Shown: piece after piece, positions 1-64,000 of the stretch | Layout of the letters: every line of letters starts with the position of its first letter | How positions within the stretch are numbered: position 1 is the first letter of the stretch | Made by a program: the position numbers and the translations under genes | DNA from: Antedon mediterranea | Lineage: Eukaryota; Animalia; Echinodermata | Direction of reading: 5' to 3' | Length of the DNA: 64,000 nucleotides | NCBI RefSeq assembly: GCF_964355755.1 | Contig: NC_092677.1 | Coordinates: forward strand, 4,672,101 to 4,736,100 | Notes under the pieces: model-generated | What the model was told of the DNA's origin: nothing | Databases searched by the model: none | The model's input: the letters and a program-made list of their open reading frames with translations, nothing else

Positions 1-3000
1 TACACCCTATAACAAGACAATTGATGTAGCCAACATTCATCTCATCCAGTCAGATGTACACCCTATAAGAAGACAATTGATGTATTCAACATTCAACTCA
101 TCCAGTCAAGATGTACACCCTATAACAAGACAATTGATGTATTCAACATTCAACTCATCCAGTCAAGATGTACACCCTATAACAAGACAATTGATGTAGC
201 CAACATTCATCTCATCCATTCAAGATGTACACCCTATAACAAGACAATTGATGTATTCAACATTCATCTCATCCAGTCAAGATGTACACCCCATAACAAG
301 ACAATTGATGTATTCAACATTCAACTCATCTAGTCAAATGTACACCCTATAACAAGACAATTGATGTATTCAACATTCATCTCATCCAGTCAAGATGTAC
401 ACCCTATAACAAGACAATTTATGTATTCAACATTCAACTCATCCAGTCAAGATGTACACCCCATAACAAGACAATTGATGCATTCAACATTCATCTCAAC
501 CAGTCAAGATGTACACACTATAACAAGACAATTGATGCATTCAACATTCATCTCATCCAATCAAGATGTACACCCTATAACATGACAATTGACGCATTCA
601 ACATTCATCTCATCCAGTCAAGATGTACACCCCATAACAAGACAATTGATGTATTCAACATTCAACTCATCCAGTCAAGATGTACACCCTATAACAAGAC
701 AATTGATGTATTCAACATTCAACTCATCCAGTCAAGATGTACACCCTATAACAAGACAATTGATGCATTCAACATTCATCTCATCCAGTCAAGATGTACA
801 CCCCATAACAAGACAATTGATGTATTCAACATTCAACTCATCCAGTCAGGATGTACACCCCATAACAAGACAATTGATGTATTCAACATTCATCTCGTCC
901 AGTCAAGATGTACACCCTATAACAAGACAATTGATGCATTCAACATTCAACTCAACCAGTCAAGATGTATACCCTATAACAAGACAATTGATGTATTCAA
1001 CATTAATCTCATCCAGTCAAGATGTACAACCTATAACAAGACAATTGATGTATTCAATATTCAACTCATCCAGTCAAGATGTACACCCTATAACAAGACA
1101 ATTGGTGTATTCAATATTCAACTCATCCAGTCAAGATGTACACCCTATAACAAGACAATTGATGTATTCAATATTCAACTCATCCAGTCAAGATGTACAC
1201 CCTATAACAAGACAATTGATGTATTCAACATTCAACTCATCCAGTCAAGATGTACACCCTATAACAAGACAATTGATGTAGCCAACATTCATCTCATCCA
1301 TTCAAGATGTACACCCCATAACAAGACAATTGATGTATTCAACATTCAACTCATCCAGTCAAATGTACACCCTATAACAAGACAATTGATGTATTCAACA
1401 TTCATCTCATCCAGTCAAGATGTACACCCTATAACAAGACAATTGATGTATTCAACATTCAACTCATCCAGTCAAGATGTACACCCCAAAACAAGACAAT
1501 TGATGCATTCAACATTCATCTCAACCAGTCAAGATGTACACACTATAACAAGACAATTGATGCATTCAACATTCATCTCATCCAGTCAAGATGTACACCC
1601 TATAACATGACAATTGACGCATTCAACATTCATCTCATCCAGTCAAGATGTACACCCCATAACAAGACAATTGATGTATTCAACATTCAACTCATCCAGT
1701 CAAGATGTACACCCTATAACAAGACAATTGATGCATTCAACATTCATCTCATCCAGTCAAGATGTACACCCCATAACAAGACAATTGATGTATTCAACAT
1801 TCAACTCATCCAGTCAGGATGTACACCCCATAACAAGACAATTGATGTATTCAACATTCATCTCATCCAGTCAAGATGTACACCCTATAACAAGACAATT
1901 GATGCATTCAACATTCAACTCAACCAGTCAAGATGTACACCCTATAACAAGACAATTGATGCATTCAACATTCATCACATCCAGTCAAGATGTATACCCT
2001 ATAACAAGACAATTGATGTATTCAACATTAATCTCATCCAGTCAAGATGTACGACCTATAACAAGACAATTGATGTATTCAATATTCAACTCATCCAGTC
2101 AAGATGTACACCCTATAACAAGACAATTGATGTATTCAATATTCAACTCATCCATTCAAGATGTACTCCCTATAACAAGACAATTGATGTATTCAACATT
2201 CATCTCATCCAGTCAAGATGTACACCCCATAACAAGACAATTGATGTATTCAACATTCAACTCATCCAGTCAAATGTACACCCTATAACAAGACAATTGA
2301 TGTATTCAACATTCATCTCATCCAGTCAAGATGTACACCCTATAACAAGACAATTGATGTATTCAACTCATCCAGTCAAGATGTACACCCCATAACAAGA
2401 CAATTGATGCATTCAACATTCATCTCAACCAGTCAAGATGTACACCCTATAACAAGACAATTGATGCATTCAACATTCATCTCATCCAGTCAAGATGTAC
2501 ACCCTATAACATGACAATTGATGTATTCAACATTCATCTCATCCAGTCAAGATGTACACCCTATAACAAGACAATTGATGTAGCCAACATTCATCTCATC
2601 CAGTCAAGATGCTCACCCTATAACGAGACAATTGATGTAGCCAACATTCAACTCATCCAGTCAAGATGTACACCCTATAACAAGACAATTGATGTATTCA
2701 ACATTCATCTCATCCAGTCAAGATGTACACCCTATAACAAGACAATTGATGTATTGAACATTCAACTCATCCAGTCAAGATTACAACCTATAACAAGAAA
2801 ATTGATGTATTCAACATTCATCTCATCCAGTGAATTTGTACACCCTATAACAAGACAATTGATGTATTCAATATTCAACTTATCCAGTCAAGATGTACAC
2901 CCTATAACAAGACAATTGATGTATTCAATATTCAACTCATCCAGTCAAGATGTACACCCTATAACAAGACAATTGATGTATTCAATATTCATCTCATCCA

Positions 3001-4731
3001 GTCAAGATGTACACCCTATAACAAGACAATTGATGTATTCAATATTTAACTCATCCAGTCAAGATGTACACCCTATAACAAGACAATTGATGTAGTCAAC
3101 ATTCAACTCATCCAGTCAAGATGTACACCCTATAACAAGACAATTGATGTATTCAACATTCATCTCATCCAGTCAAGGTGTACACCCTATAACAAGACAA
3201 TTGATGTAGCCAACATTCATCTCATTCAGTCAAGATGCTCGCCCTATAACAAGACAATTGATGTATTAAACATTCAACTCATCCAGTCAAGATGTACACC
3301 CTATAACAAGACAATTTATGTAGTCAACATTCATCTCATCCAGTCAAGATGTAAACCCTATAACAAGACAATTGATGTAGTAAACATTCATCTCATCCAG
3401 TCAAGATGTACACCCTATAACAAGACAACTGATGTATTCAACATTCATCTCATCCAGTGAATTTGTACACCCTATAACAAGACAATTGATGTAGTCAACA
3501 TTCAACTCATCCAGTCAAGATGTACCCCCTATAATAAGACAATTGATGTATTCAATATTCAACTCATCCAGTCAAGATGTACACCCTACAACAAGACAAT
3601 TGATGTATTCAACTCATCCAGTCAAGATGTACACCCTATAACAAGACAATTGTTGCATTCAACATTCATCTCATCCAGTCAAGATGTACACCCCATAACA
3701 AGACAATTGATGTATTCAACATTAATCTCATCCAGTCAAGATGTACAACCTATAACAAGACAATTGATGTATTCAATATTCAACTCATCCAGTCAAGATG
3801 TACACCCTATAACAAGACAATTGATGTATTCAACATTCAACTCATCCAGTCAATATGTACACCCTATAACAAGACAATTGATGTAACCAACATTCATCTC
3901 ATCCAGTCAAGATGTACACCCTATAACAAGACAATTGATGTATTCAACATTGAACTCATCCAGACAAGATGTACACCCTATAACAAGACAATTGATGTAT
4001 TCAATATTCAACTCATCCAGTCAAGATGTACACCCTATATCAAGACAATTGATGTAGCCAACATTCAACTCATCCAGTCAAGATGTACACCCTATAACAA
4101 GACAATTGATGTATTCAATATTCATCTCATCCAGTCAAGATGTACACCCTATAACAAGACAATTGATGTATTCAACATTCATCTCATCCAGTCAAGATGT
4201 ACACCCTATAACAAGACAATTGATGTAGCCAACATTCAACTCATCCAGTCAAGATGCTCACCCTATAACAAGACAATTGATGTAGCCAACATTCAACTCA
4301 TCCAGTCAAGATGTACACCCTATAACAAGACAATTGATGTATTGAACATTCAACTCATCCAGTCAAGATATACCCCCTATAACAAGACAATTGATGTATT
4401 CAATATTCAACTCATCCAGTCAAGATGTACACCCTATAACAAGACAATTGATGTATTCAACATTCATCTCATCCAGTCAAGATGTACACCCCATAACAAG
4501 ACAATTGATGTATTCAACATTCAACTCATCCTTTCAAGATGTACACCCTATAACAAGACAATTGATGTATTCAACATTCATCTCATCCAGTCAAGATGCT
4601 CACCCTATAACAAGGCAATTGATGCATTCAACATTCAACTCATCCAGTCAAGATGTACACCCTATAACAAGACAATTTATGTAGTCAACATTCAACTCAT
4701 CCAGTCAAGATGTACACCCTATAACAAGACA
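1..4731. repeat. 57-bp minisatellite, ~83 units, open at the window start
   Basis: Unit TACACCCTATAACAAGACAATTGATGTATTCAACATTCAACTCATCCAGTCAAGATG. Variant units recur in blocks, e.g. ATGACAATTG at 582, 1607 and 2511, indicating higher-order duplication. The ORFs here are artefacts of the 57=3x19 period. Confidence 0.97.
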
Positions 4732-5178
4732 GTAGGCTATTTCTGTACAACCTTTGGCAGTTTTCTTATGGGTGTGGTTTGTTTTGATACTCCTTCTATT
4801 TCGTAAGTATTATGTTAGGTAAGTTTGATGTTCCCATCATTGGTAAAGTCCTATTTTATATACATGAAAGAAATGTATATTTTATTTTTTTTAAATAAAT
4901 ATTCTTCATCAAAATGGAACACAAAACATTTGTTACCAGCTGAATATCTTTAAAACAATTAGTATGACAGAGGTACATGCTTTATGATAATTGATATTAA
5001 ATGTTTTGATCAGCAGGGAGAGAGCACCTGACCCCACAGATGACAAACGTCTTGTTCATAGGCTATCCATATGGTACACATATAATAAAGGTATGTGTTA
5101 ACAGAAGTGAGGGTAAGTACGATAAAGGTAAGAATTATCTACTATTTTTCTTCTCCAGCTTTCTATTTAGATCTATAG
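4706..5178 (+). CDS. Putative last three coding exons of an unidentified upstream gene
   Basis: The last repeat unit is followed by GTAGG. Splicing to ~5017-5089 and then to the strong acceptor TTCTTCTCCAG (5158) gives in-frame ...QDVHPITRQERAPDPTDDKRLVHRLSIWYTYNKAFYLDL*. Other framings are possible and I do not recognise the protein. Confidence 0.3.
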
Positions 5179-5280
5179 GTTGCTTAAATGCAAGAGAGTC
5201 CACATGAGATCAGAGAATGCGACTCAGCATATATGTCCTACATTATCTACCAAACTTGATTTCAGGATTGGAACAGCTAG

Positions 5281-5420
5281 CTGTAAGTTTTGGATACTGT
5301 AAGTTTTGGATACTGTAAGTTTTGGATACTGTAAGTTTTGGATACTGTAAGTTTTGGATACTGTAAGTTTTGGATACTGTAAGTTTTGGATACTGTAAGT
5401 TTTGGATACTGTAAGTTTTT
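5281..5420. repeat. 16-bp tandem repeat (CTGTAAGTTTTGGATA), ~8.5 copies
   Basis: Perfect repeats read directly. Confidence 0.95.
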
Positions 5421-5489
5421 ATATATTAATATCTATTTTTTTGAGGTATTGTTTTTGTATACAATTAATATGCTAATTTTTCTAAAACA

Positions 5490-7818
5490 TGTTAATAATT
5501 TACAGGTTTCTTTCCCATATTAGCATAATATTGATTGTTTTTCTATGTATTTTATTATTAAAATGTTAATAATTTACAGGTTTCTTTCCCATATTAGCAT
5601 AATATTGATTGTTTTTCTATGTATTTTATTATTAAAATGTTAATAATTTACAGGTTTCTTTCCCATATTAGCATAATATTGATTGTTTTTCTATGTATTT
5701 TATTATTAAAATGCTAATAATTTACAGGTTTCTTTCCCTTATTAGCATAATATTGATTGTTTTTCTATGTATTTTATTATTAAAATGCTAATAATTTACA
5801 GGTTTCTTTCCCTTAGTAGCATAATATTAATTTTTTTTTTTATGTATTTTATTATTAAAATGCTTATAATTTACAGGTTTCTTTCCCATATTAGCATAAT
5901 ATTGATTGTTTTTCTATGTATTTTATTATTAAAATGCTAATAATTTACAGGTTTCTTTTCCATATCAGCATAATATTGATTGTTTTTCTATGTATTTTAT
6001 TATTAAAATGCTAATAATTTACAGGTTTCTTTCCCTTATTAGCATAATATTGATTGTTTTTCTATGTATTTTATTATTAAAATGCTAATAATTTACAGGT
6101 TTCTTTCCCTTATTAGCATAATATTGATTGTTTTTCTATGTATTTTATTATTAAAATGCTAATAATTTACAGGTTTCTTTCCCATATTAGCATAATATTG
6201 ATTGTTTTTCTATTTATTTTATTATTAAAATGCTAATAATTTACAGGTTTCTTTCCCATATTAGCATAATATTGATTGTTTTTCTATGTATTTTCTTATT
6301 AAAATGCTAATAATTTACAGGTTTCTTTCCCATATTAGCATAATATTGATTGTTTTTCTATTTATTTTATTATTAAAATGCTAATAATTTACAGGTTTCT
6401 TTCCCATATTATCATAATATTGATTGTTTTTCTATGTATTTTATTATTAAAATGTTAATAATTTACAGGTTTCTTTCCCATATTAGCATAATATTGATTG
6501 TTTTTCTATGTATTTTATTATTAAAATGTTAATAATTTACAGGTTTCTTTCCCATATTAGCATAATATTGATTGTTTTTCTATGTATTTTATTATTAAAA
6601 TGCTAATAATTTACAGGTTTCTTTCCCTTATTAGCATAATATTGATTGTTTTTCTATGTATTTTATTATTAAAATGCTAATAATTTACAGGTTTCTTTCC
6701 CTTAGTAGCATAATATTAATTTTTTTTTTTATGTATTTTATTATTAAAATGCTTATAATTTACAGGTTTCTTTCCCATATTAGCATAATATTGATTGTTT
6801 TTCTATGTATTTTATTATTAAAATGCTAATAATTTACAGGTTTCTTTTCCATATCAGCATAATATTGATTGTTTTTCTATGTATTTTATTATTAAAATGC
6901 TAATAATTTACAGGTTTCTTTCCCTTATTAGCATAATATTGATTGTTTTTCTATGTATTTTATTATTAAAATGCTAATAATTTACAGGTTTCTTTCCCTT
7001 ATTAGCATAATATTGATTGTTTTTCTATGTATTTTATTATTAAAATGCTAATAATTTACAGGTTTCTTTCCCATATTAGCATAATATTGATTGTTTTTCT
7101 ATGTATTTTATTATTAAAATGCGTATAATTTACAGGTTTCTTTCCCATATTAGCATAATATTGATTGTTTTTCTATTTATTTTATTATTAAAATGCTAAT
7201 AATTTACAGGTTTCTTTCCCATATTAGCATAATATTGATTGTTTTTCTATGTATTTTCTTATTAAAATGCTAATAATTTACAGGTTTCTTTCCCATATTA
7301 GCATAATATTGATTGTTTTTCTATTTATTTTATTATTAAAATGCTAATAATTTAAAGGTTTCTTTCCCATATTATCATAATATTGATTGTTTTTCTATGT
7401 ATTTTATTATTAAAATGCTAATAATTTACAGGTTTCTTTCCCATATTAGCATAATATTGATTGTTTTTCTATGTATTTTATTATTAAAATGCTAATAATT
7501 TACAGGTTGATTTCCCTTATTAGCATAATGATTGTTTTTCTATGTATTTTATTAATAAAATGCTAATAATTTACAGGTTTCTTAACCATATTAGCATAAT
7601 GATTGTTTTTCTATGTATTTTATTATAAAAATGCTAATAATTTACAGGTTGATTTCCCATATTAGCATAATATTGATTGTTTTTCTATGTATTTTATTAT
7701 TAAAATGCTAATAATTTACAGGTTGATTTCCCATATTAGCATAATATTGATTGTTTTTCTATGTATTTTATTATTAAGATGCTAATAATTTACAGGTTTC
7801 TTTCCCATATTAGCATAA
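5490..7818. repeat. 74-bp AT-rich minisatellite, ~31 units
   Basis: Unit TAATAATTTACAGGTTTCTTTCCCATATTAGCATAATATTGATTGTTTTTCTATGTATTTTATTATTAAAATGC. A variant unit (CCTTAGTAGC...T-run) recurs at ~5811 and ~6700. Confidence 0.97.
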
Positions 7819-8197
7819 ATATACATTTTTTGTTTTGTTTTCAAAGGAAGGTTTTTTCCCTTACTAGCATGATTGTCTACATTCCTGTTTTTTTGTTTGT
7901 TTATTTGGGTATGTAAACAATAATTATACAGTACTGTTTTGCTATGTATGCCAATGTTTTATTTGTTTTTAATATCAAATAAATATATATTTTTTTCTAA
8001 TATAAATAACATATCATAGCTAAAATAAAGCAAAATATGCATGCCAATTTTATTATTTGAAACTTTTGAATTAAAAATGTTAATGTTCTAATTTTTAATG
8101 CTGAAATTTTCTTTTAATATGCATGGCTGTATGTTTTTTTTCTTTTCTTTAACCAATCAAGGAGCATAATTACAAAGTGCTACTGCCCTCGCTCTGA

Positions 8198-8256
8198 TCA
8201 TCAACCTTGACGTGGTAGCGAGGCTTGTGTGTCTACAATTTGGAGGCCAGACTAAT
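8198..8256 (+). mobile_element. Possible short remnant of an RTE-clade LINE 5' end
   Basis: ATCAACCTTGACGTGGTAGCGAGGCTTGTGTGTCT resembles, from memory, the conserved 5' leader of RTE/Expander elements. It is very short. Confidence 0.3.
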
Positions 8257-8507
8257 GATGATCATAACCATTCCTAATATTTTAATTCCGTTATTATTTA
8301 TATTAAAGCTTGTCAGATGCATGCTAAACTAATTAATCTGAGTTTAGTCACTTTTAGCGTTCCATATGCGTAGTGAGCTGTATTTGGGGTACATAATAAG
8401 TACTCAAAATTTACCTCAAGTTGTTGGTTTACAAAATAAATATCAGCAAAAATACAGATGTCTAAAACAGTGGTATATCATAATACTATAGTGGTACTGG
8501 TGGCAGT

Positions 8508-10643
8508 ATGTCTGAAATAACTACACTCAAAGGACGTGTCAAAGAGGTAAGTAACAAGAATCATACTTAATCAGCCTAGGCTCCTAGCTAGCATACTGTA
8601 GCTATAGCTAGCTTTGGCTTTGGTGTTGGTGGATTGTTGTTGTTTGTAGGGCAGTGCCAGTGCACTGCTGACCACCCACTGTGTACTTTCTTCAGGCCTA
8701 GCATGCAGGCCTAGCCTCTAGGCCCTAGAATGGATTGGCTAATTGCTTAATGCGTTCATTATCTTTCTGTAGCTTGAAAACCTGGTTTCATCTTTAAAAA
8801 AGCGACTAGAAGAACTCAGGAAGGCTAAGAGCACAACTGTACTCAAAAAAGAAAAAGAATATATTTCAACAGCAAATCCAAAACATCAAAAAAGGTATGG
8901 TGAATACTGTGTTATTTTAAAAAACCCATCATGCTAAAATACATTTTGTGACCAGCCTAATGACCACGTGCATTTAATGATAATAACTAGGCCTAAACAT
9001 ATAATTTTGTCTTTCCTTTCCAACAGTAGGTCATCTAAACCTGATGCAACGTTAGAACAGAAATTGGAACAGTTGAAAATTCAGCACGAGAAAGAAATAA
9101 GAAAGTTAATGGAGAGAAAACCAGTCGAGGTAATGTATGACGAGGTTTAAGAATATTTAATTAATATAAGCAGGCAGAGCTCAAATTGTTTGCTTACAAA
9201 TTCAAACCATCATGATACGTCGCCGCCTATTGGTGGATCCACAAGAAGGTGAAGGCTAGGGTTGCTAGCTAAAATAAAACTACTTTTTTATATTTTTACC
9301 AAAAAGTTATTGTATTTATGTGCATGTTTCTTTGGACAAACCTAATTTAATTAATTGTCTACCCACAAAGGACTTTAAATTGAATAGATACAATGTATAA
9401 ACTGGTAATGGATGTTTTTTTTATATTACTCTAGGTGAAGTGCAATCATTTAGAGGAAATATCAAAATTAAAGGCACAAAATGAATCTTTAGAAAGAAAA
9501 ACTGAGGAATTGGAACATAAAAATGAAGATCTCAAAGAAGAAAATAACTCGCTTCTGCACAAGTTCGAAGAGTTGTTTACAGAGTTGAGCATCAAAGAAG
9601 CACATTGGTGTGAGAAAGAAGAGCAACTAAATTTAAAGGTTTGTTGGCTTAAAGATCTGTCTACACTATCAAACTTCATGTGACAAAAAAATGTGATGTG
9701 CCCATATATGGACATATCACTACCATATATGGGAACATCCCACTTTTGTTTAGGATTACCATGTGCAGAGATGTTTCTTCTTGAATGTCAAAGGAGGCAA
9801 GGTCATGTAAAAGACAGCACAGAAGTACAGGAGCACTCTACATTTGTATTCCAACAAGTTTATATGAAAAATAAGTTTTCATTACTTATTCATTGGTTTT
9901 ATATTATATATATATATATAAATTATATATATATTGCAGAATTACATATTGTACTTACAGATTTTATTTTTTTCTATACAGTTAAAATTGCAATGGGGAG
10001 AGAAATACAGAGAGTGGATGGCTGTAACTGAAGCTAAGATATCAGAACTACAAGCTGCCAATGATCTATTGTAAGTAAGTTATTATACAAAGCATGGTAC
10101 CTGTTGTTACTTAGTAAATATGTCTTATTGTGTACACTTCTACCACCATAAAGGGTCTTTCACACCTGTTCCGGCACGGATCCGGTCCGGCGAATCGAAC
10201 ATTAATGTTTCATTTTCATGACGCTCCGTGCAGCTATGAGCCAATCGTGTGCATAGCCACCTGAAAACGAAACATTGACATTCGCTTGGATTTTTCGGCG
10301 CCAGACCGGAACCGTGCCGGAACGGGTGTGAAAGACCCGTAATACAATTATTTGCTTTTGGTACTTTTTGGAATGTAAACATAAATCGAAACACATATAA
10401 TAAAAAACGAATATGAATTTATAGGTATAAACCAATTCTATATATAAAGTTTGATAGAGACCGTGCTTTAGTAAGTATGGCTTATTGTATACTGCTATAC
10501 TACTGTGTGTATGTACCTATATACTGAATATGAATTAAAGTGATAATGAATTCTCTTTTCATAATTTGTACCAAGGTTTTTATACACCTTCTGATTATTT
10601 TTGTTTCAGGCGACGATATGTGAAGCCACCAGAAGACGATTGA
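8508..10643 (+). CDS. Uncharacterised coiled-coil protein, 6 coding exons (~195 aa)
   Basis: Exons 8508-8546, 8773-8894, 9030-9129, 9435-9638, 9982-10070 and 10610-10643, all GT-AG with consistent phases: MSEITTLKGRVKELENLVSSLKKRLEELRKAK...ELFTELSIKEAHWCEKEEQLNLKLKLQWGEKYREWMAVTEAKISELQAANDLLRRYVKPPEDD*. Confidence 0.8.
9650..9752. mobile_element. Partial copy of the MITE family with TIR AGCTCTGTCTACACTATCAAACT
   Basis: Same end and ATCACTACCATAT subrepeats as the copies at 19048, 43571 and 54191. Confidence 0.65.
10153..10338. mobile_element. MITE, PIF/Harbinger-like
   Basis: TIRs GGGTCTTTCACACCTGTTCCGGCACGG ... CCGTGCCGGAACGGGTGTGAAAGACCC with TAA nearby on both sides. A related fragment lies at ~29520-29545. 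Confidence 0.8.
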
Positions 10644-11477
10644 TAATCATTGGTTCTTCAAATACAAATAGATTCCGTCCATTATTCAAGATATAATTAA
10701 TTTAAATATAATTTATTATAAATGTAAATCATTCATAATTGTGGCCACTCAATTTAATTTTTTTTCTTGTCATAAGCATTTAGTTGGAGCCAAATTAAAG
10801 TAAAAATTGCTTGTATTGTTCAGCATATATCCTCTGTTAATGAAATATCATACAATATTGGTTTATTACAATATTATTGTCTCGCATTTTACTGCAACTA
10901 ATTTGTTATTCAATCTATATGAAGTGAACCATTTATTCCTGCCTTGTTGTGTGCGCAGGCAGCAATGCTTTTGGATGCTTTTGGTTGTCAATTAAATGAT
11001 TTTTTGTGTAACAAGACATTAACTTGTACCTCCCACAAGGAATCATTGGGGTTCAAGTTAATTTATTATGTGGTGTAACTATTTCTTTCATCCATAAATT
11101 ATCTGTTCCATGTCAAACCTCTCAAAAAATTATTTAGATAGAAATGGATTATTCTTATATGTAAACATTTATTTTTGAGTAAAAGTATGATTTTTGTTAA
11201 ATAAAACTATAAAAAAAATATAGTTTAGATTCTCCTTGTTGTTAGATGTAAATGTTTATTTTTATACTATCTAGGATGTTATGTGTACAATTTTGATATA
11301 AGAAAATATAATAATAATCTTATAATCAAATCAAAGCAATAGTTCATGAAAGCTCCATAATTCTTGTTTTTGAGTACATGTATGATTTTTGTTGAATAAA
11401 AACTTTAAAAAAAATACAGTTCAGATTCTTTGTTTTGTCAAAAAAGTACTAATATAATATGAAATATATAATACATT

Positions 11478-11755
11478 TATAGTTTAGTTTAGTTTAGTTA
11501 TAATGGGAAAGTTTAGGCGAGGTGCCTTTTTAACCCCATATCAACTACATTGTGTCGATGCGATTCTTGAAGGTGTTAGTGGTCTCAGAATTAACAACGT
11601 CGGCTGGTAAACTGTTCAATGGTTTATTACTTGTTGCGAGAAGGTATGTCTTCTACAGTTCAATCCTTTATGGAAAATAGGCTTGAAAAATCTCAGGTGA
11701 TGTCCTCAAGTTATTTTCTGCTAATGTTACTTCTCATTTGGAAAAAGTCATCAAA
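11478..11755 (-). mobile_element. Degenerate 3' end of a CR1/L2-type LINE
   Basis: The minus strand reads RRHTFSQQVINH*/NSLPADVVNSETTNTFKNRID, matching the CR1 ORF2 C-terminal signature, followed by a (CTAAA)n tail. Confidence 0.7.
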
Positions 11756-12019
11756 CTGTTTTTTAAATCAAAGCAATAGTTCATAACAGTTTTAGAATTC
11801 TTGTTTTAAGTACAAACAAAAAATACAGTTCAGATTCTTTTTTTTTGTCAAAAAAGCAATAATATAATAAGAAAATATAATAAATTTAAATCAAAGCAAA
11901 GTTTTAGAATTCTTGTTATTGTTCTGACGTTGGGGGTGCATGTCTTTCGGATAAAACGTCTGGAATTGTAGAGCCTACAATGTTGATACTTTTTAAGTCG
12001 GGCGAAAAAAAAAGTTACT

Positions 12020-15000
12020 ATGGAAGATCCTTACTCGTTTTGTGAAATTTGTAGAATAAACCACACATCTGGAAAGAAACATTCATTTTCGTCAAAACAT
12101 ACAGCACGATTGAAAACAATTTTGAAAAAGTTTGGATCAAAGGTAAGGTCATATTTGAATCATAAAGCTAGGCCCTCATATGACCGGTTTTCTGAATATT
12201 ATTGATTGGGGTGGTAGGCTATGTACTCTCCCGGCGGGGCACCCATCGCGGTTGGTGACCATTCATGTAGGCCTAGCCTAGTCAAAAGGTTCAGTGCCAA
12301 ATAATGCACTTCTGGCCATTTTAATGTTCATCCACAATCATTCAAAATAAAAATTCACTGACCGGCATTAACAAATTATATACTAACTTAACTAACTAGC
12401 TAGGCCACAAAGTTAAAAAGGCGCTAGTTCCGTTTCGCACCTGTTTTTATTTCGACTTCCTTTTGACTCCAAATTGTTAAGCAGCTTATTGTGAATACTA
12501 CACCTTAACATTGGGCCTCATAAGTACTTTTATGAAGAAGAATCACATAACAAGTAACAAATAAATCCTTAAATTGATGATTTTACAGACATGTTTCTCG
12601 CATACCGTTCGCGAATTTAGCATACTCGAAGTTCAATATTTTCGTTTCTATGGAGCGCCAAAAGAGCAACAACAATAGATGGTTAAAACCTCAGTGGAAT
12701 GCGTCTTCTTTTAATGCATTTATTATTGAAATACACGTTTAATTTTAATATATTTTGTCAATAAAAATGCTGTAACATTTTACTGCTAATAATTTGCTGT
12801 TTTCAAATAGCAACCAACCCTAGGCCTAAGACTAAGAGGAATATTATTTAGATCAGATATACCCCTACAGTACATGTAATATGATGATGAATTTGTCGAT
12901 TTTCATTCCTAAAAGTTCCTGCAAAAACCATGTACAGTATCAACAGTAATATTTTTGTTGCATTAACATTGACAAAATATGATAAAATTGAACGTAATTT
13001 TGACCAATAAATGCATTAAATATACGCAATTTACTGAGTTTTTAGCCCTCTATTATGATTGCTCTTTTGGCGCTCCATAGAAACAACAACATTGAACATG
13101 GAGTATGCGAAATTCATGAACCGATTGCGAGAAACACGTCTGTAAATTCATCAATTTAAAGGATTTGTTTTTTACTTTTTGTGTGACCTCCTTCGTAAAA
13201 GTATTTTTGAGGCCTAATTCTAAGGTGTGGTACTCACGATAAAGTTACTTAACCAATTTTGAGTCGAAATAAACGATAGGTGCGAAACGGAACTAGCGCC
13301 AATAAAAAAGCCTACACACACAGTTAACACTAAACTGAGGAGTGTAGGCCCTAGCTATTACTGATCATAAATGATTACTAAACAATAATAAACAAATGAT
13401 TATTAATATTAAATCATAAAATATATATATGTTAGAAAATGTTTGTAATTTTAGATTTCAGATAGTAAGAAAAAGCTCCTAAATCCAGTGATCTCTAAGG
13501 CTAGTTCAGAGTTATCAGCTGTCAATGTGTGGTGCTACATGTGCTCTGTAGAGGTCAAAAGACATGTCGCAGACCACCATGCCATCATTATGGATGCAGG
13601 TCTACTGGAACACCTTGCAACGTATGTTCCTCTTTTAAACCTTTTTAATGTATATATGAAGTTGGGTTAGGGCACCTTCCACCCACCCTAATTTTATCAC
13701 AGCACTCACTCATTCTGGATTCTTGGAAGAACTTACTCTTTACTTTTGTAATTTATGACCTAGACTCGCCTGACAGTTCCTATTGCATATCATAATTTTC
13801 TAGTACATTTGGTTATGCATTTAATAATATTTTTTTTGTAGACCTGAGCATGCCAAAAAAGTTCACCAGTTCTTTTGGGAAAATAGGTTAAGCAAGGAAC
13901 AAAAAAAGAATTATCTTGTAAATGAGGAAGGACTAGATTCATTCAAAGAAGCTTTAAAAAATGCTCTTGCCTGCTACGAAAATGAGGAAGAAACACAGTT
14001 GAAGAAGGTAATAAATGATGATAGATGTAATCTAAGAGCTACCGTTTAGGTTCCCCCCAGACTATATGCATTGCACGTCTTTGAATGAAGAGTTAATACT
14101 GTGAAGTGATAATACAAATATTAAATTAATGGTTATTTCTACAGCAAGCTATGAAGATAAAAGAAATTGAGTGTACACAGACGAATGTAGTCAACCAGAA
14201 AGAAGAAGACCTACAAATCACTACACAGAGTGAACAACAGGTGTGGACGACATGTAACAGAATCAGTACCCACTGCTTACTGTATACCTTTGAATATAAT
14301 TTTTAATTTATTTATATTTTTTTGTTTTGTACTGAAATTTGTTGTGTATACTGTATTGTCAGTGGTGGTTTTTTTTATTTTGAAGTAGGCAAATAATACA
14401 TTTTTCAAAATTTAGGATCCCCCTATGACTGTTGCATATTTGTCACAATATGTATCATTTTACCTAAAGTAAATAGGTAATAAATTCCTCTTTTAAAATA
14501 AATTACGTTACTGTGAAATTATTTCCTGAACCTCTTTAGAGTGGGCCAAGTTCTGGGCATTCATCTGGTAGTTGGTAAGTGTTTGTTTTTATTGTAATTA
14601 AATTTGAAATTTATCTTCTTAATTTCATCTTTATCCATAATAGCCCATGTATAACAATGAAGTGCACACAATTTAAAAAAGTGTATTATGCAATATTTGT
14701 GCATATATTTGTAAAAACCAACAAATATATCCTTAGACCAATAACAATATTATTATTTTTTAGGGGAAACTCATCAAGTGGAATTAAACCTCATTCAAAA
14801 GTACAAACAGAGGGTGTAAGTAAACCTCATTCAAAAGTACAAACAGAGGGTGTAGTCTACAGTGATGGATTGACATTTATTGGCAAAAGTGTACGTTTCT
14901 CTTTCGTTTTATGTTCACAAAGAAACTAATGATATAGTAGTATATAGTACTTCATAGCATCATATTATCTATTTAAATATATGTTATATTTCATTTTTGG

Positions 15001-15754
15001 AGCGAAAGGCTAGGAATATGAACCGAAACCGCTTTACTATAAAGTTTGTGGATGTAATTGTTGCAAATTATTCCTAATTATATTGATTGTTTTAGAACTG
15101 TTTACCTGATGGCAATGTCCACACCGGTGCTGTGCCTCCATGGTTGAGAGCTGATGATGGTGAGCCAACACAGACAAAACCCATAGGACCAACTGAGCAA
15201 GACTTCCAAGAACATTGTAAGTTGTGGTATATTCAGTTTGAAAGGCGTACCATGCCCACTCACAATGTCATATCTTAAATGTAATATCTAGTCTAAATAG
15301 TATTTGTGTTGCAAGTTATCTTCATGGTTGATTAAAGTCGGTGTAATTTTCTTCTTTCAGTGAAAAAAGAACGTAAACGTAAGTTAAATCCTGCCCGTGT
15401 TGGAGCAAATTTTGATCGTACATCAACAAACAATCCTGATTGGATGCCTTCATTTGGCCGTGTTTGGAACTCGGGAAGACGATTACAATCAAAGTAGGTT
15501 GAATATGTCACTGGTACATAATTATTTTATCATTTCGCTCAATTTGAGAATAACAGAATATATTTTACCTACCTACTGGCCTGTAACGCTGCAAATTTTT
15601 TCCCCCAGTGAATCTGGCCTTTGCCTGCAAGTTTTACTTTGTTTTATATTTATTTATATGTTTGTGTTCTTTTTTTAGACAACAATACCAACGTGAAACA
15701 GGCAACTGGAAAAAACGCAAAACAATGAATGGACATCATAGTGGAAAATATTAA
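12020..15754 (+). CDS. CENATAC: Centrosomal AT-AC splicing factor (CCDC84), 9 coding exons
   Basis: Exons 12020-12142, 13455-13621, 13842-14007, 14145-14240, 14540-14574, 14764-14890, 15096-15216, 15361-15493 and 15679-15754. Two N-terminal zinc fingers (CEIC..H..H; WCYMC..LEHL..EH) and the diagnostic motifs GNVHTGAVPPWL, IGP, RVGANFD and WMPSFGRVWNSGRR. Confidence 0.93.
12420..13300. mobile_element. Non-autonomous long-TIR DNA transposon (MULE/foldback-like) in CENATAC intron 1
   Basis: Ends GGCGCTAGTTCCGTTTCGCACCT / AGGTGCGAAACGGAACTAGCGCC, with imperfect inverted arms extending at least ~250 bp. Flanks AGTTAAAAA / AATAAAAAA resemble a decayed 9-bp TSD. Confidence 0.8.
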
Positions 15755-16532
15755 CTATTCACCAACTACAGTTATACACACAGAACAAGATGTTGGCATA
15801 ACAATGCAGATTGCTTAGAGACCATGTCAAAATTATTCTACTGCAGTAACTACATTACTGCAGTAGATCACCTTATTGCATAAATAAAAGACAATGTAAT
15901 ATTGCAGTACAAAACTTCCGTATTTTATTTGTTGAAAACATTCATGACAAACCATAACAAGATGAACATCATACAAGTGTATTTACACAGAAAAAAGGTA
16001 TAAAAGTTACTGTTAGAATACCAATAGGTAGGGATGGAATCTTAATTACACGGAGAGTACTGGACATATTTTTGGGTGTTTTGGTCACCGACATTGGTTT
16101 CATACTATTACCAAAACAATATGGCTATAATTTTAAATTTACATAAATATATATACAAACAGTCGAAGTAGAATCAAGGCTGTCATTGAAAATACTATTG
16201 CTATAAACACATTACGGACATATCAGGAAACCTAGTCAATATCTTTGTGCACACAAATCTACCGATAATTAACGAAAACTGTATAACATTAATAAAAGCA
16301 TGATATAGTACTTTGCTATAGATTATTAGCATTTCAAGGTGATTTTTCGCAATACAAACATCTTATCTCCGAACTATTACTGGGTGATATTAATTAGGGT
16401 GGGAAAATTAATCAAATATACTTCAAAAATATTATACAGGATACTATCACAGTAGTATCAAACTACAGAATTGTGATTTTGTTTTTAGACACTCTGAAAT
16501 ATAAATGATCCTAGCCAACTTTATCCACAACT

Positions 16533-19500
16533 CTAGGTAACTGGTTTTACTCTAATCTGGTTATTTTCATCTAGCTCCAATCTTGTAGATCCAAACTTAT
16601 GCTGATCAACCGAGTTACCACTTGTGAGAGGCGTGGCAAGTCTGCTGTTTTCACGGAAAGTGCGTAACTGTTCACTGAAATAAAAATTCAAAATATATCA
16701 TTTTTCTATATATAATTTGTCTTATGACTTGAACATTTCAGTGAGAGTTGTACAACAATTCTATTATGAAACATAACTAACCTGGCTGGTATGTAACCTC
16801 TAAACTTTGACACTGATAGTGATGATAGACCGGGTACAGTTGATGACCCTGAATTTTTATCTAAATAAGAACAATTTTAAAACATTGTAACCGCATTAAT
16901 AATACTAATATAACACTGTGCAAACCAACATCACTGTCAACGAAAAAGCAGTTTTTTGTCCGAGCAGGATCTAATGAATTGTAATGTGCAACGCTTTTAG
17001 CATTAAGATTGACATTATATACCATTAGCCTACTACTAGACTAATAAATAATTTTAAACTAACATTTACCTCCAAAATATTTGCGCCATTTCCTCTCTAG
17101 CACCTGGTCAGCAGATTCATGTTGAGGCTCTCTGAAAGCTGGTGAATTCCTAACAGTGGAGTAAACTGGATACCCTGTTGAAATATTCCTCCTATAAGAA
17201 CTGGTATAATCCGATGGTACGTAACGACTTGATGGAGGGAGTCTATTGGTTGGCTGGTAACCATAAGCAGGCTGTGTATCATATGGCAAGTACGAGCCGT
17301 TGTGGAACGGTTGAAGGGATGGTGGTTGGCGAGACGGTTGCTGTGGCTGGAGGATTGCATCATTGATGGACGCGTGTGGTGTACCTTTTTGTGTTTCGCT
17401 GTTTTGCGGTAGTTGTTTTTGTAATAGTCCCATGACGTCTGTTAACTGTTTGTTGACTTTGTCAATGGATGATGTGATTGGCTGAATCATGGAATCGTTC
17501 ATTGTCACTCTCTGCGTTAATAATGAATCAAGTCCCTTTAAGATATCTGAGGTTTGGTCATTCTGCATGCCTATTCTTTCTGCAGAGAAAAACAAACATC
17601 ATTCATTCAAATTTAATAGGCAAAGTGGATAATATAGGGAGCGTTATATATGTGAGGACCTATGATCTAGTTATGTCATGTTAATTCATTATGCACAAGA
17701 CAAGTTTTGGGAAACTGGTTCAGATGACGACAAACTACCCAGGATCGTCGCAATTCTAAAGCTTCTTATTGCCAAAATGTATGTATGTTTGTACCTGTCT
17801 GAGGTAAGCCACCTCCTTCTGGTCGATATCTTAGTGTTTTAGTATCCTCCTCATCTTCTTCGTTTTCATCAGATGAATGGCTAAGGCTTAGTTGATGTGT
17901 ATGTCGTCTCTGACTCTGGTGAGGTATATCACTCAGATCACTATCTGAACTCTAGCAATTAAAACAAAAATCATTTTAAGTTTATTTTAAGTTAAGATTA
18001 TAAGTTGTCTGCAACAGGCAAGTATACATTTTAGTATATGGGATACAAACAATGCATGATGCCAACCAAATGGTGGGTTATACAATATTTTATGCTGTAT
18101 TCTCTATAGTTTCTAGAATCTGTCAATTTGAATTAAATGAATGAACTGTTTCTTACATAATTAAGTGATTCTTCTAACTGTTTCAATTTCTGTTCTTTTT
18201 CTCGGACTAGTCTCCGTCCAGCAGTTACATTAATAACTGCTTTATCCAACTCTATGGCTTCCTAGAAAAAAGAAAAAAAAAACATTTTAAATCTTTCAAT
18301 AAATATTTCTCTGTTGTCTCTTATAATAAAAATATGGTATATCCGCATTGAACATCCACCACTTCACCAAATACATTAAGGTACTAACTTACCCTCTCTA
18401 AGCTAAGCTTAACATCATCCAGCATTGATGTACTGCTTGTTGACAGACCAGCAATGTATTGATTGCGTACATCTCTTCTCCATTCCTGCTTGGCATTCTG
18501 TAGCTTTGACTGACGGTGTTTCAATGTGTTCTTCTGTTTCTTGAGAAAAGCCTTTGCACGGTTTATTGCGCTGCCCTCTTCTATTAGTCGCACACGCAGT
18601 TGACTTAAAAAGTAAGTATTAATAATCAGTTATTTTATAGCTCTCTTTTATTCAAATATTATATCATAATATATATACATATATCATTTATTCAGAAGTT
18701 ACTAAGGTACTCTATCCCTGAGTCAAATAGATAATATTAGTAAGTCAACCTCTGTTGTTCACTGGTAATAGAATAGATTATAGAGAAGTACATGATTGAA
18801 GTACCTTTCTAAATTGTAATGATAATTAAATACAAAATTCTACCTTTGTTGCAGGTGATTATGAATATTCAAATTAGCAAACTCTTCCGGGTCACTTGTA
18901 TCAAATTCATCATCTTCAACATCAAGCCACGCATAGTGATGATTAGCTCTTGGCTTACTCTGCTGTAAAGAAGAAAATATCAAAACTAATTTTGATGAAA
19001 TAATGATTTTGATTTTATCATTCTGGTTGGTTGTAATCACAGTGTAAAACCCGGTCTACACTATCAAACTTTATGTGACAAACAAACGTGATGTGCCCAT
19101 ATATGGATTTGATGTCAAATCACTACCATATTTAAGTATATCACTATCGTATTTTTCCACATAAAGTTTGATAGTGTAGAGAGAGCTTTAGAAACGCCTG
19201 TAATCTCCCTGAGAAACACTTCAATTCTGTTTCAGCTAATGTACTTATTAATCTCTTAATATACTTATGGTTTTCTATATAAATACATTTCAAGGTACTT
19301 ACTAAAGTAGATTGTTTATTCCTAGTCCAGAGGCTCTCTGTGTGGTAGCTTCTACCACTATGTTGACGTGACCTGGGAACATCTGTGTCGTGTTGTGGAT
19401 GACTCACATTTGTAAACATTTCTCTGGAATTCTCTTCAAAATCTTTAGGATTATTAAACAAAAGACAAGATATATTATATAACATAGGATGTTTAAATCA

Positions 19501-22500
19501 TAATAGAATGTATTTGTTGATTGTAGTTTTTTATGCCATTTCATGCAATTGTCTATTAAGACAAAGGAAAAATAATTTTCTTACCATCAACATCGTTTTC
19601 CAACGACGGTCTTGAAAAATCTCTTGGATGAACCATTTCTATCCGCTAAAAAATGATGAAATTCATTGGCTCATCAAAAAATATATTGATACATAACAAT
19701 CATATGGAAAAAACAGTTTCATATACAGTAAGCATGTACGAATTAAGACATGGACAGTACAGAATGACTATCAGTACATTGCATTGCAAATCAAGTCTTC
19801 CAATGCAAAAATATTTTGGTTACCACATATGACCAAGTATTATAGTCCCAGGGGGCCTAGGTATGAAATTTGGGGAAAATTAACAATGGAACTATCACTA
19901 AAAACTTGTTACCAAATTAACCTAGGGAATGAGATTATATTCCTGCATGGGATTATGCAATATGGTATGGTATGTATTTGAGTCAAATCCCTGTTGTTTT
20001 CTTACATGTTTTGAGGGTGTAAGAAGTTCATTTATGTCCATCACGTCTGCACTCGGTGTCATTCCTACAATGTTGCCATGGCGACCATCTTCAGTGCTAA
20101 CATCTCCATTCATAGATTGGTGTTCTTGGCTTGGCTCTCTACGTTGTCTACAAACACAATGTGATGATTTTTTTCAAATAATATTTAAAAATAATGAAAT
20201 AGTATTTTGACCGTCAATAATACTATACCATTCAGCATTAATGTGTAAAGTTTATTATAATATGATTATTATTAACATCGTTGTTAGACAGAGCATCATG
20301 GCCCGGGTGTGTTTCAAGTGGACCAGTGTAATTTAATAATTGTTTTCAAGTCATTTTCTTTGGTCTTCCAACTGGATTTGATTATTTCATTATATTAGGT
20401 CTGCCACTGTTAAGAAATGCTGAATATTGTCTGTTTTTTGAAGAAGATTTAACTTGAATCACTCACCTTCCTTCTAGTTCCTGTTTCTCTTGCTTCATCC
20501 GCTGGACATCATGTTCAAGGTCTTCTCGTTCACGTTTCAATATATTTAGCTGATTTCGTTCTTGTTTAATCTCATCCCTAATGTGTTTTAGTTGTGAATG
20601 CAACTCTTCAAGTTCTTTGGAGTTCAGTGGGGCTGCTTGGTTTGCAAATGTTTCCTACAAAAATCAAATCAAATCATTTGTTCATTGTACCTAACGATTC
20701 AATTTTAAAATTAAAAAATAAACATAATAATCATAAAATAAAATTGAAAATGCTCACATCTTTTTCCTCTTCAAACTTTATCTGATCATCTTCAAACTTC
20801 TTTCGTCTTTTTTTCAGATCATTTTCTTCTCTTTCAATCTGTGCAGCCAACTTCTCCAATTTTCTTTTTGTCTCATTTAATGAATCACCAGTTTCCTTAA
20901 GGGCACTTTCCTCATCTTCGTGTTTTCTATGGAGTTCTTCCTTCCTATCTTCAAACTCCCTCCGTAGAGTCTTCAGTTCTTTTTCATGGTCTTTTGCTAG
21001 CCTTGACTTTTCACTTTCAAGTTTAGAAGTAATTGATGTCCTCTCCTTCTCTTCCTGTAAAATAATACAAAACGATAAAAATCAATTATTATTATCAAAC
21101 CTGTGTTGGGAGCAATATATCCACGTATGCCCACAATGAACTAACATGACATAGTTTGGTCGTTGCAAAATTGAAAGCTCCCTAATAACATGGACAGCAT
21201 CAATGTTCAATACAGTACACTTAATATTGACCTAGAGTTTCTTTTAAATTGTACACACCTTTTTCTTATATTCCATCTGTATGCTCTTCATCTCCTTTTC
21301 ATGTTCTTTCTTCAAATTATCAAGTTGTTTTCTTTGCTCTTCTTTGATTTCACTTTTTCTTTCTTTTAGGACATTTTCCAGCTTAAAAATTAACAATAAC
21401 ATTATAATAGTAAGTGAATCACTGTAATATAACACATTTTAAAGGTGAAAAGAGAACCCAAACATCAGAGTATTTTTTTATTTTTATTTATTCGACTTCT
21501 CACTAACTCAGTTAATGAAGGATCTGGACCAACAGGTGGTAAACACCTCTAAACCGGCCCAGTCCCAATTTGCACAGTGGCTGTGTGTGACAGTGGCTGT
21601 GTTTGTGTGGACTAGTACACCGGGGTAACCCCCTATTCGTCTCGAAAGATGTACTAGGTTCTTTAAAGTGCGCATGAGCTATGTGTACACTGGACCTACG
21701 GTTTATAGTCCTTATCCGAGAAGACTCGTTCTACCACCAGAACCATGGAGCGAGTGAGCCTCGAACCCTTGCCGATGTTATGGCTAATTAATTACGGTTC
21801 CACTGTCTTAACCGCTCGGCCACTCACTCACTCACTAATTATTAATTTAATCAATATTTAAGACCCAAGATATTTAAATATTTTAGAAATGTATTTACTC
21901 CATCCTCCATTTCTTCAACAGCAGCTTGTTTTTGTCTTGATGTTTGTAATTTTTCTTCTGTTCTCTTCATTTCTTCTTCATTGGCAACTTGTAACTTTGC
22001 AAGAACATCATCTAAATTCTAAAGAAAGAAAATCAAAGTAGAATAAAGAAAGCAAAAAAGAAAGTATAATAATTTAAAAAATTAATATATCTTGAATATA
22101 AATACTGGTACAGTTAGGTAATTGCAATACTGTATCAAATGGATGTCATGCTGTACATCATTTTTCTGAACTAAAATACTGTTGCTTTTATATGATCATA
22201 AAGTACATCTCTTAAAGTTGCAATCATCCTTTCCCTTATAGTTGTTTTATATTTAACATTTTTTGGTACTGCCTCACACAAGCGTTTTTTTTAAATTTTG
22301 GCCCTTTTAGTTTAATCAAATTATTTTAAATTATTATTATGAACTTATAAGAGAAATAAATGTTACTTTGATTGATTGATATCTCCTAAGAAATAATTTA
22401 CATTTCTGGATGTGCATAACAAAGTACTGAGCATGAAGCAAATGAGGACACTAACCCGTTGATGATTATCCATGACTTCTTTCCTCTTTGTTTCTACTTC

Positions 22501-25500
22501 CTTTTCACACTCAGTTTCTAAATCCTTTAGAGCTGCTTTCAAATCACCCTCATACTTTTCTTCCATTTTACTTATTTCCTAAATAAACCAAAATTATTAT
22601 TAGGTAATGTTTACAAATGAAAGAACAATTTTCTTTAAGTTAGCAAGTACAATATAAGTACTGTACAACATGTATCCTATTTTTTTTTATTTAGAAGTTC
22701 TACTACAAACTATTTTAATATTTAAAAGTACTACTAGAGTATATAGTACTACTACTGTATACATTTAAATAAGTCCTATCAGTGTCACTTGCTTTCTGCT
22801 AGCCATTGTAGCATATTAGAAGGTGAAAAATCACTCTAAAACTTGAAGATGCGTTTTAGCTTATATGTAAGCAGTATTTGTGGCATTTGCATTTTGTTAA
22901 AGGCAATTTTCCCTTCATAAGCCGGTTCTTCCCTACTTTTTTTAATGCACAAGATAACGCATAGGATTGTACTGTACACAGAATACTAACTTTTTCATTG
23001 TTATCTTCTAATTTCTTTCGTTGCTCTTCCTTATGTTCTTTAAGCTCATTTTCAATCTTTTCCGTCACTCGCTTCTTTTCTTTATTTAACTTCTCATCCT
23101 CACTTTCTTTCACTTCGTGGAGTTCTTCTTTGATTTCATTAATTTTCTTTTTCATGTCATTCCTTGAAAATTAATAAACATTAATATATTAGTATATAAC
23201 ATAATACAGCAGTGATGAATCTGTCTATTTCAATTATTCAGCAGCACAGTGGGTCCTTAATTAAAATCACTTTTAGAATCACAATTGTAATGTATATCTT
23301 TGCAGCACAGTCCATGTTCCCTCTGTGGAGGCCTTTGGTTTTAAAGTGAGTCAGTATCCTATTATACTGACCTCAACCTTTCCTCTTCTTCCTCCTCCTC
23401 TTTCCTGATTCTCTCTTTCATTTTTCTCAAGTTGTCAGTTTTCCCTTCCATCAGCATTGCTTCTTCATCTTCTGCTTCCTCTTTTACTTGACTTCTTAAT
23501 TCTCTAACATTTTTGAAAAAGACAAATATTAATAATTTGATTGGCTTGTCAAAGCAAAGAATGAGAAAGAATGGTTGTGTAAATCTGCTTGACATTAGGG
23601 TAACATATCTAATAAATAATAATTTAATAACTCAACCCCAAAAGACTCACTTTATTGTTTGTTCTTTTTCTTTCTTCAATTTTTCTTCCTCTTTCTCCAC
23701 TTCATTATCTATTGTTTTCTTCAATTCCTTTATCTTCTCTTCTTTGTCATCCAAAAGATCCAGTTTAACATCCTCCAATTCACTCTGTAATCGTTCCTTC
23801 ATCTCTTTTATTTCCTTCTCATTTTGCGCTCTTAATTTCTTCTCTTCTTGTTGGAGGTCATCTTGCATTTCTATTCGTCTATAAAGTATAGTACACGATA
23901 TAATTGGTTTTTCTTTTAACACTATTTGGGTAAGGAAATTAGAAGAACCTCTATTAAGTGTCCTCTGAATAGGTATATGTTACCTCTTGTTCTCTGACAA
24001 AACCCTTAAGGTCTAATATAAAATCCCTCAACAGTTTTTATAAATTCATCAGTGTATCTACATGTTCAGTTTTATAATTGAATTCCTAATAAAAAAAAAT
24101 AAAATGAGCAGTTTACTTAAGTGCTGCACTAGCTTGGATTTCTGCTTTATGTTTTCTCTCCAATTCTTCATTTTCTTTCTCCTCCTTTTTCTTCCTCTCT
24201 TCTTCCTTTACTGCACTGTCATTATTCTTACTACTTATTGGTTTCTTCATCCATTTATCCATTGGGTTTATCTATAACACAAATTATTAATAATAGTCAT
24301 AAATATATATAAATATTTTTTAAATTTTTGTTTGAAGTTGGTAAGTATTGGGAATCGAGTACTAAAGTCATTGGTGAAAACATCAATTTAGCTTTTATAT
24401 TTTAAATGAACACTATCCTCAATGTACCTCATCTCTGGGAGTTGGCGAGTCGACAGGCTCTAGATCAGCTACGTCCATCACACCCAATCGTTTTGATATG
24501 CCAACACCAATTCCAAAATCCTAAGATAACAATAATAAATCTAAAATTAATATAAACAAATAGGAATATTGTGTTGTTGTACAGTGAAGATTAGTAATGT
24601 GTGCTTTATAAGATATTGATTATTAAAGTGGTTGATGCTGATTAAAAAATAAAAATACTCACTACATTAACATCGTCATCGTCACTATCTGAAACTCCAG
24701 CACCTTTCAGCATCCTTAGTTCAGATTCCGATTCCTGTTGAGCCATAACATAAACATAATATATAACATATTTATAATTTATGCGCATTGTATTTTCTAG
24801 ATAAATAAAATTCTAATCCCAAGTATCTGAGATTTTAAACAATGTTTTCATTAACAAAGAAAATCATCACAAATAGCTTTATAAGAGGAGCTAGTTTTCA
24901 TTTGACACATTGTTTGACACGTTCCTTAAATACAAAATATGGCAAATATCACCACTATTACATAATTGATGAGTAGAAATATTAAATAGTGAAAGTTTAA
25001 TTAACTAAAAATGTGCTTACCCCATAGCTCAGGTCATTAATGTCCTTCAAATCGAGGTCAAGGTTCAATCTTGGTGTTTCAGATTCTTGCGACTAAGTAA
25101 AGGAAAATTCATAATACAGTATTAACAAATTTAATTTTGTTTAAGTATACCCATTTAAATGTATATGAAAGTTGAAAACGATTGATTGATTTTACATAAT
25201 TTAAAGTTTGCGGTAATTTGTTGTTGATCAACTCTCCCAAAACTAGACTTTTCTTGAGGTCCAAAACACATTCCGAATACCAGACTTTAGGTAAATTAGG
25301 TCAGCCCAAAGGAGAGTTGACTGTACTTGAAAAAATAAAATTTACCTCATCTGAGAAGTCTGGCATCATTTGTACTTTTTCCTCTCGAGCACCCTGTAAT
25401 ACTGTTGTTTTCTGAGAACCATTTTTGCTTTTCAAAAACCGAGATGGATCATTTGACTGGCCTAGATCACTCTATATAACAAAACAACACATTGTATACA

Positions 25501-27948
25501 GTAACTATGTGGTCAACTGTATACTCAACAAAGTACAGATTTTACTAATAAAAACAGTTCTAACTTTTGTTTCCTTTATTCTGAACTATATATAATTTTA
25601 AAACTATTTAATACAGTATAATATTTAACAACATTTCTTGTTGCTACTAAATTCACTAAGTAACAATTGTCCATAGGACTAATCATCCTTATAAAATGGC
25701 AGAAAAAAAAAGTTAACTAGTTTAACAATTTCCTTTTTTTTATAAATATTTTCTGTTTATCATACTAGATAAATAAATTTAAGAATTAATTACACCAAAT
25801 GTTGAGCCCAATGTTCCCTTCAGTGGGTCTTTTATTGAGCCAAGACCACCTAGTTTGCCACCAGCTGTACTGCCTAGAGACCCTACACTAGAGCCTAGAG
25901 TTGTGTCTTTTTTCAATGGTGCAAGAGACTGAAAAAGAACAAGCACAAAAGTTTAGCAATTTTATACAGTACTACAATACAATCATAAATTTGTAATTAA
26001 CTTATGATCAGCAAGAAACCAATATGGTAAACACATACCAAGTGACTATCATCATCATGAGCTACGCTAGTTAGATCAATTAATTTGCTGCTGGTCTCTA
26101 GTTTAAAAAGGGCATTATATAATTAGTATAATCTCAAGCCATTTTTATTATTTAAAACGCTGATAAAATAATAACATACTGATCCTAAGAGTCCAATTTT
26201 CTTCTCATTAACATCCTTCTTAGCTGCTTTTTTTTCTTTCTTGTCTTTTTTCTTCTTTCCATCTTTCTTACTTCCGGACGCTTTTCCAGACAAGGCTAGC
26301 TTCTCTCGCTCTTCCTTGACCATTGACCGGTAGAATTCATCACAAGGGTGATCCCACACACTGTCCCCAGTTGAAAAGTTGAAGTAGTAGATGTCTTGAT
26401 TTGTGTCTTGACTATCGGATTTAAATATAATTTTAATACAGTAAAACCCCTTCTTTGATATACCCCTATTCAGGGGACACTCCTATTCTTAATCTCAGCA
26501 AGATGAATTTTGTTTGGTCCTGAAGGTGTTCCCTTAATAGGAGTTTTACTGTACACCCATCAGTCTCATTTATTAGTCATGCTTAAACATGGTATTTGCT
26601 ATGATCCAGAGATTGGATTTTAACCAGTTTGCCAGCTTATCTGAAATCTACAGTAGCCCTTACCATGGTTTCCAGTCTTCTGGTAAAGGTGCAATGATGC
26701 CTTCACGGGCAATCCACATCAACTCTGGGTCTTCATCTGGGTCTATACCAATCACACCTGCATACTCTCTAATTTCTATCAAAAGCAAACACAACATTTT
26801 GTTTCAATAATTTGTGATTGGGATTTGAGCTTCATCAGGCATGCCTATCTATGGAATGTTGGGTAATTTTATTCTGAGAGGTGATCAGAGGAGTACGAAA
26901 TATTTAAGCGTAACCAATTGAGGATATGTCTAATTATATGTCAAATCATTACATTGAATATCTGAATAGCCTATAGTATAGTATAAGATACAGAACAGAA
27001 CAAGTAACCTGAGTAGCCTATAGTATAGTATAAGATACAGAACAGAACAAGTAACCTGAGTAGCCTATAGTATAGTATAGATACAGAACAGAACAAGTAA
27101 CCTGAGTAGCCTATAGTATAGTATAAGATACAGAACAGAACAAGTAACCTGAGTAGCTTATAGTATAGTATAAGATACAGAACAGAACAAGTAACCTGAG
27201 TAGCCTATAGTATACAAATAATGAATGTTTATGAGTGCAATGGTACAAATAATGGCACGAGGTGAATGATGAAAGGTTATATCAACGAGGCAAAGCCGAG
27301 TTGATATAACCTTTCATCATTCACCAAGTGCCATTATTTGTACCATTACACGAATACAAAACATTCATTATTTGTTTTATATAACATCTAGACGTTTTTT
27401 TTTCGTACACAAAAATGTTTCAAAAAGTACTATTTAACGATCGTTGAATAGTGCGTACTATTGCACGCCATGTGACCCACATTCGTCCAATCAAATGACA
27501 GGAATTTATATAGGTGTTATATAATATAGTATAAGAAACAGAACAAGTAACCTGAGTAGCCTATAGTATAGTATAAGATACAGAACAGAACAAGTAACCT
27601 GAGTAGCCTATAGTACAGTAGAAGATACAGAACAGAACAAGTAACCTGAGTAGCCTATAGTATAGTAGAAGATACAGAACAGAACAAGTAACCTGAGTAG
27701 CCTATAGTATAGTATAAGATACAGAACAGAACAAGTAACCTGAGTAGCCTATAGTATAGTATAAGATACAGAACAGAACAAGTAACCTGAGTAGCCTATA
27801 GTATAGTATAAGAAACAGAACAAGTAACCTGAGTAGCCTATAGTATAGTATAAGATACAGAACAGAACAAGTAACCTTCTTCATTTGGTTGGTAGTTCTC
27901 ATCATAGTCTTCCTCCAGAATAAGCTGATCTCCCATTAAAGAAGACAT
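16533..27948 (-). CDS. CEP164: Centrosomal protein of 164 kDa, multi-exon
   Basis: N-terminus [24 protein letters not shown]|[37 protein letters not shown], then the WW domain ([22 protein letters not shown]), long E/K coiled-coil exons, the [10 protein letters not shown] motif and C-terminal [16 protein letters not shown]. Confidence 0.95.
19048..19190. mobile_element. MITE (GTCTACACTATCAAACTTTATGTG TIR family)
   Basis: Inverted ends TCTACACTATCAAACTTTATGTG ... CACATAAAGTTTGATAGTGTAGA. Confidence 0.8.
21473..21835 (-). mobile_element. tRNA-derived SINE
   Basis: On the minus strand: A box TGGCCGAGCGG, B box GGTTCGAGGC, a central GGATAAGGACTATAAACCGTAGGTCC block (Nin/Deu-domain-like, from memory) and an A-rich tail. 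Confidence 0.85.
26428..26553. mobile_element. Tc1/mariner-pogo-type MITE
   Basis: TA|CAGTAAAACC ... GAGTTTTACTG|TA, giving TIRs with a TA target site. Confidence 0.7.
26962..27877. repeat. 47-bp tandem repeat in the first coding-region intron of CEP164, interrupted by an insertion
   Basis: Unit GAGTAGCCTATAGTATAGTATAAGATACAGAACAGAACAAGTAACCT, ~13 copies, ending exactly at the exon donor. Confidence 0.95.
27213..27525. mobile_element. Hairpin-bearing interspersed element inserted in the 47-bp array
   Basis: A ~160-bp near-perfect palindrome centred on CGAGGCAAAGCCGAG, plus a second inverted pair TTATATAACATCTA ... TAGGTGTTATATAA. Confidence 0.75.
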
Positions 27949-28777
27949 TATTATGGTTTCTAACTACAGGTTATTCTTCAATGAATAAGTTCCTATAAAG
28001 AAAAAAAAAGAGGTTTGATAACAAAATAATAATAATAGGTAGGTTTATAATAGTTATTACTAGAATAATTCTAGGCCCTATTACATTACATACCTAAATA
28101 AATACAATTAATTAATATAATCCTATTTTATGCAGGGTCTGTGCAGTGTCAATCATAGTCTTTGCTTGTGCACGTAACACACGAAATTAAAATGCATAGG
28201 CTAAAAGATCTAACGGTCTAGCCTAGCCTAACTAACACAGAATATCCTAGGCCTTCTAGCTCGTTCGCTAATCAACCAAGGCTACGGCCTCCTAACCTAT
28301 AGATAGGCTAGATAGGCCTTTTTTAGTTTAAATAGAGGAGAGGAGAGCCAGCAGAATGCAGGCCTAACTAAAATACTAATAAATATACTCAGATTGTACA
28401 CAACAATGCGGTTGTGATATTGTTGATGTAAACCATAAATATATACTTTGTAAACATACACATTGTTCGTAGACTTCAATGCATTCAAAACAGTAGATTT
28501 CGATCAAAAATGATGTCCTTATAAACATTGTGTTTAGTGATTGTTTTTGTATTTTTTATTTAGCGTCGTTTTATTGTCAGCCGACGTTGAGGGCCAGCTA
28601 TGAGCGGCCACATTCGTATTATTTCCCGTGGTAAAGTAGTAATAAACTCTTAATAACAACTTTAGTAAAACAAAACAAAAACATATTCAATTTGTTTCCT
28701 TGCTAATTTATTTTGTGTATAGTTAACATAAACATTTATAGAAAGCTACAATTTTAAAGCAACATAAATTGAAATAA

Positions 28778-28818
28778 CTAGATGGTACGCTCGCTTCGCT
28801 CGCGTACCATCTAGGTTG
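28778..28818. repeat. Palindrome CTAGATGGTACGC-TCGCTTCGCTC-GCGTACCATCTAG
   Basis: 13-bp perfect stem. The sequence homologous to other A-type 3' UTRs is interrupted from about here, so it is probably the end of an inserted element. Confidence 0.7.
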
Positions 28819-29060
28819 TAGCCGCGACCTACACGTACTGCTTGTTTTTAAATTCAAATTCTATATAGTTTATATATAATTCATTGGTGCAGATTATCTA
28901 TTTGTTGTTATTTTTTATATCGTTATATACTTTTTACAGTACACCAAACACATATTGGTAAGTTTCATCATGGGATTTGAACAATATAATGTTTGATTGC
29001 TTGTTTGGTGCACGTCATAATGACGTAATTGTTTTTATACGTTTAGGTCTAGTCTACAAC

Positions 29061-32000
29061 TTATGTATTCCGAATGTTACTATAAGGTGATTCTACTAGA
29101 ACTTTCCCTTCATTTGATGACGTACTGACAACACATTTCCCCTCACTTAGGTTCGGCTCTTCGTAAATGGCAGCACTCTCCGAATCGTTCACTTCTTGGT
29201 ATTGATTATTAATTTCGATTTCTCTTACTCGTCTCTGCACCCGTCTATGCGCCTGTATTTCCTTGAAGAAAAAAATGATAAAAAGATATGCACCGTAAAT
29301 TTGATTGATAAATTAATGAACGTATCCTATACTGTGAAAAATAATACCATCTGTCCCGATGTCATAGATAATACAATGGTTTGCCAATGGTATCTTCTCT
29401 ATTTCTACTAGTTTCTGTCGAAGCAAAGTTCATCATACATGTTTACATTAGTCGCTCGTGATCTTAAGAGTTTGTTCCCAATTGTTTGGATAATTGGCAG
29501 TCGTTTGATTTGATTTGCCTGACTGGAAACGGAACCGTGCCGGAATATTTATTTTAAAATACCTTGAGTTCTTCAGAAGAGGTTTTACGTGACGTAGTCC
29601 TACTGGCACTACCAGTGCTGAGCTCTTGGTAAACACCAGAACCACTTGATGCAAACTGCAGTGCTTGATACTGAGAATGTTGACATTTTATTTCTCTTAT
29701 TCGTCTTTCCTACACAAACAATATTATAGATACGTTTTGGTGAAAGTGTAACATTATAAATATTGACACATTAGTTAGTTGCAAACACCGCCTGTGTCAT
29801 AGGCTACAATTTGAATTATCATACATGATTGGATAAAAAGCATCATGTGAATAATAATAATGCGTAGGTCCTATAACATACAGAATCATATAAGTAATGA
29901 TGTTAAATGCGCGTTTGTCTATCTAAAATAGTGTTGTGGGATTTAATCATGTACTTATACATTTATCCAATTTAATCTAATATATATAGGTACATGATTT
30001 AATAAACATCTACTTACATAAATATAACGGGTTGTTATGAATGTAGGAACGGAGCCGAAGATAAATGCAAAAATAGCTACTAGTACTGTAACTATCGGAA
30101 ACGATTCATCTAGAACGAGCTGATCTAGAAAATTAAATAATTGAACATTGTAAACACAAGAATAGAATAAATACAGTTTGCATTGCCGCTTGGTATGAGG
30201 TACTTTCTCATTATTCACTATATCTTTTAATTATTACTAAAGTTAATTCTTAAATGTTACCGTTAGACTGAATTCTTGTTTTGAATCCGTTCTATTTCAA
30301 AGAGTATAAATTAAGGTCATAAAACATAAAAAACGCAGGTGTACCTGTATAACAGTTCTTTAGTATTGTTATGTCATTAAACTTTTCATTCTCTGCATAA
30401 CATGTAATATTTGATTGACATGTCTCATCATTAATTTCTATAGTTGCTGTACTTTCTCCTCCTCTCTTAATCTCTTTTCCATCTTGTAATATCAATACTG
30501 ATGATGGCTTGGGATTGCCCTCTGCTGTACATGTTGCTACACCATCTTTAGATGTGAAATCAACATGAATATCTAAGAAAACAATAAAACAATCGGCTGG
30601 ATGAAACTCGATTCGTAATTATTAGTTGTTTAGCGAAGAATTGGTGTAGTACGGCCAAAAGCTAGGCGGTTTTGGTGGTATGGAGTGGTGTGTATGGGAC
30701 GGGTTTTCAACTGTTGTCAAAATAAGAACAGTGTTATTTGTACATACAATATACAATTAATTCTCTTGCTTCACTTGTTTTAGCATCCTCTCCTTTAAAC
30801 TGGTCACTTAATGCTTTACATGTATATCTCCCACCATCTTCTCCAGTTGCTGATTTAATTTTAAGAACTGACTCTGATCTGTATTGTGCAATTTCATATC
30901 TAGAAGGGTTGTTGGTGTTGACTGTCTGTCCATCTTTATACCAAGTAATGTGAGGAATAGGATCCCCATCAGCTTTACTACAGATAAAGGTCACTGATTG
31001 ACCTTCGTTGATGACATTTTCTGACGCAGAAAGAAGTGGTTGATCCAAGTCTGAGTAAAATTAAAATAGTGCAAGTAGTATCGTAGTTAATATACCAAAT
31101 TTCAATCAATCAATAAAGTAATCTTGAAATACAACCTTATTTAAAAAGAGAAATTTCCTTGTCTTTACAGTTGCCAGATATGGCATACAGTCGGGAAGCA
31201 TTACATATTTTAGACATTTAGGCCCCTATGCTTATTTTGTATGATTAGAATTATTCTAATTTCAGGAAAATTTTACATCATTTCTTTCCTCTCGGGAAGT
31301 TTGTTTTAGCAAACGAACTATTTAAAGGGCAAAATGATGCTTTCAATGTGAAAAAAAATTAAAATTTCTGTCAATAAGTTTTGTTATATGAATATGAATA
31401 ATAATAAGAAGTTGTTAAAATGAGTATGTTACTCACAATATACAGTTAGAATAGACTGATTTGATCTTCCAATTTCTCCATCCATTGTTCGTATCTCACA
31501 CAGAAATGTTCGTCCAGAATCATATCTCATTGGCTGTGACATCACCAAGTCAGCTTTCCCAGGTTTTATGTTTAATTTAAAACGTCCATTTTGTATCTTC
31601 TTATCATTAACAAGTACAAGAATAAATAAATTGCCATCTAGCATACCGGTACCCCATTCTATTGCATAAGGTGCAGTAGTAAACTGTGAATAATCACAAG
31701 TTATAACCACTTCAGCATCACCTTCCTTGGCTGTCTGGTCAGATGTTGTCACTAATTGGCATCGTGATTCTATAAAGATTATCAAACGTCCAGTCTTTAT
31801 TATACAGTAATAGGCTATTAATTGAAAACTGTATATAAGATGTTTTTTTTTTAAACTTTAATTGAAATTATTGATGAATTCATTCATATATTTGTAATAA
31901 TAATTGAGATAAAGTGTCTTGATAAAGCAATAATCATACATAACAACATTATAAATCTTATTTTGATTTAACATTCATTTGTCTGTTATTTTAAACAGAT

Positions 32001-32121
32001 ACAAATTATAATGCCTTTATCAGACCATATTCTATTGCATAAAAACTATAATTAGGTAGTACTGAATTAGTTTACCGAATAAAGAGTGTATAACAACTAA
32101 CAGCACCAACCATACAGTCAT
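29061..32121 (-). CDS. IgSF receptor copy 1 (A-type tail): SP-V-I-Ig3-TM-ITAM-like/ITIM-like
   Basis: Exons 32121-32076 (MTVWLVLLVVIHSLF), 31769-31437 (V), 31050-30748 (I-set, WYKDG, DGGRYTC), 30572-30345, 30124 or 30109-30018 (TM), ~29709-29563 (SQYQAL-x9-YQEL) and 29252-29061 (YQEV, YEEP, SPYSNI*). Intron phases 1-1-1-1-0-0, frame open throughout. Confidence 0.9.
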
Positions 32122-32584
32122 ATCTGTGGGGAAATGATAATATTTACATTCAATAGGCTTAATTAATATTGAAGTTCCCATCTATAATGGATGTAGTGTA
32201 TACCTTATCTGTTTCACTATTTTTTCATTTCATTTCATTCATTTTATTCATCAATTAAAATAATTATAAAACATGTCAAAGATAAAATGCATACAAGATG
32301 AAAAGGATCAACAACAAAAAGCTAAAAGCTTCAACAGGGTTGAAGACAACTATAAAACAGCTAATACTATCAATATGCCTAAATAAAAATAATAACAACA
32401 GATATCAGAATCGTCATAATGATTCTACTTACGGTAACTTATCATCATTGATAAAGTCTTCAAATCAATGTTGACAACGCGCTCCTCCTTTACCCTCTTA
32501 CACATAAACAAATTTAGATTACACTTTTTCATTAGAAACCAATCAATAAACGCCAATAACCATTATTACTATTAAATTAATTAC

Positions 32585-32905
32585 TCACCTCTATTTCTGT
32601 GTACCTGCATGTCTGCGTTTTCATTTTTGTTAAAGATATACAGACAATCTTTGATATATATGTAATTTATTTGTTTCGATCTCGTGAAAAGAAGTTGGTT
32701 CGTTAGTTTCAATTATGTTATATCGTATTATTGCTGATTTGATTAATTTGTTACCACACAAACAAAATGACAACTTTTGTAAAAAGTAAACACTAATAGT
32801 CTCCATTTAATCTCGCCTTTTAAACTAACTTTTCGGAGATTTTCGATTACATTGCAACTCGTTTCCAATTGAAACTATATTTCTTCTACCCACCCGGAAA
32901 AGAGT
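32585..32905 (-). promoter_or_regulatory. Putative promoter and non-coding first exon of the Ig genes (paralogous at ~37597, ~42553, ~47256, ~53162, ~60508)
   Basis: Conserved donor (GAG|GTGAGTAA) upstream of every signal-peptide exon, a conserved TATATATA-like box ~65-80 bp beyond it, and a conserved ACCCGGAAAAG block in copies 1, 2, 4 and 6. Confidence 0.55.
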
Positions 32906-33698
32906 GTTGTTATAAGTTTAATTGCTCAAATACTAGAGGAAAAAACTCCACAATTGTTGTTGATTGGTCTACACCTGTGTAGTTAAAAAAATGTCACATA
33001 ATCTACAACATGCTGCTGCTTATGTTTTATATTTTATACCTAAATAATGTATTATTATATGTGTGTTGATAAATACTAAATACATTTAGGCCTAAGAAAT
33101 ATAATAATAACACTAAAAACTTGAGTCAACTAATAATACTCATTTATACAGTTCAGTTTAATTATTGTCTAATTAAACATTTGTGTACAAAAATAGGGTT
33201 GTACTGGCTAATTTGAATTATCCCCTTACAGACATGCTTATTTAAAGACAAATCGTGTGACACAAAAACAATCCTCAAAATTATGAAACACAAGAGAACT
33301 AGGCCTATAGATTTATTATTGGAATATAATCATATAGATTTTTTTGCTGTGCACATGTCCTTTAAACAACGCGATAAAAACAGTATAATAACACTACTTA
33401 TTTCTACCTATTTTATAATGCTGCTTTCATTACATTAGTATGCCTGGTCCCCTAGATGATAATAACGAGAATAAACAAACGTATTTTATACATAAATTAC
33501 GCTTAGGCAACTTTCAATTGTTATTGTACCGTAGTCCTATATTATGTTTTTGTTATGACTCTCGTATACTTACAGAAAACCATTTTGTATAACACTTTCG
33601 CTTATATATTTCCTCGTTTACCATCTACTTTATGTTATATATTTATTTCCTTCATGCAAAATTAAACAACATTTTTTTGTATTTATTAATTTATATTT

Positions 33699-36600
33699 TT
33701 AGTTATAGAACTGTTGAGAATAATGTGTTTCTGGAGTCTTTCCTTTTAGTGATGTACTGGTAACACCATCACGTGACGTATGTCCTTCGTACTGGGGATT
33801 TTGACATTCTATCTCAATCTTTCCTCCTCTTTTCTGAAAACAATAACATTAGGCCTATTGACTATTTTTAGATTAATCAATAAACCAAAAAATCAAACAT
33901 TTTACTGAACCTTGACAGTAAATGAAATATCAATAATCATAAAGAGGATGTGTGCCAATTTGACTAAGTATGTAATATCTTTAAAAGATACATTTGATTA
34001 TAATATTTCCGCGATAATACTGAATGTGCCACAGGAAATAATCAATAAAAGTGAGAGTTACACCCACAAAAGGGGGTTGTTGTTATGCAAACAAGATGCC
34101 TTAACAATTAATATTGTTTAGTTAGATAAGTTGTGTTACACTCCAAGGCATTATTGTACTGCGTCGTTTATTCAGAATTATTAATTTAAAAATGTTTACC
34201 TCTATTTTGCGCAATTCTTTCTTGGACGTAGTGAAGTCTTTTTTTATGTGTTGAAACTGAGGGTGTTTTATTTCTCTTTCCTAAAAAAATAATTGAGTTA
34301 AATCGAATGTTGTGGAATACTTAAGTAATACCTATAATATGTAGACGTTATTGTATATCATAACTGAAGGATAATATTTATTCCCAATTAATTTTTAAAT
34401 ACATACTACTTTATTAGACATAGGCTTGGTATATCTATCATCGTCTATGTCGGAGCTTGCTGAGCCTTTCAGACCTTGGTACTGAAGATTTTTGCATTCA
34501 ATTTCTATCACTTCTTTTTTCTAGAAAAAAAGTAGTTCCTATTTGTTAATTAGAAAGGTGTTGATAAACGTCTTATGTGGCGATGTCTAGTAATGGTGCG
34601 CTGAGTATTGTTCGTTTAAAGTGTTTTATTTTACTTTTAAAATACATACTATTTTTGATGTAGGCTTGACATATCCCTCCTCATCTATGGCGATAATAGA
34701 GTTTTCCGAAACTTGCAGATCTTGGTAGTCATGGTCTTGAAGTTCGATTTCTCCTACTTCTCTCTGTTAAACAATACCGTAGATGATGATTGTGTAAACA
34801 TTGATGTTTAGTTTTATATAGTTTGCATGTATGTATCCCTTACAAGTACTATTACTATTAGTTTGAACCTTACTTTACAGTGTGCAAAAATGGTAACACT
34901 TGCGTTTGAATTGTTACACATTAGTATAATTATAATGTTTAAAATGTATGTATACCTGTATTCTTGTTCTGGATATAGCTTTATTTGACGTCCTGTTAGC
35001 ACTAGCCTCCACTGTAGGACCTTTGTTGAGCTCTTTGCAGTCTCCAGCATTTGAAGAAAATTGCAATGATTGATATTGATGAAGACTTTGACATTTGGAA
35101 ATGATTTCTTCTTTCATTCGTTTTACCTTAAAAAATAACAGTAAAAACAGATAATAATACAAGTTTGTTTAAACGTACAAATATTAAGTTTCAAGAAAAA
35201 AAAAATGATATAATTTAGAACTATACTTACATAGATATAACGGATTATTAGGAAAGTCGGAGCAGAGCAAAGAATTGCAGTTATTGTTATAGTTATCAAT
35301 ATACTCATTGTACATGAACAGCCACCTAGAAAATTCAATGTGGAATGTTGAAATATATATTATCGTAGCACACTTTGCTGCTAAAACAATATTAACCATA
35401 AATCATTATAATATCATGCCAACTGGTACAACAATTTAAATATCAATTTGCGCAGTAAGATATACTTAGCACAACTATGAGAATACATATTATAGCGCCT
35501 ATGCACAGGATATTTTTACGGCAGAAACACTTGTACTATACCTGTGTTACACTCAAGTGGTGCTGTTTCACGAAGCCTTTCATTCTTTGCATAACATGTA
35601 GGTCTAATACTTGTTTGACATATCTCATCATTAATTTCTATAGTTGCTGTATTGTTTCCTTTCTTAACCACTTCTCCATCTTGTAATATCAATACTGATG
35701 ATGGCTTGGGATGGCCCTCTGCTGTACAGGTCGCAAAACCATTTGCAAGTTTAAATGTTACAATAATATCTAACAAAAGGGATAAAAAAAAGTTCTGAAC
35801 TCTAGTAGTCATTTTCACTTATGACGCAACAAACGTATATTTGTACATTATTTACCGGAAAATATGGAAAAAAAATGTGTTAATGATAATGGTGGAACAT
35901 TTCAAGAACTTATAAGCTTTACATACTATATATGTTAAACTGTCTTCCTTCACTTGTTTTACCATCCTCTCCTATAAACTGATCACTTTCTATTTTACAT
36001 GTATATCTCCCATCATTTTCTTCAGTAGCAGATATAATTGTAAGAAATGACTCTGTACTGTTGTTTGCAATCTCATATCTAGAAGGGTTGTCGGTGTTGA
36101 CTTTCTGTCCATCTTTGTACCAAGTAGCCCTAATGTAAGGAATGGGATCACCATCAGGTCTATAACAGGTGTAGGTCACTGATTGACCTTCATATGCTAA
36201 TGCTGCTGATGCAGAAAGGAGTGGTTGATCTAAGTCTGAATAAAAATATGATGATAGATTACTGTGCTGGCCAATATTAACCACCTGTACAGTGTCATAC
36301 AGGTGGACTATTATTATATTACAACCAGAAAACTATTATATTATATTAAATTATAAATTATAAAAATGGAAGATTCGTTTATCAGATTCTTTGTTATTTG
36401 AAGAAGACAAAAAATCAATGTTAACAATTGAATTATTGTTATATTATAATTTAACCTTACTCACAATAAACAGTTAGAATAGATGGATTTGAGCTTTTAA
36501 TATCTGCACTTGTTGTTAGTATCGCACACCGAAATGTTCGTCCAGAATCATTCCTCATTGGCTGTGACATCACCAAGTCAGCTTTCTCCGGTTTTATGTT

Positions 36601-37126
36601 TAATTTAAAACGACCATTTTCTAGCTTATTATCATCTACAAAGTTAATAGTAGATCCATCTTCATATAGTTCATACCATTCTATTGCATACGGTGTAGTA
36701 GTAGTAAATTGTGAATAATCACAAGTTATCACTACTTCAACATCACCTTCTTTGGCTGTCTGGTCAGACGTTGTCAACAATTGACCACGTGATTCTAAAG
36801 ATTAAGAATGCAAAACGTTACTGTCTTGCTTATGCATAAATTTATAGGCTATTATTATGGAAAACTAATGTAAGCAATATAGCCTTTTCCATTTTTTAAA
36901 ACTTTAAGTAACATGATTGATGAATTGATACATTTTCTGATAATAAAGTATAAGTTATAAAGCAAAGAAGTAATCATGTATACATAACAACATTTATTCG
37001 CAGATACAAATTATAATGCATCTGGCAGAACATTATTAATTGAAAACTATCACTGGTATATTACTCTGAATTTAGTTTACCGAATAAAGAGTGTATAACA
37101 ATTAGCAGCACCAACCATACAGTCAT
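33699..37126 (-). CDS. IgSF receptor copy 2 (long B-type tail, 5 cytoplasmic exons)
   Basis: Exons 37126-37081, 36794-36465, 36235-35927, 35769-35542, 35325-35231 (TM), 35126-34956, 34763-34650, 34520-34407, 34280-34200 and 33833-33699. Frame open. Tail motifs YQSL, YQDL, YVKP, LQYQGL, YTKP, YEGH and HYSQQFYN*. Confidence 0.88.
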
Positions 37127-38749
37127 ATCTGAGGGGAAATGATAATATTTACATTCAATAGGATTGATTAATATTGAAGTTCACATCTATAATAGATGTA
37201 GTGTATGCCTTATCTGTTTCACTATTTCACTATCAATAGGCCTAATAATAGGCCTAATAGAATATAAAGAATAATGTACAAAACATGTACTATATAAACA
37301 AAGCTAACAGTTATCAAATCATATTAAACATAATATACATTGATGATAATACATCTGTGTATTCGATACTCATGTCGATTGGTTAGAAAGTGTATAATAA
37401 TAAAAACAACAGATATGTAACATTTCTTGTCTTCAGCGGCTAACGTAATCCTAGTAACTTATTGATAACGTCATTAAAAATATCAATGTCAACAACATGC
37501 TCCTCCGTTACCCACTTACAATACAATTATCTTTCTTGGTCATAATTGTAACCATTTAATAATTATCAGTTATCATAATAATCAGTTACATTAATTACTC
37601 ACCTCTATCTCTGTGTACTTGCATCTCTGTGTTTTTAATTTTACGCAATAAGATATACATATACAATCTTAGATATATATGTAATTTATTTGTTTCGATC
37701 TCGTAAAAAGAAGTCATTTTATTCTCGCTTTTTAAACTAACTTCTGAGACAGGTAGTTAATAAGTTCGATTATATGCTCCTTGTTTTCCAATTAAAATGA
37801 TTATTTCTGCTACCCGGAAAAGTATATTGTTTAATTATTCAAATAATGTAGTACAAAGATACTGATGGCCACAAATGTATTGTTGATTGTTGTTAATATC
37901 AGGCAACACTGTGATTTCACTCTGCAGCTGTGTCAGTTATTTCCAGCCTACTTATTATAAACATGTTGCTGCTTTATGTATTTTATACGGCGATGTTATA
38001 ACTAATTACACTTCATTTCATAAATACAATAATATTCAACTCACAACACTATTTGCCACACCGTTTATTTTTAATTATTGTCTTAAAATGCCTCTCTATA
38101 AAATATTTGTATACAAAAATGGTATCTCACTGGGTAATGTAAACAATCCCCGTTCTTATTGAAATAAAAAAGTATAGCACAAACAATAATCCTCCAAAAA
38201 CACCAAGGAACTATAATAGATTGACTATTAGAATATAATTGATACATTTTTTGCTGTATATAAAACTACGCTAGAAAAGCAGTACAATTAAGAATAAACT
38301 ATAACTACACAAATTTAAGTATAAACATTTCTACCTATTTTACAATGCTCTAATTACATTAGTAGGCCTAGTCCCTTAGATGATAATAACGAGAATAAAC
38401 AAAACTTATTGTATACATAAATTACGCTTAAGCAGCTTCCAATTGTTATTGTACTGTAGGCCTATATTATACTTAAGTTTTTGTTATGACTCTCGTATAC
38501 TCATAAACAATTGGATAAACTCTCGCTTAGAGCAAGGTTTCATTTCCTCGTTAACCATTTATTTTATGTGTTTGTTATTAATTTCCGTCATGCAGAATAA
38601 TATAACAATTTGTGTTTGTATTTATTAAGTTATATATTTAGTTATAGAACTGTTGAGAATAATGTAGTTCTAGAGCCTTTCCCGTTTGTGACGTACTAGT
38701 AACACTATCACGTGACACATCCTTCGTACTGGGGATTCTGACATTTTAT

Positions 38750-41700
38750 CTAAATCTTTCCTCCTGTTTTCTGAAGAAAAAAAATATAACAATATTGATT
38801 ATTATCGAGATTAATTGATTTTTAAAACTCAAAACAAATAATAATGTTTTTATGGACTTTGACATTATATAAAATATTAATATCAATGCTATTACAAACC
38901 AGTGCACATCCTTTTCCTAAACAAAATTAGAGTTCCAAGTTTGTTAATTAGTTTAAATTAGGTCAAACGTCTTGTGTGGCGATGTCCGGTAATGTTATGG
39001 TGACATAGCCCTACGTTTATTATTGTTCGTTTAATATGTTTACTTGTACTTTTGAAATGCATACTATTATTGACGCAGGCATGACATATCCCTCGTCATC
39101 TTCGATATCAGAGTTTGCTGAAACTTTCAATTCTTGGTAGTGATGGTCTTGACATTCGACTTTTACTTCTCTCTGTTAAACAATAGATGGTATTTATTTA
39201 ATCAAGTTTAGTTTTTGTGTGAAATAAGAAAATGTAAATGAACTGTAATTATTTGTTGAGTTTAAATTGTGTTACTTGAATTTACTCTCCACTTTTGAGA
39301 TACATACTTCTTTATCAGACATAGGCCTAACATATTCCTCGTCATCATTGTCAACATCAGTGTTTGCCGAAACTTGTAAATCTTCATATTGGTGACTTTG
39401 ACGTTCTATTTCTCTTACTTCTCTCTGTTAAACAATAGAGACGGTGTTTTGTAGTAAACATACTTTTAAGGTCAATTTAAACAGACGAGCTTAACTTAAA
39501 TTTTACCCGTATTCCTGTCCTGGATCTTTGTTTATTTGTCGTCCCGGTAACAGCAGACTCCATGGGTTCTTTCTTTAGCCATTTGTAATCCTCAGAATTT
39601 GAAGAAAATTGCAATGCTTGATACTGAGACTTTTGGCACTTGGAAAGGATTTTTTTTATTCGTTTAACCTTATAAAAGAGAAAAGTAACGATAACTCATA
39701 ACAAATTACCTCCGCCAAAGTTATATTTTCACCCATGATTGTGTATGTTAGTGTGTTTCATTTTTAAATCTCACCAAACTCGGAGACAAAGATCTACAGG
39801 TATGACTCAATTCTCACCGGAGGTTGGATATTATATAGGGGAATTACTGTAGGTGGATGTATGCATTCTTAGATTAGCCTCTAGTGTATATCTGAATTAT
39901 ATTTGAATTTGAAATATTTCTTAATTAACCTAAAAATACTTACATAGATATGACGGGTTATTATAAACGTCGGGACAACGCATAGAATTGCCGTTATTGC
40001 TATTGTTAGCACTGTACTTATTGCATGCGAACAACCACCTAAAAGGTACAAAGTAACATGTTGAAATTGACCTCTGCATTCACCAGCAGCACACACCAAC
40101 ACTCATACATTCAAACAATGAACAAGCGCTGTATCCCAAATGTATCAAACCATCGTGTGCATAACAAAATACTCTATGTTATCTTTTCGACCACTACAAC
40201 CCTAAGTTAAATCATATATGCATTTTCTATAATCTAATTCTTTCTTGGTTAAATACATTTGATGCCATGCTCTTAAGTCAAATTACCTGCGTTACAGTTC
40301 TCTAGAATAGCTGTATTACTCATTTTTTCATTCTCTGCATAACATGTAAGACTTGACTGACATATCTCATCATTAATGCCCAAGGTTACTGAATTTTCTC
40401 CTTTTATAACCAATTCTCCATCTTGTAAGATCAATATTGTTGTTGACAGTTTGGGATAGCCCTCAGCTGTACAAGTTGCAAAACCATTTTTAGGTTTAAA
40501 TGTCACAGTGATATCTAAACAAGTTAGAATAGAAATGTAGCTTATTAATTGTGGGACAACTCTCTGGAATTGACAAACAAGTTGTATACCTGTTTGCATT
40601 CATTAAAAAACTGTTTATTTAAACCACCATAAAAAGCCTGCCAAAGCTTCGGAAGGCAATTAAAATGTAGACAACCAATGCAAACAAACATTCTGAACCG
40701 TTTATCTTTTATCGAAAGCATTAAAAGCTTCGAATCAATGCTTTATAGGTTGGCAGGACCAAGGAAGAGTGAAGTTGTAATCACTCTTACCTGGCAAAAC
40801 ATTTTAGGCCTATTGAAGATTGTACATTTACATACGGTATATATCCAACTGTTTTTCAACACTTGTTTTAGCATCGTCTCCTTTAAACTGATCACTTTCT
40901 GCTTTACATGTATATCTCCCACCGTCTTCTTCAGTAGCTGATTTAATCTTAAGAACTGACACTGTACTGTTATTTGTAATGTCATATCTAGATGGGTTGA
41001 TATTTATTCTGCATCCATCTTTATACCACGTTAGGTCAGGAATAGGGTCTCCATCAGGTTTACTGCATGTAAATGTTACTGTTTCGTTTTTGAAGGTATT
41101 GGATGCGGAAGCACGAATAAGAGGTTTCTCTAAGTCTGAGAAAACAGATGGAAGAGACTACAATATTAGAGATAGTATAATTGGTTGTTTGCCTAATGTC
41201 TAGCAGATTGTCTATTTAGTTTTTGTGCGCATGATTTTTATAATCTGTTTAAACCATAATTTATTGTAGGTCTATTTAATGATTTTGGTACTCACAATAC
41301 ACAGTTAGAACAGATGGATTAGATAAGTGATCTAATCCATATGTTGTTTGTATCTCGCACCGAAATCTTCGCTGAGAATCATTTCTCGTTGGCTGTGACA
41401 TCACCAAGTTAGCTCTCACAGATGTTATGTTCAATTTAAAACGACCATTTTCTAACACCTTATCATTAACAAAACCAGGAGTAGTGACTACGCCATCTTC
41501 ATTTAATTCATCCCATTGTACTGTATTAGATGTAGTAGAAGTAAATTGTGAATAATCACAAGTTATCACCACTTCAGCATCACCTTCTTTAGCTATCTGG
41601 TCAGATGTTGTCACCGAATGACCATGTGATTCTAAAGATAAGGATACTATACTTATTTATTCAGTAAAACATAGGATATTAATTATGGAAAACTATTGCA

Positions 41701-42019
41701 ACCGGATTGAGCCTTTATATTTCAATTGCACTATTATTGTATAGATATTTTTTTTTAATTGTCTCTTAATAAGTTAAGTTGGAGATAACGTGTCTTGGTG
41801 GTAAAAGAAAGAATCAAAAAGTAGTAACAGGCGTCTACTTGTGTCTTTTTTTGATTTAAAATGTCTTTGTCTTTTATTTAAACAGATACAAGTTGTAATG
41901 CATCTAGCATGCAGAACATATATATTATTACTTAAAAACTACTAATAGGTAGTGTGTTACTAAATTGGTTTACCGAGTAAAGAGTGTATAACAACTAACA
42001 GCGGCAACCATAACACCAT
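38750..42019 (-). CDS. IgSF receptor copy 3 (B-type tail with canonically spaced ITAM)
   Basis: Exons 42019-41974 (MVLWLPLLVVIHSLL), 41631-41296, 41135-40836, 40514-40287, 40038-39944 (TM), 39668-39507 (SQYQAL-QFSSNSED-YKWL), 39424-39308 (YEDL, YVRP), 39172-39065 (YQEL, YVMP) and 38770-38750 (KTGGKI*). Confidence 0.87.
39706..39885 (+). mobile_element. Degenerate Helitron/Helentron-like short element in an intron (also ~50306 and, truncated, ~62622)
   Basis: TTACCTCCGCCAAAG...GTGT-rich...CTAGT ends. It is absent from the homologous intron of copy 2. The family assignment is from memory only. Confidence 0.4.
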
Positions 42020-42270
42020 ATCTGAGAAAAAATAAGGATTTTTACATTCAATAGATTAATTAATATCTACCGTTGATGTTGTTATAATCAACACTTAGTT
42101 CATTCACGGCCTAAAAATGTCATTATATCAACATTTCTGTCGTTGTCTTGTTGTTGCCAACCTCACATCGCCATTGATAACGTAATAACCGTAATAAAAG
42201 AATGAGATGATTCTAAATCACCGACTTCTTCTGCGCATTTCGAAGTAATGGCAACATGCTCCTGCTCATG

Positions 42271-42450
42271 AGACCAATTCAGACAGCTTCGTACGATGAG
42301 TCGTCTCGTCGGGAGAAAATAAACATGTTTGAATTTCTCCTGACACACCGGGCAAGACGACTCGTCTCGTCGGGATTCAACTCAGACAGCACCGACGAGT
42401 CAAGAAGTTTCGTGGGGCCTCGTCGTACAACGCTGTCTGAGTTGGCCTTA
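42271..42450. mobile_element. MITE in the 5'-UTR intron of copy 3 (duplicate at ~52873-53052)
   Basis: TIRs AGACCAATTCAGACAGC...GTACGA / TCGTAC...GCTGTCTGAGTTGGCCT with TA-type flanks. Confidence 0.75.
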
Positions 42451-43112
42451 CACGTTTACACATAAATATAATATATGGATTACAGTCATTGTCGAACACC
42501 AATCAACAAGGGCTTAAAAACTTTTATAAATTTTATTTAAATCATATTTATTACTCACCTCTATCTCTAGGCCTATACATGCTTATCAGCGTTTTCGATT
42601 TTTACGTATAAATAAGATATAAAGACAATATTTGATATATATGTAATTTATTTTTTCAGAACAATTGATGATGCTAAGAAGCTAAGCGTTAGTTTCAATT
42701 ATGTTATATCTAAATCTACAAACTTCTTTGTACAGTACAGTAGACTCTCGAATCAGATCGACTGATGTCTTGTTCCCCGAAAACATGAAAAATGAAGATT
42801 AATATAAAAAAAATCAGACTTTCCATTTGGCATTTCAAATAAAGTTATTCACTTCCGTAGACAAAAAACGAACATAAATAATGATTTCACACAAAAAAAC
42901 GGATAGGCCTATATTTCAGGTAAATAATTAGTCAATAAAAAATATGTGAAATTAAAATGGCATTTTCAACAAATCAATGTGTTTTAAATATATTTTCTAA
43001 GGAGACAATATGCCTATCTTTAATCAAAACTGTAGTAAAAATACAATAAATACGCAATTTTCCTTGCTAATTTATTTTCTTTAAAGTTAAAATAAATGTA
43101 CGTGAAAACGAC

Positions 43113-46100
43113 TTATGTATTCCGAATGTTAGAATAATGTGATTCTCCTCCTAAAACGTTTCCCTTATTTGACAACGTACTGACAACACATTTCCCCTCA
43201 CTTAGGTTCGGCTCTTCGTAAATGGCAAGACTTTCCGAATCTTTCACTTCTTGGTATTGATTGTTACTTTCGATTTCTATTACCCGTCTCTGCACCCGTC
43301 GATGCGCCTGCTTGAAACAAATATGTATTTATATATTAACAATGATAAAGATATGCACACTGAATTTGTTATTAAAAGAATACCGTATATAAATAAAGAA
43401 CATAAATATAGAAAAAAAGATGCAACCTGTCCCGATCTATCATAGGGATAACCGGTATGGTTCACTAAAATATTTATATTTCTAGTTTCTGTAGAAGCAA
43501 CCACACGTGTTATTATCAGTGTTGCTTCTGATCACACAACTTTGTTTATGGAGGACGTAAGCGTAACGTAAAGCTCTGTCTATTCTAACAAACTTTATGT
43601 GATAAAAAAATGATGTAATATCACTACCATATTTGAGCATATCACTACCATATTTGGGCACATCACACTTTTTTTGCAAAACTAGTTTGATATTGTAGAC
43701 AGAGCTTAATTGATTTGGCCAATCACAAGCGATGGATTATTTTAACTTTCACTTGTCATTGATCAATTCGCATGTGTTGCGTCTAAACAAAAGAAGTTAA
43801 AGCGTGGTTCCCACTAGCGACGCATCACAAGGATGTAACGCAACGCAAGTTAATTGACCAATCACAAGCGATGGCTTATTCGCTTGTGATTGCTAACTGT
43901 CTATAACTTCGCTTGTCATTGGTTAAAACGCTTAAGTTGCGTTTACGTCCTTGCGTTACGTTCTAGTGGGAACCAAGCTTTAACGAGGGTTAATCAAAGA
44001 TTACATGTAATAGTAGTTTTTTGGTACCTCGAGTTCTCTAGAAGAAGCTTTACGTGACGTAGTCCTGGTACTGCGTCCATTATTTACTGAAGTATTTTTG
44101 CTGAGTTCTTGGTAAACACCAGAACCACTTGATGCAAACTGCAGTGCTTGATACTGAGAATGTTGACATTTTATTTCTCTTATTCGTCTTTTCTAAAGAA
44201 ACAATAAAAATAGTGGGTGACAATATTAATATTAGATATAAATATTTATACATTTAGTATATGTGGTTTTTAAATCCTGTGTACACATCCTAAAATACTG
44301 CGTTCAAATCGCGACTCTATAATAGTCCACACCAAGATGTTACTCGTGTGTTATAAGCATCAAATATGAGACTTAATGACTTTCCCATATTCTATAATTG
44401 GCGAAACGGAATAATTTTAATCACTTACGTTAAAGGAAATTATAAAGACAACATTTTAATAATCTGACCTACTGTATGTTGGTACCGTATTTATAGTAAG
44501 ATCTTTAAAAAAGGTTTCTTCCTCTCTTTTAACCTTCTTATTATCTGTATGATCCCTTTATAATCAGGTGGTTAAATGTCGTTCATGTTAAAATATATGC
44601 GTGCGTGTTAATAATCGAGAGTCTATACTTACATAAATATAACGGGTTGTTATAAAGGTAGGAACAGAGCCGAGAAAAAGCGCAGTTACTATAATTGCTA
44701 CAGTTAGTACTGTAAATATTGGACACGATTCACCTGGAAATATAATAAATTTTAACATATGAATACCATTATTACAATGTTTAGGGCATTCAAAATCTTC
44801 ATCCGCCACCCTGCTATGCTTGTTATACACCAAATAGAAACATAGCTTGCAAAATTATTTTATTGGTGATTTGATAAGAAAACTTAATGTTAATAAAAAT
44901 ACGTTATATCTACTTCTTACATTGATCGTAGTTCATAGATTTATTTTTTATTATTTCCAATCGATTAAAAGACCTTTTCATATCACAAACAATGATCGTG
45001 TGCGTGGTCCAAAACAAGAACTTAAATAAAATAAACTATAGGCTATGCATACTGGAAAATTATATCAAGGCCTATACCTGCTTTACAGTTCTCAAGTGTT
45101 GCTGTTTGTTTTAGCTTTCCATTCTCTGCATAACACGTAATATTTGGTTTACATATCTCATCATTAATTTCTATAGTTGCTGTATTGTCTGCTTTTACAA
45201 CCACTTCTCCATCTTTTAATATCAATACTGATGTTGGCTTGGGATGGCCCTCTGCTGTACAAGTTGCAATACCATCTCCAAATGCAAAAGTAACATGAAT
45301 AGCTAAAAAAATAATAATACAATCGGCATTATAGGCTACGGTTGATGCAACTCGATTCGTAATGACCATTTGTTTTTAGCATTTGGGTAAAATATATTAG
45401 TTAGAAGAATTGGTGTAGAGGCGGGTGGGGGCGGGGGGGGGGGGAGGGGGTCCAAAAGGGAAAGGTTTATACTGATATTGTCCAAATAAGATCAATATTA
45501 ATTTGACATACTATAAACAAGTATGTTCATCTGTTTTCCCAAAAGGGAAAGGTTTATACTGATATTGTCCAAATAAGATCAATATTAATTTGACATACTA
45601 TAAACAAGTATGTTCATCTGTTTTCCAACACTTGTTTTAGCATCCTCGCCTTTAAACTGATCACTTTCTGCTTTACATGTATATCTCCCACCATCTTCTT
45701 GAGTAGCTGATTTTATTTCAAGAACTGACTCTGTACTGTTATTGGTAATCTCATATCTAGAAGGGTTGTTGGTGTTGACTGTCTGTCCATCTTTATACCA
45801 AGTAATGTGAGGAATAGAATCACCATCAGGTTTACTACAGGTAAAGGTCACTGATTGACCTTCATAGACACTACTTGATGAGGCATCAAGAAGTGGTTGA
45901 TCTAAATCTGAAGAAAAATAAGACGCTAGATTACTGGGCTTGCCATATTCAACACCTGTAAACAGGTGGACTGAGAAATCTGTGATCATCAACAAGAAAA
46001 CTAAAAACGAAAATATCCTTTAGCAGATTCTTTGCTATTTAAGAGAATTTAATCTGTGTTACTCACAGTATACAGTTAGAATAGATGGATTTGAGCCTCT

Positions 46101-46782
46101 AATTATCCCCTCCGTTGTTCGTATTTCACACTGAAATGTTCGTCCAGAATCAGATCTCATTGGCTGTGACATCACCAAGTCAGCTTTCTCGGGTGTTGTA
46201 TTTAATGTAAAACGCCCGTTTTTAATCTTAATATCATTAACAAGGTTAATAGTAGATCCATCTTCATTTAGTTCATTCCATTCTATTGCAACAGGTCTAG
46301 TAGAAGTAAATTGTGAATAATCACAAGTTATCACTACTTCAACATCACCTTCTTTGGCTGTCTGGTCAGACGTTGTCACCAATTGACCACGTGATTCTAA
46401 AGATTAAGAATGCAAAACGTTACTCTCTTGCTTATGCATAAATTTATAGGCTATTATTATGGAAAACTATAAGCAATATAGCCTTTTCCGTTTTTTAAAA
46501 CTTTAAGTAACATGATTGATGAATTGATACATTTTCTGATAATAAAGTATAAGTTATAAAGCAAAGAAGTAATCATGTATACATAACAACATTTATTCGT
46601 CCAATTGTGTCCTGTTTTAGATTTAACATTCATTTGTCTTTTTTTTAAACAGATACAAATTATAATGCATGCGTCTGGCTGAACATTGATTATCAATTGA
46701 AGACTATTACTGGCATATTACTCTGAATTAGTTTACCGAATAAAGAGTGTATAACAATTAACAGCACCAACCATACAGCCAT
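43113..46782 (-). CDS. IgSF receptor copy 4 (A-type tail)
   Basis: SP MAVWLVLLIVIHSLF (46782), V ~46396-46067, I ~45906-45599, Ig3 ~45302-45078, TM ~44733-44633, tail ~44192-44028 (YQAL-x9-YQEL) and 43307-43113 (YQEV, YEEP, SHYSNI*). Frame open. Confidence 0.9.
43571..43708. mobile_element. MITE with AAGCTCTGTCTA TIRs (duplicate at 54191-54328)
   Basis: AAGCTCTGTCTA ... TAGACAGAGCTT with TAA flanks. Confidence 0.8.
43800..43980. mobile_element. PIF/Harbinger-like MITE
   Basis: TAA|AGCGTGGTTCCCACTAG ... CTAGTGGGAACCAAGCT|TTAA, with internal inverted symmetry. Confidence 0.8.
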
Positions 46783-47896
46783 ATCTGAGGGGAAATGATA
46801 ATATTTACATTCAATAGCATAAATTAATCTTGAAGTTCACATATATCATTGATGTAGTGTATGCCTTATCTGTTTCACTATTGTTACTATCAATAGGCCT
46901 AATTAATAAATAGAATGTAAATAATAAAGTGTACAAAGAAAAGTACTGTAACTATATAAACAAAGCTAACAGTTATAAACTCATATTAAACATAATATAC
47001 ATTGAGGACACTACATCTGTATTCGATACTCATGTCGATTGGTTAGAAAGTGTATAATAATAAAAACAACAGATATGTAACATTTCTTGTCGTCCGCGGC
47101 TAACGTAATCCCAGTAACTTATTGATAACGTCATTAAATATATCAATGTCAACAACACGCTCCTACGTTACCCACTTAAAATACGATTATCTTTCTTGGT
47201 CATTTTGTAACCATTTAATAATTATCAGTTATCATAATAATCAGTTACATTAATTACTCACCTCTATCTCTGTGTACTTGCATCTCTGTGTTTTTAATTT
47301 TACGCAATAAGATATACATATACAATCGTAGATATATATGTAATTTATTTGTTTCGATCTCGTAAAAAGAAGTCATTATAATCTCGCTTTTTAAACTAAC
47401 TTTTCGGAGACAAGTAGTTAATACGTTCAATCACATTGCTTCTTGTTTTCCAGTTAAAATTATTATTTCTGCTACCCGGAAAAGTGTATTGTTTAATTAT
47501 TCAAATAGTGTAGTAAAAAGATACTGGTCACAAATGTATTGTTGATTGTTGTTAATATCAGGCAACACTGTGATTTCACTCTGCAGCTGTGTCAGTTATT
47601 TCCAGCCTACTTATTATAAACATGTTGCTGCTTTATGTATTTTATACGGCGATGATATAACTAATTACACTTCATTTCATAAATATAATAATAGTCAACT
47701 CACAACACTATTTGCCACACCGTTTATTTTTAGTTATTGTCTTAAAATGCCTCTCTATAAAATATTTGTATACAAAAATGGTATCTCACTGGGTAATGTA
47801 AACAATCCCCGTTCTTATTGAAATAAAAACGTATAGCACAAACAATAATCCTCCAAAAACACCAAGGAACTATAATAGATTGACTATTAGAATATA

Positions 47897-48835
47897 TTAC
47901 ATAGCCTATGTAAATACGCGAACGTGATTGGTTGAAACTGCATCACATGACTACCGCTGCGAGGATCGTAAATCGTATATATTCTCGAGAACGATGATAT
48001 TGACTGTGTAATTTTCGCGTAATTATCGTGTCCCCTGTCATTAAACATATAGATTCTCGAGTACGATGATATTGACTGTGTAATTTTCGTGTGCCAACAC
48101 TCGCGTTGCCGATAAATAAACAAAAGTCATCTACTCGATCTTGAACTCGGGTGGAATTGTTACTCCATCGCAAGACAACGCTTCAACCGCTGGGCCACGG
48201 AAGTTGCTTGAAGAAATTAATCTTCTAAACTATTTAAGCTATGCATACATAGCGCCCTCATTTGTTATAAGTCCACCCTAAATGTGATGAAACACCGTTT
48301 ATGATTGGTCAATACTCACGGTAGTAACCTAGTAACTAGTACGCGCTGAACATCCGGTGATTCGGCTCCTCGAAGATCGAGAAGACGACGAATTGTTTAT
48401 TCGGCCTACCTGATTATAATATTATTATTAATAGGCTTATTGATGGAAATTCTTCTGTTAATTTAAACGACCTAGGCCTAAGTGAATATTTTATTGCCAA
48501 GGAATCATTAATTAGTAATTATCTGTATATTATTCTTCGCAAGGTAAGGTGTCTAGGCAGTACAATACAATAAGGAGGCCTAGGCCCTACAGTAGCTAGC
48601 CTATCTTCACCCAACCCAGCAGACTTGTTCTTGGCTATATAATATAACAGATATTGCCTTTTATATCGGTTAAATATAAGATTTGACATCCCCTCGGGAA
48701 TGATATTAAGTTCTCGGGGAATATATATTTCCCTCAGCTGGCGCTTCGGGAAATATATATTCCCTCGAACTTAATATCATTCCCTCGGGGATGTCAAATC
48801 TTATATTTAACCTCTAAGCAGTCAATATCTGTATA
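47897..48835. mobile_element. ~940-bp insertion with terminal ~190-bp hairpin and internal tRNA-like segment
   Basis: Absent from the paralogous sites at ~38235 and ~61162 (TAGAATATAATTGA). Hairpin at ~48647-48833. Minus-strand A/B-box-like sequence at ~48135-48200. Confidence 0.85.
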
Positions 48836-49349
48836 ATAATTGGTACATTTTTTGCTGTATATAAACTACGCGAGAAAAGCAGTACAATTAAGAATAAACT
48901 ATAACTACACACATTTAAGTATAAACATTTCTACCTATTTTACAATGCTCTAATTACATTAGTAGGCCTAGTCCCTTAGATGATAATAACGAGAATAAAC
49001 AGAACTTATTGTATACATAAATTACGCTTAAGCAGCTTCCAATTGTTATTGTACTGTAGGCCTATATTATACTTAAGTTTTTGTTATGACTCTCGTATAC
49101 TCATAAACAATTGGATAAACTCTCGCTTAGAGCAAGGTTTCATTTCCTCGTTAACCATTTATTTTATGTGTTTGTTATTAATTTCCGTCATGCAGAATAA
49201 TATAACAATTTGTGTTTGTATTTATTAAGTTATATATTTAATTATAGAACTGTTGAGAATAATGTAGTTCTAGAGCCTTTCCCGTTTGTGACGTACTAGT
49301 AACACTATCACGTGACACATCCTTCGTACTGGGGATTCTGACATTTTAT

Positions 49350-52300
49350 CTAAATCTTTCCTCCTGTTTTCTGAAGAAAAAAAATATAACAATATTGATT
49401 ATTATCGAGATTAATTGATTTTTAAAACTCAAAACAAATAATAATGTTTTTATGGACTTTGACATTATATAAAATATTAATATCAATGCTATTACAAACC
49501 AGTGCACATCCTTTTCCTAAACAAAATTAGAGTTCCAAGTTTGTTAATTAGTTTAAATTAGGTCAAACGTCTTGTGTGGCGATGTCCGGTAATGTTATGG
49601 TGACATAGCCCTACGTTTATTATTGTTCGTTTAATATGTTTACTTGTACTTTTGAAATACATACTATTATTGACGCAGGCATGACATATCCCTCGTCATC
49701 TTCGATATCAGAGTTTGCTGAAACTTTCAATTCTTGGTAGTGATGGTCTTGACATTCGACTTTTACTTCTCTCTGTTAAACAATAGATGGTATTTATTTA
49801 ATCAAGTTTAGTTTTTGTGTGAAATAAGAAAATGTAAATGAACTGTAATTATTTGTTGAGTTTAAATTGTGTTACTTGAATTTACTCTCCACTTTTGAGA
49901 TACATACTTCTTTATCAGACATAGGCCTAACATATTCCTCGTCATCATTGTCAACATCAGTGTTTGCCGAAACTTGTAAATCTTCATATTGGTGACTTTG
50001 ACGTTCTATTTCTCTTACTTCTCTCTGTTAAACAATAGAGACGGTGTTTTGTAGTAAACATACTTTTAAGGTCAATTTAAACAGACGAGCTTAACTTAAA
50101 TTTTACCCGTATTCCTGTCCTTGATCTTTGTTTATTTGTCGTCCCGGTAACAGCAGACTCCATGGGTTCTTTCTTTAGCCATTTGTAATCCTCAGAATTT
50201 GAAGAAAATTGCAATGCTTGATACTGAGACTTTTGGCACTTGGAAAGGATTTTTTTTATTTGTTTAACCTTATAAAAGAGAAAAGTAACGATAACTCATA
50301 ACAAATTACCTCCGCCAAAGTTATATTTTCACCCATGATTGTGTATGTTAGTGTGTTTCATTTTCAAATCTCACCAAACTCGGAGACAAAGATCTACAGG
50401 TATGACTCAATTCTCACCGGAGGGGGTTAGATGTTATGTAGGGGAATTACTGTAGGTGGATGTATGCATTCTTAGATTAGCCTCTAGTGTATATCTGAAT
50501 TATATTTGAATTTGAAATATTTCTTAATGAACCTAAAAATACTTACATAGATATGACGGGTTATTATAAACGTCAGGACAACGCATAGAATTGCCGTTAT
50601 TGCTATTGTTAGCACTGTACTTATTGCATGCGAACAACCACCTAAAAGGTACAAAGTAACATGTTGAAATTGACCTCTGCATTCACCAGCACACACCAAC
50701 ACTCATACATTCAAACAATGAACAAGCGCTGTATCCAAAATGTATCAAGCCACCGTGTGCATAACAAAATACTCAATGTTATCTTTTCGACCATTACAAC
50801 CCTAGGTTAAATTATATATGCATTTTCTATAATCTAATTCTTTCTTGGTTAAATACATTTGATGACATGCTCTTAAGTCAAATTACCTGCGTTACAGTTC
50901 TCTAGAATAGCTGTATTACTCATTTTTTCATTCTCTGCATAACATGTAAGACTTGACTGACATATCTCATCATTAATGCCCAAGGTTACTGAATTTTCTC
51001 CTTTTATAACCAATTCTCCATCTTGTAAGATCAATATTGTTGTTGAAAGTTTGGGATAGCCCTTAGCTGTACAAGTTGCAAAACCATTTTTAGGTTTAAA
51101 TGTCACAGTGATATCTAAACAAGTTAGAATAGAAATGTAGCTTATTAATTGTGGGACAACTCTCTGGAATTGAAAAATAAGTTGTATACCTGTTAGCATT
51201 CATTAAAAAACTGTTTATTTAAACCACCATAAAAAGCCTGCCAAAGCTTCGGAAGGCAATTAAAATGTAGACAACCAATGCAAACAAACATTCTGAACCG
51301 TTTATCTTTTATCGAAAGCATCAAAAGCTTCGAATCAATGCTTTATAGGTTGGCAGGACCAATGTAGAGTGAAGTTGTAATCACTCTTACCTGGCAAAAC
51401 ATTTTAGGCCTATTGAAGATTGTACATTTACATACGGTATATATCCAATTGTTTTTCAACACTTGTTTTAGCATCATCTCCTTTTAAACTGATCACTTTC
51501 TGCTTTACATGTGTATCTCCCACCATCTTCTTCAGTAGCTGATTTAATCTTAAGAACTGACACTGTACTGTTATTTGTAATGTCATATCTAGATGGGTTG
51601 ATATTTATTCTGCATCCATCTTTAAACCACGTTAGGTCAGGAATAGGGTCTCCATCAGGTTTACTGCATGTAAATGTTACTGTTTCGTTTTTGAAGATAT
51701 TGGATGCGGAAGCACGAATAAGAGGTCTCTCTAAATCTGAGAAAACATATGGAAGAGACTACAATATTAGAGATAGTATAATTGGTTGTTTGCCTAATGT
51801 CTAGCAGATTGTATATTTAGTTAATGTGCGCATGATTTTTATAATCTGTTTAAACCATAAATTATTATTATAGGTCTATTTAATGATTTTGGTACTCACA
51901 ATACACAGTTAGAACAGATGGATTAGATAAGTGATCTAATCCATATGTTGTTTGTATCTCGCACCGAAATCTTCGCTGAGAATCATTTCTCGTTGGCTGT
52001 AACATCACCAAGTTAGCTCTCACAGATGTTATGTTCAATTCAAAACGACCATTTTCTAACACCTTATCATTTACAAAACCAGGAGTAGTGACTACGCCAT
52101 CTTCATTTAATTCATCCCATTGTACTGTATTAGATGTAGTAGAAGTAAATTGTGAATAATCACAAGTTATCACCACTTCAGCATCACCTTCTTTAGCTAT
52201 CTGGTCAGATGTTGTCACCGAATGACCATGTGATTCTAAAGATAAGGATACTATACTTATTTATTCAGTAAAACATAGGATATTAATTATGGAAAACTAT

Positions 52301-52622
52301 TGCAACCGGATTGAGCCTTTATATTTCAATTGCACTATTATTGTATAGATATTTTTTTTAATTGTCTCTTAATAAGTTAAGTTGGAGATAACGTGTCTTG
52401 GTGGTAAAGGAAAGAATCAAAAAGTAGTAACAGGCGTCTACTTGTGTCTTTTTTTTTATTTAAAATGTCTTTGTCTTTTATTTAAACAGATACAAGTTGT
52501 AATGCATCTAGCATGCAGAACATATATATTATTACTTAAAAACTACCAATAGGTAGTGTGTTACTAAATTGGTTACCGGGTAAAGAGTGTATAACAACTA
52601 ACAGCGGCAACCATAACACCAT
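49350..52622 (-). pseudogene. IgSF receptor copy 5 (B-type), frameshifted in the I-set exon
   Basis: Near-identical to copy 3, but CTTTTAAAC at ~51481 versus CTTTAAAC at ~40881 is a +1 shift giving DQFKRR* (stop 51474-51476). It could be a homopolymer assembly error. Confidence 0.7.
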
Positions 52623-53732
52623 ATCTGAAAAAAATAAGGATTTTTACATTCAATAGATTAATTAATATCTACCGTTGATGTTGTTATAATCAACACTTAG
52701 TTCATTCACGGCCTAAAAATGTCATTATATCAACATTTCTGTCGTTGTCTTGTTGTTGCCAACCTCACATCGCCATTGATAACCTAATAACCGTAATAAA
52801 AGAATGAGATGATTCTAAATCACCGACTTCTTCTGCGAATTTCGAAGTAATGGCAACATGCTCCTGCTCATAAGACCAATTCAGACAGCTTCGTACGACG
52901 AGTCGTCTCGTTGGGAGAAAATAAACATGTTTGAATTTCTCCCGACACACCAGGCAAGACGACTCGTCTCGTCGGAATTCAACTCAGACAGCACCGACGG
53001 GTCAAGAAGTTTTGGTGGGGCCTCGTCGTACAACGCTGTCTGAGTTGGCCTTACACGTTTACACATAAATATAATATATGGATTACAGTCATCGTCGAAC
53101 ACCAATCAACAAGGGCTTAAAAACTTATGATTTTATAAATTTTATTTAAATGATATTTATTACTCACCTCTATCTCTAGGCCTATACCTGCTTATCCGCG
53201 TTTTCGATTTGTACGTATAAATAAGATATAAAGGCAATATTTGATATATATGTAATTTATTTTTTCAGAACAATTGATGATGCTAAAAAGCTAAGCGTTA
53301 GTTTCAATTATGTTATATCTAAATCTACAAACTTCTTTGTACAGTACAGTAGACTCTCGAATCAGATCGACTGATTTGTTGTTCCCCGAAAACATGAAAA
53401 ATGAAGATTAATAATATAAAAAAATCAGACTTTCCATTTGGCATTTCAAATAAAGTTATTCACTTCCGTAGACAAACGAACATAAATAATGATTTTACTT
53501 ATGAAAATACAATAAAAAACGGCTAGGCCTATATTTCAGGTAAATAATTAGTGAATAAAAAATATGTGAAATTAAAATGGCATTTTTAACAAAACAATGT
53601 GTTTTAAATATATTTTCTAAGGAGACAATATGCCTATCTTTAATCAAAACTGTAGTAAAAATACAATAAATACGCAATTTTCCTTGCTAATTTATTTTCT
53701 TTAAAGTTAAAATAAATGTACGTGAAAACGAC

Positions 53733-56700
53733 TTATGTATTCCGAATGTTAGAATAATGTGATTCTCCTCCTAAAACGTTTCCCTTATTTGACAACGTAC
53801 TGACAACACATTTCCCCTCACTTAGGTTCGGCTCTTCGTAAATGGCAGCACTTTCCGAATCTTTCACTTCTTGATATTGATTATTACTTTCGATTTCTCT
53901 TACCCGTCTCTGCACCCGTCGATGCGCCTGCTTGAAACAAATATGTATTTATATATTAACAATGATAAAGATATGCACACTGAATTTGTTACTAAAGGAA
54001 TACCGTATATAAATAAAAAACATGAATATAGAAATAAAGATGCAACCTGTCCCGATCTATCATAGGGATAACCGGTATGGTTCACTAAAATATTTATATT
54101 TCTAGTTTCTGTAGAAGCAACCACACGTGTTATTATCAGTGTTGCTTCTGATCACACAACTTTGTTTATGGAGGACGTAAGCGTAACGTAAAGCTCTGTC
54201 TATTCTAACAAACTTTATGTGATAAAAAAATGATGTAATATCACTACCATATTTGAGCATATCACTACCATATTTGGGCACATCACACTTTTTTTGCAAA
54301 ACTAGTTTGATAGTGTAGACAGAGCTTAATTGATTTGGCCAATCACAAGCGATGGATTATTTTAACTTTCACTTGTCATTGATCAATTCGCATGTGTTGC
54401 GTCTAAACAAAAGAAGTTAAAGCGTGGTTCCCACTAGCGACGCATCACAAGGATGTAACGCAACGCAAGTTAATTGACCAATCACAAGCGATGGCTTATT
54501 CGCTTGTGATTGCTAAAGGCCGGTGCACACCAAACGCGAAGCCGCGAATTTCGCGTTAAAAAGTGACGCACGCGGCAGGCGACGGACGCTTCCAGTGTGA
54601 ACATACAAGCGAACAGTGTACGATAGTCGAATTTCAACTTCAACGCGTTGAAAACGACAGCCGCGAAGGCTTCGCACGCGAATTTTCAAAAGTTGAACCT
54701 TGGTCAACTTTTTGAGGCGTCGCGAGCGCGGTTTGCGTTCGTCAACCAATCAGAAGTCAGGAATATCTCTCAATCGACGACACCGACGGCAAAAAAATGG
54801 TGGCTGACGAGCGAGGTCTTTATGGAAATACTTACCCTTCTTGTCTTTACGATAAGGGAAGTAAGTCATACACAGACAGAAACATAAGGATTAATGCATG
54901 AAGACAATAATTTCAGACAAACATCTGTGTAGAAGAATGCCAGAAAAACTAGGCCTAAAACGCGTCAGAGATCAATTTGTAAAGTGAGTTGACAAGCCTA
55001 TTTCTAGCCTAGGCCTAGGCCCTAGGCCTACCTAGGTTTAGGCAATACTAGGGCCTAGCTAGGCCTACCTAGCCTAGGCTACATATACCCTAGTAGGCTA
55101 GGCCATGCCAAGTAGTACTTATAGGCCTACATAATACTTACTAATCCCTACTAGTCTATGTGCTAGGCCAGGCCTAGCCTAGGTTAAGCCTACTACTAAA
55201 TATGAGTACAGTACCTAGCCTACTTATTATTATTAATTAATATTTATAGGCCTAATATTTAGTTGATTTAGTGTTGTAAGGCTAGGATAGGCCTAGTAGT
55301 AGTAATATTAATACATAAATACTGTTGTTTTTTTTAGGTCAATTAGATGAACATTGATAAATGGGATCCTTCAGGCTATTACCAGCGTTACAAACTCCAC
55401 CAATGACCAAGCTAGTAGTTTAAGCGGCCAGTATTATTATTGCCATGGAATTAAGAGCAATTGCTCCTCAAAAACGTGGACTGGCAATTATGAGGCTGAT
55501 ACAGGTTTGTATAGACTTTTTTCAAATGGGTATGTCAGTTGGTGACATACATTGGCCAGAAAAAAATGATTTGAGCAATATGCCTTACTATAGCAATTTT
55601 TTAATACTTGTTTCATTTTTTTTTTAATAGAAAATGGAAGAGATTAAGGAGGAGTTGGACTGTAACTAGTATTTATTAAGTGGTTATAGAAGGAAAGCTG
55701 AACTGAATGTCTTTTTTTAGCAATAGAGAACACATGGAAATATATGTATATGTTTTGTTATACTCCAATACTAAAAAAATAGTCAAATTGGCTGCCAGCT
55801 AATGGAATGTTTTTCATTTTATAAGTGAAAACATAAGTTTTGTTGGGTTTTTTCTATGTAAGTGATCTTAACTTCTATAATTTAAAATTTTTTTTATTTC
55901 TCTATTTTATGTACTTTCACTATTATATATTCATATTTTAGTCTACTCTGTAGCAATGTTAGTATACTTAGGCATACGGGAGTCACGACTTAAAGTTCAG
56001 TGAACTTACTGTGACTTCCATCCACCCACATTTAATATATTATGTTATGTAAATGTAAATGATATATATATAATATATAAGTGAGTGGAAAAAATAAATA
56101 AACGAAACGAAACGAAACGAAACTTTGTTAAAACTACAAAATGGCCTATTCAAATTTGATTTTAATCATCTTCATTTTTCATGATTCTATGGGACAATAC
56201 ATCTTTAAGTTTAGTGTCATTTTTTGGAAAAGATATATTGTCTTCCTGAAAATATAATTTAAAACATTTTCGTTGTGTGTAATACAGTATAACACTTTAG
56301 GGTTAGTTATTCACTTTTAACAATAATAATATTTCTTCAATTTTCATTTTTTTTGGGATGATACATTTTAAATTTATTATTTTGATATTATTTTGCAAAA
56401 GTATTCAGGAGTAGTAAAAAAGAAAATCTGGTTGATATTTAATGATACCTTTAAAAACAATGATTCACTATTTCAATAAGTGTATTTATGTGAAAAAAAA
56501 GTCATAAGATAATAAATACAGTGTAAATATGAGTTTGGGACATTTATTACATTTAATCAAATGAGAATAAAACTGTATGTTTTGTCATGAATAATATAAT
56601 ATTTAATAATAATTAGAAAATAAATGTGAAAACTTTACATTAATATATAGGCATATAGTTTATATTTTTAAAGTGACAAACCCATGAAGATTCCCAGTTC

Positions 56701-59700
56701 GTGTTTATATGAAATGTTTTATATGGTTATAATAACCTCTGTTGAAAGATATTTGTAACACCACTAATAAATACAGTCAGCAGATCACATGTACGTGTAA
56801 TCAACATGCAATAAATGCTTTAATTCTTGTAACTGTATTGATATTGGATACATCTTCTTCTGTCCTTGTTATATATACATACAATCATGCACATTTCAGG
56901 CTTTGGAAAAGGATAACATTTTCCCACCAAAACCAAACACTGTGATTGGTGTAACCAGGGAAGAGTTAAATTACATTTTAATTTAACTCTTCTCTGGTTA
57001 AACTTACATAGGAAATACTTCAGAGTCATCTTCTCTGATTATTTTAAATGTAGCATTGTATTATTGGCCAACCCACTATCTCCTAGGCCTAGCAATCGCG
57101 ACGAATCAGCACATCGTGACGCGTTTAGTGGGAACCGACAAGAAAAACTAATAGACGCATGACAATTCAACTTTCAAAGCGATCCGTCGAGTGACGCATG
57201 ACGCTTCGCTTGTCATTGGTTAAAACGCTTGCGTTGCGTTTACGTCCTTGCGTTACGTTCTAGTGGGAACCAAGCTTTAACGAGGGTTAATCAAAGATTA
57301 CATGTAATAGTAGTTTATTTGTACCTCGTGTTCTTTAGAAGATGCTTTACGTGACGTAGTTCTGGCCCTGCGTCCATCATATACTGAAGTATCTTTGCTG
57401 AGTTCTTGGTAAACACCAGAACCACTTGATGCAAACTGCAGTGCTTGATACTGAGAATGTTGACATTTTGATTTCATTTCTCTTATTCGTCTTTCCTAAA
57501 GAAACAATAGCAAGATACCATTGGGTGACATTTTATTTGAAATATTAATATTAGATATTTATACATTTAGTATGGTTTTTAAATCATGTGTACAAATCCT
57601 AAAATAATGGGTTTAAATAGCGACTCTATTATAGACCACACCAAGATTGTACTCGTGTGAATAGGCCTAATAATGATATAAATATGAGACTTAATGACCT
57701 TTCTATATTCTGTAATTGTCGAAACGAAATAATTAAAATACTATTTTTAATCACTTACATTAAAGGAAATTATAAAGACAACATTTTAAAATCTGACCTA
57801 CTCTATGTTGGTACCGTATTTATAGTAAGATCTTTAAAAAAGGTTTCTTCCTCTCTTTTAACCTTCTTATTATCTGTATGATCCCTCTATAATCAACTAC
57901 ATTTGGTTAAATGTCTTTCATGTTAAAATATATGCGTGTTTGTTAATAATCGTAGAGTCTATACTTACATAAATATAACGGGTTGTTATAAAGGTAGGAA
58001 CAGAGCCGAGAAAAAGCGCAGTTGCTATAATTGCTACAGTTAGTACTGTAAATGTTGGACACGATTCACCTGGAAATATAATACATTTTAACATATGAAT
58101 ACCATTATTATAATGTTTAGGGCATTCAAAATCTTCATCCGCCACCCTGATATGCTTGTTATACACCAAATAGAAACATAGCTTGCAATTATTTTATTGG
58201 TGATTTTATAAGAAAACTTAATGTTAATAAAAATACGTTATATCTTCTTCTTACATTGATCATAGTTCATAGATTTATTTGGTTTTATTTCCAATCGATT
58301 AAAAGACCTTTTCACATCACAAACTATGATCATGTGCGTGGTCCTACTTTTAAAACAAGAACTTACATAAAATAAACTATACGCTATGCATACTGGGCAA
58401 TTATATCAAGGCCTATACCTGCTTTACAGTTCCCAAGTGTTGCTGTTTGTTTTAGCTTTCCATTCTCTGCACAACATGTAAGATTTGATTGACATATCTC
58501 ATCATTAATTTCTATAGTTGCTGTATTTTCTCCTTTCTTAACCACTTCTCCATCTTGTAATATCAATACTGATGATGGCTTGGGATGACCCTCTGCTGTA
58601 CAGGTCGCAACACCATCTCCAAATGTAAAAGTAACATGAATATCTAAAAAAACACAATAATACATTCGGCATTAGGCTACGGTTGATGCAACTCGATTCG
58701 TAATGACCATTTGTTTTTAGCATTTGGGTAAAATAAATTAGGTTTTTAAGAAGAATTGTAGAGGGGGAGAGTGAAAGCGGGGTGGTGTTGGTGATGGTGA
58801 TGGTAGTGGTGAGGGAGTTTATAAATGTTTATTTTACATACTATAAACAATTATGGTTAGCTGTTTTCCAACACTTGTTTTAGCATCCTCTCCTTTATAC
58901 TGATCACTTTCTGCTCTACATGAATATCTCCCACCATCTTCTTCAGTAGCTGATTTTATTTCAAGAACTGACTCTGTACTATTATTGGTAATCTCATATC
59001 TACAATGACTGTTAGTGTTGACTGTTTGTCCATCTTTATACCAAGTAATGTAAGGAATAGGATTACCTTCAGGTTTACTACATGTGAAAGTCACTGATTG
59101 ACCTTCATAGACAATACTTTCTGCCGCAGAAAGAAGTGGTTGATCTAAATCTGAAGAAAAATAAGACACTGTAGATTACTGTGCTTACTACATTCAACAC
59201 CTGTAAACAGGTGGACTGAGAGATCTGTGATCATAAACAAGAAAACTAAAAACGAGATCCTTTAGCAGATTCTTTGCTATTTAAGAGAATTATTGTTATA
59301 TAATAAGTTATTGAAATTTAATCTGTGTTACTCACAATATACAGTTAGAATAGATGGATTTGATCTTGCAATATCTCCATCTGTTGTTCGTATCTCACAT
59401 TGAAATGTACGTTGATAATCAGATCTCATTGGCTGTGACATCACCAGTTCAACTTTCTCATGTTTTATGTTAAATGTAAAACGTCCATGTTCTATCTTCT
59501 TATCATTTACAATGTTAATGGTATATCCATCTTCATATACTTCATCCCATTGTATTACATCAGGTGTAGTAGAAGTAAATTGTGAATAATCACAAGTTAT
59601 GACCACTTCAGCATCACCTTCTTTGGCTGTCTGGTCAGACGTTGTCAACAATTGACCACGTGATTCTAAAGATTAAGAATGCAAAACGTTACTGTCTTGC

Positions 59701-60030
59701 TTATGCATAAATTTATATACTATTATTATGGAAAACTATTGTAAGCAATATAGGGGTTTCCATTTTTTAAAACTTTAATTAAAATTATTGATAATAAAGT
59801 ATAAGTTATAAAGCAAAGATATAATCATACATAACAACATTTGTTCGTCTAATTGTGTCCTGTTTTCGATTTAACATTCATTTGTCTTTTTTTTAAACAG
59901 ATACAAATTATAATGCATGCGTCTGGCAGAACATTGATTATCAATTGAAGACTATTACTGGCATATTACTCTGAATTAGTTTACCGAATAAAGAGTGTAT
60001 AACAATTAACAGCACCAACCATACAGCCAT
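53733..60030 (-). CDS. IgSF receptor copy 6 (A-type tail)
   Basis: SP at 60030, V ~59665-59336, I ~59150-58842, Ig3 ~58643-58419, TM ~58069-57969, tail ~57495-57325 and 53927-53733. Frame open. The last intron is enlarged by a 2.7-kb insertion. Confidence 0.88.
54517..57202 (+). mobile_element. Decayed PIF/Harbinger-type transposon sequence nested in a MITE
   Basis: Absent from the paralogous MITE in copy 4. Begins TAA|AGGCCGGTGCACACC. ~54830-54910 encodes YPSCLYDKGSKSYTDRNIRINA*RQ, a broken MADF/Myb-like domain typical of Harbinger accessory ORFs. No matching right TIR seen. Confidence 0.7.
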
Positions 60031-61682
60031 ATCTGAGGGGAAATGATAATATTTACATTCAATAGCATAAATTAATCTTGAAGTTCACATATATCATTGA
60101 TGTAGTGTATGCCTTATCTGTTTCACTATTGTTACTATCAATAGGCCTAATTAATAAATAGAATATAAATAATAAAGTGTACAAAGAAAAGTACTGTAAC
60201 TATATAAACAAAGCTAACAGTTATAAACTCATATTAAACATAATATACATTAAGGACACTACATCTGTATTCGATACTCATGTCGATTGGTTAGAAAGTG
60301 TATAATAATAAAAACAACAGATATGTAACATTTCTTGTCGTCCGCGGCTAACGTAATCCCAATAACTTATCATTGATAACGTCATTAAAAATATCAATGT
60401 CAACAACACGCTCCTCCGTTACCCACTTACAATACAATTATCTTTCTTGGTTATAATTGTAACCATTTAATAATTATCAGTTATCATAATAATCAGTTAC
60501 ATTAATTACTCACCTCTATCTCTGTGTACTTGCATCTCTGTGTTTTTAATTTTACGCAATAAGATATACATATACAATCGTAGATATATATGTAATTTAT
60601 TTGTTTCGATCTCGTAAAAAGAAGTCATTAAAATCTCGCTTTTTAAACTAACTTTTCGGAGACAAGTAGTTAATACGTTCAATCACATTGCTTCTTGTTT
60701 TCCAGTTAAAATTATTATTTCTGCTACCCGGAAAAGTGTATTGTTTAATTATTCAAATAGTGTAGTAAAAAGATACTGGTCACAAATGTATTGTTGATTG
60801 TTGTTAATATCAGGGAACACTGTGATTTCACTCTTCCTTGCAGCTGTGTCAGTTATTTCCAGGGCCTACTTATTATAAACATGTTGCTGCTTTATGTATT
60901 TTATACGGAAATGATATGACTAATTACAGTTCATTTCATAAATATAATAATAGTCAACTCACAACACTATTTGCCACACCGTTTATTTTTAGTTATTGTC
61001 TTAAAATGCCTCTCTATAAAATATTTGTATACAAAAATTGTATCTCACTGGGTAATTTAAACAATCCCCGTTCTTATTGAAATAAAAACGTATAGCACAA
61101 ACAATAATCCTCCAAAAATTGTGAAAGACAAAGGAACTATAATAGATTGACTATTAGAATATAATTGATACATTTTTTGCTGTACATTTAAACTACGCGA
61201 GAAAAACAGTACAATTGAGAATAAACTATAACTACACAAATTTAAGTATAAACATTTCTACCTATTTTACAATGCTCTAATTACATTAGTAATAGTATGC
61301 CTAGTCCCTTAGATGATAATAACGAGAATAAACAGAACTTATTGTATACATAAATTACGCTTAAGCAGCTTCCAATTGTTATTGTACTGTAGGCCTATAT
61401 TATACTTACGTTTTTGTTATGACTCTCGTATACTCATAAACAATTGGATAAACTCTCGCTTAGAGCAAGGTTGCATTTCCTCGTTAATTATCTATTTTAT
61501 GTGTTTGTTATTAATTTCCGTCATTCAGAATAATATAACAATTTGTGTTTGTATTTATTAAGTTATATATTTAGTTATAGAACTGTTGAGAATAATGTAG
61601 TTCTAGAGCCTTTCCCGTTTGTGACGTACTAGTAACACTATCACGTGACACATCCTTCGTACTGGGGATTCTGACATTTTAT

Positions 61683-64000
61683 CTAAATCTTTCCTCCTGT
61701 TTTCTGAAGAAAAAAAATATAACAATATTGATTATTATCGAGATTAATTGATTTTTAAAACTCAAAACAAATAATAATGTTTTTATGGACTTTGACATTA
61801 TATAAAATATTAATATCAATGCTATTACAAACCAGTGCACATCCTTTTCCTAAACAAAATTAGAGTTCCAAGTTTGTTAATTAGTTTAAATCAGGTCAAA
61901 CGTCTTGTGTGGCGATGTCCGGTAATGTTATGGTGACATACGTTTATTATTGTTCATTTAATATGTTTACTTGTACTTTTGAAATACATACTATTATTGA
62001 AGCAGGCATGACATATCCCTCGTCATCTTCAATATCCGAGTTTGCTGAAACTTTCAATTCTTGGTAGTGATGGTCTTGACATTCTCTCTGTTAATACAAT
62101 AGATGGTATTTATTTAATCAAGTTTAGTTTTTGTGTGAAATAAGAAAATGTAAATGAACTGTAATTATTTGTTGAGTTTAAATTTTGTTACTTGAATTTA
62201 CTCTCCACTTTTGAGATACATACTTCTTTATCAGACGTAGGCCTAACATATTCCTCGTCATCATTGTCAACATCAGTGTTTGCCGAAACTTGTAAATCTT
62301 CATATTGGTGACTTTGACGTTCTATTTCTCTTACTTCTCTCTGTTAAACAATAGAGACGGTATTTTGTAGTAAACATACTTTTAAGGTCAATTTAAACAG
62401 ACGAGCTTAACTTAAATTTTACCCGTATTCCTGTCCTGGATCTTTGTTTATTTGTCGTCCCGGTAACAGCAGACTCCATGGGTTCTTTCTTTAGCCATTT
62501 GTAATCCTCAGAATTTGAAGAAAATTGCAATGCTTGATACTGAGACTTTTGGCACTTGGAAAGGATTTTTTTTATTTGTTTAACCTTATAAAAGAGAAAA
62601 GTAACGATAACTCATAACAAATTACCTCCGCCAAAGTTATATTTTCACCCATGATTGTGTATGTTAATGTGTTTAATTTTCAAATCTCACCAAACTCGGA
62701 GACAAAGATCTACAGGTATGACTAAAAGGTACAAAGTAACATGTTGAAATTGACCTCTGCATTCACCAGCATACACCAACACTCATACATTCAAACAATG
62801 AACAAGCGCTGTATCCCAAATGTATCAAACCACCGTGTGCATAAAAAAATACTAAATGTTATCTTTTCGACCACTACAACCCTAAGTTAAAATATATATT
62901 ATGCATTTTCTATAATCTAATTCTTTCTTGGTTAAATACATTTGATGACATGCTCTTAAGTCAAATTACCTGCGTTACAGTTCTCTAGAATAGCTGTATT
63001 ACTCATTTTTTCATTCTCTGCATAACATGTAAGACTTGACTGACATATCTCATCATTAATGCCCAAGGTTACTGAATTTTCTCCTTTTATAACCAATTCT
63101 CCATCTTGTAAGATCAATATTGTTGTTGAAAGTTTGGGATACCAACCATTTTTAGGTTTAAATGTCACAGTGATATCTAAACAAGTTAGAATAGAAATGT
63201 AGCTTATTAATTGTGGGACAACTCTCTGGAATTGAAAAACAAGTTGTATACCTGCTTGTATTCATTAAAAAACTGCTTATTTAAACCATCATAAAAAGCC
63301 TGATAAAGCTTCGGAAGGCAATTAAAATGTAGACAACCAATGCAAACAAACATTCTGAACCGTTTATCTTTTATCGAAAGCATCAAAAGCTTCGAATCAA
63401 TGCTTAATAGGTTGGCAGGACCAAGGAAGAGTGAAGTTGTAATCACTCTTACCTGGCAAAACATTTTAGGCCTATTGAAGATTGTACATTTACATACGGT
63501 ATATATCCAATTGTTTTTCAACACTTGTTTTAGCATCATCTCCTTTAAACTGATCACTTTCTGCTTTACATGTATATCTCCCACCGTCTTCTTCAGTAGC
63601 TGATTTAATCTTAAGAACTGACACTGTACTGTTATTTGTAATGTTTATATCTAGATGGGTTGATATTTATTCTGCATCCATCTTTATACCACGTTAGGTC
63701 AGGAATAGGGTCTCCATCAGGTTTACTGTATGTAAATGTTACTGTTTCGTTTTTGAAGGTATTGGATGCGGAAGCACGAATAAGAGGTTTCTCTAAGTCT
63801 GAGAAAACAGATGGAAGAGACTACAATATTAGAGATAGTATAATTGGTTGTTTGCCTAATGTCTAGCAGATTGTCTATTTAGTTATTGTGCGCATGATTT
63901 TTATAATCTGTTTAAACCATAAATTATTGTAGGTCTATTTAATGATTTTGGTACTCACAATACACAGTTAGAACAGAGGGATTAGATAAGTGATCTAATC
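61683..64000 (-). pseudogene. IgSF receptor copy 7 (B-type), multiply disrupted; 5' part outside the window
   Basis: I-set Cys to Tyr (TFTYSK), +1 frameshift at ~63644 (stop 63632-63634), in-frame deletion of FATCTAEG in Ig3, complete deletion of the TM exon at 62721/62722, and a 12-bp deletion in tail exon 3. Confidence 0.88.

Follow-up and report, generated by a model that had tools for sequence, protein, structure and literature searches.

A tandem array of V-domain immunoglobulin receptor genes with ITAM- and ITIM-like tails in a feather star, Antedon mediterranea: a candidate non-self recognition locus

Introduction

The vertebrate receptors of the KIR/LILR, SIRP, CD300, NITR/NILT and FCRL types are encoded by clustered genes subject to birth-and-death evolution, with V-type tips and ITIM-bearing tails, and in some paired or dual-motif receptors an ITAM-like motif and an ITIM occupy the same tail. 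The array described here likely acts as a fast-diversifying family of non-self sensors, a type also found in hydroids, sea squirts and oysters.

In the available part of their description (bioRxiv 10.1101/2022.03.04.482883), the Alr proteins of Hydractinia are tandemly encoded V/I-type Ig receptors in which each domain has its own exon, the tail carries ITAM and ITIM, and a Phe takes the corner Tyr position; pseudogenes and domain-1 exchange occur, and tens to hundreds of alleles bind allele-specifically in trans. Botryllus FcoR proteins, as far as the accessible portions of the reports go, are type I transmembrane proteins of a clustered multigene family, with an N-terminal V-like Ig domain, two further Ig domains and a long tail carrying an ITIM and several tyrosine motifs (PMC12582321, PMC12065747); ecto- and endodomains recombine and the genes duplicate in pairs (PMC12582321). 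The oyster CgIgR is, in the available text, an invertebrate Ig receptor with a built-in ITAM that recruits Syk (PMC6994640). Echinoderms reject grafts (PMC2248247).

Hydroids and ascidians each evolved V-tip ITAM/ITIM families separately. If the reading favored below is true, the array is a third such family, in a solitary echinoderm, and the combination of a V tip with ITAM/ITIM output recurs without colonial fusion. The literature search returned no paper in which a crinoid V-domain receptor family with ITAM/ITIM motifs is named. New here are tails built from phase-0 tyrosine cassettes, V exons that diverge faster than introns, and an ectodomain joined to alternative tails. The array provides specific genes for experiments in a regeneration model, and its tails offer a stepwise view of how duplication and remodeling can turn a single ITAM exon into YxxP and ITIM cassettes.

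Results and Discussion

Gene Architecture

The window, a 64,000-nucleotide stretch of A. mediterranea contig NC_092677.1, had been read from sequence alone as holding at least seven head-to-tail genes. Seven were confirmed on the minus strand, two of them (copies 5 and 7) broken (Table 1). Their layout is a signal peptide, a V domain, an I domain, a short Ig domain, an uncharged transmembrane (TM) segment and a tyrosine-bearing tail; the exons for the signal peptide and the three Ig domains have phase-1 ends, and the TM exon and every tail exon phase-0 ends. AG and GT ends border every internal exon of all seven copies, and in five copies the frame is open to the stop (454–540 aa). Copy 2 is a mosaic, its 5′ part resembling copies 4 and 6 and its TM and T1 exons copy 3, and the last intron of copy 6 reaches 3394 nt owing to an insertion.

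Table 1. Positions of the array, its genes and motifs, and neighboring genes in the window.
Feature	Position	Strand	Remarks
Seven-copy tandem gene array	29061–64000	−, head-to-tail	
Copy 1	29061–32121	−	intact, 454 aa; tail with ITAM-like x9 pair and terminal ITIM
Copy 1, signal peptide exon	32121–32076	−	
Copy 1, V exon	31769–31437	−	
Copy 1, I exon	31050–30748	−	
Copy 1, Ig3 exon	30572–30345	−	
Copy 1, TM exon	30124–30018	−	
Copy 1, T1 exon	29709–29563	−	
Copy 1, T2 exon	29261–29061	−	
Copy 1, ITAM-like pair	29620–29670	−	YQAL-x9-YQEL
Copy 1, terminal ITIM consensus	29073–29090	−	SPYSNI
Copy 2	33699–37126	−	intact, 540 aa; five tail exons, ITAM-less
Copy 3	38750–42019	−	intact, 470 aa; four tail exons, the last stopping early at codon 7
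Copy 3, ITAM-spaced pair	39576–39623	−	YQAL-x8-YKWL
Copy 4	43113–46782	−	intact, 457 aa
Copy 4, V exon	46067–46396	−	V-set Ig domain; Cys, Trp, Cys pin and Arg-Asp pair; corner Tyr replaced by Phe
Copy 4, ITAM-like x9 pair	44103–44153	−	
Copy 4, ITIM	43125–43142	−	SHYSNI
Copy 5	49350–52622	−	97–99% identical to copy 3
Copy 6	53733–60030	−	intact, 459 aa
Copy 6, ITAM-like x9 pair	57400–57450	−	
Copy 6, ITIM	53745–53762	−	
Copy 7	61683–64000	−	copy-3 type, truncated by window end; pseudogene
Upstream exon common to copies 1–6	32589–60514	−	putatively 5′ untranslated
Donors of the common upstream exon	32589, 37603, 42559, 47262, 53168, 60514	−	
CEP164-like gene	16500–26803	−	ends approximate; WW domain, coiled coils; E 2e-14 to human CEP164 chains
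CCDC84/CENATAC-like gene	11987–15750	+	3′ end approximate; PF14968, E 1.7e-11

Copy 5 has an apparent +1 frameshift, true or an assembly error, in the A run of its I exon near 51480. Copy 7 has a +1 frameshift near 63640, a lost cysteine, a 21-nt deletion near 63145 and a deletion of the TM exon near 62722, a deletion joint of this copy being present also in DNA run X3. Two broken copies out of seven are in keeping with birth-and-death families. RefSeq proteins of A. mediterranea match the window DNA: copy 1 is 98.8% identical to XP_071958820.1 across 347 aa, and copy 2 agrees with XP_071958626.1 at 159 of 159 residues. Chance open reading frames are ruled out by the splice phases, the RNA joints and the fold, and an assembly artefact for the whole array by copies 57–99% alike, unique junctions and independent DNA pieces.

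Transcription

Expression had been proposed as a check of the sequence-only reading, and the copy-3 type proved to be transcribed and spliced in one public run, X5. Spliced joints were found there at three of the eight coding introns of copy 3 (V–I, T2–T3 and T3–T4), with one contig per joint at depth 3.4–4.5; the same joints were absent from three DNA runs. None of the matching runs listed is on record as RNA, and X5, which also contains unspliced pieces, was recognized by its spliced contigs on copy 3. The joints listed across 29000–48000 were swamped by repeats, so that splice support covers the copy-3 type and not copies 1, 2 and 4.

Fold and Divergence of the V Domain

Structure prediction (AF2) gave the V exon as a V-set domain with a pLDDT of 92.2, and its best Foldseek matches were antibody light-chain and T-cell receptor V domains (TM 0.71–0.82). 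It shows the Cys(B)-Trp(C)-Cys(F) pin, the Arg-Asp pair and a V-type sandwich, C″ being only a short bridge in DSSP; residues C24, W39, R61, D82 and C89 are kept across 17 aligned rows. The Pfam V-set profile scored weakly, below its cut-off (E 2e-4 to 0.05), in four of five exons tried, and Atlas features gave generic V-set clusters only. The third domain scored, weakly, to Ig_2/Ig_3 only, in one of two exons tried. The whole-ectodomain fold of P0006 (8 rows) is unreliable, with a pLDDT of 47, and a V-domain homodimer prediction score of 0.00 speaks neither for nor against dimers.

Between copies 4 and 6 the V exon differs at 48 of 330 bases (14.5%), compared with 31 of 1301 in upstream non-coding DNA and 5.1% in both flanking introns, so that the V exons outpace their own introns. 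Their codon changes number 14 silent and 26 replacement, the synonymous sites being raised too. The pN/pS ratio was 1.07 on the face formed by BC, C–C″, F and FG (interval 0.68–1.73, which includes 1), 0.48 in the rest of V and 0.54 in I. A diversifying V exon is thus supported by the sequence comparison; positive selection is not established, since the interval spans 1 and synonymous sites are raised as well. Along the array, genes of the copy-3 type, which hardly vary, alternate with partners whose V exon is variable.

A fast V face and lineage restriction would suit any co-evolving ligand, including those of gametes, symbionts or settlement cues, in an arms race other than that with pathogens or self. 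We regard such a role as very improbable: no direct sign of it was seen, and more than a dozen paralogues with activating- and inhibitory-type motifs suit immune receptors better.

Family Range and Relatives

A V profile searched against 1.84 billion representatives gave 19 matches, 17 of them in crinoids (8 Antedon, 9 Anneissia). The other two, the Clostridiales repeat protein P0025 (so assigned by its cluster) and the unnamed P0027, were weak, and were set aside as repeat-driven and kept out of the tree, which also omits isoforms and P0014. At E 0.001 the profile found no named non-crinoid animal protein and no cross-animal orthology to JAM, nectin or IgLON. In the tree, 16 V rows from Antedon group together (99/97), apart from Anneissia, and an older Antedon/Anneissia pair (99/97) is 30–34% identical to the window proteins. 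A search from the old-branch protein P0024 returned itself only, missing its known relative P0026, and is uninformative on range. Judged by these searches and the tree, the family is crinoid-restricted, with separate expansions in the genera Antedon and Anneissia; the proposal of a lineage-specific family without a named counterpart has held, no one-to-one orthologue being found among named adhesion molecules.

RefSeq names the Antedon and Anneissia relatives automatically as hemicentin-like, JAM-like, lachesin-like, NCAM2-like or uncharacterized. The models so named belong to the family of the array; the names stem from its generic I domain and are rejected, and they define no family. Among RefSeq models, the three that best match window-type genes are partial or retain little or none of the V domain. 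The JAM-like, lachesin-like and NCAM2-like names would agree with a cell-adhesion or wiring code of the nectin, JAM or DIP/Dpr-like kind in nerves or epithelia, with the tyrosines linked to the cytoskeleton via Crk/Nck-type adaptors. Nectins and IgLON/DIP proteins share the V-I-Ig layout, and YxxP cassettes suit cytoskeletal adaptors. We nonetheless consider such a code unlikely: no orthologue was found beyond crinoids with the V profile, the solved-structure matches of a relative concentrate on the generic I domain, and separate expansions, pseudogenes and V-exon exchange are atypical of core adhesion genes. The C-termini IRNT, QFYN and GGKI are, moreover, presumably unlike the PDZ-binding ends of JAM or nectin.

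Tail Motifs and Cassettes

The tails are built from duplicated exons, phase-0 cassettes with tyrosine motifs, two to five per gene, which align with one another and with the old branch above shuffles. The motifs reported for copies 1, 3, 4 and 6 by the sequence-only reading were all located: YQAL-x8-YKWL lies in copy 3 and also in copies 5 and 7, and YQAL-x9-YQEL in copies 1, 4 and 6. The spacing YxxL/I-x6-9-YxxL/I, taken from the Alr paper, thus occurs in six of seven copies; in copy 2 the second tyrosine is replaced by cysteine. Copy 3 had been said to show canonical ITAM spacing, which stands; the acidic residue of the consensus D/ExxYxxL, as quoted in PMC6994640, was not found three places before the first tyrosine, where all six copies with the pair have His or Lys. 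Terminal S-x-YSNI is present in copies 1, 4 and 6, together with the ITAM-like pair in one tail, and was not found at the termini of copies 2, 3, 5 and 7. The ITIM pattern [ILVS]xYxx[ILV] near the C-terminus is shared by copies 1, 4 and 6 with the old-branch P0024 and P0026. Acidic YxxP sites, also noted earlier, occur in copies 2, 3, 5 and 7. As proposed, the TM core is uncharged, with no charged residue in the best 21-residue window of any of the six copies having a TM exon.

An ITAM-spaced pair (x6–9) arises in 0.5–0.7% of 5000 shuffles per pair-bearing tail. Among the tail tyrosines of copies 1–3, L, I, V or P at +3 was observed in 16 of 19 cases versus 3.6 expected (0 of 20,000 shuffles), a statistic drawn from paralogous cassettes with P added to the residue class post hoc. 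The older Antedon/Anneissia pair has YxxL-x8-YxxL and a terminal ITIM, so that these motifs are conserved across two genera; kept at about 30% identity, they are no chance motifs. Elsewhere in the genome this ectodomain is joined to other tails, and many named paralogues have the same ectodomain and no ITAM.

YxxL is also compatible with an endocytosis signal, and YQAL, YQEL, YEDL and YQGL fit Yxx-hydrophobic sorting motifs. Scavenger or uptake receptors with AP-2 sorting signals in place of SH2 sites would accord with the missing acidic residue ahead of the first tyrosine. This reading appears very doubtful, as the x8–9 two-tyrosine spacing and terminal ITIM have been retained at low overall identity and sorting signals do not take the form of YxxP cassettes with acidic runs.

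Comparison with Known Systems

Compared with the described parts of FcoR, the array has no Sushi domain after the first Ig, the I-set exon directly following the V exon, and 29061–64000 contains single-TM copies only, with no three-TM fester partner; membership in FcoR is rejected. Its tails have the full two-tyrosine ITAM spacing, as against a hemITAM, and come from tandem exon cassettes. Alr membership is likewise rejected: Alr domain 1, in the part of the source available, is without the pin cysteines that the crinoid V retains with the Trp, and the Fn3-like spacer before the TM was not found, the third crinoid domain being the short Ig. Array paralogues (V 57–78%) are also far closer to one another than those of Alr. 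CgIgR, a model for the signaling proposed here through its built-in ITAM, differs in its five Ig domains, its acidic ITAM and its description, in the accessible text, as one gene. No sequence match was found between the array and FcoR or CgIgR. Orthology to vertebrate paired receptors was not detectable, and their activating members with charged TM and short tail contrast with the uncharged cores in the window; since ITAM-like and ITIM motifs share the same tail, this is not a classical paired system.

A histocompatibility locus proper would encode polymorphic self markers binding allele-specifically in trans (Alr1/Alr2) or receptors for such a marker (FF/FcoR). Several features fit, as far as the sources describe them: the genomic habits of Alr (domain per exon, domain 1 swapped between otherwise near-identical genes), duplication in pairs as in FF/FcoR with alternation of the copy-3 type and V-variable partners, and graft rejection by sea stars and urchins (PMC2248247). 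We hold such a locus to be quite improbable. The one other individual compared (n = 1, part exons; alleles less than 90% alike would escape) shows a single difference from copy 3 in 168 V-exon bases and none in 157 I-exon bases, and the array lacks features that define Alr and FcoR. Feather stars, in addition, are solitary and have no colonial fusion. Of the non-self recognition family proposed earlier, lineage specificity stands, and allorecognition in the strict sense is not supported.

Runs of organism B gave long pieces over copies 1 and 2 at about 90–97% and left 11 of the 30 copy-3 bins uncovered, a gap that proves nothing. The summed contig depth of X3 over the conserved V part was about 30× that of nearby introns, and copy-3-type introns had only a few-fold depth of single variants, both a hint only, depth being no copy number.

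Proposed Mode of Action

The array encodes crinoid-specific type I membrane proteins that probably act as germline-encoded non-self sensors. By analogy, it likely works like Alr and FcoR without being a member of either. A surface ligand would be recognized by the variable V domain, and tail tyrosines, once phosphorylated, would recruit SH2 proteins. Ligand clustering may let a Src-family kinase phosphorylate the juxtamembrane YxxL-x8/9-YxxL pair, which could then bind a tandem SH2 kinase of the Syk/Shark type. In copies 1, 4 and 6 the terminal SxYSNI would bind an SHP-type phosphatase and set a threshold, and in copies 2, 3 and 5 the YxxL and acidic YxxP cassettes might dock Crk/Nck-type adaptors in a scaffold-like manner. 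Given the uncharged TM and the built-in motifs, no adaptor chain would be needed. Diversity would come from tandem duplication of gene pairs, V-exon exchange between paralogues, tail swaps and cassette gain or loss. Such receptors would most likely act in coelomocytes or exposed epithelia and lead to uptake or activation.

Neighboring Genes

The CEP164-like and CCDC84-like neighbors are reminiscent of the human CD3/JAML region, as a lead only. In humans the 11q23.3 cluster (CD3E/D/G, JAML, MPZL2/3, SCN2B/4B) is flanked by CEP164 and CCDC84, the genes that the array adjoins; on that ground a shared ancestral V-Ig and ITAM locus may be proposed, from which crinoids would have built a modular kit of one V-I-Ig ectodomain with exchangeable outputs (differing numbers of ITAM/ITIM cassettes, or cytoplasmic Ig and sialidase-like propellers) as the basis of echinoderm non-self discrimination. 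We consider this very improbable; the literature search returned nothing for a CTX/JAM/nectin linkage. If the CEP164/CCDC84 linkage is ancient, it bears on the origin of CD3-type signaling.

Organization of the Receptor Array

Six-frame translation and reading of the minus strand revealed seven related genes (copies 1–7), arranged head-to-tail as the sequence-only reading had proposed and all on that strand up to the end of the window, five of them with an open frame (Table). Exon boundaries were set at AG/GT pairs and exons were assembled by coordinate. Each gene contains a signal-peptide exon of 46 nt, V (330–336 nt), I (300–309 nt) and short Ig3 (225–228 nt) exons, a transmembrane (TM) exon followed by two to five tail exons (cassettes T1–T5), with introns mostly of 80–720 nt. 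The proposed arrangement of one domain per phase-1 exon held for the first four exons but not for the TM exon and every tail exon, all of which end in phase 0. Copy 7 lacks the TM exon, and since this deletion appears as a joint in the public DNA run X3, it is present in the animal. Copies 3, 5 and 7 have in common an early TAG in their last exon, at which copy 2 instead runs on into a further tyrosine cassette; the exon bearing this TAG is still spliced in run X5.

Features of the window and of the receptor array
Feature	Position	Strand	Remarks
57-bp tandem array	1–4731		~93% alike; plus-strand open stretches of 353–433 codons; 19-residue coding repeat possible
16-bp tandem array	5281–5419
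74-bp tandem array	5469–7836
Coiled-coil protein exons	8773–10071	+	Generic Pfam matches only
CCDC84/CENATAC-like gene	11987–15750	+
300-bp inverted repeat pair	12461–13269		81%, MITE-like; within intron of CCDC84-like gene
CEP164-like gene	16500–26803	−
47-bp tandem array	26962–27877
Receptor array	29061 to window end	−	Seven genes
Copy 1		−	Open to stop, 454 aa
Copy 2		−	Open to stop, 540 aa
Copy 3		−	Open to stop, 470 aa
Copy 4		−	Open to stop, 457 aa
Copy 5		−	One surplus base within A run of I exon
Copy 6		−	Open to stop, 459 aa
Copy 7		−	Cut by window edge; frameshift, missing cysteine, 21-nt deletion
Early TAG, last exon (copies 3, 5, 7)	38750–38770, 49350–49370, 61683–61703	−
Copy 3 T3–T4 joint (X5)	38770/39065	−	GT-AG
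Copy 3 T2–T3 joint (X5)	39172/39308	−	GT-AG
Copy 3 V–I joint (X5)	41135/41296	−	GT-AG
High-copy repeats between/within copies 3–5	42314–44000, 47400–48830		All four runs show very high depth; one is left end of copy 5/6 duplication
Exact 88-bp tandem duplication	45452–45626		Repeats copy 4 I-exon end and donor
Insertion, copy 6 last intron	54517–57203		~2.7 kb relative to copy 4; splits high-copy element bearing 77-bp inverted repeats
Segments joined in XP_071958820.1	59336–59390, 29061–31050		Copy 6 V-exon end, then copy 1; ~28 kb spanned

Domains and Cytoplasmic Tails

The I exon clearly encodes an Ig domain: 4/4 exons tried matched Pfam Ig_3 at E 1e-16 to 1e-17. The V and third Ig domains gave weak Pfam scores. 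The claim of V-domain receptors was borne out by the predicted fold of the copy 4 V exon (pLDDT 92, 17 aligned rows), whose best matches were antibody light-chain and TCR V domains (TM 0.71–0.82, 13–22% identity). The V domain retains the Cys-Trp-Cys pin and the Arg-Asp pair, with phenylalanine in place of the corner tyrosine; fold prediction for the third Ig domain was unreliable. The best TM window contained no charged residue in 6/6 copies, in agreement with the uncharged core claimed previously.

About 15 residues from the membrane the tails carry YQAL-x8-YKWL (copies 3, 5 and 7) or YQAL-x9-YQEL (copies 1, 4 and 6, which end in SxYSNI); in copy 2 the second tyrosine of the pair is replaced by cysteine. 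Thus the spacings and terminal motif of the ITAM/ITIM-like tails described from sequence were confirmed, but the acidic residue that a textbook ITAM has three places ahead of the first tyrosine is absent. For each tail, 0.5–0.7% of shuffles produced an ITAM-spaced pair by chance; among the 19 tail tyrosines of copies 1–3, 16 have L/I/V/P at +3 (3.6 expected, the cassettes being non-independent). A stronger argument than these statistics is motif conservation in the old branch of the family, P0024 of Antedon and P0026 of Anneissia (30–34% identity to the window proteins), both of which carry YxxL-x8-YxxL behind a homologous TM and terminate in an ITIM.

In all 13 tail exons aligned, one tyrosine is invariant within a frame resembling EIECQ..QYQ.L, and most pairs scored above shuffles. 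Three exons (copy 1 T1 and T2, copy 3 T1) aligned with old-branch tails at p 0.001–0.002, and adjacent cassettes still match at 76% of DNA positions, splice sites included. The tail exons are thus copies of one duplicated exon; in the simplest history, an ancestral ITAM exon would have been copied and its second half converted to acidic YxxP in the middle cassettes. The tail of XP_071958823.1 reaches 286 residues with 14 tyrosines. Since all cassettes are in phase 0, exon skipping would preserve the frame; no tail-exon skipping was seen.

Transcription

Eight public runs were matched by run search, none recorded as RNA. Contigs of X5, which has the same organism label but comes from a different sample and study, contained three joints coinciding with predicted copy 3 introns (Table), and these were not found in DNA runs X1, X3 and X6. 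They cover 3/8 coding introns, with a single contig per joint at depth 3.4–4.5; their source may be any copy-3-type gene, and unspliced pieces also occur in X5. Splicing, and with it expression, was therefore found for a copy-3-type gene.

Divergence and Exchange

Genes of the copy-3 type alternate in the window with genes having a copy-2/4/6-type 5′ region, the two having been duplicated together. Copies 3 and 5 differ by 1–4% throughout. Between copies 4 and 6, exon divergence was 14.5% in V, 9.7% in I, 8.4% in Ig3 and 2% in TM, versus 5.1% in each V-flanking intron and 2.4% upstream (Fisher p 6e-16). Their V exons differ at 14 silent and 26 replacement codons, and as silent sites are also elevated, the divergence requires exchange with older paralogues confined to exons; selection may contribute further. 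The pN/pS was 1.07 (0.68–1.73) for the BC, C-C″, F and FG segments, 0.48 (0.27–0.82) for the remaining V and 0.54 for I, from non-independent pairs of five copies and a partition taken from the model after variability was known. Copy 2 is a mosaic, its 5′ part resembling copies 4/6 and its TM and T1 copy 3.

Relatives and Taxonomic Range

The array represents a real, expressed, crinoid-specific gene family. When the V exon of copy 2 was used as a query, 10 proteins were recovered from 309 candidates, all from Antedon mediterranea, and one paralogue sits on another chromosome. The V profile gave 19 matches among 1.84 billion representatives at E 0.001 (8 Antedon, 9 Anneissia japonica and 2 weak repeat proteins), with no vertebrate protein among them; the family is thus lineage-specific, as had been suggested. 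In a midpoint-rooted V tree of 26 rows, the 16 Antedon rows except P0024 formed a single branch (99/97) separate from Anneissia, and on this tree the two genera appear to have undergone separate expansions.

A tail profile search added XP_071958626.1 (copy 2, 159/159 aa identical), XP_071958820.1, which shares 98.8% identity with copy 1 across 347 aa, and XP_071958821.1, which is related at 88% to copies 4 and 6 but absent from the window. These protein matches place the window in this feather star or a nearly identical source. Their TM and tail splicing agrees with the exons drawn here; the V domain is mostly or wholly missing, and their automatic names are uncharacterized or hemicentin-like. 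The copy 6/copy 1 join in XP_071958820.1 could be a chimeric model, another haplotype or a real long-range V-exon choice.

Proposed Function

The likely function of the array is immune-type recognition, and its receptors would more likely than not sense non-self. A ligand would cluster the receptors and a Src-type kinase phosphorylate the tail tyrosines, whereupon, following known SH2 preferences, the T1 pair would recruit Syk/Shark, the terminal ITIM would recruit SHP, and YxxP would recruit Crk/Nck-type adaptors. This scheme draws on ITAM/ITIM biology and on the oyster receptor CgIgR, which recruits Syk via its own ITAM (PMC6994640).

That the array encodes an adhesion code is considered unlikely, and histocompatibility proper still less probable: the X5 contigs differ from copy 3 at 1/168 V and 0/157 I bases, unlike Alr alleles, though they represent one individual and the invariant gene type.

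According to their descriptions, Botryllus FcoR (PMC12582321, PMC12065747) and Hydractinia Alr have layout, motifs and genomic habits in common with the crinoid array, including exchange of domain 1 among otherwise near-identical genes. On the same sources, membership in FcoR was ruled out (no Sushi domain or fester partner in the crinoid array), as was membership in Alr (the crinoid V has pin cysteines, and an Fn3-like spacer was not seen). With these features in common and membership failing, the array likely works like FcoR/Alr by convergence.

Full-text search of open main texts found no paper combining crinoid, immunoglobulin and ITAM; the supplements of crinoid genome papers may include the family. 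No description of this family was found among the open full-text papers listed for echinoderms, sea urchins or Antedon. The available portions of three reviews (PMC11999971, PMC9505182, PMC2248247) name no echinoderm Ig-ITAM receptor, and no graft passage was found in that of PMC7606891.

Genomic Neighbourhood

The CEP164-like and CCDC84/CENATAC-like genes adjoin the array and are mutually tail-to-tail. Human CEP164 sits just before the 11q23.3 CD3/JAML/MPZL stretch and, with CCDC84, flanks the cluster. AMICA1, MPZL3, MPZL2, CD3E, CD3D, CD3G and CCDC84 lie within 1.5 Mb of 11q23.3 in the table consulted in PMC5848380. An old linkage of V-Ig/ITAM genes is nevertheless very improbable, since ancestral linkage groups are retained in echinoderms and genes with Ig domains are widespread, and the V profile and the dispersed paralogue also speak against it. 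CD3 ITAMs are divided over two exons, unlike the undivided ITAM of the array.

Other Tails on the Same Ectodomain

In named Antedon models, most of them on one 28.6-Mb sequence with near-consecutive accessions, V-I-Ig3-TM is also joined to other tails: long regions carrying additional Ig domains plus a BNR sialidase-like propeller in 3/10 models examined, and tyrosine-free tails in others. These automatic models may be fusions of neighbours. Outside the window, P0007 carries inner Ig repeats besides an array-type ectodomain, and its C-terminal helical region is death-fold-like by eye, with no such match in Pfam at E 0.05. In P0001, P0004 and P0005, possibly fused models also outside the window, the propeller arrangement follows the ectodomain and TM, and a cysteine-rich hydrophobic stretch seemingly splits the first inner Ig domain.

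Follow-up and report, generated by a model that had tools for sequence, protein, structure and literature searches.

How did two receptor genes of one tandem array, g4 and g6, come to carry V domains that differ at 26 of 109 codons (48 of 330 nt), when the V domains of another pair in the same array, g3 and g5, differ at only 2 of 111 codons (3 of 336 nt)? These counts bear out those of the first-pass annotation, which had read them as hypervariable V domains in an A slot and frozen V domains in a B slot. We analysed, at the DNA level as one haplotype, the 64-kb window (the whole stretch of Antedon mediterranea DNA under study), in whose coordinates all features are given.

The array and its receptor family

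The region holds seven similar tandem Ig-type genes, g1 to g7, all on the minus strand, with the domain order V–I–short-Ig–transmembrane and tails carrying ITAM/ITIM consensus motifs.

29061..32610, minus strand: g1, intact gene model (RefSeq match below); E1, signal exon, V exon 31437-31769, I-set exon 30748-31050, short third Ig-like exon 30345-30572, TM exon and two exons for the tail, which is of the Y type and has an ITAM consensus and, at its end, an ITIM consensus
33699..37624, minus strand: g2, intact; V exon 36465-36794
38235..43896, no strand assigned: recently duplicated block containing g3 and the final exon of g4; its identity to 48836-54516 is 97.8%
38750..42580, minus strand: g3, B-type, open frame; V exon 41296-41631
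43113..47283, minus strand: g4, intact A-type; V exon 46067-46396, I-set exon 45599-45907, third Ig-like exon 45078-45302, TM exon 44633-44733; Y-type tail
46095..46297, minus strand: island of divergence within the g4 V exon, reaching from the BC to the FG loop (codons ~33-100)
49350..53190, minus strand: g5, B-type copy; V exon 51900-52235
53733..60535, minus strand: g6, intact A-type; V exon 59336-59665, I-set exon 58842-59150, TM exon 57969-58069
59364..59566, minus strand: corresponding island of divergence within the g6 V exon, at exon positions identical to those in g4
61683..64000, minus strand: g7, B-type copy, its 5' part running past the window

The tails are 115-204 residues long and carry 5-8 tyrosines. 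The ITAM consensus and terminal ITIM consensus (definitions from PMC9546547) are found in g1, g4 and g6, and also in one distant Antedon/Anneissia protein pair. The tail of g6 is of the Y type, and its last intron holds ~2.7 kb of extra repeat DNA. The A slot is not one kind of gene, as g2 is A-type only at its 5' end (promoter, signal exon and first ~30 V codons), with a body of another kind and a long tail with tyrosine repeats. Compared with g4, it shows 3/212 differences up to V nt 92 and 85/392 thereafter, and from this sequence break g2 is likely a chimera.

The tip is a V-set Ig domain, in which the B-F disulfide, C-strand tryptophan, D-strand arginine and EF aspartate, C' strand and V fold are all present, and the hallmarks C24, W39, R61, D82 and C89 are invariant in 13 sequences. 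The V domains of g2, g3, g4 and g6 contain the canonical B-F cysteine pair only, and that of g1 has one further cysteine near the N terminus. The predicted V model (pLDDT 89) finds its nearest folds in antibody and TCR V domains (TM ~0.7-0.8, 13-22% identity), and the Pfam V-set match, at E=2e-4, is short of the Pfam cut-off. The I-set domain has its core disulfide and tryptophan. The third domain gives a weak Ig_3 match (E=0.017), no Fn3 match and a predicted model with pLDDT <50, and the ectodomain model of P0008 is too poor beyond V (mean pLDDT 51.6). A sequence search of the PDB yielded generic I-set matches only, with no significant match for V (best E=0.021).

Relatives were found in crinoids only by the sequence searches of this analysis. 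The g1 body is identical over 325/325 residues to RefSeq XP_071958820.1 of Antedon mediterranea, the RefSeq relatives in this species have 71-81% identity in the I-set domain and are consecutive accessions on one 28.6-Mb sequence, and related proteins occur in Anneissia japonica. RefSeq proteins named JAM-like, hemicentin-like, lachesin-like and neogenin-like are members of this receptor family; these names are automatic, and none describes a family of V-I-Ig receptors with ITAM/ITIM tails. JAM/CTX proteins have two Ig domains, and their short tail terminates in a PDZ-binding motif; this identity was rejected for the Antedon genes with their three Ig-like exons and 115-204-residue tails. Siglec V domains have atypical B-E and inter-domain disulfides, and this identity was likewise rejected on the canonical B-F pair. 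Searches on echinoderm or crinoid Ig receptors, limited to freely accessible articles without their supplements, yielded no paper on this crinoid family.

An old island of V divergence

The V exons of g4 and g6 align gap-free, and the divergence between the two genes forms a peak flanked by shoulders, rising from 1.5% in the outer flanks through 5.6% in the inner introns and 8-10% in both inner Ig exons to 21% in V codons 33-100. In a scan from the signal exon to intron 3, the best hot segment was V nt 100-302 (codons ~33-100), with differences at 43/203 sites vs 29/647 in the remainder (p=0.005, the floor for 200 permutations); this peak exceeds chance. Inside the V exon alone, the clustering of the 48 nucleotide differences is not significant (p=0.08-0.13). 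The island edges coincide with the BC loop and the FG loop, the 3' edge being very sharp (17 then 3 differences per 100 nt), and high identity stops at V codon 31-33, in the BC loop, in two pairs, g4/g6 and g4/g2.

The surroundings of the two V exons had been described as nearly identical, which holds for the signal exon (0/48), upstream DNA (6/493) and first intron (9/477) but not for the introns adjoining V, which are 95% identical (16/316 and 8/156). With the C2-I3 intron left out, the inner introns are significantly more diverged than the outer flanks (70/1243 vs 25/1687). Nor is the divergence restricted to V, as the I-set exon differs at 18/102 amino acids and the third Ig exon at 12/74.

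The loop strings and framework motifs quoted earlier are present in the sequence, g5 alone having LVMLQP in place of LVMSQP, and the proposed clustering of changes in loops is partly upheld. When variable V sites were mapped by secondary-structure element, 16 of the 26 g4/g6 changes fell in BC, C-C'-C'' and FG (44 residues), but 8 lay in D-DE-E-EF (23 residues) and 2 in A/A'. The FG loop is the most variable part of V, and the positions at which g4 and g6 disagree are those that also vary among 12 other V domains of the family (entropy 1.40 vs 0.73, p=3e-5). CpG hypermutation was rejected as a cause of the divergence, with only 3/48 differences in a CpG context.

The age of the island was read from silent sites. 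Between the V exons of g4 and g6, dS is 0.26 vs a dN of 0.14, with ~5% divergence in the adjoining introns, so that silent divergence is four to five times that of the flanking introns. The expectation that dN would exceed both dS and intron divergence therefore fails (pS 0.219 > pN 0.124, p=0.045). The synonymous excess over introns is significant (p=7e-6; p=0.0015 for four-fold sites only), and 14 purely synonymous codon differences are spread over columns 20 to 111. As a control, old pairs such as g1/g4 have a dS of 0.15-0.32 in the three Ig exons, no higher than in introns (p 0.18-0.34), indicating that synonymous sites are not simply faster. Four-fold differences between g4 and g6 (8/39) are at the level of old paralogues (8/39 for g1/g4, 9/36 for g3/g4), and codons ~33-100 thus form an old island in homogenised flanks, the outcome that the first-pass annotation had itself named as contradicting its reading.

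Explanations for the island

The reading that we favour, at a probability of about 0.58, is that the old V divergence of g4 and g6 within 95-99% identical flanks reflects conversion or unequal crossing-over combined with selection that keeps distinct tips. Gene conversion, the presumed agent, and unequal crossing-over would repeatedly overwrite promoter, leader and introns, selection likely removes the tracts that would erase distinct tips, and selection rather than chance tract ends would set the island edges. The tip would bind a variable ligand, most likely of microbes, parasites or other individuals, and binding would signal through the ITAM/ITIM-consensus tail. The A/B asymmetry would be one of birth and death, in which duplicates with distinct V domains stay intact and duplicates with the same V decay.

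Of the exon-limited conversion proposed earlier, the involvement of conversion or unequal crossing-over stands, since the genealogy switches along the gene. The position of the island edges at the BC and FG loops stands as well. Flank and exon genealogies differ in three-copy tracks, and odd-one-out counts for g2:g4:g6 are 31:6:3 in intron 1, 4:3:11 in intron 2, 16:21:22 in V and 32:2:6 in intron 3. A PHI-like test gave p=0.07 and 0.25, and in simulations the homoplasy excess was of borderline significance, with p=0.07-0.14 for the best tree and 0.025-0.08 for a star tree. No V genealogy is inferred, since the 15 five-copy topologies of V are separated by no more than 7.3 log-likelihood units.

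A doubtful, though not negligible, alternative is an import limited to the exon, in which g4 or g6 recently received its BC-to-FG segment as a copy from distant paralogues or from a different haplotype, so that V segments are shuffled between receptor bodies. The sharp 3' edge fits such an import equally well, and a Sawyer-type test on V gives a global p=0.0017. At 12/26 differing residues, both states are also seen in other paralogues, and at 16/48 differing bases both are found in g1, g2 or g3. The g2 chimera also favours import, as does RefSeq model P0015, which places the g6 V end (19/19 residues) on an exact g1 body (325/325). However, no pairwise conversion tract in V remains significant after correction (best global p=0.35), no donor was found, with the best full-length V match outside the window reaching only 79/106 residues, and neighbouring exons and inner introns are also raised, which one import would not yield.

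The g6 V end and the g1 body lie 28 kb apart in the window, and their joining in P0015 remains odd. Long-range splicing from a V exon to a distant body would account for this model. Crinoids might then possess an undescribed polymorphic and combinatorial V-type receptor complex, in which V exons would be joined to different ITAM/ITIM bodies both by DNA recombination, of which g2 is an example, and by long-range splicing, a proposal that we consider a long shot.

It is improbable that selection played no part, with crossing-over between old paralogues making the chimeras, which g2 shows do arise, and relaxed constraint on surface residues doing the rest. The overall V omega is ~0.5, and models of A-type copies alone assign an omega near 1 to ~34-43% of sites and values above 1 to no site. 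The diversifying selection claimed among A-type copies finds no support (M7 vs M8 p=0.997 for g2, g4 and g6, 0.77 with g1), at the low power of 3-4 sequences. Against an absence of selection, divergence falls to 3 per 100 in the 159-nt intron that separates two raised exons, the peaks coincide with exons, edges lie in the BC loop in two pairs, and an FG-loop signal appears with five copies. In this form, the proposed diversifying selection on a CDR-like face survives as a modest signal of omega above 1, mainly in the FG loop and only when the B copy g3 is included. For five-copy V, M8a vs M8 gave p=0.001-0.004 on 4 trees, with 9-11% of sites at omega 3.4-4.4 in home-made site models that cover five sequences and take no account of recombination or of multi-base mutations. 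The sites above 1 are FG-loop columns 99, 101 and 102; the signal persists with ambiguous columns masked, and 0/28 null simulations reach the observed value. M7 vs M8 comparisons give p=0.006-0.012 for the I-set domain and p=0.03-0.17 for the third domain, similar in size to V, and the test is therefore not V-specific.

The B gene was recently triplicated (g3, g5 and g7), and two of the three copies are broken, all three sharing a stop that shortens the last exon. In g7, there are a +1 frameshift in the I-set exon, a 21-nt deletion in the third Ig exon and a deletion of the TM exon. In g5, the first-exon ATG is lost, which need not disable the gene since an in-frame ATG lies in the signal exon, and the I-set exon has a +1 frameshift, within a run of A, that may be a sequencing error, as a contig deletion at 51482 may belong either to g5 or to one of its paralogues. 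Of eight sequencing runs listed, with shares of 0.05-0.43, none is recorded as RNA. A 505-nt contig of sample S1 spans most of the g3 V exon, from which it differs at 3 letters. Among the pieces listed, the longest over the g6 and g4 V exons carry 38-41 other letters.

That A-slot V domains diverged in place under strong positive selection after recent duplication, with B-slot V domains under purifying selection, was suggested by the 26 vs 2 residue differences and the variable FG loop but is very unlikely, being contradicted by the synonymous excess, by the broken B copies and by a B-slot V that is no more frozen than its background (3/336 vs 57/3559 in the rest of the g3/g5 gene span, p=0.48). 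Just as little credence attaches to an assembly artefact with two haplotypes in tandem and g3/g5 and g4/g6 as alleles: the B block differs by ~2%, the order of heterozygosity in marine invertebrates, but the three B copies have different lesions, insertions are unit-specific and there are three A-type promoters, and even in that case the island in V would stand, as a polymorphism between alleles.

Known parallels and meaning

The evolutionary pattern has precedents in mammalian receptor and opsin genes, which mostly explains the surprise of a hypervariable A and a frozen B slot. The N-terminal V domain of CEACAMs lacks the B-F disulfide; the Antedon V has C24-C89, no CEACAM is among the sequence matches, and the array is not assigned to that family. 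Bovine CEACAM32, in the CEACAM1 paralogue cluster, is described in PMC7042247 as having conversion in the leader exon and introns, not the Ig exons, with a mean V-exon dN/dS of 0.65 and weak site-level signals. The shared features are tandem IgV-tipped receptors, ITIM/ITAM tails and a V dN/dS <1 (~0.5 in Antedon).

For human red/green opsins, PMC3924837 reports that neighbouring duplicates diverge strongly in exon 5 and little in introns, the peak having shoulders on its sides, with known selected sites and orthologues that confirm the old age of the exon. The Antedon array is opsin-like in that the exon, synonymous sites included, diverges more than flanking non-coding DNA; unlike in the opsins, several copies take part. 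Hydractinia Alr genes, according to PMC9546547, encode single-pass V-set and I-set proteins with one domain per exon, ITAM/ITIM tails and an Fn3-like segment, include many pseudogenes, and have many Ig domains without core disulfide and tryptophan. The Antedon genes share with Alr the invertebrate cluster, single-pass V-set and I-set architecture, one domain per exon, ITAM/ITIM tails and pseudogenes. Unlike in Alr, core disulfide and tryptophan are invariant in the Antedon V, and no Alr is among the sequence matches. In Hydractinia, allorecognition is under the control of allele-specific homophilic binding by Alr proteins.

The better find is the receptor family itself, a diversified V-domain cluster with ITAM/ITIM consensus kept in two feather-star genera, with chimeras and pseudogenes. 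Crinoids are the earliest-branching echinoderm class. If expressed in coelomocytes and polymorphic, this family would give invertebrate deuterostomes a concrete equivalent of the leukocyte receptor clusters of vertebrates and of Hydractinia Alr, and would be a directly testable candidate for non-self recognition or allorecognition.

Anatomy of the predicted receptor array

Seven tandem genes, g1-g7, occupy the minus strand between 29061 and the window end. Each begins with a first exon of 22 nt and a signal exon of 48 nt; single exons for the V, I-set and short third Ig-like domains come next, followed by a transmembrane exon and a number of tail exons.

Other features of the window
1-4731, satellite array, 83 copies of 57 nt
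5489-7818, satellite array, 31 copies of 74 nt
~11900-16000 (+), CCDC84 family gene (Pfam E=1.7e-11)
~15000-26500 (-), WW-domain coiled-coil gene (weak WW match), resembling CEP164
26962-27877, 47-nt minisatellite

Reading frames are open in g1, g2, g3, g4 and g6. The first-exon ATG of g5 is gone and its frame is shifted by +1; g7 has a +1 frameshift of its own, along with a 21-nt deletion, and lacks the transmembrane exon. A last-exon stop codon common to all three B-type copies, g3, g5 and g7 (38750-38770, 49350-49370, 61683-61703), cuts off about 38 residues, including three tyrosines, that g2 retains. The tails of g1, g4 and g6 contain a YxxL-x9-YxxL pair of ITAM consensus form and end in an ITIM consensus, both as defined in the Hydractinia Alr paper (PMC9546547), and those of g2, g3, g5 and g7 contain repeated YxxL and YxxP exons. 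As g2 joins an A-type 5' end, the kind found in g4 and g6, to the non-A body, the "A slot" of the first-pass annotation mixes two kinds of gene.

Several local rearrangements were observed. The C-C' segment of the g1 V exon (31437-31769) is rearranged, hydrophobic and unlike all other copies, with flanking strands that match the family. A perfect 87-88-nt tandem duplication (45452-45626) takes in the 3' end of the g4 I-set exon together with its splice donor, providing a second possible donor. A ~940-nt insertion upstream of g4 (47897-48835), missing upstream of g2 and g6, holds a near-perfect 145-nt hairpin (48668-48812). The last intron of g6 (54360-57280) carries ~2.7 kb more high-copy repeat DNA than that of g4. 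Inverted repeats are nested in it (22-nt arms at 54416 and 57260), and contigs of three sequencing runs skip 54358-57206.

Divergence and age of the g4 and g6 V segments

The residue counts of the first-pass annotation were reproduced, with V domains differing at 26/109 codons between g4 and g6 and at 2/111 between g3 and g5. Divergence between g4 and g6 falls into three levels: outer flanks (25/1687 sites, 1.5%), inner introns (70/1243, 5.6%, calculated without the C2-I3 intron, where 27/188 sites differ and a tandem duplication and simple repeats occur) and exon peaks (V 14.5%, I-set 9.7%, third domain 8.4%). The best hot segment covers V codons ~33-100, from BC loop to FG loop (43/203 sites vs 29/647, p=0.005). 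Changes are not restricted to CDR-like loops: BC to C''D and FG hold 16 of the 26, D to EF holds 8 and A/A' holds 2, and the variable part is the broad middle of the domain rather than three CDRs.

The proposed test of dN against dS gave the opposite of the expected result, as dS was above dN in the g4/g6 V exons (pS 0.219, pN 0.124; dS 0.26, dN 0.14). Synonymous divergence exceeded that of the flanking introns (17/77.5 vs 24/472, p=7e-6), and four-fold sites alone were still above the introns (8/39, p=0.0015), at the level of g1/g4 (8/39) and near that of g3/g4 (9/36). In old pairs, used as a control, synonymous divergence was not in excess of introns, and CpG sites account for 3/48 of the g4/g6 V differences. 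This combination of a silent excess absent from old pairs, paralogue-level four-fold divergence and a minor CpG contribution indicates that in both g4 and g6 the V segment is older than its flanks, which contradicts divergence in place after a recent duplication.

The genealogy also switches along the genes. Among g2, g4 and g6, the odd copy is g2 upstream and in intron 1, g6 in intron 2, none in V, and g2 again in intron 3. The stretch of high identity stops at the BC loop in g4/g6 and also in g4/g2, a pair alike at 209/212 sites up to V nt 92 before departing.

Proposed mechanism and alternatives

Our best explanation, with a probability of roughly 0.58, is that conversion homogenises the flanks while selection preserves old V tips and redundant copies decay. 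Anatomy, divergence profile, dS above dN, switching genealogy and B-copy decay are direct observations, from which we infer the steps. Unequal crossing-over would have multiplied a B-A unit, and conversion would keep promoter, leader and introns alike. Selection would remove conversion tracts entering the BC-to-FG segment, so that old tips persist.

Import of V segments from donors is a less probable account, and neutral chimeras are improbable. Shuffling inside V is suggested only: a global Sawyer-type test within V gave p=0.0017 with no single pair significant, a PHI-like test gave p=0.07 and 0.25, and the homoplasy excess had p=0.07-0.14 on the best tree.

Home-made selection tests on the V domains of five copies were significant on all 4 trees (M7/M8 p=0.004-0.011, M8a/M8 p=0.001-0.004) and put 9-11% of sites at omega 3.4-4.4, mainly FG-loop columns 99, 101 and 102; the signal stayed after masking of ambiguous columns, and 0/28 null simulations reached the observed value. 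The signal disappeared when g3 was left out (p=0.997 and 0.77). Weak signals similar to that of V also came from the I-set and third domains. Positions differing between the g4 and g6 V domains are the variable positions of the whole family. We read this as a conserved framework, near-neutral evolution at ~40% of sites and a modest, family-wide diversifying pressure on the FG loop.

The original proposal of hypervariable A-slot and frozen B-slot V domains is now very improbable. V of g3 and g5 differs at 3/336 bases vs 57/3559 elsewhere (p=0.48), and the pair is a recent duplicate rather than a frozen domain; two of the three B copies are broken. In a contig of another sample that spans most of the g3 V exon, 3 letters of 505 differ. 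False duplication is equally remote.

Relatives and biological role

A search with the g6 I-set exon returned 15 Antedon mediterranea proteins (71-81% identity) among 19 matches. A profile search brought more relatives, 9/10 of those looked up being from Anneissia japonica. A tree of 24 V domains placed 14 from Antedon on one branch (98/99), open inside and separate from the Anneissia ones, and in a distant Antedon/Anneissia pair the ITAM consensus is conserved together with the terminal ITIM consensus. The g6 V domain has a predicted fold (pLDDT 89) likened, in fold only, to antibody and TCR V domains.

The RefSeq model XP_071958820.1, one of these 15 Antedon proteins, equals g1 at 325/325 residues from the I-set domain through the stop, and the window therefore most probably belongs to Antedon mediterranea. 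The first 19 residues of the model match the last 19 encoded by the g6 V exon (19/19, only 15/19 to those of g1).

Junction in XP_071958820.1 (RefSeq model)
29061-31050, g1 body
59336-59393, g6 V end

This may reflect a g1 allele whose V end is g6-like, a faulty annotation or genuine splicing over a long range. Outside the window, XP_071958821.1 is a third A-type, Y-tail gene with g4-like and g6-like residues by turns plus residues of its own (I-set identity 89/102 to g4, 83/102 to g6). In three further Antedon models (P0003, P0005, P0016), the same V-I-Ig-TM ectodomain is followed by several additional Ig domains and a BNR/sialidase-like Pfam match (PF13088), which may be genuine intracellular domains or the product of gene models having been fused.

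The g1-g7 family was not assigned to CEACAM, JAM, Siglec or Alr. It is similar in layout to Hydractinia Alr (PMC9546547) but retains the core disulfide and tryptophan. No description of it was found in the literature searched, although genome-paper supplements may list it, and it has apparently not been described before. In bovine CEACAM32, conversion was detected in leader and introns and none in Ig exons (PMC7042247), and the array would work alike; the V peak likewise resembles the opsin peak of divergence (PMC3924837). The g4/g6 feature is real, and the evolutionary pattern is already known. Judged by architecture, these receptors are predicted to bind ligands and to signal, and under the conversion-and-selection mechanism genes with a distinct tip would remain intact while redundant copies decay.
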